Below, piece by piece: positions 1 to 64,000 of a stretch of 64,000 nucleotides of DNA. Where the stretch lies: positions 6,720,771-6,784,770 of the forward strand of contig CAJINV010000002.1 of assembly GCA_905178155.1 (NCBI GenBank), written 5' to 3'. A model generated the notes under the pieces. That model was given only the letters and a program-made list of their open reading frames with translations, was not told the origin of the DNA and made no database searches. How positions within the stretch are numbered: the stretch's first letter is position 1; each line of letters opens with the position of its first letter. A program made the translations under genes and the position numbers. The DNA comes from Amoebophrya sp. A120. Its lineage: Eukaryota; Protista; Dinoflagellata.

Positions 1-3000
1 AACCCGCAGCTGAAGACTTGCAGTTCCAGCAGCAATCCCTTGTCGGCATACAAGACATCGCGAGAGCAACGAAGGTGGCGCAAATAAAGCTGTCACCGCG
101 ATCGGCGGGCAAGTCGAAGATAGGTGGAAAAGTAACAATTAATACCGGCGCCCACGACGTTCTTGCTCCTGTTTTCATGAGCAGGCTGGATATCAAAAAT
201 ACTAATACAGGAGCTACTACTTCTGGTGACGACGTGATGGAAGGACACACCATTGAGGACGTGATGCAGCGAGAGAAGTTGGTCCACCAAAATGATCAGC
301 AACCCGGAAGAACTTTTGCTACTCAACAAGCAGACCAACTGCAGTCGTCGTCCCGGAAAAGTCGCTCACCATCTTCCCGCAAAAGTACCAGGGGAGCTAA
401 ATCGGAAGTAGTGAAAAGCACCTACGGCACACAGTCGCAGCAACAGCCACCTTCAACTACACAAGAAATCGACGCACCTCGTCGCGACGGTCCGGCCCCT
501 GGCGCCGGGCAAAGACCTGCAAAATCAAAAATTTACGAAGTGCAGGAACGGTTTCGAAGCGAACAACAAATTCTGAGCTTTCAAGAAGGCCAAGTGGGGC
601 AGCAAAGTTTTGACGTGCCGCAGAATCAGCTACAAGCAGCAGGCGAATTATCGAAAACAAATCCTTCAGCTTCTCCTCCTCGCAGACCGACCGTACCTCA
701 ACAAAAGGTGACAATTGGGAAGGACAGAGACAGAGCTACGGGTATGAAATCAAATAAAGTAAAGCGCGCAGGTAAAGATAGTTCTCTTGCCGAACAGCAA
801 CAAGTTAGAAGTGCGCCACCTTCATCTGTTGGCGCATCTTCTGCACCATTATTGGTACAACCGGGGCCAGGCGATCGGGACCTTTTGGAACAGCAGCATT
901 TTTACCCCACGGGGACGGACAAAAATTCCAGGAAGCAGAAGACCAAAGTGGGAAAATTGCAGATGAATGCGGACAACTGGATGGAGAACAGAAGGGGTTA
1001 CCAGCAGAATGAAGAAGTTTATCAGCAGAATGTGAGCGAATTCGATTCAGGAACCATCATGCCAGATGAGTACGATTTGGAGCAGTTGAAGTCGAAGAGA
1101 AAAGACCGCATCAGGGAACAGCCGATGATTCCTTCTTTTCACAATACCTACCTCTCCTCCGACACCTCCGCAAGAATGACGAACAGCATTGAGGAAAGTC
1201 GCGAGAGGGGAACAATTTCGACGAGCCAGTTGGGAAGCGGTGATACTGTTGCTGCAGTGCCTCCGGCGATGTCCTCGATGAGGGGATCTGACCAGCAGCG
1301 CGCACTCTTGTCCAGCAAAAGACCAAAACAGGAAGACGAGGAGCAACGGTCGTCGGTGGATTTTCTGACATTGCGATCATCAGCTGCGCCCACGCCTGCA
1401 CCTACCAGTGAATTCCTCCAGCGTCAGCAAGCCGCGCCGTCATCTCTACAGCCACCTCAAAGCGGAGCTCCTGCAGCAGGACCCAGTTCCTCTGGTAGGA
1501 AGAGCGCGTCGTCCTCACGCGGCTTCCGCTCGGGACGTGCTTCGCACACTGTGGTGGATGATATTATCTCTTCGGGGAATGCAAGTGCAACGCCAACGCC
1601 AACCTTTGTTGGTGAGGCTAATTATATACCGGCTCCTGATCATCCAGGACCAAGATCATCGCAAGGGCAGCGACGGAAGACGCCAACTTTCCCTACTGCA
1701 GATGGCAACGGACCAGCAGCTCCACGCGGAAATAGTCCGGGACAAGGAGCAGCAGGACCACCACCATTTCGCGGCCAACGGCGTCAGCCGCGAAGTTCGA
1801 ATGCAAATGGAACAATAAATACAGGTCCTTCGAGCAAAACCGTGACGTTTTCCGTTGATGAGGGACCACGGGGTGCTAGTGGTAGAGACGATGTCGATTT
1901 CAACTTTAGCTCGGGCGCGTTTGGACACCAGACAGAAGAAGTAGTAGTTCAAGGGGAAGGTTCTGCCCGTGTAGTTTCCGCGCAATCTGGTGCCGCGTCG
2001 AGAGGGTCCTCCGTAGTTGTGGAGAGCGGCTTTGCGTCCGCGGAGTCGAAGAGTGTGAATTACAGTTCTGCGGGGACCGCGTCAGGCTCCTCTTCTTTCG
2101 CCGCTTCGTCTTCCTTTGCGCCCGCGAACGCGGCGGTTTCTTTTGCGAGCAGCGAGGAAGACGAAGATTTTGGCGATGATGCGGGACAAACCGAGACGAT
2201 TGTTGACAAGGACGAGCCTGTATCGTTCGGCAGTCAAGCCGCGACATACAGTCGCGTGCAAAGCTTCCACGGAGCTGCACAACGGGCCGGTGGGACGAGG
2301 ACGAGCACAGGTCCCGGACCTGCCTTCCCTGCCGGAGAGGGCTCAACGAACAAGCACAGTCTCGATCACGGTATCTCCGCTGCGTCGAGCGAGCACCGAA
2401 GCGGCAGCGGCCGTGTCGGATCTTCTGGAACGAGCGGAATGGGGTCTTCAGTCAGTGGTAGTGGCGTTGGATCTTCTGTGAGCGGTAGTGGCATGCTTTC
2501 CTCGGCAACCACCAGTGGCGTGCAATCTGGAATGAGCGGGAGCTCCATGCAGCGATCTTCTATAACTACTAGCGGCGTCCAATCTGGAATGAGCGGAAGC
2601 ACCAACATGCGATCTTCTGCAACTACTAGCGGTGTGCAATCTGGAATGAGCGGAAGCACCATGCGATCTTCTGCAACTACTAGCGGCGTGCAGTCTGGAA
2701 TGAGCGGAAGCAACATGCGATCTTCTGCAACTACTAGCGGCGTGCAATCTGGAATGAGCGGGAGTACCATGTCCATGCGATCTTCCGCAACTATCAGCGG
2801 GGTGCAATCTGGAATGAGTGGGAGCGGTATACAATCCACAATGAGTGGCAAAAGTGGAGGTATCCAGTCCTCCATGACCGGGAGTAGCATGCCATCTTCC
2901 GCGAGCGGTTCCAGTGGCATCCGATCTTCTAGGCGTACAGCAAGTGGCATGGAGTCTGGACCGATGAGTGACATGCGTTCTGGAGATAGGGCATCCAGTG

Positions 3001-6000
3001 GAACGTTCGGGGCGCAGTCTGCAGCCAGTAACCTGCCGCAGTCTGGGACCAGCAATCGAACCAGCGGAGGGGAGCAACCTGTGCAGAGCGGGATGTTGGG
3101 CTCAACCACGTCTACCGCGCGGCTAAGCGGCGAATCGGGTCAGACTCAGAGCGGTCTGCAAAGTATTGCCCCAGGGTCTGATCGTCCAGGGTCTTTTGCA
3201 GTAGATTCCTCCGCGACCATCGCTGAGGAGGCCCACAAGATCTTGAGTTCATCTTCAGGACGAAAAAAACAGATGCTCCGGAGGTCGAGCGACCGGCCTT
3301 CGCAGTCGACTGTGCAAAGCGAGGGCGCACCACCAGAAAACCGCACGGAGCAGATTTTCGGGAAACAGGAGCTGTCTCCGCGGGGCCAGATGCTGAGAGT
3401 GAAGCCCTCCGCGAGTGCCTCGGGATTGAGCATCACAAGTGGACAGAGTGGGGCCTATAACAGCCTTAAGTCATCCAGGGCCACAGGGGATGACAGCACA
3501 ACGAATAAGGGCAACCACAGTCCTCCAGGGCCGGCCCAGATGGACCTCCTCCAAGGCAGCTTACCGAATAAGCACCAAAAGGATCAGCTAGGTGCCTCGG
3601 CCGGCGGCGCGGGCGGTGCTCCTTTCATTTTCTCGTCCTCCTCCAGTGGCGCGAGCGACGCCCCGGCATTGACATCGAGCAGCGGCACGGGGCTCGGCGG
3701 CACACAGCTGACCGGCAGCATGCCGTTCGGGACCGGGAGCACGGGGAGTCTCTCCGCCTCCTCCCGCAGGGCGCCCAGAGAAGGCGGATTTCAGAAGAAC
3801 CAAGTGCCCGCCCGGCAGCACCTCGACCAGGCGGGGGTTGGCCCCGGGGGCGTGCGGTTCAGCCCGGTTTACAACTACCGGAACAACGTCCCCGCGGGGC
3901 CGGGCTACAACCAGTCGGGCATGCAGTTTCGCGGGGCGGACGTGGTGCAGGAGCAAAAGGACCCGAATTGGCTGCACAAGGACAAGCCGCAGCCGAAATT
4001 GGTGAATTTCCAGCCCATGAACCCGGTGTACGGCGGGATAGGGAATCAAGAAACAACCCAGCAATTCCAGACCTTGGAGCACCTGCAGCCGCAGCACGGG
4101 GCGGCCAACTCGATTTACGGGGGCTTCAAGGAAAAAAACCGGCTCGATTTCTTCGACCGCCGCATCGGAGGGGTGGACGAATTCGGCATCGACCTGTACG
4201 CGCAACAGCGCAAGATGGGGGACGGGGAGTACTTGGAGGTGGACCCCCTGCACGGCTCGCACCAGCAGAACTTCGTGGAGCGGGACCAGTTTGTGATGTA
4301 CGAGCAGCAGGGCGCGACGGAGAAGTTCGCGCGGAACAAGGCGGGCACCGGGGCGGACTACCTGGCCGGGGACCATCAGCATCAGCAGATGGTGGCTCCG
4401 GGGCGGCAGGTGGAGCGCAAGTTGAAGCACATCGTGCCCGGGTCGGTGCCGCAGGAGAAGGACGTGCAGTACAAGCGTGGGCCGAACTACCGGATCCTGT
4501 CCAAGGGCGGAGACCAGGACTGGAACGCGTCGATGCGGCAGGGCGTACAGTTATCCTGTTGTTGAAAAACGTCTCTGTGAGGACCCCGACCCCGTAGTCA
4601 AGTTGTAGATGAGAATTCGAATTGTTGTTGCGCATGACAAATCCGGGCTCGTAGTGTAGTCGTGGTAGCGAGTGCAGCCGCATGGCAGGTAGATCATCTA
4701 TATCATGTTCCTAGCGTGACAAACACCGAGACGGGACTAGTGAACGCTCCTCAGGAGGCTACGCATGACGAGAAACTTTCAAGTCATGTCGATTTGCATG
4801 ACCATCACCATGACATAGATGGAGCGGGGGGGACGTTTTCCCTGTTGATAGCAGTTCAACCCGGCAGCGATGGACGCGAACCGCGTGGATTCCCCCCAGA
4901 CTGTCGCCCAGGCAGGCGACTGGATGCGGGGGGACACGCCGTTGTACATGCCCGGGGAGAAAATGACGGAGTTTCTCACCGCGGATCAGGCGCGGCACCG
5001 AACCCGGTACCTCGACGCCGTGCAAAAGCAACACGCGAAGTGGGAGCTGCCCGAGCCGGATCTGAGCCTGGTTCCCCCAAACCAGCGCACCGCGGAGATG
5101 CAACGCCGCGAGCAAATGAAGAACTACGCGCCGAAGGTGAATGACGCCTTCGGGCTGCAGCAGCGGGTGCAGATGGCAAGAGAGCTTGGGCTGGACGAGG
5201 CGCCGGCCATGGCGACCGGGGTGAGCGGCGCGGCGGGCAGCGTGGCCATTCCTCCCTACTACACCACCCCGCGGCTCGGGACAGCAGCACGCCCGGTACC
5301 TGTTGGGAGCGGAAGTGCAGCTGCGCCGATGTCGGTCCAGAGCGGAATGTCAAGTGGCCCTCGCGTCGCTGGAGTTGGGAGCACCGTGGTGCAACCGGCA
5401 GAGAGCATCATCGACCAGCACCAAGAGCAGGCGAGGGCGATGGGAAGATCCGGCAGCGGTCCGCCACCCCCCATGGTCACCGGCTCGATGAACATGGGCG
5501 GCGCGACCGCCAGTGGGACCAAAATGAGCACCCGGCTCGGCGTGGCTTCTCTGAGCCCAAGTCTGTCGCAGCAGACGGGCAGCGGGAAGGGCAAGCAGAA
5601 GCAGAGATACCCCGACTTTCCCGCGAACACGTACCAAACAACCAACCTCTCCCCTGGCGCGATGGCGCAGGTGCCGACGTACGTGCCCGCGCGCCCGAAA
5701 ATGACGTATGAGCAAAAAGACTTCAAGTGGGGCATGAACGCGACCTACGCCCAGCAAATGACCGCGCAGGGGTACAGCGGAACATTAAACGCGCCCGACC
5801 GGCCGGATTTGGGGATTAAGGATCCGAGACTGAACGCAAAGGTCCTGGAATACCTCGCCCGGGACGACAACGAAGTGAATTTATCGGAAAGGCTCCAGAC
5901 CGTGGTTGCGCAGAACCAGATCATCCGGCAACTCGGGGTGATCCCGCTGGAGTTCGACTCCCTGGACGCGCTGCACCCGCGCAACTTAGAGGTGATGAAG

Positions 6001-9000
6001 CAGACCATCTACCCCACCATGGCGAACGACCACATGGCGGTCGCCTGGATGGAGCGCGGGCACGTGCAGCGGCGGGGGATCTTCGACAACCGCATGGACC
6101 ACGAGGCGGATGAGTACACTACGCATGTCGATGACGAGGAGATCCAGAAGATGCTGCGGGAGATCATCCAGCCCGGGCACCGGGGGAGCTTCCACGACCG
6201 GTTGGATGAGCGGCAGCTGCACTTGAACACAACGAAGGAGAATTTGAATCCCTACTTGTTAGCTCGTCCGATCACGACGGACGGGCGGTTGAAGTCCGCT
6301 CCGATCCGGAACAAGCAGTTGGAGAAGATCATCGCGGAATGCGAGGCGGAGCTGATCAACATCGAGCACGACATCCCGGAGATTCCGTCTTTCGTCGAAA
6401 CCTACAAGTACGGGGAAGTCGAGGGCTTCCGGCTCGGCGACATGGAGAGCCTGTTCCACGGGGTGCAGGACGACCCCGCGATCGAGAAGGAGAACCGGCT
6501 CCGGTGGCTCAGTCCGTCCTCCGGCCGCGTGCGGGCCGGGTCCTTCGAGGCGATCATGCACGAGCTGAAAATGTCGGATAAAATGGACATGGCCGCGGTG
6601 AAGCGGGGCGAGCGGGAAACGAGCAGGAGTTACACGTCGCGAAAGCTGGAGGCGATCGCGAAAGTCCCGGGATTTAACGACGAGTACGATGCGCTGCAAA
6701 TGTTTCCGGAGTTCACCGAGGCGATGGAAACGGGGAAGACCATTTTGGAGGAGCAAGCGGAAGTGTACAGGCAACGGGAGCAGGAGGCCATGGACGCCTA
6801 TCGCCGGAAAAAAATGGAGGGTGGAAAGGTGACTAACGTGAGCAGCGCAGTCGTGAGTGGACAACTACAGGCGGCGGAAGGGGAGGACAACATGGCTTCG
6901 ATGGCATCAGGGATGTCCTCGACGGGTTCAGCAGCAGCGCGAGCTTCCACAGCGTCCACTGGGAGTAGTGCCGCGGGTCAAGAAGCTCCTGCTGCACCTC
7001 CGCGGAAACCAACGCAGAACAATTTAAGCGGTGCTATGGGCGAGGGAATGAGCCTTGGCCCGCAGGTTGCGTTGTTTTACGACGAGGACGACGAACGGCC
7101 GTCTCGCGGCCGGTCGGACATCTTGGGCTCCGCGGGGATTGTTGATGACGACGTGGCGGGCGCAGCCAACATGGTCAGCATGTTCACCGGGGACGACGAC
7201 GACCCGGCCGGACACAAGATGGCCGCCAATTATGTTGACGCCACGCAGGAGCGACCGGTGATACAGCGCCCGACGGCGATACCGCCGAACGCCGTGGGGG
7301 GTGTGGGGGAAGTCATGATGAACCCGAATGCGCCCGCCCCGAGATCATTATACAGCGAGGGCAACCAGCAGCCCCCGAGTTCCACACATGCGCACTACCC
7401 GGGCAGCAAAGTTTCTGGAAATAGTAGAATAGGAAGCGGTCAAAATACTAAAGGCCCTTCATCGAAAAAGGCAACGGAACCCTACGCGGGCAGCAAAGTG
7501 TACTCGCAGCACCGCGACTCGTTCGCGAAACGGCAGCAGCGGGACCGCGACACGTCGTTGCGGCATTTGAGCCGGGACGAAAATGTGTTGGACGCGACGA
7601 ACAACAACAGTTCGCTCGACCGGGTGGGGAGAAACGACGCGACGTACCTGAAAGGGTTGGACCCGTACACGAAGGGCAAGCTGTTCGGGAACGAACAATC
7701 GATCGGCTCGCGCGCGGGTCTGGGCTGGAAGGATTTGCAACCGAACGCGCGCAAGAGGGACCGGGACCTCGACCGATTGGAGAACGAGATCCAGAAATCG
7801 ATCTGGAACGCGTCTTTGAAAGTGGAAGACTTGGAAGCGAAGGACGACGCGGTCCCGGACAGCTTTCAGGAGCAGGTGCCGCAGTCGAAGCGCGCGTTCG
7901 CGGCTTTTCTGGAGCGGTTCTGGCAGTTGGCATGCACCACAAATTACCACCTGGAATTGCGAGTAAATCTGTTGAAGCAGATTGTCGCCAAGGAAGCGAG
8001 GTACGAAACGTTAACCAGGGAAGAACTGGAACTACTGGACTGCAACAAGCCTGAGGAGGTTTTCGGCTTCTTCGAGAGCTCGATGCACACAGGGCAAAGA
8101 ACCCGCGCACGGCATTTTGAGGGCCTGACGCGGCGCGCGAGACGGAATTTGGAGGAGGAACACGTCTCCGTCGCGGCGATGGACTACAACGACATCATGG
8201 ATGAGAAGTTGAACCTCGAGCAGGAAATGAAGCAGCTGGTCGAGCAAAACGAGCAATTGGTCGCGTTGGAGAAGCACGAGCGCCGGCTGATGGAGCAGGA
8301 CATGCGGGAAATGCTGCACCAGACGCTGGTCTGGTGGGACACGTATAAACTGCAAAAGCATCGCACTCGTATAAATGCATATACAAATACTCTCAGCGTC
8401 AGAAATAAAATTTGTAATGCGGATTTACCATACGAAAATGCATGACTGCAATACGAGTGCGATACTTTTGCACAGGATAACACGTTGCGCAACCGGATTC
8501 TGGCCAAAGAGGAGGAGAACAGCACCATCTTGGAGCAGGAAGTGCACCGGTTGCGGTTCCTATCCACAGTAAATTTCCCGTACACGTACAAATTCGGAAT
8601 CTGCATGACAAAACTTGGGCTCTGCAAGGTAGCGAAACTTGTCATGCATTTTGTATGCCCATGTACAGGAAATTTACATTGCATAGCTCCAGTTCGAGGA
8701 CTACGCGAGCCACGAGGGCCGGTTCCGGGAGGAGTACGCCGCGTACCTGCGGGACCGGTCCGGCGTCGCGAAGGACCTGCAGCACATGCTGGGCTTGTGC
8801 ACGGTTTCCGAGGCCGCCACGATCCGGAAGGAAACGAAGATGGTGCGGCAGAAAACGCATCTGCTGGAGATCTTGCTCGACGCGCTGGAGGAGATCCGGT
8901 CGGTGAGATCGATGTACTACAACTTGGAACATTTCAGCAAACTGCCGGAATACTGGCGCGGCCAGGAAAACGCGGTGGGCGTCGACGCGCACAAACACGA

Positions 9001-11051
9001 CAAAGACGTGGGCTTCTACGAAAACACGGTGGACAAGCTGATCAACCGGTACAAGCCGTGGGAATTGGAGCGGGACAAACACCGGCGGCCCGGGGATGTT
9101 GCGCACAAGACCTCCGATTTCGTCTCCGCGGGGCAGGAGGTGGCGAGCCGGGTGTTGGAGAAGATCAACGACAAGGCGGGGATCACGAATAACACCAAGG
9201 GCGCGAGGTACAAGTCGGCCCGACAGTCGATTGAGAAGCAAATCAGCGACTTGGCAACCGTGTTCTACAACATGCGGCACCGGATTTTTTCGGAGGACTT
9301 TGACATTGCGCGGTGCGCCTACAAGGCGGGTTTAGCCGCCGCCAAGGCCCTGCCAATCATTGAGTCTCCGGTGCCGTTGTCGGTGCACCAAATACGACGA
9401 GAGCAGAAAAGCTTAATGGAGTTGCTGGACAACTACACGGCAGTGGAGCACTTGTATGAAATTCTAGTTCTTTCTGATGAATTTAGCTTTGCGACATCGG
9501 TTTGATGATGTTTGTGATTCAGTTCTTGAACGAATCTTGGGATTAGGTTTTCCACGTCGCTACGGCGTTTTTCATGAAGCAGTCACGTGTTGTACTTAAC
9601 AGGACTAGCTGCCTTTCTCAGATGCATCCGTACAGTGGTACAGTTCTTTTTCGTCCTCTCTTCTCCACAGGTACAGCTCGGACCCGGCGATATCGCAGAA
9701 CTTTCCGAAAGTGCTCAAGTGCCGCCTCGAGCTGCTCCGCCGCTGTTTGGACACGATCGGCGGCGGCGACGTCGACCGTCTCGCCTCCGGAATCCCGTTG
9801 CACATCCGCGCGATCACCATGGGCGCGCAGGACAAGGACATGGGTGAGCTCGGGAAGAGGGGCGAGAAAGTGCCCTTGGACAACTCGAAAACCGGGCAAC
9901 CCGGCTCCGACATGTGGAAATCGCCCGGTCTCGACGAGGCGGATGATTGGAGCCAGTCGAAGAATCCGTACCTGCAGAACTTGAAAGAAGTTCCCCGCGA
10001 CGTGCTCTGGGGCGGCCCGGTGAAACGGCCGAAGCCCAAGGACTACCAGGCGAAGGCCAAACCGAAGGCGAAGCGCCGGAGGAAGCCCAAGCACCACTTC
10101 GGCGGCGGCGACGACCCGTCGAGCGAAGGCGATGGCAGCAGCAGCAGTAGTTCTAGTGCCAGTAGCAGCACTGCCTCCGAATCCTCCTCGTCCTCGGAGG
10201 ATTCCTCGGAGGAGGAACAATCCGAAGTGCAGAGTTCCGTGCGGCAGAGCTCCCAGCGCGACGGCAAAAAACCGAAGAAGCGGGCTCAGTCGAAGAACGG
10301 GCCGAGTACGAAGAACATCGTCAGCAACAGCGCTATCGAGGGCTCAGTGCGCCAGAGCTCGCGGAAATCCGACAAGGGCGGGAAGCGTGGTAAGGACAAG
10401 GTCAAAATCAAGGCCGGCGCACACAAGGACGAGAAATCAAACATCAAGTCCGGCGGCAGCTCGGAAAGTTCATCGTCCAGCGACAGTGAGTCCTCCTCCG
10501 GGCAGCGCCCCTCCGGGGCGACGGCGAAGGCGAAAGCCAAGCCGAGAGCGAAGTCGCGGACGTCAGCCAACATCATGTCGAACGACAAGCCGGGTGGACA
10601 ACGCGGGGGAGGCGCGAAAGGCGCGACGGACCGGATCTCGTTCGTGCCGCGCCCCTCCGCGGCATCAGAAGTCGATGCGGTGGACAGCGACCTGCCACAG
10701 ATTCCGAGCATGACCGGGTCCATGATGGGGTCCGCGACGGAGGACATTCCCGTCGCCGGACCGGGCCGAGGGAAAGAATTCAAGTCGGGCGTGGCCATGC
10801 CGGACAAAAACTCCCCGCTCGGGCGGCTGAGCGGCCGCACCACCGGGCAGAGCGTCGTCACCGCGGGATCGCCGAGCCAGCGGTCCATTCCGGAGTCGGC
10901 GATTCGGGCGTCCAGCAGCTCGAGTTCGTCCTCCTCCACCAGCGGCGCGAGCCAAAGCAAGAGCGCCGGACCCTCGGTAGGTGGGGGCGTCGGGGGAAGT
11001 GGAAGCGGGAGTGGCAGCGGAAGCGGAAGTGGGAGCAGTAGTGACTCGTGA
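1..11051 (+). CDS. Giant (>3,400 aa) low-complexity S/G/Q-rich protein with a helical/coiled-coil C-terminal region, function unknown; open at the window edge; exons <3-4551, 4856-8343, 8485-8560, 8691-9453, 9671-11051
   Basis: ORFs 18-4565, 4870-8445, 8485-, 8786- and 9711-11051 join in frame after removing three TIR elements and one GT-AG intron (junctions GVQ|FNPAAMD, WDT|LRN, LRF|QFED, EHL|YSSDP). No recognisable domain. Confidence 0.75.
2490..2840 (+). repeat. Coding tandem repeat, ~57-63 bp unit, encoding RSSATTSGVQSGMSGS, about 6 copies
   Basis: Repeated gcgatcttctgcaactactagcggcgtgcaatctggaatgagcgg visible directly. Confidence 0.9.
4552..4850. mobile_element. Introner (TIR intron element), family E
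   Basis: Ends tatcctgttgttgaaaaacgtc...gacgttttccctgttgata; flanks ACAGT/GCAGT; removal restores frame; similar ends to 63506-63857. Confidence 0.8.
8344..8479. mobile_element. Introner, family C-like
   Basis: tataaactgcaaaagcatcgcactcgtat...atacgagtgcgatacttttgcacaggata; perfect ACACG direct repeat; frame restored. Confidence 0.9.
8561..8685. mobile_element. Introner, family D
   Basis: tatccacagtaaatttcc...ggaaatttacattgcata; flanks GTTCC/GCTCC; frame restored. Confidence 0.85.
9454..9670 (+). other. Canonical GT-AG intron
   Basis: gtatgaa...ctctcttctccacag with a pyrimidine tract; joins EHL|YSSDP in frame. Confidence 0.7.
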
Positions 11052-12261
11052 GGGCGATGAAAAAAATTTTAAGAAATTATATATGTGTTTCCAGAAATTT
11101 TGTAGCAGCGCCAGAAAGTTGAAACACGTATTACTCCAGAGAACTTTAGTTTGTTAGATAGCATACGTATTGCAGGTATTCACTTCTACGGTTTCCAAAA
11201 AGATTCTCATGACTTTTCTTCTATCTTCCTTGTACGAGCGTGTAAAATTAAATTCCAACCAACCATGCAGTTATCATCGTGTACATCGTCTGTGCTCACT
11301 TTTATCGAAAAATTCTTCACTGAGAAACAAACCCAGAAATGACATGATCCTGCTCATTGTACAGTGATTGAATGAAAGCTTACTGCTCTATCTAATCATC
11401 ATCCTATATCGAAGATCCTTGTCGTCGTGTAACTACTCGTCCTAATGTTTCCGACGTAACGAACAAAACGTGGGGTAGACAGACCCCGCATTTCTGTGCT
11501 TCCTAGAAATGATAAAACGTATTTGTTTCTGTTTGCACATGATCTTATTTGTACACAACCTAACGAACAAGTACAAGACGACTGAACACCGATTGTTCGT
11601 GCCGCACCCTGCATTCCTCTGAAATTTCTTCGTGTTCACCAGTACCACGTCTAGGACGCTGTCGGGATGCTTGTATTTTATTCCTTCATTCAGGGAAGTC
11701 ACGTTCGTTGGCTCCGTCGTGAACTGAAGGATGACTTGAAAAATCGGTCGCGTCCTCGGCGTGGTCGCGGGCATGACAAGATGGGAAACCAAAACGGAGA
11801 TCTTGACAACACAACCCAGAGTAAGTTTTGTCGATCAGGACGATTTTGTTTGGCTTCTCGTGCTAGTGATGACAAATTGTCATCTGAATTTATTTTGCTG
11901 CTGTACTGCTACTTGCTGTTGCTACCACGTCCACGTAGATTTTCTCTCGTGTCTTGGCAGCAGCTTGTTGTTGTTCGTGCCAATGAAAGAAATGCTACTA
12001 CTAACTTGCGAGGTCGAAGATGAAGATCTAGGCGCTCAGATGAAGCGAGTTTCATTTTCTCTCGCGATCTAGTACTTCATTATCGTTTGCCATTTCTGAG
12101 GCGATCTGGATCTTGATCTGCATACTGTAAGTATTCTCAAGTTGTACAGATCTAACTTTGCCAAGTAGCTCGGTCGGGAACTACTTTCACAGTCGAGGAT
12201 ATCGGTATACTTTTGTGTCTTATTCCTTTTTGAATCTCGAGCCTCGAAGAACAGCAAGCCC

Positions 12262-14571
12262 ATGTCGTCATCGCCGGCAATTGTTGCAGAGTTGATGTCA
12301 CATTTCTTATTCTTGCCACTACATTTCTTGAAGTGGCCGCGGCTGCGCTCCCTGCCCGCACATCTCATGGTCTGGACAATGGGAACGACGCTTGCGGCGT
12401 TACTCTTCGTTTGCGGGGGCGAAAATGTGCAGGAGGTGAAGGCCAACGAGGAGCATGCGCTTGCGTTCCACCAAGGTGGTACGTCGAGAGGGCATACGCT
12501 GGCAGATGAAGATCACAGCCCACTGGCGGCGCTGCAACGGCCCGGAGGCGAACAGTCCTCGCAGCTGCTTTCCGACCGCGTTCCTGCGCTCTCCAAAGGT
12601 AGTAGCGAGGAGCAGAACGAGGTGCGGACGCCGGAAGACGATGTCGTGGCGCCAGCATATTTCGAGCACGAAACACTGCGACCACCGCTGTTCGAGGGCG
12701 CGCAGTTTGATACAGCGGAAGAGTTTCTGCAGAGCAATGCAGAAGTACAGTATGCGTCTGAAGGGTGGTCGGCTACGCGGGTCGGGAACGAGGAGCAACA
12801 GGAACGCCGACAGACGAGAACTCCCTCTACCTCCCCCACCAACGAAAACGACATCGAGGATCTGGGTAGAGACTTTGTGGACCACAAGCAGCAGGAGTGG
12901 CTTCAGATTGGAGGATATGCCGCAGCAAAAAAGAGAAGCAGAGCCGCGGATGCCACTGCCATGGGAGGGCCGAGTGAGGACCTACGACTTCCGATGGAGC
13001 AGCAAATTTTCCAGATGCAGCAGGAGATGGCAATGCTCCGGGCGGAGATGCAGCAGAAGATTGCAATGCTCGAGGCGAACGCCACTGCCTGCATGAACAA
13101 CGTGACCGACCTTGTGAGCGCGAGCACAGATATTCGCCACGCCGGGGCGGTCGTGGAGGAGGCTAGTGGACTGCTTTTGGCGCAGATGTTTACTGTGTGG
13201 TGGGTGGATTACACTGGCGCTGTGGTGTACCTCCTTTCCGGGTTCGCGGCTTTGCTCATTGTCGTCGCACTGCCGGTTCGCTTGGTCTTTTTTCCCAGGG
13301 AATACAGCCAACAAGAGGAAGTAGAATCGGAGGGCGGCGGGGATGTCACTCCGGAACCAGAGCAGGGGGCAACCGCCGTGGCAGATGGTGACCAAGCAGA
13401 CCTTGTTTCGGCCGACCGCCCGAAACCACCGCCGGCGAAGCCGGAGAAGTACTGGCTGCTTCCCTGGGATTTCGCCAGGAAAGGAACTTTGTCAAGTGTA
13501 TGTCAGCGAGGGGACAGCACGGAGGGCAAGATTTTCACCACAGGTCTAGTGATAGCCGAAATTTGTGCACTGCTCTCGCGCTACACACTGATCGTGTACG
13601 ATCGCAGCTGTGCGGGCTTTGCTACCGTGGTGGATCAAGAACTGGACAGTATAGGCACCGAGCGATCTATCGATCTGGCGCTTCGTGTGGTTTGGCTGAT
13701 CCTTCCGCCTCTCCTCATGATCATCACGGCTGCGGTGCCGGGCAACAGTTTCAAGGTGAAGGGTCTGGACGCAGCTCCGACGACGACGGCAGGCAATGCA
13801 GCAGGTCCGGGAGGTAGCGCCACCCGAAATCGTGTGACGGCGATCCACGAGGACGATACTCGGATATGGTCGCAGGCACTGCATCGAAGTGTTTTGGCCG
13901 CAGTTGGGCTGCGGTTAATTTTTGAAACGCGGCAGTTGTTCCGCGAGCCTCTCGACGTCTCCGGCGTACTGTTTGGGGTGTCGGATTCGTTGGACCTGGA
14001 CGAGCAACACGACCTACATTTTTGGGTGGATCTTTCCGATCAGCGAGTCGCGGCCCGATGCGGCAGCGACGCTCATCGGGCAGCCTGGGCGCAGGCCTAT
14101 CGCGGCTATTACTTGGGCCGAGTGGTGTGGCTCTTTCTCGGGTGGGCCTTTTCACTACTATTCCTTGCCCTAAGCCTTGCGTGCGCATTGCAATATCGAC
14201 ACGCCGAGGACCGTTCAGCCAAAGACCGGGACCGTCTGCACGCTGCGGCCTATCTCGAAGACGTTCGCTTGGTTCCGCAATCGGCGAGCCTGATTCTTCC
14301 GCGGCTCTCGTTTGCAGCCGAAATTCTTGCCATGCTCACTGTGCAAGCGCTACCCTTCTGGCCCGTTCTTCTGAAGGTAATGCGGCATGGGCAAGGTGCT
14401 ACTTGGAACCCGCCACTGACACCCCTCGATGTTTTGCTTAGAGTATCGTTTGAGCACTTGTCGTGGAGGCAGAATCTATCACAATGCGGGCATTACTTTG
14501 ATACGGACAAGGACTGTGGCAACGATATGTTGACGGCACAGTTGTGGTTTTCACAACCTCCGGTTAGATAG
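12262..14571 (+). CDS. Multi-pass membrane protein (hydrophobic N-terminus, short coiled coil, several TM segments), unknown function
   Basis: Uninterrupted 769-aa ORF with several hydrophobic stretches and a QQEMAMLRAEMQQKIAMLE coiled coil; exact start codon uncertain. Confidence 0.7.
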   Translation: MSSSPAIVAELMSHFLFLPLHFLKWPRLRSLPAHLMVWTMGTTLAALLFVCGGENVQEVKANEEHALAFHQGGTSRGHTLADEDHSPLAALQRPGGEQSSQLLSDRVPALSKGSSEEQNEVRTPEDDVVAPAYFEHETLRPPLFEGAQFDTAEEFLQSNAEVQYASEGWSATRVGNEEQQERRQTRTPSTSPTNENDIEDLGRDFVDHKQQEWLQIGGYAAAKKRSRAADATAMGGPSEDLRLPMEQQIFQMQQEMAMLRAEMQQKIAMLEANATACMNNVTDLVSASTDIRHAGAVVEEASGLLLAQMFTVWWVDYTGAVVYLLSGFAALLIVVALPVRLVFFPREYSQQEEVESEGGGDVTPEPEQGATAVADGDQADLVSADRPKPPPAKPEKYWLLPWDFARKGTLSSVCQRGDSTEGKIFTTGLVIAEICALLSRYTLIVYDRSCAGFATVVDQELDSIGTERSIDLALRVVWLILPPLLMIITAAVPGNSFKVKGLDAAPTTTAGNAAGPGGSATRNRVTAIHEDDTRIWSQALHRSVLAAVGLRLIFETRQLFREPLDVSGVLFGVSDSLDLDEQHDLHFWVDLSDQRVAARCGSDAHRAAWAQAYRGYYLGRVVWLFLGWAFSLLFLALSLACALQYRHAEDRSAKDRDRLHAAAYLEDVRLVPQSASLILPRLSFAAEILAMLTVQALPFWPVLLKVMRHGQGATWNPPLTPLDVLLRVSFEHLSWRQNLSQCGHYFDTDKDCGNDMLTAQLWFSQPPVR

Positions 14572-15007
14572 TGGCTAACTTCAAACTTCTGTGCAGGCCA
14601 TATGAAATTGCAACAACAGCTGCGCAGTGGAAACTGAGGAAGCTTTCGACTTTTTGTAATTCACCTGAGATCTACTACTACTTCATGTTGTAGCACTGCG
14701 CAGAGTCACTTAACTTGAGGCGTGGAAAGAGATGCGACAAAGACAAAGCTACCTGCTCCAGGAGCTTCTGCGACGCCGTGTTCAACATGTGCTTTATCGT
14801 CCAAGCAGGAGTTCCGGGGTCCACCGTCGATCAGTGCGCCTTCCCTGCGTCGATCAGTGCCGCCTTGCAAGAGCCAGCGAAGACGAAGACGAAGATCATT
14901 GGCAAACCATTCAAGTTTCCACCTCTTCGGAGAATAGCTCGCTAAAGATCGGCTTATCCGCTTTGGATTGTCAATCCAAAGTGGAAAATAAAACCAATCG
15001 AAACTTG

Positions 15008-18000
15008 ATGAAAAAAACAGACAAGATGATGGGGCGGGCTCAGGCGCAGCGGGGCTTTCGCTTTCCTTTTGTGGTTACTCTTGTCTTCGCGACGTGTTGT
15101 CGCTTTGCCTATGGTGGGGAGACTACGTCAGCAACATCACACGTGCATCTTGAAGATGTCTCCTCCCCGTCCGCGATCGAGGAGGATCATGTTCATGTGA
15201 GGATTCCTTCGGGCACGACGATGACTTCACCCCCAGAGCAACTTCGAGAGCCCGCTGTCAAAAACATTCAAGGCGGACCTAGTCCTCCGAACCCGTGCGA
15301 AGTGGCTCTGCGAGAGCAAGTGCGAGGCACGACTTTGACGCAATTCGGAAAATTACTGCTCTTCGGTACGGGAAAACAAATTCCATACGACGCAGGAAAG
15401 TACAAGTTTTGCCGAGCACTGGAAAACGCAAAGTATTTCCTGGCGGAGTTCCAGTACCAGTATGTCAACGGGGGTGAGGTGGAGGAGGAGCAACAGCAGA
15501 AGCAAGGATATCATGGCGCTTTTACGAAAGAGGACGGCACCAACGTTGTCGAAAATCTGCTTGCGCCAGCAGTTTCTGAAGTGCTTTCGCGAACGACCAT
15601 ATCACAGGATGATCGGGAGGACAAAATTCTTGAGAAAAACGATGGGCAGCACCCATTGTTCTCGTTCCCGAGAAACATCATTCTCGATGCCCTCAATCCC
15701 ATGCTTCAAACCGAAGACTTGTTGACGGGAAATAAACTGTTTGCAAACCCGGCGATAATTGATGCCCGCCGAGGACATCCGAATCTTCACGCAGCTCCGA
15801 ATAAAGCCTTGGCCATCCCGATGAAACTGGGTCTGTGCCTTCCCGCGACGCACGTGGTCAATAACAAGCGCCTCCCAGCTTGCACGAAACAAACCGTACA
15901 CGACATGCTGCAAGACTGGATGCGACCCAAAGCGGCTGCGCGAAGAGGCTCGAAACTTTCGTCCGCATCAGCAAGCCATGAAGCCGAACTGCAGACACAA
16001 ACCACGACCAAACTGGAAGATGAAGATCAAGATGATTCAAACACCCGTCTGCTCAGCGCCGTCATTCCCACCGATTCCAAGCAAAAGGACGCGACCAAAG
16101 TGCAAATCACCTGCCCCGAGGAGGACACGGTGACTTCCCTCGATGACTACGCGATCGCGTCTATCGGCTTTCTCGGGCTATTGCTTTTGACAGTCATTAC
16201 CGCGACCTTCCGGGTGCAGGTTTTCGAAGCTGCGATGGAAAAGTACGAGAAAAATGTCAGGCTGCAATCGGAACTGGATCGGAGACTAGTGGAGAGTTAC
16301 TGCAGCAACAGCGTGTCGACGAGCAGTTTGCTGAACAGCAGTTATCCAAGTTCGGAAGTCGGTGGTGGGGAAAATAATGATGTTTTGGTCGTCAACGCCG
16401 AGACCATTCAGACACCGAGAGGAATGGAAGATGGTACTCTTTCTAGTACTGAAGTAGATGTATGCAACTTTTATTGCCTAAGCGTAGTTAGGTAAATGGT
16501 ACAGACTTGTTTTTTGTGATTGATATTCAAGATTCGTGATGAGCAAGACATGTTGACAATTACAAATCAGAAACAGGCTCTACCGACGGCACGCCCAGTA
16601 CGGCATCGTCACCAAACGAAGCGGAGCCAACATCACAAGCTACTACACCTAGAGGAGCCACAGCAGCAGCACCTGCAGTTGTTTCGTCATCCTCTGCAAA
16701 ACAAGCAAAGCAGCTCAACACGGGCACCGCGTCCCGGCCGCTTCTCATCGTCGACACGCTGATGGAGCGACGGTTAGAGGAGCAGACCACCATCCCACAA
16801 CTCCCCCGTCCGATCGCCCCACCACTATGGGCGAAAGCGTTTGCGCTGTTTGGGAAGACAGGGACGTTGACGAAGTTGTTTCAGACAAATACGAACACAG
16901 GAAGAAAAAACAATTCGCCCAGAAAACCCCACACCAACGACCGGCCGACGGATTGTCTGAACGGAATGCGGGTTTTGTCTATGCTCTGGATCTATCAAAT
17001 GCAAAAATGTCTGGGTCTGGAAGAGTCCAAGACTTGTGATGCAGGTTTTCCATGACCCGTGAGGTCTGGAATGCGAGACCCAGCATGACAAATTCTTTGA
17101 GGTCTCTATCATGCCTTTCCTGCGTGAGAAACTCCCTCTCAGCTTGGTCAAAAGCGGACAGCTTTTGGCACTCACGCAACACAGATTTTTGCATCATTCA
17201 GATTTAGCATGACAGGTTCTAATCTTCCCGACCCAGACATTTCTACATTTGATAGGATCATCCTTGGCCATACCTTTCTCATGCCCGAAGGCCTCACCGG
17301 CTACAGCAACAACGAGGACATCGCGAGCATCATGCGACCGTTCGTGACCGCTGACTTCAGTAGCGAGACCGCGCCCTGGCTGATGTTTGTGCTCGCTGCG
17401 GAATTTGGGGTGGACAGCTTTTTCTTCATGAGCGGGTTTTTGCTCTCCTTGCTGCAACTACAAGAGCTGGAGAAGAAGCACGGGAAGAGGAGTATCAGGG
17501 ATAGAAGAAGTGGATCATCTGCTGAAAATTCTACAAATCGCAGGCCGTCCCTCTTCCAACACTTCAAAAAGTGGCTTTTTGGCTTGTTCCAGCGGTACGT
17601 CCGGTTGACCCCAAGCCTGGCACTGGCTTTGATGCTGTACTACAAAGTTCTCTACTTTTTCGTCGCGATTGGCGACCAAGGGAGCAGCGCTGTTCCTGTC
17701 GATGGTGATAGCATCGTGCAATCTGTCCCCTCCTCCGGGCCTTTCGTCCCCTTACTGCAAGACTCGATCAAGAACAAGTGCGATTCCTCCTGGTGGAGCG
17801 AACTCAGCTACACGGTGAATTTCATCCCCTTTGACTCCGACAAGGTCTGCATGGGCTGGAGCTGGTACCTGGGGAATGACATGCTGTTTTTCGCAGTGGG
17901 CACGGTAATTGTGCCGCTTTACTTTCACAAGTCGAAACTGCATGGGGTTATTCTCCTGCTCACGTTTCTCCTCGCCGCTGTCGGGATCACGACCTACCTG

Positions 18001-18618
18001 ATTTACCACTACCATTTATCCCCTTATCTCTTCGACCGGCACTACCTGGACTACAGCTATTACGCTTATTCGAAGCCCTACTGCCGGATCGGCGCTTATC
18101 TGATCGGGTTAGCGACCGCGTGGCACGTGCTGGAGCGGGAAGAAAAGCAAGACCATGCGAGGTTTTTCGGCAGTAAAAGGGCGAGCGTGTTTTTGCTACT
18201 GGCTTTTTCCGTTTTGGCGGTGTTGATCTTCATTCCGGCAACGGACGGGGGGGAGAACAAAAACAGCTGGTCCGATTTGGAGTCGAATTTGATGCTGAAT
18301 TTCGGCCGGCTTTTCTGGGCCGGGTGTCTGGCCGTGATCGTCACGCATTGCTATTTTGGGCACTATCCGTTCATTGACAGCGTCTTAGCGCACGAGATCT
18401 TCACGCCTTTAACGAGATTGTGCTACGGGGCGTATCTGTGCCATCCGTTGGTGATCAAGTATTTTGCCGGGACCAGCCTGCAATTTTACAACTTCGACCT
18501 GCATACGATCTTCTCCCAGTTTCTCCTACACACGGTTTTGTCGTTTTTACTCGCGGTGGTCTTGTGGTGTCTGGCTGAAAGGCCAGTGATGACCATTGCA
18601 GGCGCTTATTTGAAGTAG
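15008..18618 (+). CDS. NRF-6 / O-acyltransferase-like protein (N-terminal NRF domain plus acyltransferase-3 membrane domain); two introns (~16460-16570, boundaries uncertain; 16993-17259)
   Basis: Motifs DCLNGMRVLSMLW(I|I)LGHTF, VDSFFFMSGFL, RYVRLTP, CMGWSWYLGNDM, YSKPYCRIGAYLIG, YGAYLCHP, ERP; N-terminal DAGKYKFC...GLCLPA...C. Confidence 0.9.
16993..17254. mobile_element. Introner, family A (forward orientation)
   Basis: ~30-bp TIR tatcaaatgcaaaaatgtctgggtctggaa / ttcccgacccagacatttctacatttgata; perfect GGATC direct repeat; interrupts the conserved MLWIILGH motif. Confidence 0.95.
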
Positions 18619-19465
18619 CCATAGAAATGTACTGTTTACGTTTTCATCTGATTTTTCTGCACCGGCAAGGAACATGTGGACATGAACACGAAGACGATCG
18701 ACAAGAGCGACGAAGTCAAAGAAATTTCAGAGTCGACGAACAGCAGACGCTCGCTTACTTATAGCAGCACACTAACACGAGCTGCCACGTATACTACTTT
18801 GGAATCAAAAGATTTATTTGATGCGCTTTCTGGTGGAGCTGGATGGTCTGGTGTGGCTAGTGCGTTTTGCTTTCCCATTTAAAGAAATGCACAACGTACA
18901 AAATCTTGTCCGCGGACAAGCAATGAAGATGTTGCGGCGCAGCTCGGCCCCCGGACTTCTCGATTGATCGTCCTCGCTCTGAATCATCTAAATCTTCTTC
19001 GATCGTTTTTTTTTGCATCGTTAGTTTGGTGTTTAACATTTCAAGTCGCTCGGCACCAGGATCAGGAACATGAACATTCGTTCGAGGTTGTCGCTTTGCT
19101 CGGAAGCGACTGTCAATGTGACAATGTCGGTGCAGGAGGAAGGAAGTTTGTACCTCTGACAAGTAACTTCGCATCGTCTGACAAGGGGATTGTAAGTGGG
19201 GAAACTGACTGATGATCGTGATTCGCCTTCCAGCGTTGTTGCATTTGTCTTGTCGTGTGATGTTTTCGTTTGGGATTGTTTCTAGTTTGGATTTGATGTT
19301 CCTGTTGGTGTTTCAATATTAGTTTATCTGTATTGCTCCTGGTCCTGCTACTCTGCAGTTGTCGTTTGTCATTCTCTAGGTTCGTACTTCCTAGGCACCA
19401 CATTCAGGACAAGCACCAAGCGAGATTGCATACACACAGTAATTATTTGAAACTTCTTCTGTGTC

Positions 19466-20011
19466 ATGAAGGTCGAAGTAGAAGTATTCCGAGTCGCGGA
19501 AGGGAGCACGGAAGTCACGCGACGGGAAAAAAAATTCGTAGTGGAAGTCAACGGCACACCCGGCGTGCGCACTTGGTGCTCAGAAATCCAGCACGCTGCA
19601 AGGGAGAGGTTTGGAATCCCCCTCGAAGCGCAGCACGTTACGACGCCAAGGCTGGTCCTCTTTAGCTTGATCTACCCGTGCCACTATGGCATAGGAAGCA
19701 TCCGGCTGAAGCTGATGTCCGACGAGGAACGGATTACCGAATACGCGAAGTTCTTCGATGAAAAAGAAGAATGGGGGGAATGGATCAAGTGCGCGACTGG
19801 CAAATCGTTGCGGAAAGCAGGCGTCCATTCGAAAAAAAGCAACCGCGTCTACGTGTGGACATCCTACCTCGGGCCCGTTCCAGAGAAGCGGCCAGCTGCT
19901 CTCGGCGCGGCAGGCGGCATTCAATTGCAAGAGGGCCAGCCAAGTACAATTTTTCGTTTGTTTTGTTGCGTTTGTCCTGCTTTCGGGCCCTGTGTGCATC
20001 CGTGCCATTGA
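19466..20011 (+). CDS. Small protein with a ubiquitin-like N-terminal region and a Cys-rich C-terminus
   Basis: 181-aa ORF; KFVVEV...ERFGIPLEAQHV resembles the ubiquitin beta-grasp GIPxxQQRL segment; ends FCCVCPAFGPCVHPCH. Confidence 0.5.
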   Translation: MKVEVEVFRVAEGSTEVTRREKKFVVEVNGTPGVRTWCSEIQHAARERFGIPLEAQHVTTPRLVLFSLIYPCHYGIGSIRLKLMSDEERITEYAKFFDEKEEWGEWIKCATGKSLRKAGVHSKKSNRVYVWTSYLGPVPEKRPAALGAAGGIQLQEGQPSTIFRLFCCVCPAFGPCVHPCH

Positions 20012-21274
20012 GAGCGTAAAAAATGCGGTTGTGTCATCAATACAAATCTCACAAACTACAAAGGCGCGCAGTCCCAGTCCTCGAAAAAAAGGCGGGTCGA
20101 ATTGTAGTACGGGGGACGCCGGTCCCGGTGCCGCGATGTCTGTCTGCGCGCCAGCTCGTGCTTGAATTTCCCTGAGTTGTAGTGCGTCTTGGGATCTCTT
20201 CGCAGATGCTGTGCGTGCGTGTATTTATATGCAGGGATGATCTTTCACTTTCTTGTGAGGGCGTATCTGAAGAAGCAAATGGATCTTCTGAGGACTGTTG
20301 TCGTGGTAGGCGTAGGCTCATAACAACGACATCAACGTTATGCCCAACGATCGACAATCACAATGAACATGAAAACTGCACCCCTAAGAAAGTAGGCGTC
20401 ATTCAATTTCGGAATTGAAAGTGCAGCATTCGTATTCGAAGAGCGGACGTGGGTCTTGACAGTCATCCTTTGCTCGTGGAGTGGGGGCCAAGAAGTCGCA
20501 CCGGCCTCATCAGAGATATTTCTCTTGCAGCTGTACCTGCTGGCTTTGTTGCCAGTCGTCCGACACAACTTATTGCTTGGGATACAAGAAGGTCTAGATC
20601 TGTTTGGACGTTTGGATCTGATGTTTCTAATCGCACAGCACCCAAATAATGCCTTGACGGATCCACGTCCACTTCTTCGCGATCCCGATCTCGTTAGCGT
20701 CACTATTCTTCAGTTTCGTATGACATGCGCCATTACCCTGTATGGCGAGTCGTGTTGCCTGTCAGGATGATAGAGGTAGCAGGAGTCGTCTTGAACAAGA
20801 TGATCGTCAGCGTTATATAGGAATGAAAGCTGAAGCTGATCTTTTACTGCGAGTCTCGACTAGCCCAAGTCAGTGTGAGGCGGGCGCCACTAACCTGCTC
20901 CACTGGTTGAACGTGAAGGAACCTGATCGAGTCGTATCGTGTCGCCACGCTGATGTAGATGCTCAAATAATTGATTCATGTTTCAGTGCACAGGGACAAA
21001 GTAATCGTCACGGAAAAAACTGAAAGTGAAACTTCTCATCGGATCGACATTCGAGCTATTCAATTGAGGCAAAATCTACGACGACGACCGCGATGTCTGC
21101 TTTTCGCTACAGAAGATTGATAAAGTAAGCAAATCATCTTCCTCCTCGCACAAGTTTTTTTGTTCTTGGACTCGGCTCAGTCATCATCTACTTCATACAT
21201 CATTTCTCATACTCGATCATTATCAATCTACTTCAACTTGTACTGCTTCAGCTGATACAGAAGTAGAAAACACA

Positions 21275-22069
21275 ATGCCGCCGCCGTCATCTGTCGGTGC
21301 AGATGCAGGGCGCACTGGCCGCAGTCGGAGCCCCAGGCGACATCCGCAACGGGTTGAAGATCTTTTCCAAGACGACTCAACACTGCAGATGGGAGGGCTT
21401 GCCGGAATATGGAAAGTCAAGAACGACGAGATGGACGATGAAGTTCCGAGTATGGTGTGGGTCGACACAGACGGTCAAAGTATGCGATTTTTCAAACAAG
21501 ATAAATGGAAGATGGCACGCGGCGCAGGGAGTCAGAAAAACACCATCTTCAGTGTCAAAGCTAAAATTGCGAACAGGATGTGGGTCGCGAACGGTGTCCG
21601 TGCCGACGCCGAGAGCATAACGTGGCAGAACGAAGCGGATGCGGATGAAAAAGCAACCTGGATCCGTAGTAAAGAACACGCGCTGCCGTCCTGCTCCGGC
21701 GCTAGCTCTCGCCAAGTGCCCGGCAATGGCGCGGAAATCAATCGGCCGATTGTTAGCGCGGACATGATCGACGACGGGATCGACCGAACGATTGCGCAGG
21801 CAGAGGAGGCCTTCCAAGAGACGACCAAGGCTTTTCAAGAAACGACCAGAGCAGCGCTCGAAAAGCTGCGAAACGGGCTCCAGTCCGCGAAAAAATGTGA
21901 GGTCGTTCCGAGCTGCAAAATTTGCTTGACCCGCCCGGTTTCCGTCGTCCTTCTCGGCTGCGGGCACACGCTCTGTAACGATTGCGCTGATATTCAGTGC
22001 AAACCCGGCAAAGTGTGCTTCGCGTGCAAGGTTCCCTACGCGGGGCGGCAGCAGATGTTCTTCTCGTAG
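21275..22069 (+). CDS. C-terminal C3HC4 RING-finger protein, array copy 1 (putative E3 ligase)
   Basis: CKICLTRPVSVVLLGCGHTLCNDC...CFACKVPY...MFFS; N-terminal RSRSP. Confidence 0.9.
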   Translation: MPPPSSVGADAGRTGRSRSPRRHPQRVEDLFQDDSTLQMGGLAGIWKVKNDEMDDEVPSMVWVDTDGQSMRFFKQDKWKMARGAGSQKNTIFSVKAKIANRMWVANGVRADAESITWQNEADADEKATWIRSKEHALPSCSGASSRQVPGNGAEINRPIVSADMIDDGIDRTIAQAEEAFQETTKAFQETTRAALEKLRNGLQSAKKCEVVPSCKICLTRPVSVVLLGCGHTLCNDCADIQCKPGKVCFACKVPYAGRQQMFFS

Positions 22070-22995
22070 GGGTTCACGGGTTTGCAATCTCTCTCGTTGG
22101 TGTCAACAAAGCGTGATCCTGAAAACAGTTAGATACCAAACTGACATTCGTGCTTTTCCTATTGCCCCCAGTATGATCCTTTGCTTTTCAGACTCAGAGA
22201 TGTAGAAACTAACCCGTCAGCACTTTGAGCTGTAATGTCGTTCAATCAGAAGTAGAAGTTTAGCACCTCCTGCACCTTGTCCCTGTGTTACCATCTCTGT
22301 GAGTCGGCCCTGAGACGCGACGCAGATGCTGAGAATTCCAATGCCCTGTTCTCCGACATCCAGCTGTGTTTTGAAGATGTGCGACGGATCAAAGACGAGC
22401 TGGTCGCGAGATTTCAAAAAAGATCTCTCTGGTGTTGTCGTGATGTTGCGATTTGCTCACTCTTGTCCCCCCTGCAGCTGTGTTACCTGCTACGACGCTT
22501 GGTCGATGACACAGTCAAGAACATGTTTCTGTTACTATGTGTAGTAATGCCAAGGCGGACTTCAACTGAAATTGTGTTTGTAGTGGGCTTGAAGGTCCCC
22601 AGGCAAGAATCTGAGAGAAGGTGCAGCGGCCGCTGAAAAGAAATATCTCCCGCGATGTACAACTATCGCAGTAGCAACACGGTTCTTCATGCGATGAACA
22701 CAAACTTCTCCAGTCCCAGTGTTGTAGTATCACGACTACCTTTACCTCCTTTTAGATTTCGTGTTGTATCTCTCTAGTGCTGCGGAACCCTCGTGCGGTA
22801 AGCTCGTCATTCAATTACGACAACGAGGGCACTTCCGTGCCGCCCTCCTTTTTGTTCGAAGCTATGAGCCCCCCTCGTCGTCCGTACACGAGATGCCGCC
22901 CAAAGAGCAGAAGTACACTACGCCGGCGGGCACTTCGGGAAGCCGAGGAGGCCGCTCGGCGACGAGCGCGCGATCACCCCCCGCGGGAGCAAAAC

Positions 22996-24667
22996 ATGCC
23001 CCGTTCGCGCAGCAGACCGAGAAATGCATCGCCCACCACACCAGAAGTTTTTTCCTACACCGCCGCCTCCGGTTTCGAGCGTCCTTCGTCTGAGAACCAG
23101 ACTGCGCAATCTGCGAATCATCCAACAGGAGGCACGGCAACGAGCAACACAGTATCACGGGCTGTAGTAGAAAATGTTGCTGCGCTGCTGCAATTTGAAC
23201 TTCATCGTCCACACACACACAGCACCCGGTCATATCCATTGTCGGCAGCTGCGAGCCATTCTGTTTTTCGTGCAGATGATGCCGATGCAATTACGCGTAG
23301 CACGACGGTCACGCTTGCAGATGCTACAAAGTCCGAGGGGAACAGCAAGAACGTGCAGCAGATGTCCGGGCTTGCCGGGCGCTGGCGTGTGGAGCATCCG
23401 GAGTGGCTGGATTATTCCCAATCCGCTGCTTTGAAAAAGATTGAGATAGCGGAGATCGGCGAGGAGGGCGTGTCTGTCCGATTCCTCAGCGAGCCCGATG
23501 AATCAGAGTCGGGAGGAGCCGACAGCACATTATTAGGGACAGACGTGAACGAAACCAGCAAAACCTTGTCGACAACGTTAGTTGTCGGCCTACTCGCGTC
23601 CCGACGGTTATGACACCCTCAGAATGGAAATCCTCAAAGTGGAAATAATTTGTGATGCATGATGAAACGCGACACCAAAAAGACTGTATTGCAGAGAACG
23701 CAATGGAGGCCGACTACTGTGCTTCTACGGGTTCAGAATTGGGCTGCTGATTAGCATGGGAGAAGGGCACCCCTTTGCCTAACTAGCATGACAAACACGT
23801 TTTGAGTGCCCGGGAAATTTGTCATGCGCCGACTATAAATGGTGCTCGAACTGGCGTCGTTTTTTTGCATTACAAATTATTTTCACTTTGAGGATTTCCA
23901 ACCTGAGTCCTGAGGCTTTCATAACGGTGCAGTGAGTCTCGTGATTTTACTCTGCGGATTAACACAGGCGGGCCGCGGGACTGGATTGCAACGCCTGTGT
24001 ATCAAATGTAAAAATGTCTGGGTCTGGAAGAATGCATGTTTGTCATGCTTGTCTGGCATGACTCTTAAATCTGTCATGCACGTTACCCAAGAGCTCCGTT
24101 TTTCTGTGATGCAGAAACGCAGTTTGTCATGCAGAATAGGCAACACCTAGTAGAAGCTCAGAAACTTGTCATGCTGAGCCAGCACTTCTGGCCTCATCAT
24201 GAGACGCCACTCAGCATCACAAGTTTCCAGACCCAGACATTTTTACATTTGATACTGTGGGAGACGAAGCCATAGAAATTGAAGAAATTGTGTGGTACTT
24301 GGAGCACGACCTTGAGAAGAAAGTTGTCTGGCGTCGCGAGCACAACTCGCAAAAATCTAGCAGCTCCGCACCCACAAATACCACCACGGTTGACCTCGTG
24401 AATGACGCCGTCGCACAAACACTCGCAGCAGCGGAAAGGCAAACCCGTGAGGCGTTTGAAATGTTGCGAGACGGTCTCAAGGCGGCGGAAAAGCGCGAAG
24501 TCGTGCCGACTTGCAAAATTTGCCTGGAAAACCCAGTATCCGTGCTGTTGCTGGGATGTGGCCATACCATGTGTGCCGGTTGCGCCGAGAGGCAGTGTCA
24601 GCCGGGGAAAGCCTGTTTTATCTGCAAGGCTGCGTACGAAGGGCGCCACAAGCTGTTTTTTTCGTGA
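22996..24667 (+). CDS. C3HC4 RING protein, array copy 2 (363 aa); exons 22996-23608, 23929-23999, 24260-24667
   Basis: Frame restored by removing two introners (SRR|CSESRDFTLRINTGGPRDWIATPV|GDEAI); RING CKICLENPVSVLLLGCGHTMC...CFICK...LFFS; start chosen because all paralogs begin MP. Confidence 0.85.
23609..23923. mobile_element. Introner, family F
   Basis: TIR tatga...ggaaatcctcaaagtggaaataatttgtgatgc / gcattacaaattattttcactttgaggatttcc...tcata; perfect ACGGT direct repeat. Confidence 0.9.
24000..24254. mobile_element. Introner, family A TIR with a divergent interior
   Basis: tatcaaatgtaaaaatgtctgggtctggaa...ttccagacccagacatttttacatttgata; perfect CTGTG direct repeat. Confidence 0.95.
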
Positions 24668-38430: not shown

Positions 38431-39152
38431 CCTGAATCTTCCTTTAATACGCCAGGCATATCTTGTCTCTACGGCTACGCTTCGATATGCTTCTTGTGGT
38501 GCGACTACCTCACCTTTCGCGCAATGGTCGGTCGAGGTTTTCATAAAGCAACGAGCCGTAGCAACCTGTCGTGTTCTTCATCTTCTTACCAAATGACACG
38601 GAAAACTAGTTCGCTGGATGGTTCTGACACTTCTGGAAGAGCGCCGATCCTGGTTCGTTTCTTTCCAAAAAGTCCGCACCACGTGTGGGGCCAGTTCTGG
38701 TGTGCGACAGTGCTGATGACAAAAATCCCAAGGCGCAGCGCAGCCGTTGACGATGACACGGACAATTTGCTGTTGAAAGTCGAGTTATATATCCCTTATC
38801 CTTGGTCGTCGCGTGGTTGAGTCTAAAAATCGTGACTGTTTTATTGATGTTTCTACCACTTGGTCGTGACCTCTTTCATTTTGGAGGAGGTTTTTCTCCA
38901 TCTGCGAAATACTCAAAACAAAGCAGAATTTTCAATCTAGATTTTCATCTATATGTCTTTATCACTTACAGTACACTTTGTTCCCCTGACCAGCAGCACC
39001 AGAAACTACAGGTTGCTCTGTCGAAAGCCAAAGCGAAAGCGGTCTTTTATTCCACCTCTATTTCATTTTGATTTTGACCATAATTATATTTTTAACCTAA
39101 TCAATTGTTGTACCCTCTTTCCAAGAAAAGTAAAACAAGATATAGTTGAACC

Positions 39153-40231
39153 ATGGGTGTGGTTGCCGAAGCGAAATTTCCAACGGTGCAGCTGCTCCGG
39201 CAAGCCGTGTCAGCGTTGAAAGAGGTGGACCCGCACATCCGATTTGACTTCAGATCCGGCACCGGCCCCGGGGGGGAGAAAAAGGGGATCTACTCCCGTT
39301 TGAAAGACGCCGACACTTTCGTCTGCGAATACTTTCTTGCTGCGGAGGCCTTGTTGGAGTGCAACTTGGAAGGTAGCTATAGCTTCTTGTTCATCGTCTC
39401 CAGGTTATCATTATTTTGCTTCATCAAGGTTGATGTAGCAGTAGCCGCCCGAGGAGGTGTCCTCGCAACTATAATCGTTTGCGCTTAAAAATAAACCGTG
39501 TCTGCGCAGTCGTCATGCATCCTCTTCTCGATATAGTACAAAAAAAATCTTAGGTGACTACGAATTCACTTTCGATGCGAACGAGATGCTGAAGCTTCTG
39601 AAGTACGGAGAAAACCAGGACCGCGTGACTCTCGTCATGGACGACGAAAAGGCCAACATGCAGATCCAAATTGAACACTGGAACCCGCCGCCATCGAAAA
39701 CCCTAAGTTACGAATTGAGTGCGGTCGACATGGAGAAGGATGACGTGCATCCCCCGCCAATGGAGGAGGTCAAAGCGTGGCCCTTTGTACAGATGGAGGC
39801 TTTCAGCTTTCAAAAAAACTGTGCCCGAATGGCCGACGTAATCAAGTGCAGAGGAACGGGAGCAGGTACGTAAGTTAGTATAGCAAATAATGGAGAGGCA
39901 CCGCAGTTGGAAGTGGAATTAAATGATGAATTTTGCATGAAAGTATTAAAAGGTGGAACATTCGCGAGGCACGTCTCAATGTTTCATAGACAACATCACA
40001 ACGTCCTTTATCACAGACAAAATCATCCGTCTTCTGGCCAGCAGCGAGAGCCTCAGCATCGTTCACGAGGACGATGAGGCGAACGTTGGTTTTCAAGTAA
40101 AATGGCGAGACGAGGCGGAAGGACCCGAGATGCTTGCGAAGCAGTGTCCCACCCACACAACTGGAATGGGTATTAAGTTGGGCGACTTTGATATTGCTCC
40201 AGGTCGATTTGGTGTGCTCAAAAACCCGTAA
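39153..40231 (+). CDS. Highly divergent PCNA-like sliding-clamp protein; exons 39153-39372, 39554-~39865, ~39953-40231 (last junction unresolved)
   Basis: AEAKFPTVQLLRQAVSALKEV, EMLKLLKYGENQDRVTL, SYELSAVDMEKDDVHPP and VQMEAFSFQKNCARM align by eye, in order, with PCNA FEARL..GSILKKVLEALKDL, SMSKILKCAGNEDIITL, DYEMKLMDLDVEQLGIP and VKMPSGEFARICRDL; GT-AG intron 39373-39553. Confidence 0.65.
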
Positions 40232-40610
40232 TTCTGTGCTAAATGCCGCGTTGGCGTTTTTTGTTTTTTCAATTTTGCACTATTTCTAGAATGAACGATG
40301 GCGATACGAACCGAAATACAGGTAACTGCATTCACGATGGATGGTACCGCATCGATTTCTTCCAAACAGTATGCCACAGAAAGAAATTCGAAATGGCTTT
40401 CCGCAGTAGGATTTTGTTTGTTTGTTACTTATCTACTCCTATGCAATGCATAGTATGCATTTTGCATCGCACCACCAGCGTCAGGCGTGAGCCGTAGTGT
40501 GCCTGTCTCAGCATTGTAGAGGATGTGATTTGAGTTTATTGACATTGACGACATAGACGCCATTTTCCTAGTTTCGAATTCCATACATCGTCGCCAAGGG
40601 CGGTAAGCAG

Positions 40611-43388
40611 GTGTCCGAGTCAACTGTCATGCTCTTTCCGCCAGACAAGAGCAAGATGCTAATGGTAGGCTTTCTCTTCCGGCTCGACGACGCGGTGTCA
40701 AAAGCGCTCAAACAGGACGAAGTGTACAACAAAACTGCCGAGGCATTTCACAATGACGTCAATGCCGTAATGCAGCAACAGATGGAGGTGATAAAGATAA
40801 TGACTGCTTCTTCCTCCATGATAATCGGTTTCTGTTCTTTGTGCTTCTGTGGCCCATTATCCTTTTACGACGACACGCGCGGTCTGACTGCTCTTAATCG
40901 TGTTTGCGTTGACCACTCTTCCTGAAGTTTATCAAAATGAGAACCTCTCTTCTGAAGTTTATCAAAATGAAAACCTCCAGGTCGAGCAGAGCATTGAGCC
41001 CGAGGACGAGGAGATGCGGCCCCGGCAGTTGCTCTTCGAAGACGACCCGATATTCAGAAAAAGACACTCATTCCCATCCATTTTATGCATGGCAGATGCT
41101 GGAGCGTGGAGCTGGATTCGATTGTTGGTGCATGATTCGCATGACATAATGGATGAGGATGGGTCTTTTTTCTGTGGATACCCGATGGCGGAGAAAATTA
41201 CCCACTTGGATGATGATATGGAAGCGTCAGGTTTGAAATCGTCAAAGTTGAAATAATTTGTAATGCATAAAATGCATGGCCCGAGGTACGTGCGTTGCAG
41301 AGCAGGCAAGTGAGGCCGATTGTCAGCCTGTTTGGGGTTACAGATCGAGCTGGTAAAGTAGCATGAGAAAATCGCTCTTCTTTGCCTAAACAGCATGACA
41401 AACTGGATTTAGGGACCACCGAAATTTGTCATGCGCCACTTGGAAACTGGGTTCCAACTGGCATCCATTTGATGCATGGCAAATTATTTCAACTTTGTCG
41501 ATGTCAACTCTGACACATCCATAGATGAGGTGCTCAAGGACGCCCCCGACAACACGCAAGCGAAGTTGTTCGGCTATCCACTGCAAAAGTATCGTACTCG
41601 TATGAATCGCAGGTATGCATGACAAATCGGGTTTCCTACCCAAATCTGCATTACAAATTCCAATTTTCTTCCTGATAAAATTTGTCATGCGATTTATACT
41701 AGTACGATACTTTTGCAATGCATATCGGCGAAGCCCGGTCCATTTGCAGCAACGTACGGAAGCTAGTGCAGCAGAAGCACAAGGTAGACAAGGGAAAGCA
41801 GGCGGCAAACAGTGTCAATATGCACGCAGCGGTTGGGAGTGGTCTTCGTCTTCTCGGAACCAACAATAACGCATCTTCCTCATCTTCCTCCAGTGCGGCG
41901 GTTGGGATAAATAATTCCGACTTGCTTCTGGATAACAACCAGAAGCAAACGGAGGAAGAATTAGATTTCAACTTAATGAATTACGAGGAGGAAGTGGCAA
42001 AGAGCCGGGAAACGCTCGCGGAAAAACTCTCGCAGAACAAACTCTCTGTCAAGCAGCTGCAGACGCTGCGAGGTCTTGTTCTAAACATAAGTCGCTTGAG
42101 TTCATCTTTGTGACTCTTTTTTCTGCATAGAGTTAGAGAAAGAAGCAACAGCAATTAGCGCCAGAAGACAGAAAAAACCTTTACTTGCAGTTGAAGGCCC
42201 TAAGGTATTATCCACGCAAATCATGATGTTCATGCCGCGCTTGCGCAAAAAATTCTTGATCGAGTCACAATTACAATAACAGAGCAAACGCGCGGCGGCC
42301 CGCTGGACGACGTGGTGATCAACGCGTGTGCGGAGCTTGCCAGAAAATTTCCGCAAGAGATCGAAAAGATTATGCTGTGCAAAAGTATCTCACTCGTACT
42401 AACTGCAAACGTGCATGACAAATCTCCCTCCTAAGGTAAAACAGCATTACAAATTCTACTTGTCTTCTGGCCATAATTTGTAATGCAATTTGTGCTAGTA
42501 CGTTACTTTTGCAATGCATAAAGATCAAGCAGCAGCAACTAAACCGCGAGACCAAGTACGGCTACATGGTGTTTTTCTGCCAGTCCATGGATATCAAATG
42601 TAAAAATGTCTGGGTCTGAAAGATTGCAACTTGTCATGCTGTTTTTGGATTCCAGAAGAATCTGTATTGCATGAGTACCAAAAGGAATGTAATTTGTGCT
42701 ACGCGGAGAGGGCGTTTGTCATGCGGAATAGGCATCAAGAAGCTCTCAAAAAATCTGTGATGCTAGGGCATGCATCGCAGACATCAAGGCTCATGCAAAA
42801 CGTGCATGACAAGTGTCAGAATCTTCCAGACCCAGACATTTTTACAGTTGATAATGGACGCGCCAAAGCTGAATGAGTTTGAAGACAGTGACGACTCGGA
42901 CGAAGACGGAGAGGCGGAGGAACTGGACCGGGAGCGGCTGAAGGACTACTACATTTGGGACCGAAGACAGTATTTGGCGACGGACGTACCGGGGCAAATG
43001 CGCACCGACGGGGCCTACAACGCAAACCGGGCTGCCGGCTCGGATGACATGGATATTGACGGGGGCGGTAGCATATCAAATGCAAAAATGTCTGGGTCTG
43101 GGAGAGTGCGCGATTTGTCATGCAGCTTTTCGATGACCCATAAGGTCTGGAATGCAGGACTAGCGTGACAGATTCTGCGCGATCTCTCTCATGCCTATCC
43201 TGCATGAGAAACTCCCTCCCGACTTGGTCAAAACTGGACGACTTTTGGGAATCATGCACCACAGATTTTTGCATGCTTCAGATTTAGCATGACAAGTTGT
43301 ATTCTTCCAGACCCAGACATTTTGCATTTGATGTAGCATCGCCGGCGACCCGGCGGAGGGCGCACCGCCGGAGTTCGTGATCAAGTGA
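40611..43388 (+). CDS. Multi-exon protein of unknown function with five introners and several canonical introns; 5' end and the ~42070-42290 junctions are uncertain
   Basis: In-frame joins QQME|VEQS (GT-AG 40788-40980), LDD|EVLK, KLFG|EARS, IEK|IKQQ, QSM|DAPK, GGS|IAGDP...VIK*. Confidence 0.6.
41217..41523. mobile_element. Introner, family F
   Basis: tatggaagcgtcag...caaagttgaaataatttg / caaattatttcaactttg...ctgacacatccata; perfect GATGA direct repeat. Confidence 0.9.
41575..41724. mobile_element. Introner, family C (150 bp; reverse complement of 51084-51233)
   Basis: tatccactgcaaaagtatcgtac...gtacgatacttttgcaatgcata; perfect TCGGC direct repeat. Confidence 0.95.
42371..42520. mobile_element. 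Introner, family C-like
   Basis: tatgctgtgcaaaagta...tacttttgcaatgcata; perfect AAGAT direct repeat. Confidence 0.9.
42592..42853. mobile_element. Introner, family A (reverse orientation)
   Basis: Family A TIRs; perfect ATGGA direct repeat. Confidence 0.95.
43074..43333. mobile_element. Introner, family A (forward orientation)
   Basis: Family A TIRs (right end reads ...tttgatg); perfect TAGCA direct repeat; interior similar to 16993-17254. Confidence 0.95.
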
Positions 43389-44569
43389 AATAAACGCCGG
43401 CGAAGGATTTTTTATGTTGTTCCTGAGCCAAAAAGGCTAAGAGTTCAACAGAACATCTTCTGCAAGAACTGCTGCTCGTCAAAGAGGACAAGAAGAGGAA
43501 CAATGCGATCCGCTGTGCTGTTGTTGCCTGCAAACTCTTGTTCACGACCAGCACATCAAGATTAATTTTCGAATTGAATTCCTCGTCTCATTGTCGCAGT
43601 GCGAAAGATCGTGTCCCGCTCGACAAATCTGTACTTAAAACCGGCACGCGCCTCCGCCTGCAACACACGGCAGATTAAGTCAAAAGGATCTAACAAACTC
43701 AGAGTGCTGACGTCCACAAAAAATAAGTAATTTCGGTGACCTGCTCTACAAAGAACTTCTACCAGAACAAGTGTGTGAAAGATCATTGTCTTCAACAACT
43801 CCCAGCGGGAAGATCTAGGTCACTGCAACTGTACACAGAGATCATTACCGAAGTTTGTCTATCAGGAAAGGATGAAAGAGAAACGCTAAGAACAGCTGCG
43901 CGCTTCTTCACGAAGGTCTGACTTTTGATCTAGTATCAGCAGCATTCACGAACTGAAGATCTTTGTGGCTGCGTAACAGCTGAGAAGGATGATCATTCAC
44001 GGACAAGTAAAAACGAATCCAAATCCGATCCTCAGTGACAAAAGAAAAGATCAAGATCCATCATGTTGTCGGTCGCCGCGATCCAGAATAATATCCAAAG
44101 AGAACGCTGCGACGAAAACGTTCGCAGTTCGGTGACAAAAAGGTTTAGGTACCCAGCCCAATGGTATTTGAATTGCTCTTCGTCTTCGTTTCAGTTGGCG
44201 ACGCCAAAACAAACTAGATTGATAGGTTAAGATAGCATCATATCCATCGAAACGCGATTTGGTTTTTCTTTTCTGTGTAGCTACTACTACTAGAGATAAA
44301 GAAGGACAGCATCAGCACTTTACGTTCTATCTCTGCTCGTTCGACGAATTGAGTAAATCTCTCGTTCGACGAAGTGAATGATTTAGTGCCGCTGCAAAGT
44401 TTTGTCTTTATTACAAGCTTAAAACCATCTGTATGATAAGAAATAGCAAACGGTAGCAATTTTCCCTCCCCCCGATGACGAACGTGAACAAACCACACGT
44501 TTAAAGTATAATTTCTTCTGAACATCAGAAATAGAAGATAGCCGCTTCATCAAGAAACTATGACTAAAG

Positions 44570-47500
44570 ATGCCAACGACCCGAACAGGAACTCCGTCGT
44601 TCCCATCTACTCCCACGTCGTTTAGCAACTCCTCGCGACGCGGGAGGTCGAGGTTTCATATGTGCGAAAATTTTGGCTCCGGCGACGCGGACAGCAACGG
44701 ATTGTCGCCGTCCTGCCCGTCGTCCTCTGTGTCCGCCGAGGACGATGATTTTGATAAAGACTGCGGTAATTATGGGTGTCCACAAGAAAGTGAAAGAACA
44801 ATTGGAGGAGATGAAAGTGAAACGCAGCCGCTTTTCGTTTCTCGTCCCTCAACAGCAAGAACGCCCACGCGAGGACGGGCAGGTTATTCTGGGCAAGAAG
44901 TTCTTTCTCGAAAAAGACAACTCCTGGATGAAACAAACTTTCCGGCGTATTTTCCACGAGCCCGCTCATCAGCAGCTGGAGCCACTGGACCACCATCATC
45001 TCCGACGTGCGATACTAGTGGTTCTTTTTTTCGTCACAACACGTCGTCAGTCATGGGTTCCAAGAAGAATTCTGTTGACAGGACCTTCGATAGCGACGAC
45101 AATCGATACTATGCGAGCGATAGTGACCTCGACGAAGAAGATAATTATCCCACCGGACGAGGACGAAAGATGAAAGGTGCGGCCGCTGGAAGTGCAAGTA
45201 ACGATGAGGTCGATCACGATGATGACTTCGAGGAAAATCCTTCCTCCAGTTCTTGCTGTGCCTCTTGGTGCGTGGCCATTTGGCTGCTCGTTATCGTCGG
45301 CTCCTCCGCCGTGGTTGCGGGGGTCGTTGTGGCCGTCTACTACTTGGGTCGAGCTCACGGCCACGACCCGGATCCAATTATCCCAGTGGAGCCGATTATA
45401 CCGGTTACCCCGATTATACCGGTGATCCCGATTATACCGGTGATCCCGATTATACCGGTTATCCCGATTATACCGGTAGTCCCAATCTACCGCAACCAGG
45501 CCCGGTCATTCCAAACGAGAGTGCTGAGTTTCGTCAATGTTACAACTCCGCTCGGGGTTCCGTGGAAAGTGCAGAACGCTCTGGACGAGTTGCAGTTCGA
45601 ACTGATACCAAGTTTGCGACAGCAATGCTACGAATTGTACAACACCTCCTCCAGTGGTCTTGGTCAAGCAGGCAGTGCGACATCAAGTGCCAGCTCGTGT
45701 CTGCGATTCGAGGCTTTTCGTGGTGAAGCGGCGGTTGTGACGAGCACCAAGAACGGTGGTGGTGGTGCTACTTCTGGTCCAAGTTACAAAAACGAGCGAA
45801 TTCTTATGGCGTTCTCAACTGTTACATTCTCAACTGTTACAATTACATGAATTTGTCAGGCAAAAACAGCAATAGGCAAAGGGGAAAGCTTGCAAGTCTT
45901 GCATCACAAATTTGGCACGGATTTAGATGCTGTGTAGCACTTCGATAATTTGTCATGCGAAGCAGCTTGATCGTCTTGCGGCTCATGGTCATTTTGCATC
46001 ACAAATCATGTAACAATTGAGAATGTAACGTTTGAGAGCGCCATAATTCTGTTCCACGAGGTTTATCGCATGAATTTTGACTACACCGACCCGGACACGA
46101 AGAAGGTCATTCATGTGGCCGATGGCTTCAGCGTCTTTCGGAAGTCGCCCGCGTACGTCGCTTTTCAGAAGGCGATCGGCGAATACGAAAAGGACGGGAT
46201 CCTCATGGAAAACTTCTACGAGGATGAAGAAGTTGATTCTGCGGCTCATACTGCAACTAGTACTTCTCAAGAACAAATTTCGAGTAAAAGCACCACTGTC
46301 GTCGACTTCTGGTATGGCGATCCGAAGACGGGAAGCAGCAGCTCCCGTTTTGCCCTGCAAGATGTCAACGACTGGAGGAAGGCAGCGGAGACAAGCCTTG
46401 CGGTTGCGGAAACCGAGGTGTTTGCGTTCGCCTCGCGGCAAGATGCGGCAGCACTGAAGAATGTGACAGATGAGATGGAACAGACACAGATCCCGGCGCT
46501 CATTGCCGCTTGCGAAGGAAGATCTTTAACTGCCACGGGGGACGACAAGAAGGCGTGTCTCTATGTGGATGCGTTCAACTTCAAGATCCTCAAGGAGCCG
46601 GCTCAACACCCTGCTCCACCTGCCAGCACAGGGTCGTCCGCTGCAGGAACGACCCCTACAGAGGCCCGCTACGTCCTGCAGAAAGCGTATCCCACCGCCG
46701 CCGACCGGACCAATTTTGAACAGAACACCCCGGCTTTCAAAAACTTTCAAAACTGGCTTTTGTCGGAAGAGGTGCAGAAAGTGCTTGTGGACGCCAAAAC
46801 CGTGAGTAGGAGCACTGCAGTTGCAGCAAAAAATGGCACAATTAGTAGCACTTCCTTGAAGATGTTGAAAGGGACAACAACTTCTTGCCCTGTTGATCCA
46901 TGTAATTATGGGCCGAAGCAGGCGTCGCTGGATGTTGTAACTCCTGCTAGTACCACGACTACGACGGCGCCTCCAAGTACGACTGGTCCACCGGCGACCC
47001 ATCCATCTTCTTGTATCGGGCAGCAATTTGGATTGGAAAACCTGCCGACCTTGTTCACGAACAACACCACCATCCAATTTCGTTACGATGCCGACTTCCA
47101 TGCGGTGCAGGCGGCGGTGCAAGATTTTGTCGAAAAGATTTTCCCGTTGGTGAAGACTCAATGTTTGGAATTAATGGCGGATCTACGGAAGTTGGACGCA
47201 GCTGCAAACAGGAGTCCCTACACGGGTGCAAAGCAGCTTTGCGAGCGGTTTCACTACTTTGAGCGACGCGTGGAAAAAACCGAGTCAACATCTTTTTTTC
47301 CCCAAATCACGACGCAGCTCGCGACCCAGGAAGTCTATCCTGATAGGCTGGCCTTTCGGAAGTACATGTGGAAAAGTGCGGCGTTTCAGAGCTTGGTGAC
47401 TGCGGTGCGCGAAACATACAAAGATATCATCGACTTTCCAGCGACTAAGATTTACTCCGAAGTAGCGACTACATCTCTGACAACATCGGCAGGAGGAGTT

Positions 47501-50500
47501 GCACGAGCAGGTACGGTGGAACAAACTACAAGCGGAATTATAAACGGCGCTTTGGCCGCCGCCGCTTTTGGTGATTTCGGACGACTGAACATCGCAGGTG
47601 GAACTAAATCAGCACCCGCAGTAGAAGTATCAGACGGCGACATGCGCATGCAGCAGGATTCCTATGGGAACGGCAGCAGTTTAGAGCTCGCGAAAGCGCT
47701 GGGGAACGGAAAAATCCTCACGAAAGACCAGTCCGTCTGGCCGGCCACGACGTTCCTCCGCGTAGAGACGCTGTGCTTCACCGAAGACGCAGTGGCAAAT
47801 AAAGGCAAAGAGGTGGAAAAAAGCAGGCTGAAGTTAGAGAATGAACTTTTCCCCGCCTTGATTTCCTCTTGTGGGACCAGCTCGACCGTGGAGCCAAATT
47901 GCTTTTTCTTTGACGTCTTTAAATCCACGGGCTTCGGAACCTCGACCGAGATCGTAGCTGCTGGCGGAGCGGGAGCCCCAGCCCCCACCTCATCAACTTC
48001 AGTAGACAGCAGATACTACATCCTCCAGCAAGGGTACAAGGACCAAGAGACCGTGAAGTCCGAGCACGAACGAGCTTCTGCCTTCCAAGCTTTGAGCTCG
48101 TTCCTCTCCGACCCGAACGTTGCGGCTCTGTTCGAGAAGGGTACTTCTAACGAAGGGGGAGATGACCAGCAGAGCAGTACTTCTTCTAACGCTCTGCAAC
48201 TGTACAATGCCGGGGAGTGGCCGCATGCGGTGGATCATGGCAAGCCTTTGCACGCTGTGACCCACTACTTGCTGTTCACCAATAAAGCTGATATCTACAG
48301 CGAGCTCCTCCAGAATGCCTTGGACGAGCTGCAATTCGAGCTGATCCCTGCGTTGCGAGGCGAGTGCTACGACGACCCCATATTGAATCCCTGTCTGCGG
48401 TTCGAGGTTTTTCGTGGCGCGCGGGAGGCTCGGAAGCCCGGCGCGGCGGAGACGCAGCAGCACGAACTCCTCATGTTCCACCAGGTGTTTGAAAACGAAC
48501 AGGCCTGGCAAGACTTCCAGACCAATTCCCAAGCCTGGAAAGACTACCAGACGGCATTGGGGAGACAAGACTTCAAACAAATTATTGTCCAGGAAGAGAA
48601 CAACGGAGACTCTTTTTTCGAAGGCTCGGATTTTTTTCTCTACCGAAGCACTGCGGCATTTGCCCGGGACGAAGTGAAACAGTGGCAAACAAAGGTGCGG
48701 GACAGCGAGGTGGTTTCAGACACTGGTGTGTTGGAGTTTCAAATCGCGGTGCTGGATCATCAACAACCTTACGCCGGCACCGAACAAGACGATCGTCTTA
48801 TTGCACTCAAAGCTGCAGCGGCGTCGTGCGTTGAGGCGCGAGTCAAAATGGAAGACCTTCACGTCCCCGCACTGCAGGAAGCGTGCGCAGATTCCGCCGG
48901 GTGTCTCTACTTCGACGCTTTTCGAAATTACGTCGAGACCACCACACCTGCAGCATCGCCCTCAGCAGGACGAGCGGCAGCTCCAGTAGTTTCCTTATCT
49001 TCCACTCCAAAGTCGCAATCGCTCCAGAACTACACCTACTCGCTGCAATTCGCCTTCCAAGACGCGCTTGCGCGGACGACCTTCTATGGCGTGCTCAACT
49101 GTTACATTCTCAAATGTTGCATGGGTTTGTGATGCAAGAATGGCAAAAGTCAAAGCAGGGAGGTTGCACCTGTAGCGTCACAATTTCCGCACAGATTTAG
49201 GTGCTGTTTAGCCTTTCCAAAATTTGTCATGCGAAGTAGCTTCACCCTGTGAATGTTGATGCTCGTTTTGCATTACAAATCATGTAACAGTTGAGAATGT
49301 AACGTTTGAGAACGCCATACCTTCCAGAGCGCAATCGCGTTCACTTCCTACCAGAAATTCGTCGACGAAACCTTTGCCGCACTACCCACCTATCAAATGT
49401 AAAAATGTCTGGGTCTGGAAAAATGCAACCTGTGATGCTGCGTCTGCATTATCCAAAAATCTCTATTGCATGAACAGCAAAAGGGGTCTGGTTTTGGCCA
49501 CGGCGAGAGGGCATTTCTCATGCGGTATAGGCACCAGAAAGCCCTCACAAGATCTGTGATGCTAGGGCATGCATCGCAGACATCAGGAGTCACGCAGAAT
49601 GTGCATGACAAACCTTGCATCCTTCCAGACCCAGACACTTTTGCATTTGATACGACCTGCCTCAAGTTCCCAGCGGACGGGCCAACTCTCGGGAAAATCG
49701 ACCCGGTACCCAGGCGCGAATTCGGGATTTTGAATTTACCGACACTGTTCAGCGTGACCAATAAACTGCAGTTCAAGCCCGACGCGGACTACGACAAGCT
49801 GAGCGCGGCGATAGAAGATCTAACAAAAAACCTGTTCCCCGCGGTGCGGAAAGCTTGCGAGAAGGAAGTTCCGCCTTTTCCCCGCGGTGCGGAAAGCCTG
49901 CTGTGTGAACGCTACAACGTGTTTGAGAGACAAGTGGACGTTGTTTCTACGGGGGAAGGTAAGAGTACAACATCAAGTCCTATCAAGGCCGTGCAGTTTC
50001 TTACGCAGGAACTGTACCCCGACCGGTATGCGTACACACAACTGATGCTGCAAGACGACGCGCTGAAGCAATTGCAAGCAGCCGTGGCACGGTACAAAGC
50101 TGATGGCTTAGTGGAGGAGGAGTCCATCAGTAAAACCGCAGATCAAAGCAATCTTCTCGCCCTGCAAGCCGGGGACTTCGCGCGACTAAACGGCCAAACC
50201 GACGCCGACCTGCGCAGCCAAAGCCCGCCCGTCGGCGGCCTGCAGACCGCACGGGCGCTGTTTGATAAAACGACCGCACAGGACGTTGACCCCAATGCTG
50301 CCACCTGGGGAAAGGTCGAAACTCTGCGGTTTACGGATGACGCGGTGGAGAACCGGGCGGATGATGTGGCAGCAGCGGTGAAGGAGCTGGAAGAAACAGT
50401 GCTCGCGGATTTGGTGACCGCGTGCAAAACCTCGACGGACTGCCTCTTCTTCAACGTGTTTCGGAGTACCGGATTCGGCACCAGTATTGAACAACACCTG

Positions 50501-53500
50501 CAAACTTCTCAAACAAGTACGTCTGAAGATGTTCTTGGCACGACCGGAAGTAGTACAACCAGTGCAGGGGCGGCTGGTCGTGAGGGTCGTGAACACAAGT
50601 ACAACAAATCCTACTCTCTCCATCAGGCCTACAAGAGCGAAGCAGCAGCGAAGACGGCGGAGCAGGCTGATGCTTTCCAGAAGCTGGTAAAGTTTCTCAC
50701 AGAAAGCGACTTCGCGGGACTTTTCGCTGTGGACGAAGAAGAAGAACAGCAGGCGTGCAATAAACTCCAGCTCTTTGGTATCCCACGAAAAAACTGTTTC
50801 ACTGTGATGGTTTTGCAAGATCCGCATCACAAGTTTGCTAGACATGACACAGAAAATTTGCCATGCGCGTTTTCCAAGGGAAAATACGCGTAAAAATCCA
50901 ATGCCTTGCAGGTGTAGCAAGACAACTAGTTCTGTGTTCCATTCTATGCATCACAAGTTCACAGTGAAACAGTTTTTTCTTGCGATATTTGGCGCCGGCC
51001 AGTGGCCGCGAACATTCAAGGACCCGCGCGTGGTCTCCCTGACGCAAGCCTTCGCGTTTGTCTCGGACCAGCCAGGTGCAGGTTATGCATTGCAAAAGTA
51101 TCGTACTAGTATAAATCGCATGACAAATTTTATCAGGAAGAACATTGGAATTTGTAATGCAGATTTGGGTAGGAAACCCGATTTGTCATGCATACCTGCG
51201 ATTCATACGAGTACGATACTTTTGCAGTGGATACAGGTGACCTCCAGTTGAAGGTCCAAAACGCGCTCGATCGGCTGCAATTCGAATTGATTCCGGACTT
51301 GCGCAAAGCTTGCTACAACTATACTGGTCCACCTGGTCCTGGTGCTAAAAAAGGAATTATAGAACAAGGAGGACTAGCAACAGCGGATGATGATGTCCCT
51401 GATGTTGAACAGAATCCTTGTCTGCGTTTCGAGGCGCACCGCGGGAGTGCGTTGTTGCGAGAGGATGCGCAGAAGAAACAGAAAATCCCGCACGAGCGGA
51501 TCATGCTGCAGCAGGTTTTTCGTGACAAGGAGGGCATGGCGGCGTTTCAAAACGGAGCCGCATGGACGACTTTTGTCGCCGCGCTCCAGGAATGGGGAGA
51601 GAAAGAAAAAATCCTCGATGTGTTGCCTCCAGAAGCAAGAACAAACGCCGCTGGACGAACTACAAGGGCAGCAGCTCCTCCTACGGATTCTACTTCTGTT
51701 GATGACGCTGGTGCAGCTACTACAACAGGAACATCAGCTTCTGCTTCGCTGCCAAGTTCTTGGAGTGCTTTTCTAGACTTGTCGTCGTGGGGGCGCGGCC
51801 GCACGACCGCCGGTGCACCGTTTATTCCGTCAACATCTTCTGTTTCGGCAAACGACTGGTTTTTGGAGAACGACCTTTCCCAGGACTTCGTCATCCCGAG
51901 CACAAAAACCTCAGAAGACCACGCCAGCGGAGCAGGACCACCTTCGTACCAGTTCACTGCTCAATATGCCCGGGACTCGCAGCTAAACGATTGGAAAAAA
52001 CGCGCATTCGACAGCTCCGTGGCTGCGACAACACGGGTCTTTGCGTTCACAGACGATCCGGCGAAGAGGGACTCCGTGAGGAAGATCACGGTTGAATTGG
52101 AGAGCACGCAGCTAGGCTTTTTGTTCGCTGCGTGTGGCGAGTCGTCAGCGGCCTCCGCAGCTTCATCATCAAGTGGGTGTCTGTACGTCGACGCCTTCAA
52201 GAAGAACGAAAAAGTAACTGCAGCAGGAGGGTCTACAACTACTACTTCTCTCCTCGCAGTTGTAGAGGAAGGTCAAGATGATGTTTTGACAGGCAGTGGT
52301 GCATCTTCCTCTTCGTTATCAAGAACCGCTACAACTACTACAACTGGCGCCAGCGTAACCTATGTTTTGCAGGAGGCCTTTTCCGATCAAGAAGCTTTCT
52401 TTGCTTTCCTGCAACGGACGGCGGCGTTCGAAACGTGGGTGAACTCACCCGAGGTCCAGGCGGTGATGGTGCATGATGATCTGCCCCCGGGTCGTCGTAT
52501 GTATGATAGCTTGCCAGGTGCAGCAGCCCGGGACGGAGACGACTTCGTCGGTAGACAGTTTGGCCTCCAGGACTTGCCGAGCCTGTACAGTTTGAGCAGT
52601 ACCATCCAATTCACGTACGGTGCGGGAAACAACCTGGCGGACAAGTTCCGCAGCGAACTGTTCCCGGCAGTCAAAGCAAGTTGCTTGCAAAAATTGAAAG
52701 CGTTCCGGAAGAGGGACTACATTGCCGACGACCGATTGTTCTGCGAGCGTTGGAGCTTCTTTGAAGACAGTGCCGTTCCTATTGCAGGAGGTAGTGGTGG
52801 GAGTAGCTTGCCGCAATCACAACTTTTACACGTTGACAAGGCACATGACGACAAAAATTTTCCTCCACTGGAAGGTACCAGTATCAAAGATGTGGAGCAG
52901 GGCCAACACATCGCCAACCTGACCTTGCTAGACAAAAATGTTCCCACCAAAGAGAACGCATTTTCACCACTGTTGCGAAACAAATTTTTGGAGCCCCGAA
53001 AGAGCGGCACAAGCAGGACACTTTTATCTGATAAAAACGAGCAGCTGCAGCTCAACAAGAAAGAAGCGCCAGCATCTCCTGCTGCCCCCCTCTCCACAGA
53101 AGACAAGGAGTTAAAGGGGAGCCAGAACATCGTGAAAGTGGTTCGCTTCACGACGCACGAGGTCTATTATGAGAGTGCACAACCACAACCCCGTCCCCCT
53201 CGTCCCCCTTAATTGTCATGCAATATACCTCCAAATTCACGGTCACGGTGGATTTATCCACTATTCGGCTTTACCGTGTGGCACTGCTTGCATGACAGAC
53301 TCCGAAAGCCATAACAGCGTTACTATACAATCGCTACGTAAAACTAAAAACTTTGTCATGCAAAAGCTGCATCAGCTACAGGTACAGCTTCAGCATCTGT
53401 GCCTCCGGGACTCGTGTTGCTGCGGATGCGATCCAAATGAGGGTGAGGGGGAATTTTATTGCACTCTCATATTTATCCAGACCGCCACGCGTTTCTCGAG

Positions 53501-56500
53501 TATGTGAGGACCGACGCAGCGTTTCAAAACCTGATACAAGCAGTGATGGACAACAAGGACCTGATTGATTTCACAAACGGCCGCACCAACATTTCGTTTC
53601 TTTCCAAAGACCACGACGGCACGGGCCTTATGCCCGGTGGGGACTTTGTGCGATCCCAGGCACTGTATTCGGTCTCTGCGCCGCTCTCGGACGCTCTCTT
53701 CCGCGACCAGCAGCCCGCATACGCAAACGGGTCTACTTTACCTGCGGCACAGGTGCTGAGCGATTCGCTCCCGCAGAGCGAGAGCGTGTGGCACCCCCAG
53801 TTAGGACCGCAGGAACAGACGTCGGGGGAGGTTTATGTATTGAAATTCAAAGACGACGTGCCGGAAGCGCAGATTGCGCACGCCGTAGCGTCGTTGGAAC
53901 AGGATGACGGTTTTTTTCCATCCTTGTGCGAAGCATGCCGACTGCAACCGTCTTGCTACTACTACAACGTGTTTCGCAGCACGGGTTTCGGCACCTCTAC
54001 CGATGTCGTAAGGAGCGCAGCGACTGACTACAGCAAATCCTACACGATTCAAGCCGCATTTAAAAATAGCGTGAGTGCAGTTGATCAATTCGAGCAGACT
54101 CCGGCGTTTAGTAATTTCAAGGCCTTTCTTGAACAATCGTCTGACTTGTTCCAGCAGGACGCGTCATATAAGTCCCTCCAGCAGTATCGCGAGGGACAGT
54201 GGCCCCACGTTGTGGACCCTTACGCGGGCACGGTCAGGAGTATGAATTTGCTCTTCACCTTCGCGGAACCCGACGAGACAACGGACGCGGGCTTGCAGGC
54301 GGCAAATGACATCATTGCTACCATCGACGAACTACAATACAACCTGATCCCAAACTTAAAGGACGCGTGCTACGGGCCGCAGGATGAAAGCACACTGCAG
54401 CTGTACAACAAGAAGCACCTCTACTCAGCTGGACAAGAACAGCCGTTGCTCGGTGCAACACAAGAAGCCAGGAGGAGCGCACCTCCTGCTTCTGCTGGGA
54501 GAAAATTTTCTGGGCAGCAGAAATTCTCGCCCCAGGTAGAAGACGTAGCTGGAGAAGGTCCTCTACTTCGCGGGGAGCCTGAGCGTGAGCGTGAGCAAGG
54601 AAGAAGTTACATTAACTCAAACTCAGGTCGTGGTCTTGCTCCTGTGCTCACCGCCGACCTAGATAAACCAAAAAGCGAAAACGTCGACCCGGCACAGCCG
54701 GGGTGTTTGCGCGTCGAAGTCTATGCCGACAAGAACGCGGAGGGGAGAATCAAGACGGTGCTCTTACAGGTGGTTGTGCGTAGGGAGAATTGGCCTCAAA
54801 TGGTAGACGACGACCACGGCGTGCTCAAACCGATCCTGGATAAGCTCAACGAAAGCAAGTCTGCTGGGTTATTGCAAGAACTCGACGCGGACCACGAGGT
54901 GCTCGACAATTTGGTGAATACGAGTGGTTCAATCAGGTCTGGAAACGACGCCGCGGACAACTTTGGATTTCTGGTTAGCGGAAAAATGACCGACTCGGCA
55001 GCAAGCGCCTTGGACCTTGTGGTCTGGCAAGATTCAACATCCACTACTTCGGTCGCCGCTGCGAGGACCGCGTTACTGCACGATAGCAATGTTGTTGCGG
55101 AGACGATTACTCTCGCCTTCAAGCCAGGGGTTTCTGACGGGAAGGAATTCACTGAAGTGTGGAAGGAGCTCAACACAAACTTTTTCCCCTCACTATACAA
55201 GGCTTGCTACAAGGACGTCGACGCTTCTTCTAGAAGTACTGCACCCGGTGTTGAAAGTGATTCCAACTCGGAACTAGTCTTTACCTCTCCTGGCGCTTTA
55301 AAAACGACCAGTGCGGTGAGGAGCACGACGAGACAGCAGGCGCAGGTAGAAAGGCGAACTAGGACATCAGAGATAACTACGCCGACAACAAGAACTCCTG
55401 ACTGTCTTTATGCCGACGTGTACAACTACACCCTACCTTCAGACCAGCGGGGCTATCTGCTTCATTTTGCGTTCGCGAGTCAAACCGCTCGCGACCGGTT
55501 CTTCGCGGCTGCCGGGCCCAAGAGCTTCCAAGAGTGGGTAAAGAACGACGAAACGCTACAGAAAGTTCTTAGGAAGCCTAGCCGCACACTCGCTCGCTTG
55601 TCGCAGTTCGGCCTGGAAAATCTGCCGGGGCTCTTCAGCGTGCAAATGAAAATTCACATTTTCGATAGGATCGTGTGGGCAGAGGTGCTAAGGAAAGTCC
55701 AACAGATCAAGAAGGACGTGTGTATCCTGCAGTATCACAGCCGTGACCTGTGCGAGCGGTTTAACGTATACCTTGCGAATAGTGGCGTTTATTCCGTGAA
55801 ACTCAACTATCCCCATCCCCTTCGTCATGCCACCCACACAACATTTAGGAAAGTCTGTGTTTGTCATGCAAAAAATTATAGATGGGGATGGTTAGAAATT
55901 TTCACGGAATAATGTTGTAGCGGGTGCCACAACTGACTATTTTGTGACCACGCACGAAGTCTACCCCGACGCTTACGCCTGGCGGCAGCATGTGTTGAAC
56001 TCGGCTGCATATCAGGAACTGCTCAAGTCCGTCAAAAGCGCTTACGACAACAAAAACATTGATGCAAGTGACACCGTGCTTTACGGCTTCACGAATCCCA
56101 ACATCGACGAGAAGAAGGTTCTATCAACTGTAAAAGTGTCTGGGTCTGGAAGATTGGCAGCTTTGTCATGCATACTTTGCATGACCCGTGAAGTCTGTAA
56201 TGCATGCACGAGCATCACAGATTTTTAGAGGGCTTCCTAGTAATGCCTATTCCGCATGAGAAAGCCCCTCTCCGTGTAGCCCACCCGCCAGGAGTCAAAT
56301 GGTACTACTACTACTCGTGTAGCCCAAACTGGAGTCCTCTTGCAGGTCACGCAATACAATTTTTTTTTGAATCCAGAGACAGCATCACAAGTTTAGAATC
56401 TTCCAGACCCAGACATTTTTGCATTTGATAGGTCCCCTTTCCCATGACCGGCTACCTTCTCCGCCAGGAAACCGAGTCGGACGCGAACATGCGGACGCGG

Positions 56501-58267
56501 GACGGGGCGGGTGCCGCGAAGGACCGCAGTTTGGCCCCTGCGTTGGCACTTCACGACCATCTGCCCAACCAAACGAAGTGGCCGGAGCCGCAGGGTAGAT
56601 TGAGCCCGGGGGGACAGACGTTGATACTGCAATTGAATCCGAAACTGTCCAAGAAAAAACTGTGGAAAAAGGTGAACTTCTTTTGTTGCTGTAGTATTTT
56701 TGCAGAAGATACAAAGATGCCAGTTGCAGCTACGCTAGGCATGTTGTTTGATATGCATCCGGGATACGCTCCGCTAGCTGCAAATATCGTGTTCTGATCA
56801 CGTGCTAGCCAAGCAGGACAGGACTTCTCTAATGTGCAGAAGATGCTAGTAAAAATAGTAATAGATATAAAATGCGTAGGCGAAAAAAATGTATAAGCTT
56901 AAGTAATCGAAGAGCTAAAGCGCAGAGTAACTGTAACACAGTTTTTTTCTTCGATACGAGTTGATGGAGCTCGCGGCCAGAGACCCAGATGCGGCGGCGT
57001 GGCTGCAAATGTGTACCAAAGTGAAAAGTGCCCCTACCTCCCCAGAGCAGCGACATATTTGTAAATACGAAAAACTTCTACTTCTCCGTGGGAGCATTGC
57101 GTTTTTGCCTCCTTGCGTGTGTCCTTAATAGCGTCACAAGTCTCTTTTCCCAAACACCGTGATGCTGCACATTGGCAGCCGCGGCAGCACAGCAGACGCG
57201 GTATAATTTGTCAACACGCTCCTGGACGAGCTGCAAATCTCGCTCAGAAAGATTCTGAAAAAAGAGAGCGTCGCACTTCTTTCATGCAAGACAGAGAGAC
57301 TCCAACTTCTTTGTGCTGAGGACTGTGCATCACAAGAAAAGTTTCGCCCGTCTGGTGGTGGGGGTTGGGCATGATTTCAGTTTGATATTGTGTCAAAACT
57401 ATTTGGAGACCCAGCTCCTGCCCAACATCATGGACACCGATTGCGGAATTTACGATCCGGGAAATTTCAACAAGAACGATTGCATCTACTGGAATGCGTT
57501 CAAAAGTTATCCATTGCAAAAGTAACGTAGAAGTGCAGCTCGTACCAGGTGCTACTTGATTTTTGCAGTGAGTCATGCATGACAGATCTCGTCCGGCTTT
57601 CCAGTCTATATCAGCCTTGCAAAGAGCGTCACTTTTGGTTCTGAAGAATTTGCATTTGTAAATGCAATTTCAATTATTTCTCCTACGTACTAGGATCGCA
57701 TCGGTGCGAAAACGATACAACTTCTGCAATGCATAAAGGTTGGGGGTTCACCAACAAGGTCGGGCGGGAAAGATATTATATCTTGCAGGAGGCCGACGGT
57801 GTCAAGGGTCTTTCGACGAGGAACTACGGAACCGAGTGGCAGAACTTGGTAACTTTTGTCCAGGTATCAAATGCGAATATGTCTGGGTCCGGAATAAAGT
57901 TGGAACTTGTGATGCTGCATTTGGATTCTAAGAAAAGGCGTGTTGCATGAGCAGCCCAATTTTTGCTGCGCCGAAAGGGCATTTTTCAAGCGGGATTTGC
58001 ATCAAGAAGCCCTCAAAAACTCTGTGATGCTAGCGCATACACCACAGATATCATGGCTCATGCAAAACGTGCATGACAAAGCTGCACTCAACATCCAGAC
58101 CCAGACATATTTGCAGTTGATACATGAACAAAGCGTACAATGACCAAAAAGGGCACCAAACCTTTCCTTTGCTTGAAGAGGGGAGCAATTTCTACAAATA
58201 CGTAAGCGAAGAGCTTAACTTCGAAAGCAGTCCATTTGAAGATGCTAATTCTCCATCTCGTCCTTGA
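44570..58267 (+). CDS. Giant (~3,535 aa) type II membrane protein with 16 Cys-paired ABM-like repeats; exons 44570-45804, 46051-49084, 49325-49390, 49658-50778, 50993-51083, 51239-53167, 53477-55789, 55917-56121, 56436-56678, 57401-57507, 57741-57864, 58128-58267
   Basis: Single TM segment (WCVAIWLLVIVGSSAVVAGVVVAVYYL), PIIPV stalk, then repeats such as LQFELIP.LR..C...CLRFE.F, QPGCLRVEVY, CERF..FE and TQEVYPDR; all joins are in frame and the exon total is 10,608 nt. Confidence 0.8.
45374..45488 (+). repeat. 18-bp coding tandem repeat encoding (PIIPV[I/T/E/V])n stalk
   Basis: ccgattataccggtgatc-type units, about 6 copies. Confidence 0.9.
45805..46045. mobile_element. Introner, family B
   Basis: Family B TIRs; perfect ATTCT direct repeat; joins ERIL|FHEVY. 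Confidence 0.95.
49085..49319. mobile_element. Introner, family B
   Basis: Family B TIRs; perfect CCTTC direct repeat; joins TTF|QSAI. Confidence 0.95.
49391..49652. mobile_element. Introner, family A (reverse orientation)
   Basis: Family A TIRs; flanks CCACC/CGACC; joins ALPT|CLKF. Confidence 0.95.
50779..50987. mobile_element. Introner, family G
   Basis: tatcccacgaaaaaactgtttcactgtga / tcacagtgaaacagttttttcttgcgata; perfect TTTGG direct repeat; joins QLFG|AGQWP. Confidence 0.9.
51084..51233. mobile_element. Introner, family C (150 bp)
   Basis: tatgcattgcaaaagtatcgtac...gtacgatacttttgcagtggata; perfect CAGGT direct repeat. Confidence 0.95.
53168..53471. mobile_element. Introner, family H
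   Basis: tatgagagtgca...tgcactctcata; flanks TCTAT/TTTAT; joins HEVY|PDRH. Confidence 0.9.
55790..55911. mobile_element. Introner, family I (122 bp)
   Basis: tattccgtgaaa...tttcacggaata; flanks GCGTT/ATGTT; joins NSGV|VAGA. Confidence 0.85.
56122..56430. mobile_element. Introner, family A (forward orientation, with an internal insertion/duplication)
   Basis: Family A TIRs; flanks GGTTC/GGTCC; internal repeated cgtgtagccca. Confidence 0.9.
57508..57735. mobile_element. Introner, family C-like
   Basis: tatccattgcaaaag...cttctgcaatgcata; flanks AAAGT/AAGGT; joins FKS|WGF (cf. FKSTGF in sister repeats). Confidence 0.85.
57865..58122. mobile_element. Introner, family A (reverse orientation, degenerate flanks)
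   Basis: Family A-like TIRs; flanks CCAGG/CATGA match at only 2 of 5 positions, but removing element + 5 bp restores the frame. Confidence 0.8.
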
Positions 58268-60319
58268 AAAGTTGCATGGTGTAGTCCTGCTGCACCGCCT
58301 CCGGACAATCTCGACCGGAATGGCTAAGGAAGTACAAAATAGTCCGTCTCTGCGAGTAGGACGAGGGCTGCTCCTCGCGCGTTTTATTTCCGTGCGGAGC
58401 CCTCTTATAAGCGACCGGATTCAACACAGCTCTCCCTTTTTGTTTGGATAATCGTTCGCGACGTATATTTATAGAAGTTAGTATACTTCTAGTTCTATTT
58501 GTTCATGGAGGTTCGATGTTTTTAACGCAGATGCGGCTTTGCTTTATAATTAAAAGTCGCATCATCTCAAGCGTAAGCCATTCTTTATGATTTTCCATTC
58601 CCAGCAGCGCAACCCCAAGAACAGAGAAACCACAACACTCCGTGGTTCTCTGCATCCACAAAGCGAAAGTCTATTTCCCCACCCGAGCAGTCGTGAAAAT
58701 GATGAGCATGAATCGTCACTCCGATAGTTGGTTTCCTATTTAGTGTTACATTTCTTGTCACGGAGGTTTCTCGTGTAGCATATCTTTTAAGTGTGACGCT
58801 GTATGATTATTAGAGACCGGGTCTCGCCCGTGTGACACAGAAGTAGATACAGGTTGCTGAAGGGCAATCGCTTTCTTGGTGTTAAACAACTGTAGCGTTG
58901 CTCTGAAACTCACGCGGGCTTTGTGGTTGCAAGGAGCCAGTCGCACAAGAACAAGAAAAAGCCTGAGGTTGAAATGAAATAAAGAAGTTGAAGTAAAATA
59001 AATTGAAAAAAAATGTGTGTTTCGAAGTGTCGCGCCACTTGAACGCGGCAGGCGATGAAGTAGAAGTGTTCCAATCCATCTTCAAGTGGAATAATCAGAA
59101 TCATACTACAGCAGCACAATCTAGGTCTCGAAACACACTAGAATTAGAAAGATGGATCGTAAGAGACGTAGGTACCGGGCTTCATGGAGAGCCTACTACC
59201 TACTCCAGTAAACGCAGGTGAGAAGCTATTACTGAGAATCATTGAAGAAGAAATTGATGCAGATAGGATTCTGGTTAGTCGGTGCGAACTGACGCTGAGC
59301 AAGATCATCATGAGAATATCGTAACAACAAGTACTAGAAAACAATTGTCTGTGCCTAAATAAAAATAATATGGAAGATCGCTGGAGTTTCTCTGTGTCAG
59401 AGATAAATGCCTTCCTCAAAAAGAAGTCGAAGCCATCGGTCGTGGAATAAATTGTACGTACTGTATTTCGCTATCGCTGATGAACAAAGAGGAACACAAA
59501 CAAAAACATCAAGCTATCGGTCGTGAGTGGTTGATTATGATTACGACGGATCAATGAAGCAAAAGCAATGCAAAAATGAACAAACTTTCGGTAGAAATTG
59601 CTTTGCAGCTGTGCCGTGCTGTCGCGGCACTCCTGCGCAGATCTTTGGACCACTATGTGAATGACAAAAATCGACGTCGTCGGTCCTTTGCTGGATTTTA
59701 AAACTACAGCAAATACAATCTTCACAAGCTCATTTTTTTTCGAACAAGACGGATGCACAAGCTGTGCTCCAGCATCCAAGATCATGGAACGTCGGCAATG
59801 TGCCAATAATATCGTTTCTCTCTGTACTCACCTTCTCGACAGGCTTCAACCAGAATAATATTAATACTGCCGCTTCCGTGCGTATTAATACTCAAATTAT
59901 TCCACCGCTGCTCCTACCAATTATTCTTTTCACGGTTTGCACAAAACCTGAACAATCTAACCACGACTTCTGCTTGTCATCAACTACGGTAAAAAAAAAA
60001 CAAAGAGTTGTCTACCTCGGGAAGAAGTAGAACAGTACGAGAATCGCTGAAATTCAAATTGTTGCTGGGTTTGTTTGAATACACTCAATAGCTACAACAC
60101 TTGTCGTTCTCCGACAAGTATTTACTACTGCGAGTATTCGTTTAGTTACTACGCACTGACTACAACTTCGACCCAAGGAAGAAGTTGTAACATCAACTAC
60201 AACGCCTCTGCTATACGACAGCGCTTCACTAACTACATCTTCTAAAAACAAGAAACTAAAACGTCGCATATAAATCAAAATTCAGCAGTACCAGCAGTAA
60301 GCATTAAAAAAGCAAAAAC

Positions 60320-63300
60320 ATGTCCTCTGCTAGAAAACAGATGAACAGCTCGGGCTCTGCCAATGCGTACCACTATCGTGGCAGTGCCGCCATTCCCGCC
60401 GCCACGCCCACGTACCAACACCAGCAGCAACAGCGTTTCTATCCGGCGTCCAACGAAGAGATGGACCACCTGGAAAGTGCAGAGCACCCGCTGCTGAGCC
60501 ACCAGAACCACACGGCGCGAGCCGGAGGAGCGTGTGCCGCCCCGACGGGTTGGAACATGGACGAAGCCATGCACTACCAGCGCACCATATCCACGGTACA
60601 ATTATTTTTCCCGGACACGACGTACAGATGCGGTTTTTCATCTGCATAACAAAGTTTGACGCCGTTGATCCTAGTAGTTCTTGGCATGACAAGTGGCAAC
60701 ATGCTTTGCGTTGGCGAAATTTGTGATGCATTTTGTACGACGTCTGCGGGAAATTTGAATTTTCTGTGGATACACCATCCGGGCCGGGACGGCATCCTCG
60801 TCTCATGACGCGGCGGCCAATGGGGCGGGCAACAAGAAGTCCTGCATGGCGCCCTGGGTGGTCGCCTTGCTTGTAGTGCTCGGGGTGGCTGCCCTGATTG
60901 GTATCATCGTCGCTATCGCGATTGCCTGCAAGCACAAGGAAGATGAAGACCACAAGGGCACCGTCTTCAGTTTGACGCCCGTGCTTATGTTCAAGGCCAC
61001 GGACGACAAAACTACACAAGACACGATCAAGGCTGCCTTGACTGATTTGAATGACAACCTCGTGCCGGCGTTGCGCAAAGAATGTTATGAAACGCAGAAG
61101 GACACCTGCATGCGGTTCGAAGCCTTCGCTATCGAGAATGTGCCTGTTGCCAACGACGCTAAGCTACAGTCGCAGGCGAACTTCCACATCGTCACCAAGG
61201 GTAGCTCGGGGATGGATTCGCTGCAGAAGTCGCAGCCCTACCAGGCGTTGTTCGTGACCGCCGTGAAAAAGTACAAGGACGACCTGAAAATTATGGACGA
61301 AGACGTTGACTACCTGGTCCCGGGAGACGAAGACAACGACCGCAACGGCTCCAAGTTCCCGGACCATTCCACGACGGATTTCAAGATCAAAGTCGGGGAT
61401 AACAAGGACGAGCAGAGCAGCGCCAAGGCCGCCATCGAAAACAAGCCCGTGGACTGGAAAACGCTGGCTGTGAAAGACGCGAACCATCCCGCGCACGGCC
61501 AGGTGACTACCGTGATCTTCTCCTCGGACAAGAAGGAGGACGCCGACGTGCAGAAAAATATGGACACGCTGGAGCAGACGCACGTGCCGGCGCTGACCGC
61601 CGCCTGCTACGACAACAAATCGGGCGCCAATCCCCCGAACTGTTTGTACCTCGACGTTTTTAAGGCCTACACGCAGGACTGCATCAAGAAGGGGACCACC
61701 GGCGGTGATTGCAAGCAGTGGGTTCACAGCACCGTGTACACCTTCCAGCAACTGTTTCTGACCTTCGACGCCTACGACCAGTGGGCGAAGGGCGACGGCG
61801 CTAAGGCGCTGACCGATTTTCAAACCTGGGTCCAGTCTTCCGACAGGGGCACGCACCGCTACGTGACCATCGATAGCACGGAGTTCGGCTTCTCGCATAG
61901 TACGCCGACGCCTCCAACACCGCAGGAGGGCGATTTGGTTTCCCTGGTCATGAACGTCACCTTCAAGGATGAGGCCGGCATTACGAAGTTGGAAGCCGCG
62001 GACAAGGCCAAGCGTGGCGCCTACGTCGCGAACCTCGAGAAGTTGCAGTATAATCTGATTCCCGCCCTGAAGAGCGCCTGCTACGGAACTACAGGAGCAG
62101 GGGCCGCGCCAGGGCTCACTGGGTGCCTCCGTGTGGAAGCGTTCGCGACGAAGGATGGCAGTGGCACGCGCGTCACGGGCACTCTTCTCCACGTGGTTGT
62201 ACGAAAGGAAAACCTGGACACGTTGCAGCAAAACGCCGCTTTTAAGGCAGTGGTGGCCGGGGGGGAGTTCGTCGCTATGGCGAACATGTTTGTCGATAGC
62301 GCCCACACACTCGACAAGACGCCGGTTGCTGCGACAGCAAAGAATCTGACAATGACACTAGCTGACAAAAAAACCACGGTCGACTCGGCCAAAGACGTAG
62401 CGGATATNTCTGGGCCTGGGAATCGAAGGGCAACGTCCTTGACTACCTCTCATTGTCTAGCGGTGGTCCGTACCAGCACATTCCGCTCCGTAAGCCTTCA
62501 CCGCAGGGGGGCGATTTGGTTTCCCTGGTCAACCATGTCACCTTCCAGGATGAGGCCGGCATTACGAAGGAGGAAGCCACGGACAAGGCCAAGCGTGGCG
62601 CCTACGTCGCGAAACTCGAGAAGTTGCAGTACAATCTGATTCCCGCCCTGAAGAGCGCCTGCTACGGAACTACAGGAGCAGGGGCCGCGCCAGGGCTCAC
62701 TGGGTGCCTGCGGGTGGAAGCGTTCGCGACGAAGGATAGCAGTGGCACGCGCGTCACGGGCACTCTTCTCCACGTGGTTGTACGAAAAGAAAACTTGGAC
62801 ACGTTGCAGCAAAACGCCGCTTTTAAGGCAGTGGTGACAGAGCTGACGGGGGAGTTCGTCGCTATGGCGAACATGTTTGTCGATAGCGCCCACACACTCG
62901 ACACGACGCCGGTTGCTGCGACAGCAAAGAACCTGACAATGACACTAGCAGACAAAAAAACCACGGTCGACTCGGCCAAAGACGTAGCGGATATCGATTC
63001 ATGGCGAGCCGCTTCGCAGGACAGCACCGTCGCCGGTGCGGTGTGGGCCTTTGTGCTGCAGGACGACAAAGAGGGATATGCGGACGCCGTCACGAAGCTG
63101 GAATCCGAACTGCTGCCCGACATGATCGCGCTCTGTGACAGCGTTTCTGATTGCCTGTACACCGACGTTTTCAAGATGGACAATAAGACTCCCACATCGC
63201 AAGGCACTCCCAAGATTACCACTTACATTCTGCAAGTCGCGGCGAAGACTGCCGCAGTTCTGAAGGACGAGTATTTCAACAAAGCAGGCACTAGTGATCC

Positions 63301-64000
63301 GGCCCCAGCCGAGAAATTGCAGCAGTACCTCAATACAATCAAAGAAACCGTCCTGTACACGGCTCCAGGTGCTGACGTAGAGCATGGACAGCAGATTGTC
63401 GGGGGAGTTGTCAGCGCGGGAACCGCCGTACTACAAGCGCAACCAACGTACGACAGTTACCAGCAGTTCGGTCTGCGGGATCTACCGGGGCTCTTCAGCG
63501 CAACCTATCCTGTGTAAAAACGTCCCCATCTTGCTTTTGTTGTCACGCAAATTTGCATGATGGAAATGTGAATGTCTTCCATGCGGAGCGGTCCCATGTT
63601 GAGACGCATTGTCTAGTAGCTCTGTTTGAAACAAATAATTTCTGATGCTGCAATGAATATAAGATAACGCTACTGGATTTGTGATGCTGCTGCACTAGCT
63701 CTACTAGCTGAACATGATTACATTCTGAGCCCAAACTTGTCATCCGCGACAGCCAGTCTGTTTATGTCATGCGCGACAGCCAAAGTTCTAAGTTTGCTGT
63801 TTTGTCTTGCAGATTTCCCAACTTGACTCTGGGGCGGGGACGTTTTCACATAGGATACGACTACGAAGATAGTCATGAAGGATAGCGTGACCGCTGACCA
63901 GGCGAAAACAGTAGTTGATGCGTTGCACCAGTTGTTTGTTAACCTGAAGCAGAAAACCTGCCTAGTTGCGAACGTCAACTGCGAGCGTTTCAACCTGTTG
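60320..64000 (+). CDS. Second type II membrane protein with ABM-like repeats (paralog of 44570-58267); runs off the window end; contains an assembly N at 62408
   Basis: TM segment WVVALLVVLGVAALIGIIVAIAIA; repeats LVPALRKECY..CMRFEAF, LQYNLIPALKSACY..GCLRVEAF, QFGLRDLPGLFS..CERFN. Confidence 0.8.
60588..60772. mobile_element. Introner, family D-like
   Basis: tatccacgg...ctgtggata; perfect CACCA direct repeat; joins QRT|IRAG. Confidence 0.9.
61917..62996 (+). repeat. Recent tandem duplication of a ~490-bp domain-coding unit (61917-62407 and ~62497-62996), separated by an N
   Basis: Copies nearly identical but with several substitutions and one small indel. Confidence 0.8.
63506..63857. mobile_element. 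Introner, family E
   Basis: tatcctgtgtaaaaacgtcccc...ggggacgttttcacataggata; flanks CAACC/CGACT; joins FSAT|TKIVMK...CERFN. Confidence 0.85.

What the first reader, a model, noticed from the sequence alone, without database searches (positions are those of the whole stretch)
4552..63857. 24 MITE-like elements acting as non-GT-AG introns under one rule: TA-[TIR...TIR]-TA plus a 5-bp target duplication
Seen: 24 elements from about 9 TIR families, all inside coding exons, none noticed between genes. In every case deleting the element plus 5 bp (one direct-repeat copy) restores the frame. It often rebuilds a conserved motif (MLWI|ILGH in the acyltransferase, HEVY|PDR and ERIL|FHEVY in the repeat protein). 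Most cannot be given GT-AG ends by sliding within the repeat. Known: inverted/direct-repeat non-canonical introns ('introners') have been described in Amoebophrya, and to my knowledge their excision mechanism is unresolved. Inference: removal is guided by the TIR hairpin and the direct repeat, either by a non-standard RNA splicing route or by DNA-level excision; the TA ends are reminiscent of ciliate IESs.
Basis: partly seen in the sequence, partly recalled or inferred. Interest (0 to 1): 0.9.

Follow-up and report, generated by a model that had tools for sequence, protein, structure and literature searches.

The report
Strand-symmetric transposon introns of Amoebophrya
These are the already described odd introns of the marine parasite Amoebophrya A120: small transposon-like inserts that stay in the DNA but are missing from the transcript and protein records checked, and that all share TA ends, a 5-base flanking repeat and an internal 10-base motif that is likely a DNA-binding site, which gives a handle on a removal mechanism that is still unknown.

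Summary
Confirmed and largely known. The window is Amoebophrya sp. A120, whose inverted/direct-repeat introners were described in 2021 (PMC7789003). I find 25 elements, all in coding frames: 24 end TA..TA, 16 have a perfect 5-bp repeat, 3 can be given GT-AG ends. Removing element+5 gives ORFs of up to 3,428 codons. An RNA contig and annotated proteins lack the elements; DNA contigs keep them, so DNA excision is unlikely. New here: (1) a 10-mer, TTTGT[CGA]ATGC, sits in every element and nowhere else in the window (40 of 40 exact hits) and in 318 of 321 perfect-repeat elements of an independent marine assembly; it is often spaced 31-33 bp and is strand-indifferent, like a double-stranded DNA site; (2) elements lie in either orientation in genes (45:40), with no selection for GT-AG; (3) mismatched repeats tentatively place the cut after repeat base 3 or 4. 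Ends resemble IS3EU/GingerRoot, which make 6-bp repeats. The scan noted similar hairpin introns in other dinoflagellates. No transposase or excision intermediate was found.

The parts
4552..4850 (.). element, family 2; repeat ACAGT/GCAGT; weak TIR with an indel; in gene 1
8344..8479 (.). element, family 1; repeat ACACG
8561..8685 (.). element, singleton; repeat GTTCC/GCTCC
16993..17254 (.). element, family 0; repeat GGATC; splits MLWIILGH of the Acyl_transf_3 gene
23609..23923 (.). element, family 7; repeat ACGGT; in a gene with a C-terminal RING-like Cys pattern
24000..24254 (.). element, family 0; repeat CTGTG; 20/20 TIR
34929..35163 (.). element, family 6; repeat GAATT
41051..41180 (.). element, family 9; repeat CCCGA; PCNA-like gene; spanned by an unbroken DNA contig
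41217..41523 (.). element, family 7; repeat GATGA; PCNA-like gene
41575..41724 (.). element, family 1; repeat TCGGC; opposite orientation to the copy at 51084; RNA contig resumes at 41725
42371..42520 (.). element, family 1; repeat AAGAT
42592..42853 (.). element, family 0; repeat ATGGA
43074..43333 (.). element, family 0; repeat TAGCA; right end mutated to TG yet absent from the RNA contig
45805..46045 (.). element, family 6; repeat ATTCT; repeat-protein gene
49085..49319 (.). element, family 6; repeat CCTTC
49391..49652 (.). element, family 0; repeat CCACC/CGACC
50779..50987 (.). element, family 3; repeat TTTGG
51084..51233 (.). element, family 1; repeat CAGGT; GT-AG reachable; absent from CAD7934455.1
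53168..53471 (.). element, singleton; repeat TCTAT/TTTAT; splits HEVYPDR; kept in DNA contig
55790..55911 (.). element, singleton; repeat GCGTT/ATGTT; annotated protein has the residue of the left copy
56122..56430 (.). element, family 0; repeat GGTTC/GGTCC; GT-AG reachable
57508..57735 (.). element, singleton; repeat AAAGT/AAGGT; annotated protein and paralogous repeats favour the left copy at base 3
57865..58122 (.). element, family 0; repeat CCAGG/CATGA (3 mismatches); RNA contig aligns from 58126, repeat base 4
60588..60772 (.). element, family 12; repeat CACCA
63506..63857 (.). element, family 2; repeat CAACC/CGACT; motif copies all in one orientation
39153..43391 (+). PCNA-like host gene holding six elements, five GT-AG introns and one inferred GC-AG intron (end coordinate approximate)
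44561..58267 (+). repeat-protein host gene with ten elements; its 3' part is CAD7934455.1 (start approximate)
15008..18618 (+). acyltransferase host gene (P0001, A120)

Best explanation
These are short inverted-repeat elements with TA ends and a 5-bp flanking repeat that stay in the DNA and are absent from the RNA contig and proteins checked; they are likely non-autonomous copies of one transposon system, and are likely cut out of the pre-mRNA by a non-GT-AG route guided by their paired ends. Shown: one end signature TAT(C/G)-N6-AAA, one repeat length and one internal 10-mer across families; either orientation in genes; no constraint on the flanking sequence. Inferred: an integrase-type transposase (IS3EU/GingerRoot-like ends) binds the 10-mers on double-stranded DNA and makes the 5-bp duplication. 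Inferred: because the two ends are complementary, the transcript presents the same ends whichever way the element lands, they pair, and an activity other than the standard spliceosome cuts at a fixed offset (1-2 nt before the stem, 3-4 nt after it) and joins the exons, so that one repeat copy is left and the frame is restored, as in Euglena nonconventional introns.
For: Repeat length is 5 only: 266 of 513 candidates exact at 5, 3 at 4, 1 at 6 in an independent assembly. End consensus is shared across families. Motif: 40 of 40 exact hits inside elements; 308 of 308 perfect-repeat, strong-TIR elements elsewhere. 18 of 36 family-level same-orientation spacings are 31-33 bp, and family 2 carries it on one strand only (165:2) yet lies 13:6 in genes. 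Orientation 45:40 and 13:14 in the two largest families. GT-AG reachable in 8 of 167 against 3.9% expected. RNA contig length 977 nt over three elements fits element+5 with an open frame. DNA contigs unbroken through 4 elements. Cut position: RNA contig at 57865 (base 3 left, base 5 right) and annotated protein at 55790 and 57508 (left copy at bases 1 and 3). 19 of 25 elements have their terminal bases paired in the predicted fold of the transcribed strand. U1 snRNA was not detected in A25 or A120 (PMC7789003, passages).
Against: No excision intermediate was observed, so non-spliceosomal chemistry is an inference by analogy. The symmetric ends also give a donor-like nUAU and a 3' U-run in both orientations, which a modified spliceosome could read. 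Three elements fold weakly and one has lost its terminal A yet is removed. The cut position rests on one contig of depth 5 whose 30 unaligned bases I could not see, and on two annotated junctions, one of which coincides with a GT-AG slide an aligner would favour. Paralogous repeats weakly favour the right copy at 55790, and a likelihood test on 43 mismatches was flat. No transposase was found; PMC7789003 reports none in A120. IS3EU/GingerRoot make 6-bp repeats.
Confidence: 0.55

Rival explanations
1. A modified U2-type spliceosome removes the elements as lariats. It has lost U1 dependence and reads the element's own ends (nUAU at the 5' side, U-run and AUA at the 3' side), with the hairpin holding the sites together.
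For: GT-AG introns and elements share one gene. A cut after repeat base 4 would give every intron U at +2 and A at +3. Nearly all spliceosome proteins are present (PMC7789003, passages). MITE-derived non-canonical introns of Fritillaria are attributed to the U2 spliceosome (title cited in PMC11282704). Phase after the repeat is skewed 75/48/44, p 0.006, which would be a phase-0 excess for a cut after base 4.
Against: First and last intron bases are arbitrary, with no enrichment of G, AG or GT-AG in 167 sites. No 5'/3' asymmetry in end conservation was seen (after setting aside a library offset artefact).
Confidence: 0.27
2. A DNA-binding protein, perhaps a domesticated transposase, sits on the 10-mers and marks the element ends during transcription, recruiting the cutting activity or making the polymerase skip from one repeat copy to the other.
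For: The motif is universal, strand-indifferent and helically spaced. Weak-hairpin elements still carry it. Motif positions change less than the interior: 4.2% of 11,804 against 7.3% of 34,356 sites, with 5.7% expected from base make-up. Elements are enriched in coding DNA, 326 of 348 against 895 of 1,235 random sites.
Against: Transposase binding alone explains the motif. Nearest neighbours are 10-18% apart, so the conservation may predate insertion. In older copies (mismatched repeat) the motif decays nearly as fast as the interior (5.3% against 8.7%). Polymerase skipping should need matching repeats, but the 57865 element has 3 mismatches in 5.
Confidence: 0.12
3. The elements are excised from the DNA, as ciliate IESs are, before the genes are expressed.
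For: TA ends; transposon origin; strand symmetry; a DNA-type motif.
Against: Run X1 contigs span 41051, 53168, 55790 and 57508 unbroken at depth 42-44, equal to exon depth, and none of the 15 joints shown (of 972) is an excision joint. X1 may be the assembly's own sample, contigs drop rare variants, and other life stages were not seen.
Confidence: 0.04
4. The joins are reverse-transcriptase template switches across a hairpin between direct repeats, and the genes are pseudogenes.
For: Hairpin plus direct repeat is the recognised signature of this artefact (recalled; listing of PMC4176328 only).
Against: Frames of thousands of codons stay open only after removal. The A25 orthologue keeps the same MLWIILGH motif at 48% identity. 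The implied removal is 2 mod 3 in 17 of 17 unambiguous sites (154 tested).
Confidence: 0.02

Closest known systems
Introner elements (IEs) of Amoebophrya A120 (Farhat et al. 2021, PMC7789003)
   Same: Same genome; inverted repeats starting TAT, seven variable bases, then AAA; 3-5 nt direct repeats, a 5-bp example in Fig. S19 legend; non-canonical ends; RNA-supported.
   Different: Not different in kind. In the text and legends I read there is no internal motif, no single 5-bp rule, no orientation test, the splice position is called variable or unknown, and general transposase mobilisation is ruled out. The figures were not visible.
A120 introner families of Gozashti et al. 2025 (PMC12130899)
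   Same: TIR DNA elements of about 150, 260 and 305 bp; an A120 family with integrase-like ORFs between TIRs is reported.
   Different: Automated repeat lengths in the 21 of 58 rows I saw are 2-5 or missing and the superfamily is 'Unknown'; here the length is 5 throughout.
IS3EU / GingerRoot DNA transposons (PMC10045372, PMC6839031)
   Same: TA..TA termini, TIRs, no target sequence specificity, GC-rich targets.
   Different: They make 6-bp duplications (5 here); GingerRoot favours gene-poor DNA; no transposase was found here.
Euglena nonconventional introns (PMC12501133; review PMC11282704)
   Same: MITE-like, paired ends, non-GT-AG, coexist with conventional introns, cut sites offset from the stem with the shorter offset at the 5' side.
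   Different: Signature there is N3-CDG...CHG-N5-6 followed by a purine; here TAT...ATA with no exon preference. Circular products are shown there and untested here.
Ciliate internal eliminated sequences (recalled, no call)
   Same: TA boundaries, transposon origin, interrupt coding DNA.
   Different: IESs leave the somatic DNA and one TA stays; here the DNA keeps the element and a 5-bp repeat copy stays.

Membership tests
Amoebophrya A120 introner element | occurs in the A120 genome | tested here: met
   P0001 100% identical, named A120; P0011 = CAD7934455.1
Amoebophrya A120 introner element | terminal inverted repeat starting TAT-N7-AAA | tested here: met
Amoebophrya A120 introner element | 3-5 nt direct repeat at the exon borders | tested here: met
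   5 bp; 16 of 25 perfect
Amoebophrya A120 introner element | removed from transcripts at non-canonical sites | tested here: met
   7 elements by RNA contigs, 6 by annotated proteins; 12 of 25 by frame only
MITE (non-autonomous TIR transposon) | TIRs, fixed-length target duplication, short, non-coding, many copies | tested here: met
   summed depth up to 147,000 over element bins against about 45
MITE (non-autonomous TIR transposon) | cognate autonomous transposase element | tested here: inconclusive
   none in the window or 141 loci; whole genome not held
IS3EU/GingerRoot | TA..TA termini | tested here: met
   24 of 25
IS3EU/GingerRoot | 6-bp target duplication | tested here: not met
   1 of 513 at 6 bp against 266 at 5 bp
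IS3EU/GingerRoot | integrase-related DDE transposase | not testable with these tools
   no candidate protein found
GT-AG spliceosomal intron | GT/GC...AG ends | tested here: not met
   3 of 25; 8 of 167, chance level
GT-AG spliceosomal intron | lariat intermediate | not testable with these tools
   the 2 raw RNA runs laid did not cover these genes
Euglena nonconventional intron | N3-CDG...CHG-N5-6|R signature | tested here: not met
   ends are TAT(C/G)...(C/G)ATA, no purine bias after the repeat
Euglena nonconventional intron | paired intron ends | tested here: met
   (predicted folds; 19 of 25 end-paired on the transcribed strand)
Euglena nonconventional intron | excised as a circle | not testable with these tools
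   no suitable reads
ciliate IES | removed from the expressed DNA | tested here: not met
   4 elements inside unbroken DNA contigs of one run

The most novel reading that the evidence does not exclude
All A120 introners are one transposon system whose DNA-binding protein has become the cell's intron-definition factor: it binds helically spaced TTTGT[CGA]ATGC sites on double-stranded DNA and directs strand-independent, spliceosome-free removal of the element plus one 5-bp duplication, letting the elements target exons at no cost in a genome that appears to lack U1.
Probability: 0.12. Interest if true: 0.95.

Novelty: already known. Interest (0 to 1): 0.57.

Why it matters
More than 60% of A120 introns are non-canonical and how they are removed is an open question (PMC7789003). 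The class is published, so the finding as written is a rediscovery. What this check adds makes the question testable: one rule and one internal motif unite families that were thought unrelated and point to a single mobiliser; strand symmetry and a free flanking sequence limit which machines can do the cutting; and elements with mismatched repeats give a cheap way to map the true cut from existing RNA reads. The motif plus the TA/5-bp rule is also a practical detector for gene prediction in these parasites.

Tried and rejected
Whole genome not held. Raw RNA runs X10 and X11 gave 191 and 8 partial reads, all on elements, none on exons, so no read-level junctions, lariats or circles were seen; only one stretch (39000-58900) was laid. 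Viral contigs: 0 matches to the family-0 end. Protein searches with the 45-aa last exon and a 1,009-aa exon found nothing. My first PCNA-like gene model did not fit the contig length; the revised model fits, but its 5' half needs a GC donor chosen to fit. A plain stop-free test was weak: 268 of 334 for +5 against 224-240 for other frames. Likelihood mapping of the cut from 43 mismatches was flat. The end-conservation scan was cluttered by an offset artefact; I read it only qualitatively. A 2,459-nt TIR-bounded candidate in L075 is a family-0 element with a unique insert whose 414-aa ORF has no Pfam match; not a transposase by any test here. Of 12 motif clusters outside called elements, 1 had clean boundaries. 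Rfam: 0 matches. Resemblance of the motif to known RNA-binding or AP2 sites (recalled) was dropped: the central base varies and the strand is free.
Full report
Identity. A 452-aa exon of the acyltransferase gene is 100% identical to a protein named Amoebophrya sp. A120, and the next hit is its A25 orthologue at 48%. A 769-aa exon of the repeat gene retrieves CAD7934455.1, also A120. No whole genome was held.

The observation. I read the whole window and scanned it for inverted repeats and for TA..TA pairs with matching flanks. The result is 25 elements of 122-352 bp. All start TAT; 24 end ATA. The flanking 5-mers match exactly in 16 and differ at 1-3 bases in 9. The strict rule gives 14 hits at 5 bp, 1 at 3 bp, none at 4, 6 or 7 bp, and 0.22 on average in 50 shuffles. 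GT-AG can be reached in 3 of 25. Removing element+5 opens frames of 2,967+, 2,126 and 3,428 codons where the unspliced maxima are 1,520, 1,145 and 1,053. No element lies between genes.

RNA or DNA. Four runs were laid on 39000-58900. In X3 (RNA by guess; its contig skips a GT-AG intron, so it behaves as RNA) one 2,268-nt contig covers the PCNA-like gene. Its 3' part, 977 nt over three elements and one GT-AG intron, fits element+5 with an open frame; the one other length fit broke all frames. Its 5' part fits only with a GC donor that I chose to fit. The element with a TG end is among those removed. In X1 (kind not on record; even depth over introns and intergenic DNA, so DNA, possibly the assembly's own sample) contigs of depth 42-44 run unbroken through four elements. 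None of the 15 joints shown, of 972, is an excision. The raw RNA runs X10 and X11 did not cover these genes. The annotated proteins lack six elements and read MLWIILGH and HEVYPDR; A25 has the same MLWIILGH. Removal is therefore at the RNA level as far as these data go; other life stages were not seen.

An independent set. A 28-nt family-0 end matched 144 stretches of metagenome contigs; the 80 rows shown are all contigs named JACKZZ01. 141 loci, 550 kb, partly overlapping, biased to family 0, none orthologous to the window. Of 513 TAT..ATA candidates, 266 have an exact 5-bp repeat, 3 a 4-bp and 1 a 6-bp repeat. With the window's 25, 414 elements form 14 multi-member families and 20 singletons with one end consensus, TAT(C/G)-N6-AAA. 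Junctions score as coding in 326 of 348 cases against 895 of 1,235 random sites. Where both flanks gave a clear frame the removal needed is 2 mod 3 in 17 of 17 (154 tested, 134 unclear, 3 opposite strands).

The internal motif. TTTGT[CGA]ATGC or its complement occurs 40 times exactly in the window, all within the 5,741 bp of elements and none in the other 58,259 bp; with one mismatch 80 inside (shuffles: mean 3, max 10) and 17 outside; every element has at least one. I picked the motif from these elements, so the real test is the second set: 318 of 321 perfect-repeat elements, called without using the motif, carry it. 187 exact hits fell outside called elements; 152 of them are in element-like DNA and 35 remain in about 400 kb, often clustered, probably decayed elements, though only 1 of 12 checked had clean ends. 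Six GT/GC-AG introns of the PCNA-like gene have none. The outermost copy usually lies 30-54 bp from an end, and 18 of 36 family-level same-strand spacings are 31-33 bp, three helical turns (families are not fully independent). Family 2 carries it on one strand only (165:2) but lies both ways in genes (13:6), so the transcript has the motif in some genes and only its complement in others. That fits a site read on double-stranded DNA. The simplest reader is the transposase. Motif bases vary less than the interior (4.2% against 7.3%), but this does not show a role after insertion.

What the removal ignores. Of 414 elements 206 had a confident gene strand; the two largest families lie 45:40 and 13:14. 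In 167 perfect-repeat sites the five repeat bases match the coding background (lowest p 0.02), and GT-AG is reachable in 8, the chance rate. One flank position (two bases before the repeat, G-rich, p 7e-5 among 23 tested) and the codon phase (75/48/44, p 0.006) deviate and are unexplained.

Where the cut lies. At 57865 the copies are CCAGG and CATGA. An X3 contig of depth 5 aligns from 58126, repeat base 4, with no mismatch at base 5: base 3 from the left copy, base 5 from the right, so a cut after base 3 or 4. Its 30 unaligned bases were not shown. The annotated protein has the left-copy residue at 55790 (base 1) and 57508 (base 3), and three paralogous repeats read F[KR]STGF, favouring the left copy at 57508. 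Against: the 57508 choice is also the GT-AG slide, paralogues weakly favour the right copy at 55790, and a likelihood test on 43 mismatches was flat. This is tentative.

Mechanism. Shown: structure, DNA retention in one run, absence from the RNA and proteins checked, strand symmetry, free flanks. Inferred: one transposase with IS3EU/GingerRoot-like TA ends spreads the families; the complementary ends pair in the pre-mRNA and a non-standard activity cuts at a fixed offset and ligates (0.55). A U1-independent spliceosome reading the symmetric ends is the main rival (0.27); a motif-binding protein that defines the intron is the boldest reading (0.12).

What is in print. PMC7789003: passages, sections 11 and 16 in full, and supplement legends; it describes these elements, including a 5-bp example. 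The strings CATGAC and GTCATG do not occur in its supplement text; figures were not visible and may show the motif. PMC12130899: passages and 21 of 58 A120 rows; two files not searched. PMC9860276, PMC10045372, PMC6839031, PMC11282704 and bioRxiv 2024.09.05.611473: passages. PMC12501133: abstract and discussion. Searches listed no paper on the removal mechanism; the exact motif string is in 61 papers, and none of the 15 listed concerns Amoebophrya. Roy et al. 2023 (Curr Biol) and Henriet et al. 2019 were seen only as citations.

Verdict. Real, and a known class in its type genome. The shared motif, the single rule, the strand symmetry and the mismatched-repeat test are additions I did not find in the texts read.

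Noticed in passing
window 56670-57430: The short ORF at 57430-58267 is not a separate gene: the annotated A120 protein joins it to the repeat-protein gene through further introns.
   Followed up: partly
window 40115-40321: A GC-AG intron is needed in the PCNA-like gene for the model to match the RNA contig length; the donor was chosen to fit.
   Followed up: partly
window 39153-43391: PCNA N-terminal domain (PF00705, E 7e-5) fused to a long acidic C-terminal extension of no known family tested.
   Followed up: no
window 21274-29586: Tandem array of about five paralogous genes ending in a RING-like Cys/His pattern; only one copy carries elements (two), and a short remnant of the 3' end lies near 29940.
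   Followed up: no
window 44561-58267 and 60321-64000: Two paralogous, probably membrane-anchored proteins built of a repeated domain with no Pfam match; only 4 weak relatives among 1.84 billion representatives.
   Followed up: partly
window 61915-62990: A near-perfect internal duplication with an N at 62408 and a frame break, possibly an assembly fault.
   Followed up: no
window 40440-40470: Inside a GT-AG intron, a short stretch resembles a family-1 element end, perhaps a relic; it has no motif hit.
   Followed up: no
L075 476-2934; L047 5001-5972; L031 3862-4492: Family-0 elements with unique inserts of 0.3-2.2 kb that keep both ends and the 5-bp repeat; whether they are still removed is unknown.
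   Followed up: partly
run X10, on window 43252-43323: About 170 RNA reads carry only one end of a family-0 element flanked by foreign sequence, a half element apparently retained in a transcript or in DNA.
   Followed up: no
loci L001-L141: Codon phase of insertion sites is skewed (75/48/44, p 0.006) and G is enriched two bases before the repeat; unexplained.
   Followed up: partly
element ends, window and loci: Bases 4-13 of many ends (for example family 1) look like a degenerate copy of the internal motif, so the end itself may be one more binding site.
   Followed up: partly

Follow-up and report, generated by a model that had tools for sequence, protein, structure and literature searches.

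A recurrent internal motif with helically phased spacing in introner families of Amoebophrya sp. A120 that differ in their TIRs

The genome of the dinoflagellate Amoebophrya sp. A120 is reported to harbour repeated non-canonical introns by the tens of thousands, grouped into 1,954 families; in the accessible sections of that study (PMC7789003), no transposase was found, a general mobilisation by transposases was argued against, and U1 snRNA was undetected. A later study (PMC12130899, accessible sections) classed most A120 families as 'TIR DNA, unknown', and its family 38 is a TIR element of ~808 bp with integrase-like homology, annotated '5-bp TSD, TA/TA Termini' (supplement sd07 row 580). As far as the accessible text and supplements of both papers extend, they describe no cross-family internal motif or spacing rule.

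We analysed a 64,000-nucleotide stretch of one A120 contig, hereafter the window. Its elements correspond to the introners of the accessible parts of these two papers, which start with TAT, carry an A-run about ten bases in, possess inverted ends and 5-bp direct repeats, and are removed in a non-canonical manner. The family lengths found here (109, 150, 157, 209, 235, 252–263, 280, 308, and 321) match those given for A120 in the consulted part of PMC12130899 (107, 149, 160, 209, 234, 252–260, 278, 305, and 317–321). The features of an A120-type introner were all present: the TAT inverted repeat with an A-run about ten bases in, a direct repeat of 3–5 nt at the boundary, and removal without GT-AG ends (11 joints, putative RNA). 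The elements are also short and multi-copy, have TIRs and TSDs, and lie in both orientations relative to genes, as MITEs or non-autonomous TIR DNA transposons do.

Twenty-five elements in the window were bounded by their TAT...ATA ends, TIR score, and flanking direct repeats, without use of the motif described below; four of the 25 came from lower-scoring rows and were selected visually. The 26th (57014–57387) was recognised only after an RNA joint pointed there. The elements are listed below; no strand is assigned to the elements themselves, and the sign after each motif position gives the strand of the motif.

4552–4850: element, family H-like by eye; strict motif 4632+
8344–8479: element, family D; motif 8412-; repeat ACACG/ACACG
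8561–8685: element, family G; motifs 8603+, 8639-
16993–17254: element, family A; motifs 17034-, 17083+
23609–23923: element, family B; motifs 23650-, 23786+, 23819-, 23867+
24000–24254: element, family A; motifs 24040-, 24124-, 24166-, 24214+
34929–35163: element, family C; motifs 34971-, 35068-, 35114+; variant 35019+
41051–41180: element, family J; one-mismatch variant only; skipped in putative RNA
41217–41523: element, family B; motifs 41258-, 41393+, 41426-; skipped in putative RNA
41575–41724: element, family D; motifs 41617+, 41648+, 41682-; skipped in putative RNA
42371–42520: element, family D; motifs 42413+, 42444+, 42478-; skipped in putative RNA
42592–42853: element, family A; motifs 42631-, 42716-, 42804+; skipped in putative RNA
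43074–43333: element, family A, ends ATG; motifs 43115-, 43287+; skipped in putative RNA
45805–46045: element, family C; motifs 45901+, 45950-, 45996+
49085–49319: element, family C; motifs 49127-, 49224-, 49270+
49391–49652: element, family A; strict motif 49603+ plus three variants
50779–50987: element, family E; motifs 50824+, 50948+
51084–51233: element, family D; motifs 51118+, 51152-, 51183-
53168–53471: element, TIR family F-like by eye; motifs 53213-, 53353-, variant 53290+; skipped in putative RNA
55790–55911: short element; motif 55861-; skipped in putative RNA
56122–56430: element, family A; motifs 56163-, 56382+, plus variants; skipped in putative RNA
57014–57387: decayed element TAC...ATA, family I-like by eye; motif 57327+; 379-nt joint in putative RNA
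57508–57735: decayed element; variant GCATGACAG only; skipped in putative RNA
57865–58122: element, family A; motifs 57907-, 58071+; flanking repeat decayed; skipped in putative RNA
60588–60772: element, family G-like; motifs 60684+, 60721-
63506–63857: element, family H; strict motif 63679- plus variants

The family D elements at 41575–41724 and 51084–51233 are 99% identical and lie in opposite orientation. The element at 4552–4850 lies to the left of the range covered by a preliminary description of this DNA (8344–63857).

That description had proposed that one short motif recurs inside the different introner families and is uncommon in exons, and both points held. The strict motif, GCATBACAA, occurs 56 times on the two strands of the window, compared with 2.07 ± 1.32 (maximum 7) in 100 dinucleotide shuffles; A, the letter excluded at position 5, occurs there once in the window. 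The most frequent 9-mer of the window is GCATGACAA, with 33 copies. The 26 TAT...ATA elements, 6,115 nt in total, hold 54 of the 56 strict copies (8.8/kb), and 24 of them have at least one, while the remaining 57.9 kb holds only two (0.035/kb), one in an exon (3430) and one in intergenic DNA (11771). The 25 elements called independently of the motif already held 53 copies, and the decayed 26th raised the total to 54. A PWM refined on 22 group consensuses gave a wider motif, GCA(T/A)(G/C/T)ACA(A/G)(A/G), with 127 sites compared with 1.6 after shuffling. Twelve of the 14 motif positions cited in the preliminary description are exact to within 1 nt, and the other two, 35019 and 53290, hold the variant GCATGACAG. 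The RBFOX motif UGCAUG and the ApiAP2 motif TGCATGCA, which we take to be look-alikes, were set aside as candidate identities because position 5 is free. The motif is a real, strong, and structured feature.

For a larger sample, a metagenome collection was scanned with the family-A TIR, which gave 146 loci, all with one assembly prefix and located in 16 of the 64 parts of the collection (496 kb after merging); among the top matches between this assembly and the window, repeats alone matched. Automatic calling found 398 elements (21 in the window and 377 in the metagenome loci), compared with three calls in shuffled sequence at the same thresholds; 196 of the 398 belong to family A, which is over-sampled by design. 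A PWM site of the wider motif is present in 395 of the 398 elements, most of which have four to six sites, and one clean 386-bp TAT...ATA element has none. When the motif was masked, the elements formed 25 clusters, and all 11 multi-member clusters carry the motif. Of 355 strong TAT...ATA pairs called without regard to the flanks, 257 have a 5-nt direct repeat that is exact and flush; the next class has 29 pairs and the 6-bp class has none. The end logo consists of TAT (imposed by the caller), C or G at position 4, and A at a frequency of 0.60–0.79 at positions 11–15. The families were initially regarded as unrelated apart from the motif. Their TIRs do differ, but this wording is too strong, given the shared TAT(C/G) termini, the A-tract at positions 11–15, the 5-nt repeat, and residual similarity from family to family.

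The preliminary description had also called for an examination of periodicity and of the distance from the ends, and this revealed a spacing rule. In these statistics each TIR family was represented by a single consensus (12 families with 61 internal sites in all), the families not being independent lineages. A same-direction pair of sites 31–33 bp apart is present in 10 of the 12 families (null mean 1.75; best-window null maximum 8 in 2000 trials), and the outermost site lies 32–48 bp from the end at 21 of the 24 ends (null maximum 15). The cosine at 10.5 bp is 0.53 for the family consensuses, compared with a null maximum of 0.42. Spectra weighted by sub-family peak at 10.3–10.7 in four of five site classes; those weighted by family and including singletons mostly have no 10.5 peak. 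Element length has no 10.5-bp period. Opposite-direction pairs favour separations of 15–17 and 46–49 bp (25 vs 5.4), which is not significant at the family level after the look-elsewhere correction (p 0.08). Families C and F fit a single alternating 16-bp lattice from end to end, and the other families break it. Around the sites, half-sites are also arranged in a regular manner, with TGC peaks at -10/-11, +21/22, and +39/40 and GCA peaks at ±31/32.

The motif is also better preserved than its flanks. Within families, identity is 0.93–0.96 at GCA and 0.92 at position 8, compared with 0.73 at the free position 5 and 0.72–0.80 in most flanking columns; a second identity peak at -10 coincides with an inverted half-site. 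Conservation of the motif columns equals or exceeds that of the TIRs, and in 19 of 22 groups it surpasses that of the other columns. The rate of differences is 0.066 in the motif and 0.186 elsewhere, and that of private differences 0.021 and 0.033, so that shared differences are the more strongly depleted in the motif; this contrast, which alignment error may inflate, is what one would see if the loss of intact sites put an end to the spread of a copy. Copies with mismatched target repeats, used as a proxy for age, displayed no excess divergence over matched ones in any class (50 vs 253 copies). The TIRs themselves resemble the motif: positions 4–13 are the best of starts 1–29 against the PWM of the internal sites (-1.8 vs -7.6 ± 1.1 for shuffled sequence), and two of the 24 TIR ends reach scores of 12.0 and 13.7.

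These likenesses could mean that the motif was inherited, without selection, from a single ancestral element that gave rise to all the families by deletion, duplication, and drift. The TAT(C/G) termini, A-tract, and 5-nt repeat common to the families agree with such an origin. Spacers and TIR positions 14–31 are also more alike across families than their shuffles (-5.1 vs -7.2 ± 0.3 and -4.4 vs -6.9 ± 0.35, respectively), and 22 of the 61 internal sites are matched by a mirror copy, a property of long imperfect TIRs. However, after motif masking the families show no mutual BLAST similarity at E 1e-5, and yet the motif columns stay conserved in 19 of 22 groups; neutral decay would also have to leave one free position in the motif and a spacing window only 3 nt wide. 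We disfavour the neutral origin and consider it improbable. Common ancestry of the families does not alone account for the selective retention of the motif and its spacing, and the sequence comparisons suggest that the likely history is common descent combined with selection on motif and phase.

The preliminary description had considered two kinds of bound protein, a transposase and a dedicated excision or splicing factor, and removal from transcripts bears on the latter. Among the joints listed in putative-RNA contigs (runs X3 and X4, from one sample, with the RNA status guessed), 11 skip an element plus exactly 5 nt; these contigs have 15 further joints. One contig with element joints also skips a GT-AG intron. 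A single cut 1 nt before TAT fits 11 of the 11 joints and is pinned by two joints with unequal repeats (ranges -1..0 and -2..-1). The intron would then start with one repeat base followed by TAT, echoing GTAT, which is the most frequent start of the predicted ordinary introns (30 of 92). Among the runs listed as containing this DNA, none is on record as RNA. From the raw RNA runs X9 and X10, 16 and 8 reads, respectively, matched the window, all of them partially and on repeats, with no exon cover, and they are therefore uninformative.

The motif could act in the pre-mRNA, either as the site of a dedicated splicing factor or as pairing arms extending a hairpin that joins the exons. The removal of elements lacking GT-AG ends in an organism whose U1 snRNA was undetected (PMC7789003, accessible sections) fits this idea, and so do the predicted RNA fold, in which about half of the window sites (33 of 65) are base-paired to a further copy of the motif, and a strand skew of 24 vs 8 among the sites in site-bearing GT-AG introns. 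On the other hand, the elements show no need for sites on a particular strand. For the 282 of 398 elements whose host strand could be assigned from codon use, the sites on the transcribed strand number 630 vs 703, elements with sites on one strand only (n=32) divide into 14 vs 18 across the two orientations, and one-sided groups insert both ways (7/4, 10/8, and 3/3), with one group skewed (3 vs 14). Mirror copies share the same free letter in 38 of 93 cases (75 of the 93 being family A), under the permutation null of 46.7; direct pairs three DNA turns apart cannot pair with each other; and two window elements with a variant site only (41051–41180 and 57508–57735) are still skipped. Among 107 predicted GT-AG introns without element similarity (segments of ≤400 nt only, a limit set because the gene finder labels intergenic DNA as long introns; some are predicted wrongly, and those in 21000–40999 rest on prediction), 87 have no motif site. 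Because of these site-free introns and the 14 vs 18 division, the splicing-factor half of the proposal is unsupported, and we regard a role in the pre-mRNA as very improbable. The broader idea of a common protein-binding site is supported, and its transposase half, acting on DNA, fits best, as indicated by the helical spacing, the distance from the ends, the single free position, and the likeness of TIR positions 4–13. The presence of the motif on both strands had also been invoked to explain why the elements function in either orientation. This explanation fails, since one-strand elements still lie both ways; orientation independence is attributable to the symmetry of the TAT...ATA ends, with all 11 joints fitting one cut 1 nt before TAT.

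Enrichment of the motif extends beyond the elements that can be recognised. Long non-coding DNA (152 kb) contains 34 strict copies compared with 3.0 expected, an enrichment of about 11-fold, and the 107 GT-AG introns contain 13 compared with 0.7. This points to a possible host factor: a DNA-binding or chromatin protein of the host may bind the motif, and introners may exploit it as an accessory bending factor, or bound copies may be better tolerated or transcribed. Besides the enrichment in non-coding DNA, 20 of the 107 GT-AG introns have a site, and five have pairs 31–33 bp apart with no recognisable TIR. The depletion of private differences in the motif, the lack of a reported A120 transposase in the accessible sections of PMC7789003, and the use of one site across divergent TIRs, which suits a factor free of co-evolution with the TIRs, are in line with such a protein. 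Nevertheless, the density of PWM sites is 17.5/kb in elements and 1.57 and 0.55/kb outside, i.e., 10–30 times lower, and the tip of the TIR is itself motif-like. Furthermore, the site-bearing GT-AG introns look, from their sequences, like relics of elements in part: 11 of the 20 start with GTAT, compared with 20 of the 87 site-free ones, and in one of them the sites lie at 42 and 75, which are element positions. We judge a host protein of this kind to be possible but unlikely.

Taken as a pattern of sequence, these features lead us to favour, as somewhat probable, a predicted role of the motif as a subterminal double-stranded-DNA binding array for one mobiliser common to all families. The mobiliser would probably be an integrase-like DDE transposase or its helper. 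Several protomers would bind one face of the helix, at same-direction sites three turns apart and often with an inverted site ~16 bp off, and would bend or bridge the 110–320-bp element so that the ends pair for excision and insertion. Copies losing their sites would stop spreading, and the motif and its spacing would thereby persist, even as new families arise through divergence of the TIR bodies and spacers. Splicing would rely on the ends, with a donor made of one repeat base plus TAT, and would not require the motif.

A search for the mobiliser itself found no transposase or integrase Pfam domain in the 88 ORFs (≥280 aa), which contain host domains only, and no autonomous partner with the same ends in ~0.56 Mb (the window plus the metagenome loci). 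The long TAT...ATA candidates listed were nested insertions or chance pairings of the ends of neighbours. Viral contigs gave no match to the family-A TIR, 22 isolated matches to the inverted-pair pattern, 21 of them with just the two sites, and 36 matches to the direct-pair pattern, one of which passed a loose TAT...ATA check. Prokaryote genomes gave no match. We also considered, as a more speculative and rather doubtful possibility, that a single protein polymerises on the lattice (~16 bp alternating, 31–33 bp) and mobilises all TAT...ATA introners whatever their TIR; such a protein would be domesticated or host-encoded, since no transposase is reported in A120. If this is the case, the creation of non-canonical introns would be host-assisted and governed by a single DNA code, which a short probe could retrieve.

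The introners are already known, but the common internal motif and the spacing rule appear to be new. Neither was found in the accessible text of the literature, including PMC9860276, PMC11453091, and bioRxiv 2020.10.14.339549. Among the matches listed, the one Amoebophrya paper contains the letters of the motif within a primer. The motif and spacing rule would unite nearly all TAT...ATA families as one superfamily. With the array as a search signature, one can look for the autonomous element as well as for decayed introners that have become GT-AG introns, and the array also offers a defined DNA bait for identifying the bound protein. The rule would further distinguish the internal array, as a likely mobilisation code, from the single repeat base and TAT that likely make up the splicing code.

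With respect to known transposons, the IS3EU/GingerRoot elements have TA..TA termini and an integrase-related DDE transposase (PMC10045372, PMC6839031, and PMC12730594, accessible sections), and the termini found here are of the same type. Families B, C, and K start with TATGG, like the fungal TAYGG..CCRTA ends described there. The word 'subterminal' is absent from the main text of the GingerRoot paper. The target duplication of IS3EU/GingerRoot is usually 6 bp in these sources, whereas it is 5 bp here (257 of 355, 6 bp none), and because of this misfit we do not file the elements under that group. Ginger1 and Ginger2 were rejected, as TG..CA termini are required and those found here are TAT...ATA.

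Internal copies of the terminal transposase site are present in Tn7, Mu, IS21, and the IR/DR ends of Sleeping Beauty. Those elements are autonomous, have longer sites, and do not form introns, whereas the present ones have a short motif and form introns. Another likeness is to CACTA (En/Spm) elements, in which, according to the accessible part of PMC2613891, direct and inverted copies of a short motif lie within both ends and provide the cis site for mobilisation in trans; TNPA of En/Spm binds these subterminal repeats, which are needed for excision. The CACTA termini and the 3-bp duplication given in the same part of that source are absent here, and each CACTA family has its own motif, whereas here a single motif, spaced at whole turns, is common to families whose TIRs have diverged. 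By analogy, the array presumably works like the subterminal repeats of CACTA, in elements that are not themselves CACTA.

The motif GCA(T/A)(G/C/T)ACA(A/G)(A/G), which recurs inside the introners, was also found in predicted GT-AG introns of the metagenome loci (L-numbers) retrieved with the family-A terminal inverted repeat (TIR). The motif occurred as a pair, spaced 32-33 bp, in the following introns:

L072:2367-2479, predicted GT-AG intron with a motif pair
L044:3347-3494, predicted GT-AG intron with a motif pair
L065:4569-4742, predicted GT-AG intron with a motif pair
L047:1731-1890, predicted GT-AG intron with a motif pair

No recognisable TIR was found in these four introns, which are likely to be former introners that have become ordinary introns. 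L091:2404-2789 is a TAT...ATA element of 386 bp with perfect 25-nt arms and a 5-nt repeat, in which the motif site is absent; the element carries repeated ACATG words of its own.

Some family-A elements were themselves interrupted by insertions of 0.2-1 kb:

L086:6787-7758, insertion nested in a family-A element
L065:3862-4492, insertion nested in a family-A element
merged L031 9473-10727, insertion nested in a family-A element
L064:571-1051, insertion nested in a family-A element

Three of them have a flanking duplication (19, 13, and 21 nt) that overlaps the motif. In a 249-nt stretch, two of the inserts show 70% similarity. The inserts are possibly a non-LTR or SINE-like element preferring the motif, although the cases are too few and motif sites span much of any introner. 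The assembly from which these loci come also contains an ORF for a C-5 cytosine DNA methylase (L038:591-2090; PF00145, E 1.7e-37).

In the 2026 RNA run X9, a few reads matched the family-A ends (window 42590-43330) with other flanks, and none fell on the exons of the window. The reads on these ends may derive from a different strain or from loci elsewhere.

The region 21270-29590 holds a tandem array of paralogues, five or six in number, each ending, as judged by eye, in a similar Cys-rich, RING-like C-terminus; introners in this array are confined to the gene near 22900-24670. Introners are dense in a paralogous pair of long genes with a repeated-domain architecture (44570-58200 and 60320-64000). 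At 62340-62830, where a break in the reading frame is predicted, a coding segment is duplicated around the sole N (62408), possibly marking an assembly seam.

Among the joints at which putative-RNA contigs skip window DNA, one of 316 nt (56645-56960) has CT..AG ends without a flanking repeat, differing from introners and GT-AG introns alike. All 11 introner joints listed (41051-58122, putative RNA) are compatible with 5' cleavage one base upstream of TAT and 3' cleavage past four bases of the right repeat. These positions imply a donor of N+TAT(C/G) and an arbitrary acceptor; for family 1, sd07 of PMC12130899 gives GT, CT, AT, and TT as the top 5' sites.

What the first reader, a model, noticed from the sequence alone, without database searches (positions are those of the whole stretch)
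41575..51233. The same 150-bp introner sits in opposite orientations in two sense-strand genes
41575-41724 is the reverse complement of 51084-51233; I saw about one substitution. The target duplications differ (TCGGC vs CAGGT) and both host genes are on +. This indicates very recent DNA transposition and orientation-independent removal. A spliceosomal donor/branch/acceptor signal carried by the element could not normally support that, and reverse-splicing of an RNA intermediate would not produce it.
Basis: partly seen in the sequence, partly recalled or inferred. Interest (0 to 1): 0.85.

Follow-up and report, generated by a model that had tools for sequence, protein, structure and literature searches.

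The report
Transposon introns spliced in either orientation
Two near-identical 150-base mini-transposons sit in opposite directions inside two genes of the marine parasite Amoebophrya and are absent from its RNA-derived contigs; they belong to an already described intron family, but older neighbours fit a single fixed cut position beside the element's ends, likely set by its hairpin and end motif rather than by normal splice signals.

Summary
Observation confirmed: 41575-41724 (A) is the reverse complement of 51084-51233 (B), 149/150 identical, with different 5-bp duplications, both in plus-strand genes. RNA-derived contigs remove A plus one duplication in 4 of 4 runs; B's removal follows from contig arithmetic in one run and a public protein record. 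A DNA-like run keeps both. The window encodes proteins labelled Amoebophrya sp. A120, and these TAT...ATA elements are its published introner elements (Farhat 2021), so the kind is known. Either-orientation introners are known in Polarella, so orientation alone does not exclude the spliceosome. Not found in the papers I searched: eight neighbouring elements with decayed duplications allow only one common cut, one base before TAT and four bases after ATA (p about 0.007 after correction). One joint has no microhomology, arguing against a reverse-transcriptase artefact, and the asymmetry points to RNA-level cutting. No GT-AG rule holds in that register. Best guess: a modified spliceosome lacking U1 snRNA, guided by the terminal hairpin (0.55); rival: nuclease plus ligase, as proposed for euglenids (0.3). 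Earlier scan notes had other introners in other genomes, not this rule.

The parts
41575..41724 (+). Copy A: 150-bp TAT...ATA inverted-repeat element; predicted excised intron 41574-41728
   Evidence: (joint 41569->41725 in 4 of 4 runs)
41570..41574 (+). Upstream target duplication of A, TCGGC (second copy 41725-41729)
51084..51233 (-). Copy B: same element in opposite orientation in a plus-strand gene; predicted excised intron 51083-51237
   Evidence: removal from contig arithmetic and record P0002
51079..51083 (+). Upstream target duplication of B, CAGGT (second copy 51234-51238); also offers a GT..AG reading
39153..43388 (+). Host gene of A: PCNA_N-domain protein, 612 aa model with 5 GT-AG introns and 7 TAT...ATA introns (end coordinate counted by hand from the translation)
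   Evidence: first 597 aa identical to P0001; PF00705, E 1.7e-06
44564..58267 (+). Host gene of B: 3546-codon frame (stop to stop) after removing 12 elements; no Pfam family; three upstream removals (45805, 49085, 49391) are in silico only
   Evidence: (1638 aa identical to P0002)
42371..42520 (+). Third member of the 150-bp family, same orientation as A, 78% identical, removed in RNA contigs
8344..8479 (-). Fourth, older relative in B's orientation (73%); no RNA laid here
42592..42853 (+). 262-bp family copy, orientation X, removed
43074..43333 (-). 262-bp family copy, orientation Y, in the same gene, removed (3 of 4 runs)
56122..56430 (-). 262-bp family copy, orientation Y; decayed duplication allows cut after duplication base 4 or 5
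57865..58122 (+). 262-bp family copy, orientation X; decayed duplication allows cut after base 3 or 4
56646..56956 (.). Old element (starts TGT); joint 56644->56961 has no microhomology and fixes the cut after base 4
   Evidence: (4 of 4 runs)
40370..40585 (.). Old element in host A; cut after base 4 or 5, read from a loose end in X1, X3, X4 and from P0001
   Evidence: (table 7)
40788..40980 (+). Canonical GT..AG intron, fixes the strand of host A
42073..42282 (+). Canonical GT..AG intron, fixes the strand of host A; has ATA at -7..-5

Best explanation
A and B are two copies of a gene-less inverted-repeat element of Amoebophrya A120, likely spread by DNA transposition, that lie in opposite orientations in two plus-strand genes and are cleanly absent, with one 5-bp duplication, from RNA-derived contigs, likely removed from pre-mRNA at a fixed position by a modified spliceosome guided by the terminal hairpin. 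Shown: structure, duplications, orientation, precise removal of A (direct joint) and of B (contig arithmetic, public record), removal of both orientations of a second family. Inferred from eight neighbours: the cut is one base before TAT and four bases after ATA, so the intron is N-TAT...ATA-NNNN and A and B would be excised as CT..GG and TT..GG. Inferred, untested: the symmetric ends fold back and present the same motif either way round; N-TAT stands in for the donor (U at +2, A at +3) and the A at -7 would be the branch point, in a U2-type spliceosome in which no U1 snRNA was found.
For: Joints. All 16 removals examined (13 listed joints, 2 from contig arithmetic, 1 from a loose end) equal element plus 5 nt; only the cut after duplication base 4 fits all 16; chance 0.0011, 0.007 after allowing any of 6 registers. 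The mirror register (base 1) is excluded by 7 of the 8 informative elements, as expected for a transcript-directed cut. Hairpin forms in both directions: A -55.1/-63.8 kcal/mol, z -10.1; B z -9.1; 22-23 of 25 terminal pairs. The register puts T at +2 and A at +3 as in GTA donors. In PMC7789003 Table S4 all 9 predominant A120 non-canonical motifs and all 9 A25 motifs have T as second base (may partly reflect the aligner). That paper found U2, U4, U6 (and U5 in A120) and 83 of 89 spliceosomal proteins but no U1 snRNA (section 10). 3 of 5 canonical introns of host A have AT at -7/-6 like the elements (P about 0.01, noticed after the fact).
Against: No lariat, branch or enzyme evidence was obtained. 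In the pinned register the first two bases are CT 8, TT 8, GT 6, AT 5 and only 1 of 27 ends in AG, whereas spliceosomes normally need G+1 and a terminal AG (established knowledge). The +2 T follows from the element's own end once the register is set, so 27 of 27 is not 27 independent observations. The hairpin would bury both sites and have to be unwound. Euglenid hairpin introns of similar geometry are released as circles and thought to use other machinery (PMC11282704 section 6; PMC12501133 passages). The register rests on 8 elements in 2 genes, one study, contigs only (majority path); A and B themselves have perfect duplications and cannot pin their own cut. PMC7789003 Fig. 3 legend calls splice sites variable relative to the hairpin. 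The outermost pairs of A fold weakly with flanks (pair probability 0.1-0.4).
Confidence: 0.55

Rival explanations
1. Same elements and same fixed cut, but removal is by a spliceosome-independent RNA endonuclease plus ligase that measures from the hairpin base (1-nt 5' and 4-nt 3' overhang), as proposed for euglenid nonconventional introns.
For: Free first and last bases; fixed offset from a stable stem; euglenid introns pair from +4 and -6 and are released as circles; an internal motif GCAT(G/C)ACA that could bind a dedicated factor lies in 24 of 27 elements and 0 of 5 canonical introns.
Against: Register places U at +2 and A at +3 like a donor; Table S4 motifs in both strains keep +2 T; no bulge-helix-bulge-like pairing of the 4-nt overhang with the upstream exon across 15 elements; no candidate enzyme was looked for, as no genome is held.
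Confidence: 0.3
2. Copy B is simply a canonical GT..AG intron whose two sites come from its CAGGT duplication (as in Polarella class 14), and only A needs an unusual route.
For: B reads GT..AG with the cut after duplication base 3, giving the same mRNA; the dinoflagellate precedent; 15% of A120 canonical introns have this repeat structure (PMC7789003 section 11).
Against: Only 3 of 27 elements offer any GT/GC..AG reading; for one of them (56122) the RNA joint excludes that reading; base 3 is excluded by 3 of 8 informative elements. It does not explain A.
Confidence: 0.12
3. The joints are reverse-transcriptase template switches across a hairpin flanked by direct repeats, and the elements stay in the mRNA.
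For: Hairpin plus short direct repeat is the known artefact signature (established knowledge; PMC2923612 seen as search listing and start of abstract only); all RNA evidence is cDNA-derived contigs.
Against: Joint 56644->56961 has zero microhomology and two others only 1 nt, yet all keep the same register in 4 of 4 runs; retaining A or B shifts the frame and truncates the proteins; the joined form is the main contig path.
Confidence: 0.03
4. The elements are excised from DNA in transcribed somatic copies (ciliate IES-like), which would be orientation-blind.
For: TA-rich ends and inverted repeats recall IESs (recalled, untested); orientation independence comes for free.
Against: DNA-like run X5 contigs pass from inside A and B into the flanks, and one passes through the whole 53168 element without a gap; a strand-symmetric DNA cut should give the mirror register as often, but it is excluded in 7 of 8 informative cases. 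Contigs drop rare forms and most X5 joint rows were not shown, so a rare excised DNA form is not excluded.
Confidence: 0.04
5. On age only: the 99% identity comes from gene conversion between two older copies 9.4 kb apart, not from a recent jump.
For: Other family members in the window are 73-78% alike; a conversion tract would also stop at the element ends; the copies are close and inverted.
Against: Both duplications are perfect (16 of 27 are), as expected for young insertions; 97 identical pairs are reported in A120.
Confidence: 0.2

Closest known systems
Introner elements (IEs) of Amoebophrya sp. A120 (Farhat et al. 2021, PMC7789003; sections 10, 11, 12, 16, supplement parts 2-3 and passages read)
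   Same: Non-canonical introns with terminal inverted repeats starting TAT + 7 nt + AAA, short direct repeats (5 bp in Fig. S19 legend), hairpin, repeated families, identical pairs; the window's proteins match records labelled A120.
   Different: Same family, not a relative. The paper's text treats splice sites as variable and the border as unknown; no passage on element orientation relative to the host gene came up in main text or supplement searches. Figures could not be seen.
A120 TIR-DNA introner families of Gozashti et al. 2025 (PMC12130899; passages and 21 of 58 A120 rows of dataset sd07 seen)
   Same: Most rows are classed as TIR DNA elements with mixed, largely non-canonical sites; fam17 (372 copies, 149 bp, 25-bp TIR) resembles the A/B family in size, not checked by sequence.
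   Different: Automated calls give duplications of 2-5 bp and three different splice-site models; no common register in the rows seen; the methods passage requires same-orientation similarity.
Polarella glacialis and Aureococcus anophagefferens introners (10.1101/2020.10.14.339549, passages; Aureococcus paper itself not read)
   Same: DNA-transposon introns with target duplication, several classes working in either orientation.
   Different: They use GT/GC/GA..AG sites from element or duplication and so need suitable targets; here target bases are free.
Euglenid nonconventional introns (PMC12501133 section 5 and passages; PMC11282704 section 6)
   Same: MITE-like, direct repeats make borders slidable, non-slidable cases reveal a fixed offset from a terminal stem with the longer overhang at the 3' end.
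   Different: Different motif (CAG...CTG inside the intron) and offset; unrelated lineage; circles shown there, untested here.
Fritillaria borealis non-canonical introns (via review PMC11282704 section 6 and passages of 10.1101/2025.08.15.670264)
   Same: Transposon-derived non-GT/AG introns removed by an adapted U2 spliceosome.
   Different: Ends are constrained (AG-AC, AG-AT) and lie at the inverted repeats; here first and last bases are host-derived and free.

Membership tests
Amoebophrya A120 introner elements | Host is A120 | tested here: met
   Two window exons match 100% to records labelled Amoebophrya sp. A120
Amoebophrya A120 introner elements | Inverted repeat starts TAT, 7 nt, then at least AAA | tested here: met
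   Both ends of A and B by sequence; 17 of 27 elements at each end
Amoebophrya A120 introner elements | 3-5 nt direct repeat at the borders | tested here: met
   TCGGC, CAGGT; 16 of 27 perfect 5-mers
Amoebophrya A120 introner elements | Repeated intron, removed in RNA | tested here: met
   B by arithmetic
Non-autonomous TIR DNA transposon (MITE) | TIRs, target duplication, no coding capacity, dispersed copies | tested here: met
Non-autonomous TIR DNA transposon (MITE) | Cognate transposase; empty site in a relative | not testable with these tools
   No genome held; no transposase family among 16 proteins scanned; raw-read runs X9, X10 cover no exon
Canonical U2 intron | GT/GC..AG ends | tested here: not met
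   A has none at any cut; B only at a register that neighbours disfavour
Spliceosomal intron (any) | Lariat with branch A; snRNP dependence | not testable with these tools
   Only contigs hold the exons; no raw reads of this strain were offered
Polarella/Aureococcus-type introner | Splice dinucleotides carried by element or recruited from the duplication | tested here: not met
   3 of 27 offer such a reading, one of them excluded by its joint
Euglenid nonconventional intron | Terminal stem with fixed offset | tested here: met
   (offset differs: 1 and 4)
Euglenid nonconventional intron | CAG/CTG motif near +4/-8 | tested here: not met
   Ends read TAT...ATA
Euglenid nonconventional intron | Release as full-length circle | not testable with these tools
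   Needs RNase R / outward RT-PCR data
tRNA/archaeal bulge-helix-bulge intron | 4-bp helix between upstream exon and intron 3' end | tested here: not met
   No consistent pairing at 4 offsets over 15 elements
Group I/II or other Rfam RNA | Rfam match | tested here: not met
   0 matches at gathering score in 40300-58400

The most novel reading that the evidence does not exclude
A120 has a second, non-spliceosomal splicing system that recognises a transposon's own paired ends (TAT...ATA hairpin, perhaps with the internal GCAT(G/C)ACA motif) and cuts at -1/+4 regardless of orientation or target sequence, erasing any insertion plus one duplication from mRNA: a general transposon-erasing RNA machine that makes insertions in coding sequence nearly free.
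Probability: 0.3. Interest if true: 0.85.

Novelty: already known. Interest (0 to 1): 0.5.

Why it matters
The elements are known and the public gene models already splice out both copies, so the finding is not a new kind of element. It matters because how Amoebophrya removes more than 60% non-canonical introns without a detectable U1 snRNA has been open since 2021, with the border declared unknown. A fixed -1/+4 cut that holds in both orientations and for unrelated families gives exact intron ends and a predicted branch position, which turns the spliceosome-versus-nuclease question into a direct test; A and B are a natural pair differing only in orientation and context. I found no statement of this register or of orientation independence for Amoebophrya in 7 paper searches and term look-ups in PMC7789003 and its supplement; figures, subscription papers, bioRxiv supplements and 37 of 58 A120 rows of PMC12130899 sd07 were not seen and could hold it.

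Tried and rejected
No genome is held, so the genome-wide orientation tally, copy number and transposase search could not be done. No run is on record as RNA; X1-X4 are guesses, treated as RNA because their contigs join across GT..AG introns. The first lay at 90% likeness was swamped by other copies and hid real joints. My first guess, a cut after duplication base 3 matching B's GT..AG, was rejected by three joints. Bias of duplications towards a proto-splice site: not seen. Bulge-helix-bulge pairing: not seen. Rfam: none. A third protein search, meant to give more canonical introns, found nothing, so the -7 AT idea rests on 5 introns; three of their coordinates were wrong and corrected. Dropped from the 27-element list: 8 weak candidates without RNA joints (12916, 21159, 26711, 28988, 30874, 44321, 53666, 58479), two nested inner pairs (41590, 51099) and two cross-pairs. 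Orientation of 24000 is only weakly resolved. Earlier-findings look-ups by words and by place found nothing on this genome.
Full report
1. Observation. A (41575-41724) and the reverse complement of B (51084-51233) are identical at 149 of 150 bases; identity stops at the terminal TAT and ATA, and the 30-nt flanks match at 5 and 4 positions. The flanking duplications are TCGGC and CAGGT. The element is only 72-73% palindromic, so orientation is well defined: A against B scores 87 forward and 295 reverse. Contigs of the DNA-like run X5 run without mismatch from unique flanks into the right ends of A and B, which are the two different arms.

2. Surroundings. The window is full of such elements: 12 strict TAT...ATA elements with a perfect 5-bp duplication against 0 in each of 50 shuffles; with relaxed scans and RNA joints I list 27, about 10% of the window (dropped candidates are named under Tried and rejected). 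The longest frames lie on plus throughout. Removing each element plus one duplication turns six separate frames into one of 3305 codons around B, and keeping B alone breaks it; with the RNA joints it reaches 3546 codons. Host A is a PCNA_N-domain gene whose model matches record P0001 for its first 597 residues. P0001 and P0002 are labelled Amoebophrya sp. A120 and already read across A and B.

3. RNA evidence. No run is on record as RNA, but contigs of X1-X4 join across two GT..AG introns on plus, so they are spliced transcripts and host A is plus-strand. The joint 41569->41725 (155 nt) stands in 4 of 4 runs (2 samples, 1 study). For B no joint row was displayed; one X1 contig has pieces ending at 51234 and 50773 with 91 letters between, the exact length of the exon left when B and the 50779 element are each removed with one duplication. 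A second family confirms orientation independence with direct joints: 42592 and 57865 (orientation X) and 43074 and 56122 (orientation Y) are all removed. Tally in the window: 150-bp family 2:2, 262-bp family 3:3 plus one weak, 235-bp family 3:0, one pair 2:0; too few to test 50:50, and host strand outside 40.4-58.3 kb rests on reading frames.

4. Where the cut falls. With a perfect duplication the cut can slide over six positions. Eight elements have decayed duplications. Of 16 removals (13 listed joints, 2 by contig arithmetic, 1 from a loose end) all equal element plus 5 nt, and only a cut after duplication base 4 fits all; base 3 is excluded by three, base 5 by two, base 1 by seven. Chance under a uniform cut is 0.0011, or 0.007 allowing any register. 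Joint 56644->56961 has no ambiguity at all. The intron is therefore N-TAT...ATA-NNNN. Caveats: two genes, one study, majority contig paths; the ends of three old elements (40370, 56646, 57014) were placed by eye from their inverted repeats, checked by the plus-5 rule; A and B cannot pin their own cut. In this register first bases are CT 8, TT 8, GT 6, AT 5 and 1 of 27 ends in AG.

5. Mechanism. Insertion: inverted repeats, site-specific 5-bp duplications, both orientations, and a mobile unit that differs from the excised unit point to DNA transposition and against reverse splicing (inference). The mobiliser is unknown; PMC12130899 reports an A120 TIR family with integrase-like homology (passage), a lead only. 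Removal: zero- and one-base microhomologies in the same register argue against template switching; DNA contigs keeping the elements and the one-sided register argue against DNA excision. Both orientations fold the same terminal stem. I favour a modified spliceosome (0.55): the register places U at +2 and A at +3; Table S4 of PMC7789003 lists T as second base in all 18 predominant motifs of the two strains (possibly aligner-influenced); the spliceosome is nearly complete but no U1 snRNA was found; 3 of 5 canonical introns of host A share AT at -7/-6 (after the fact). Against it: no G+1, no AG, buried sites, and the euglenid parallel with circles, which gives the nuclease-ligase rival 0.3. B alone could be a duplication-derived GT..AG intron. 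An internal motif GCAT(G/C)ACA occurs 58 of 62 times inside elements, in 24 of 27, in both directions, at position 41-47 in 15 of 27, and in 0 of 5 canonical introns; it may be a transposase or splicing-factor site.

6. Comparison. These are the A120 introner elements of Farhat et al. 2021 (PMC7789003 section 11: TAT + 7 nt + AAA, 3-5 nt direct repeats, 97 identical pairs). Figures and several supplements were not visible. Earlier scan notes e1-9811460 and e1-7133361 describe other introners in other genomes; they are unchecked leads and did not change my reading.

7. Verdict. Real, correctly described, already known in kind. The added value is a precise, testable cut rule for an unsolved splicing system. 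Interest 0.5.

Noticed in passing
window, 27 elements (e.g. 41617, 41683, 51118, 51184): Motif GCAT(G/C)ACA lies inside elements 58 of 62 times, across families of different length, often 41-47 nt from an end; no mention found in the main text of PMC7789003.
   Followed up: partly
window 43074-43333: Record P0001 reads into this element, whose end is GATG instead of GATA; RNA joints in 3 of 4 runs remove it and give a different, shorter C-terminus (612 versus 627 aa).
   Followed up: yes
window 44564-58267: Host B would be one protein of about 3500 aa with internal repeats and no Pfam family; the public record covers only 1639 aa; related stretches also at 61497-63136.
   Followed up: partly
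window 21068-29587: Tandem array of five RING-finger genes (four scanned, PF13920); the copy at about 22756-24667 carries two elements (23609, 24000) while the others read as single frames, a possible empty-site comparison.
   Followed up: no
window 39373-42282, canonical introns: A at -7 in 4 of 5 and AT at -7/-6 in 3 of 5 canonical introns of host A; possibly a fixed branch-to-acceptor distance.
   Followed up: partly
window 43252-43323: Raw RNA run X9 has about 170 reads from a related 262-bp-family element end at 90-95% identity continuing into other sequence, and no exon cover: a different strain or species with a relative of the element present in RNA.
   Followed up: no
window 63506-63857: Element with a decayed duplication (CAACC/CGACT) outside the laid region that would test the register.
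   Followed up: no
window 61918-62994: Near-identical direct duplication (95-98%) around the window's single N at 62408; possibly an assembly join.
   Followed up: no
window 47816 and 53910: Single-base insertions, each in one contig of one RNA-like run; probably errors.
   Followed up: no
window 17128-18615: Acyltransferase-3 frame (PF01757, E 2.8e-17) downstream of the 16993 element.
   Followed up: no
window 2438-2836 and 45374-45481: Coding tandem repeats of 54-60 nt and 9 nt.
   Followed up: no
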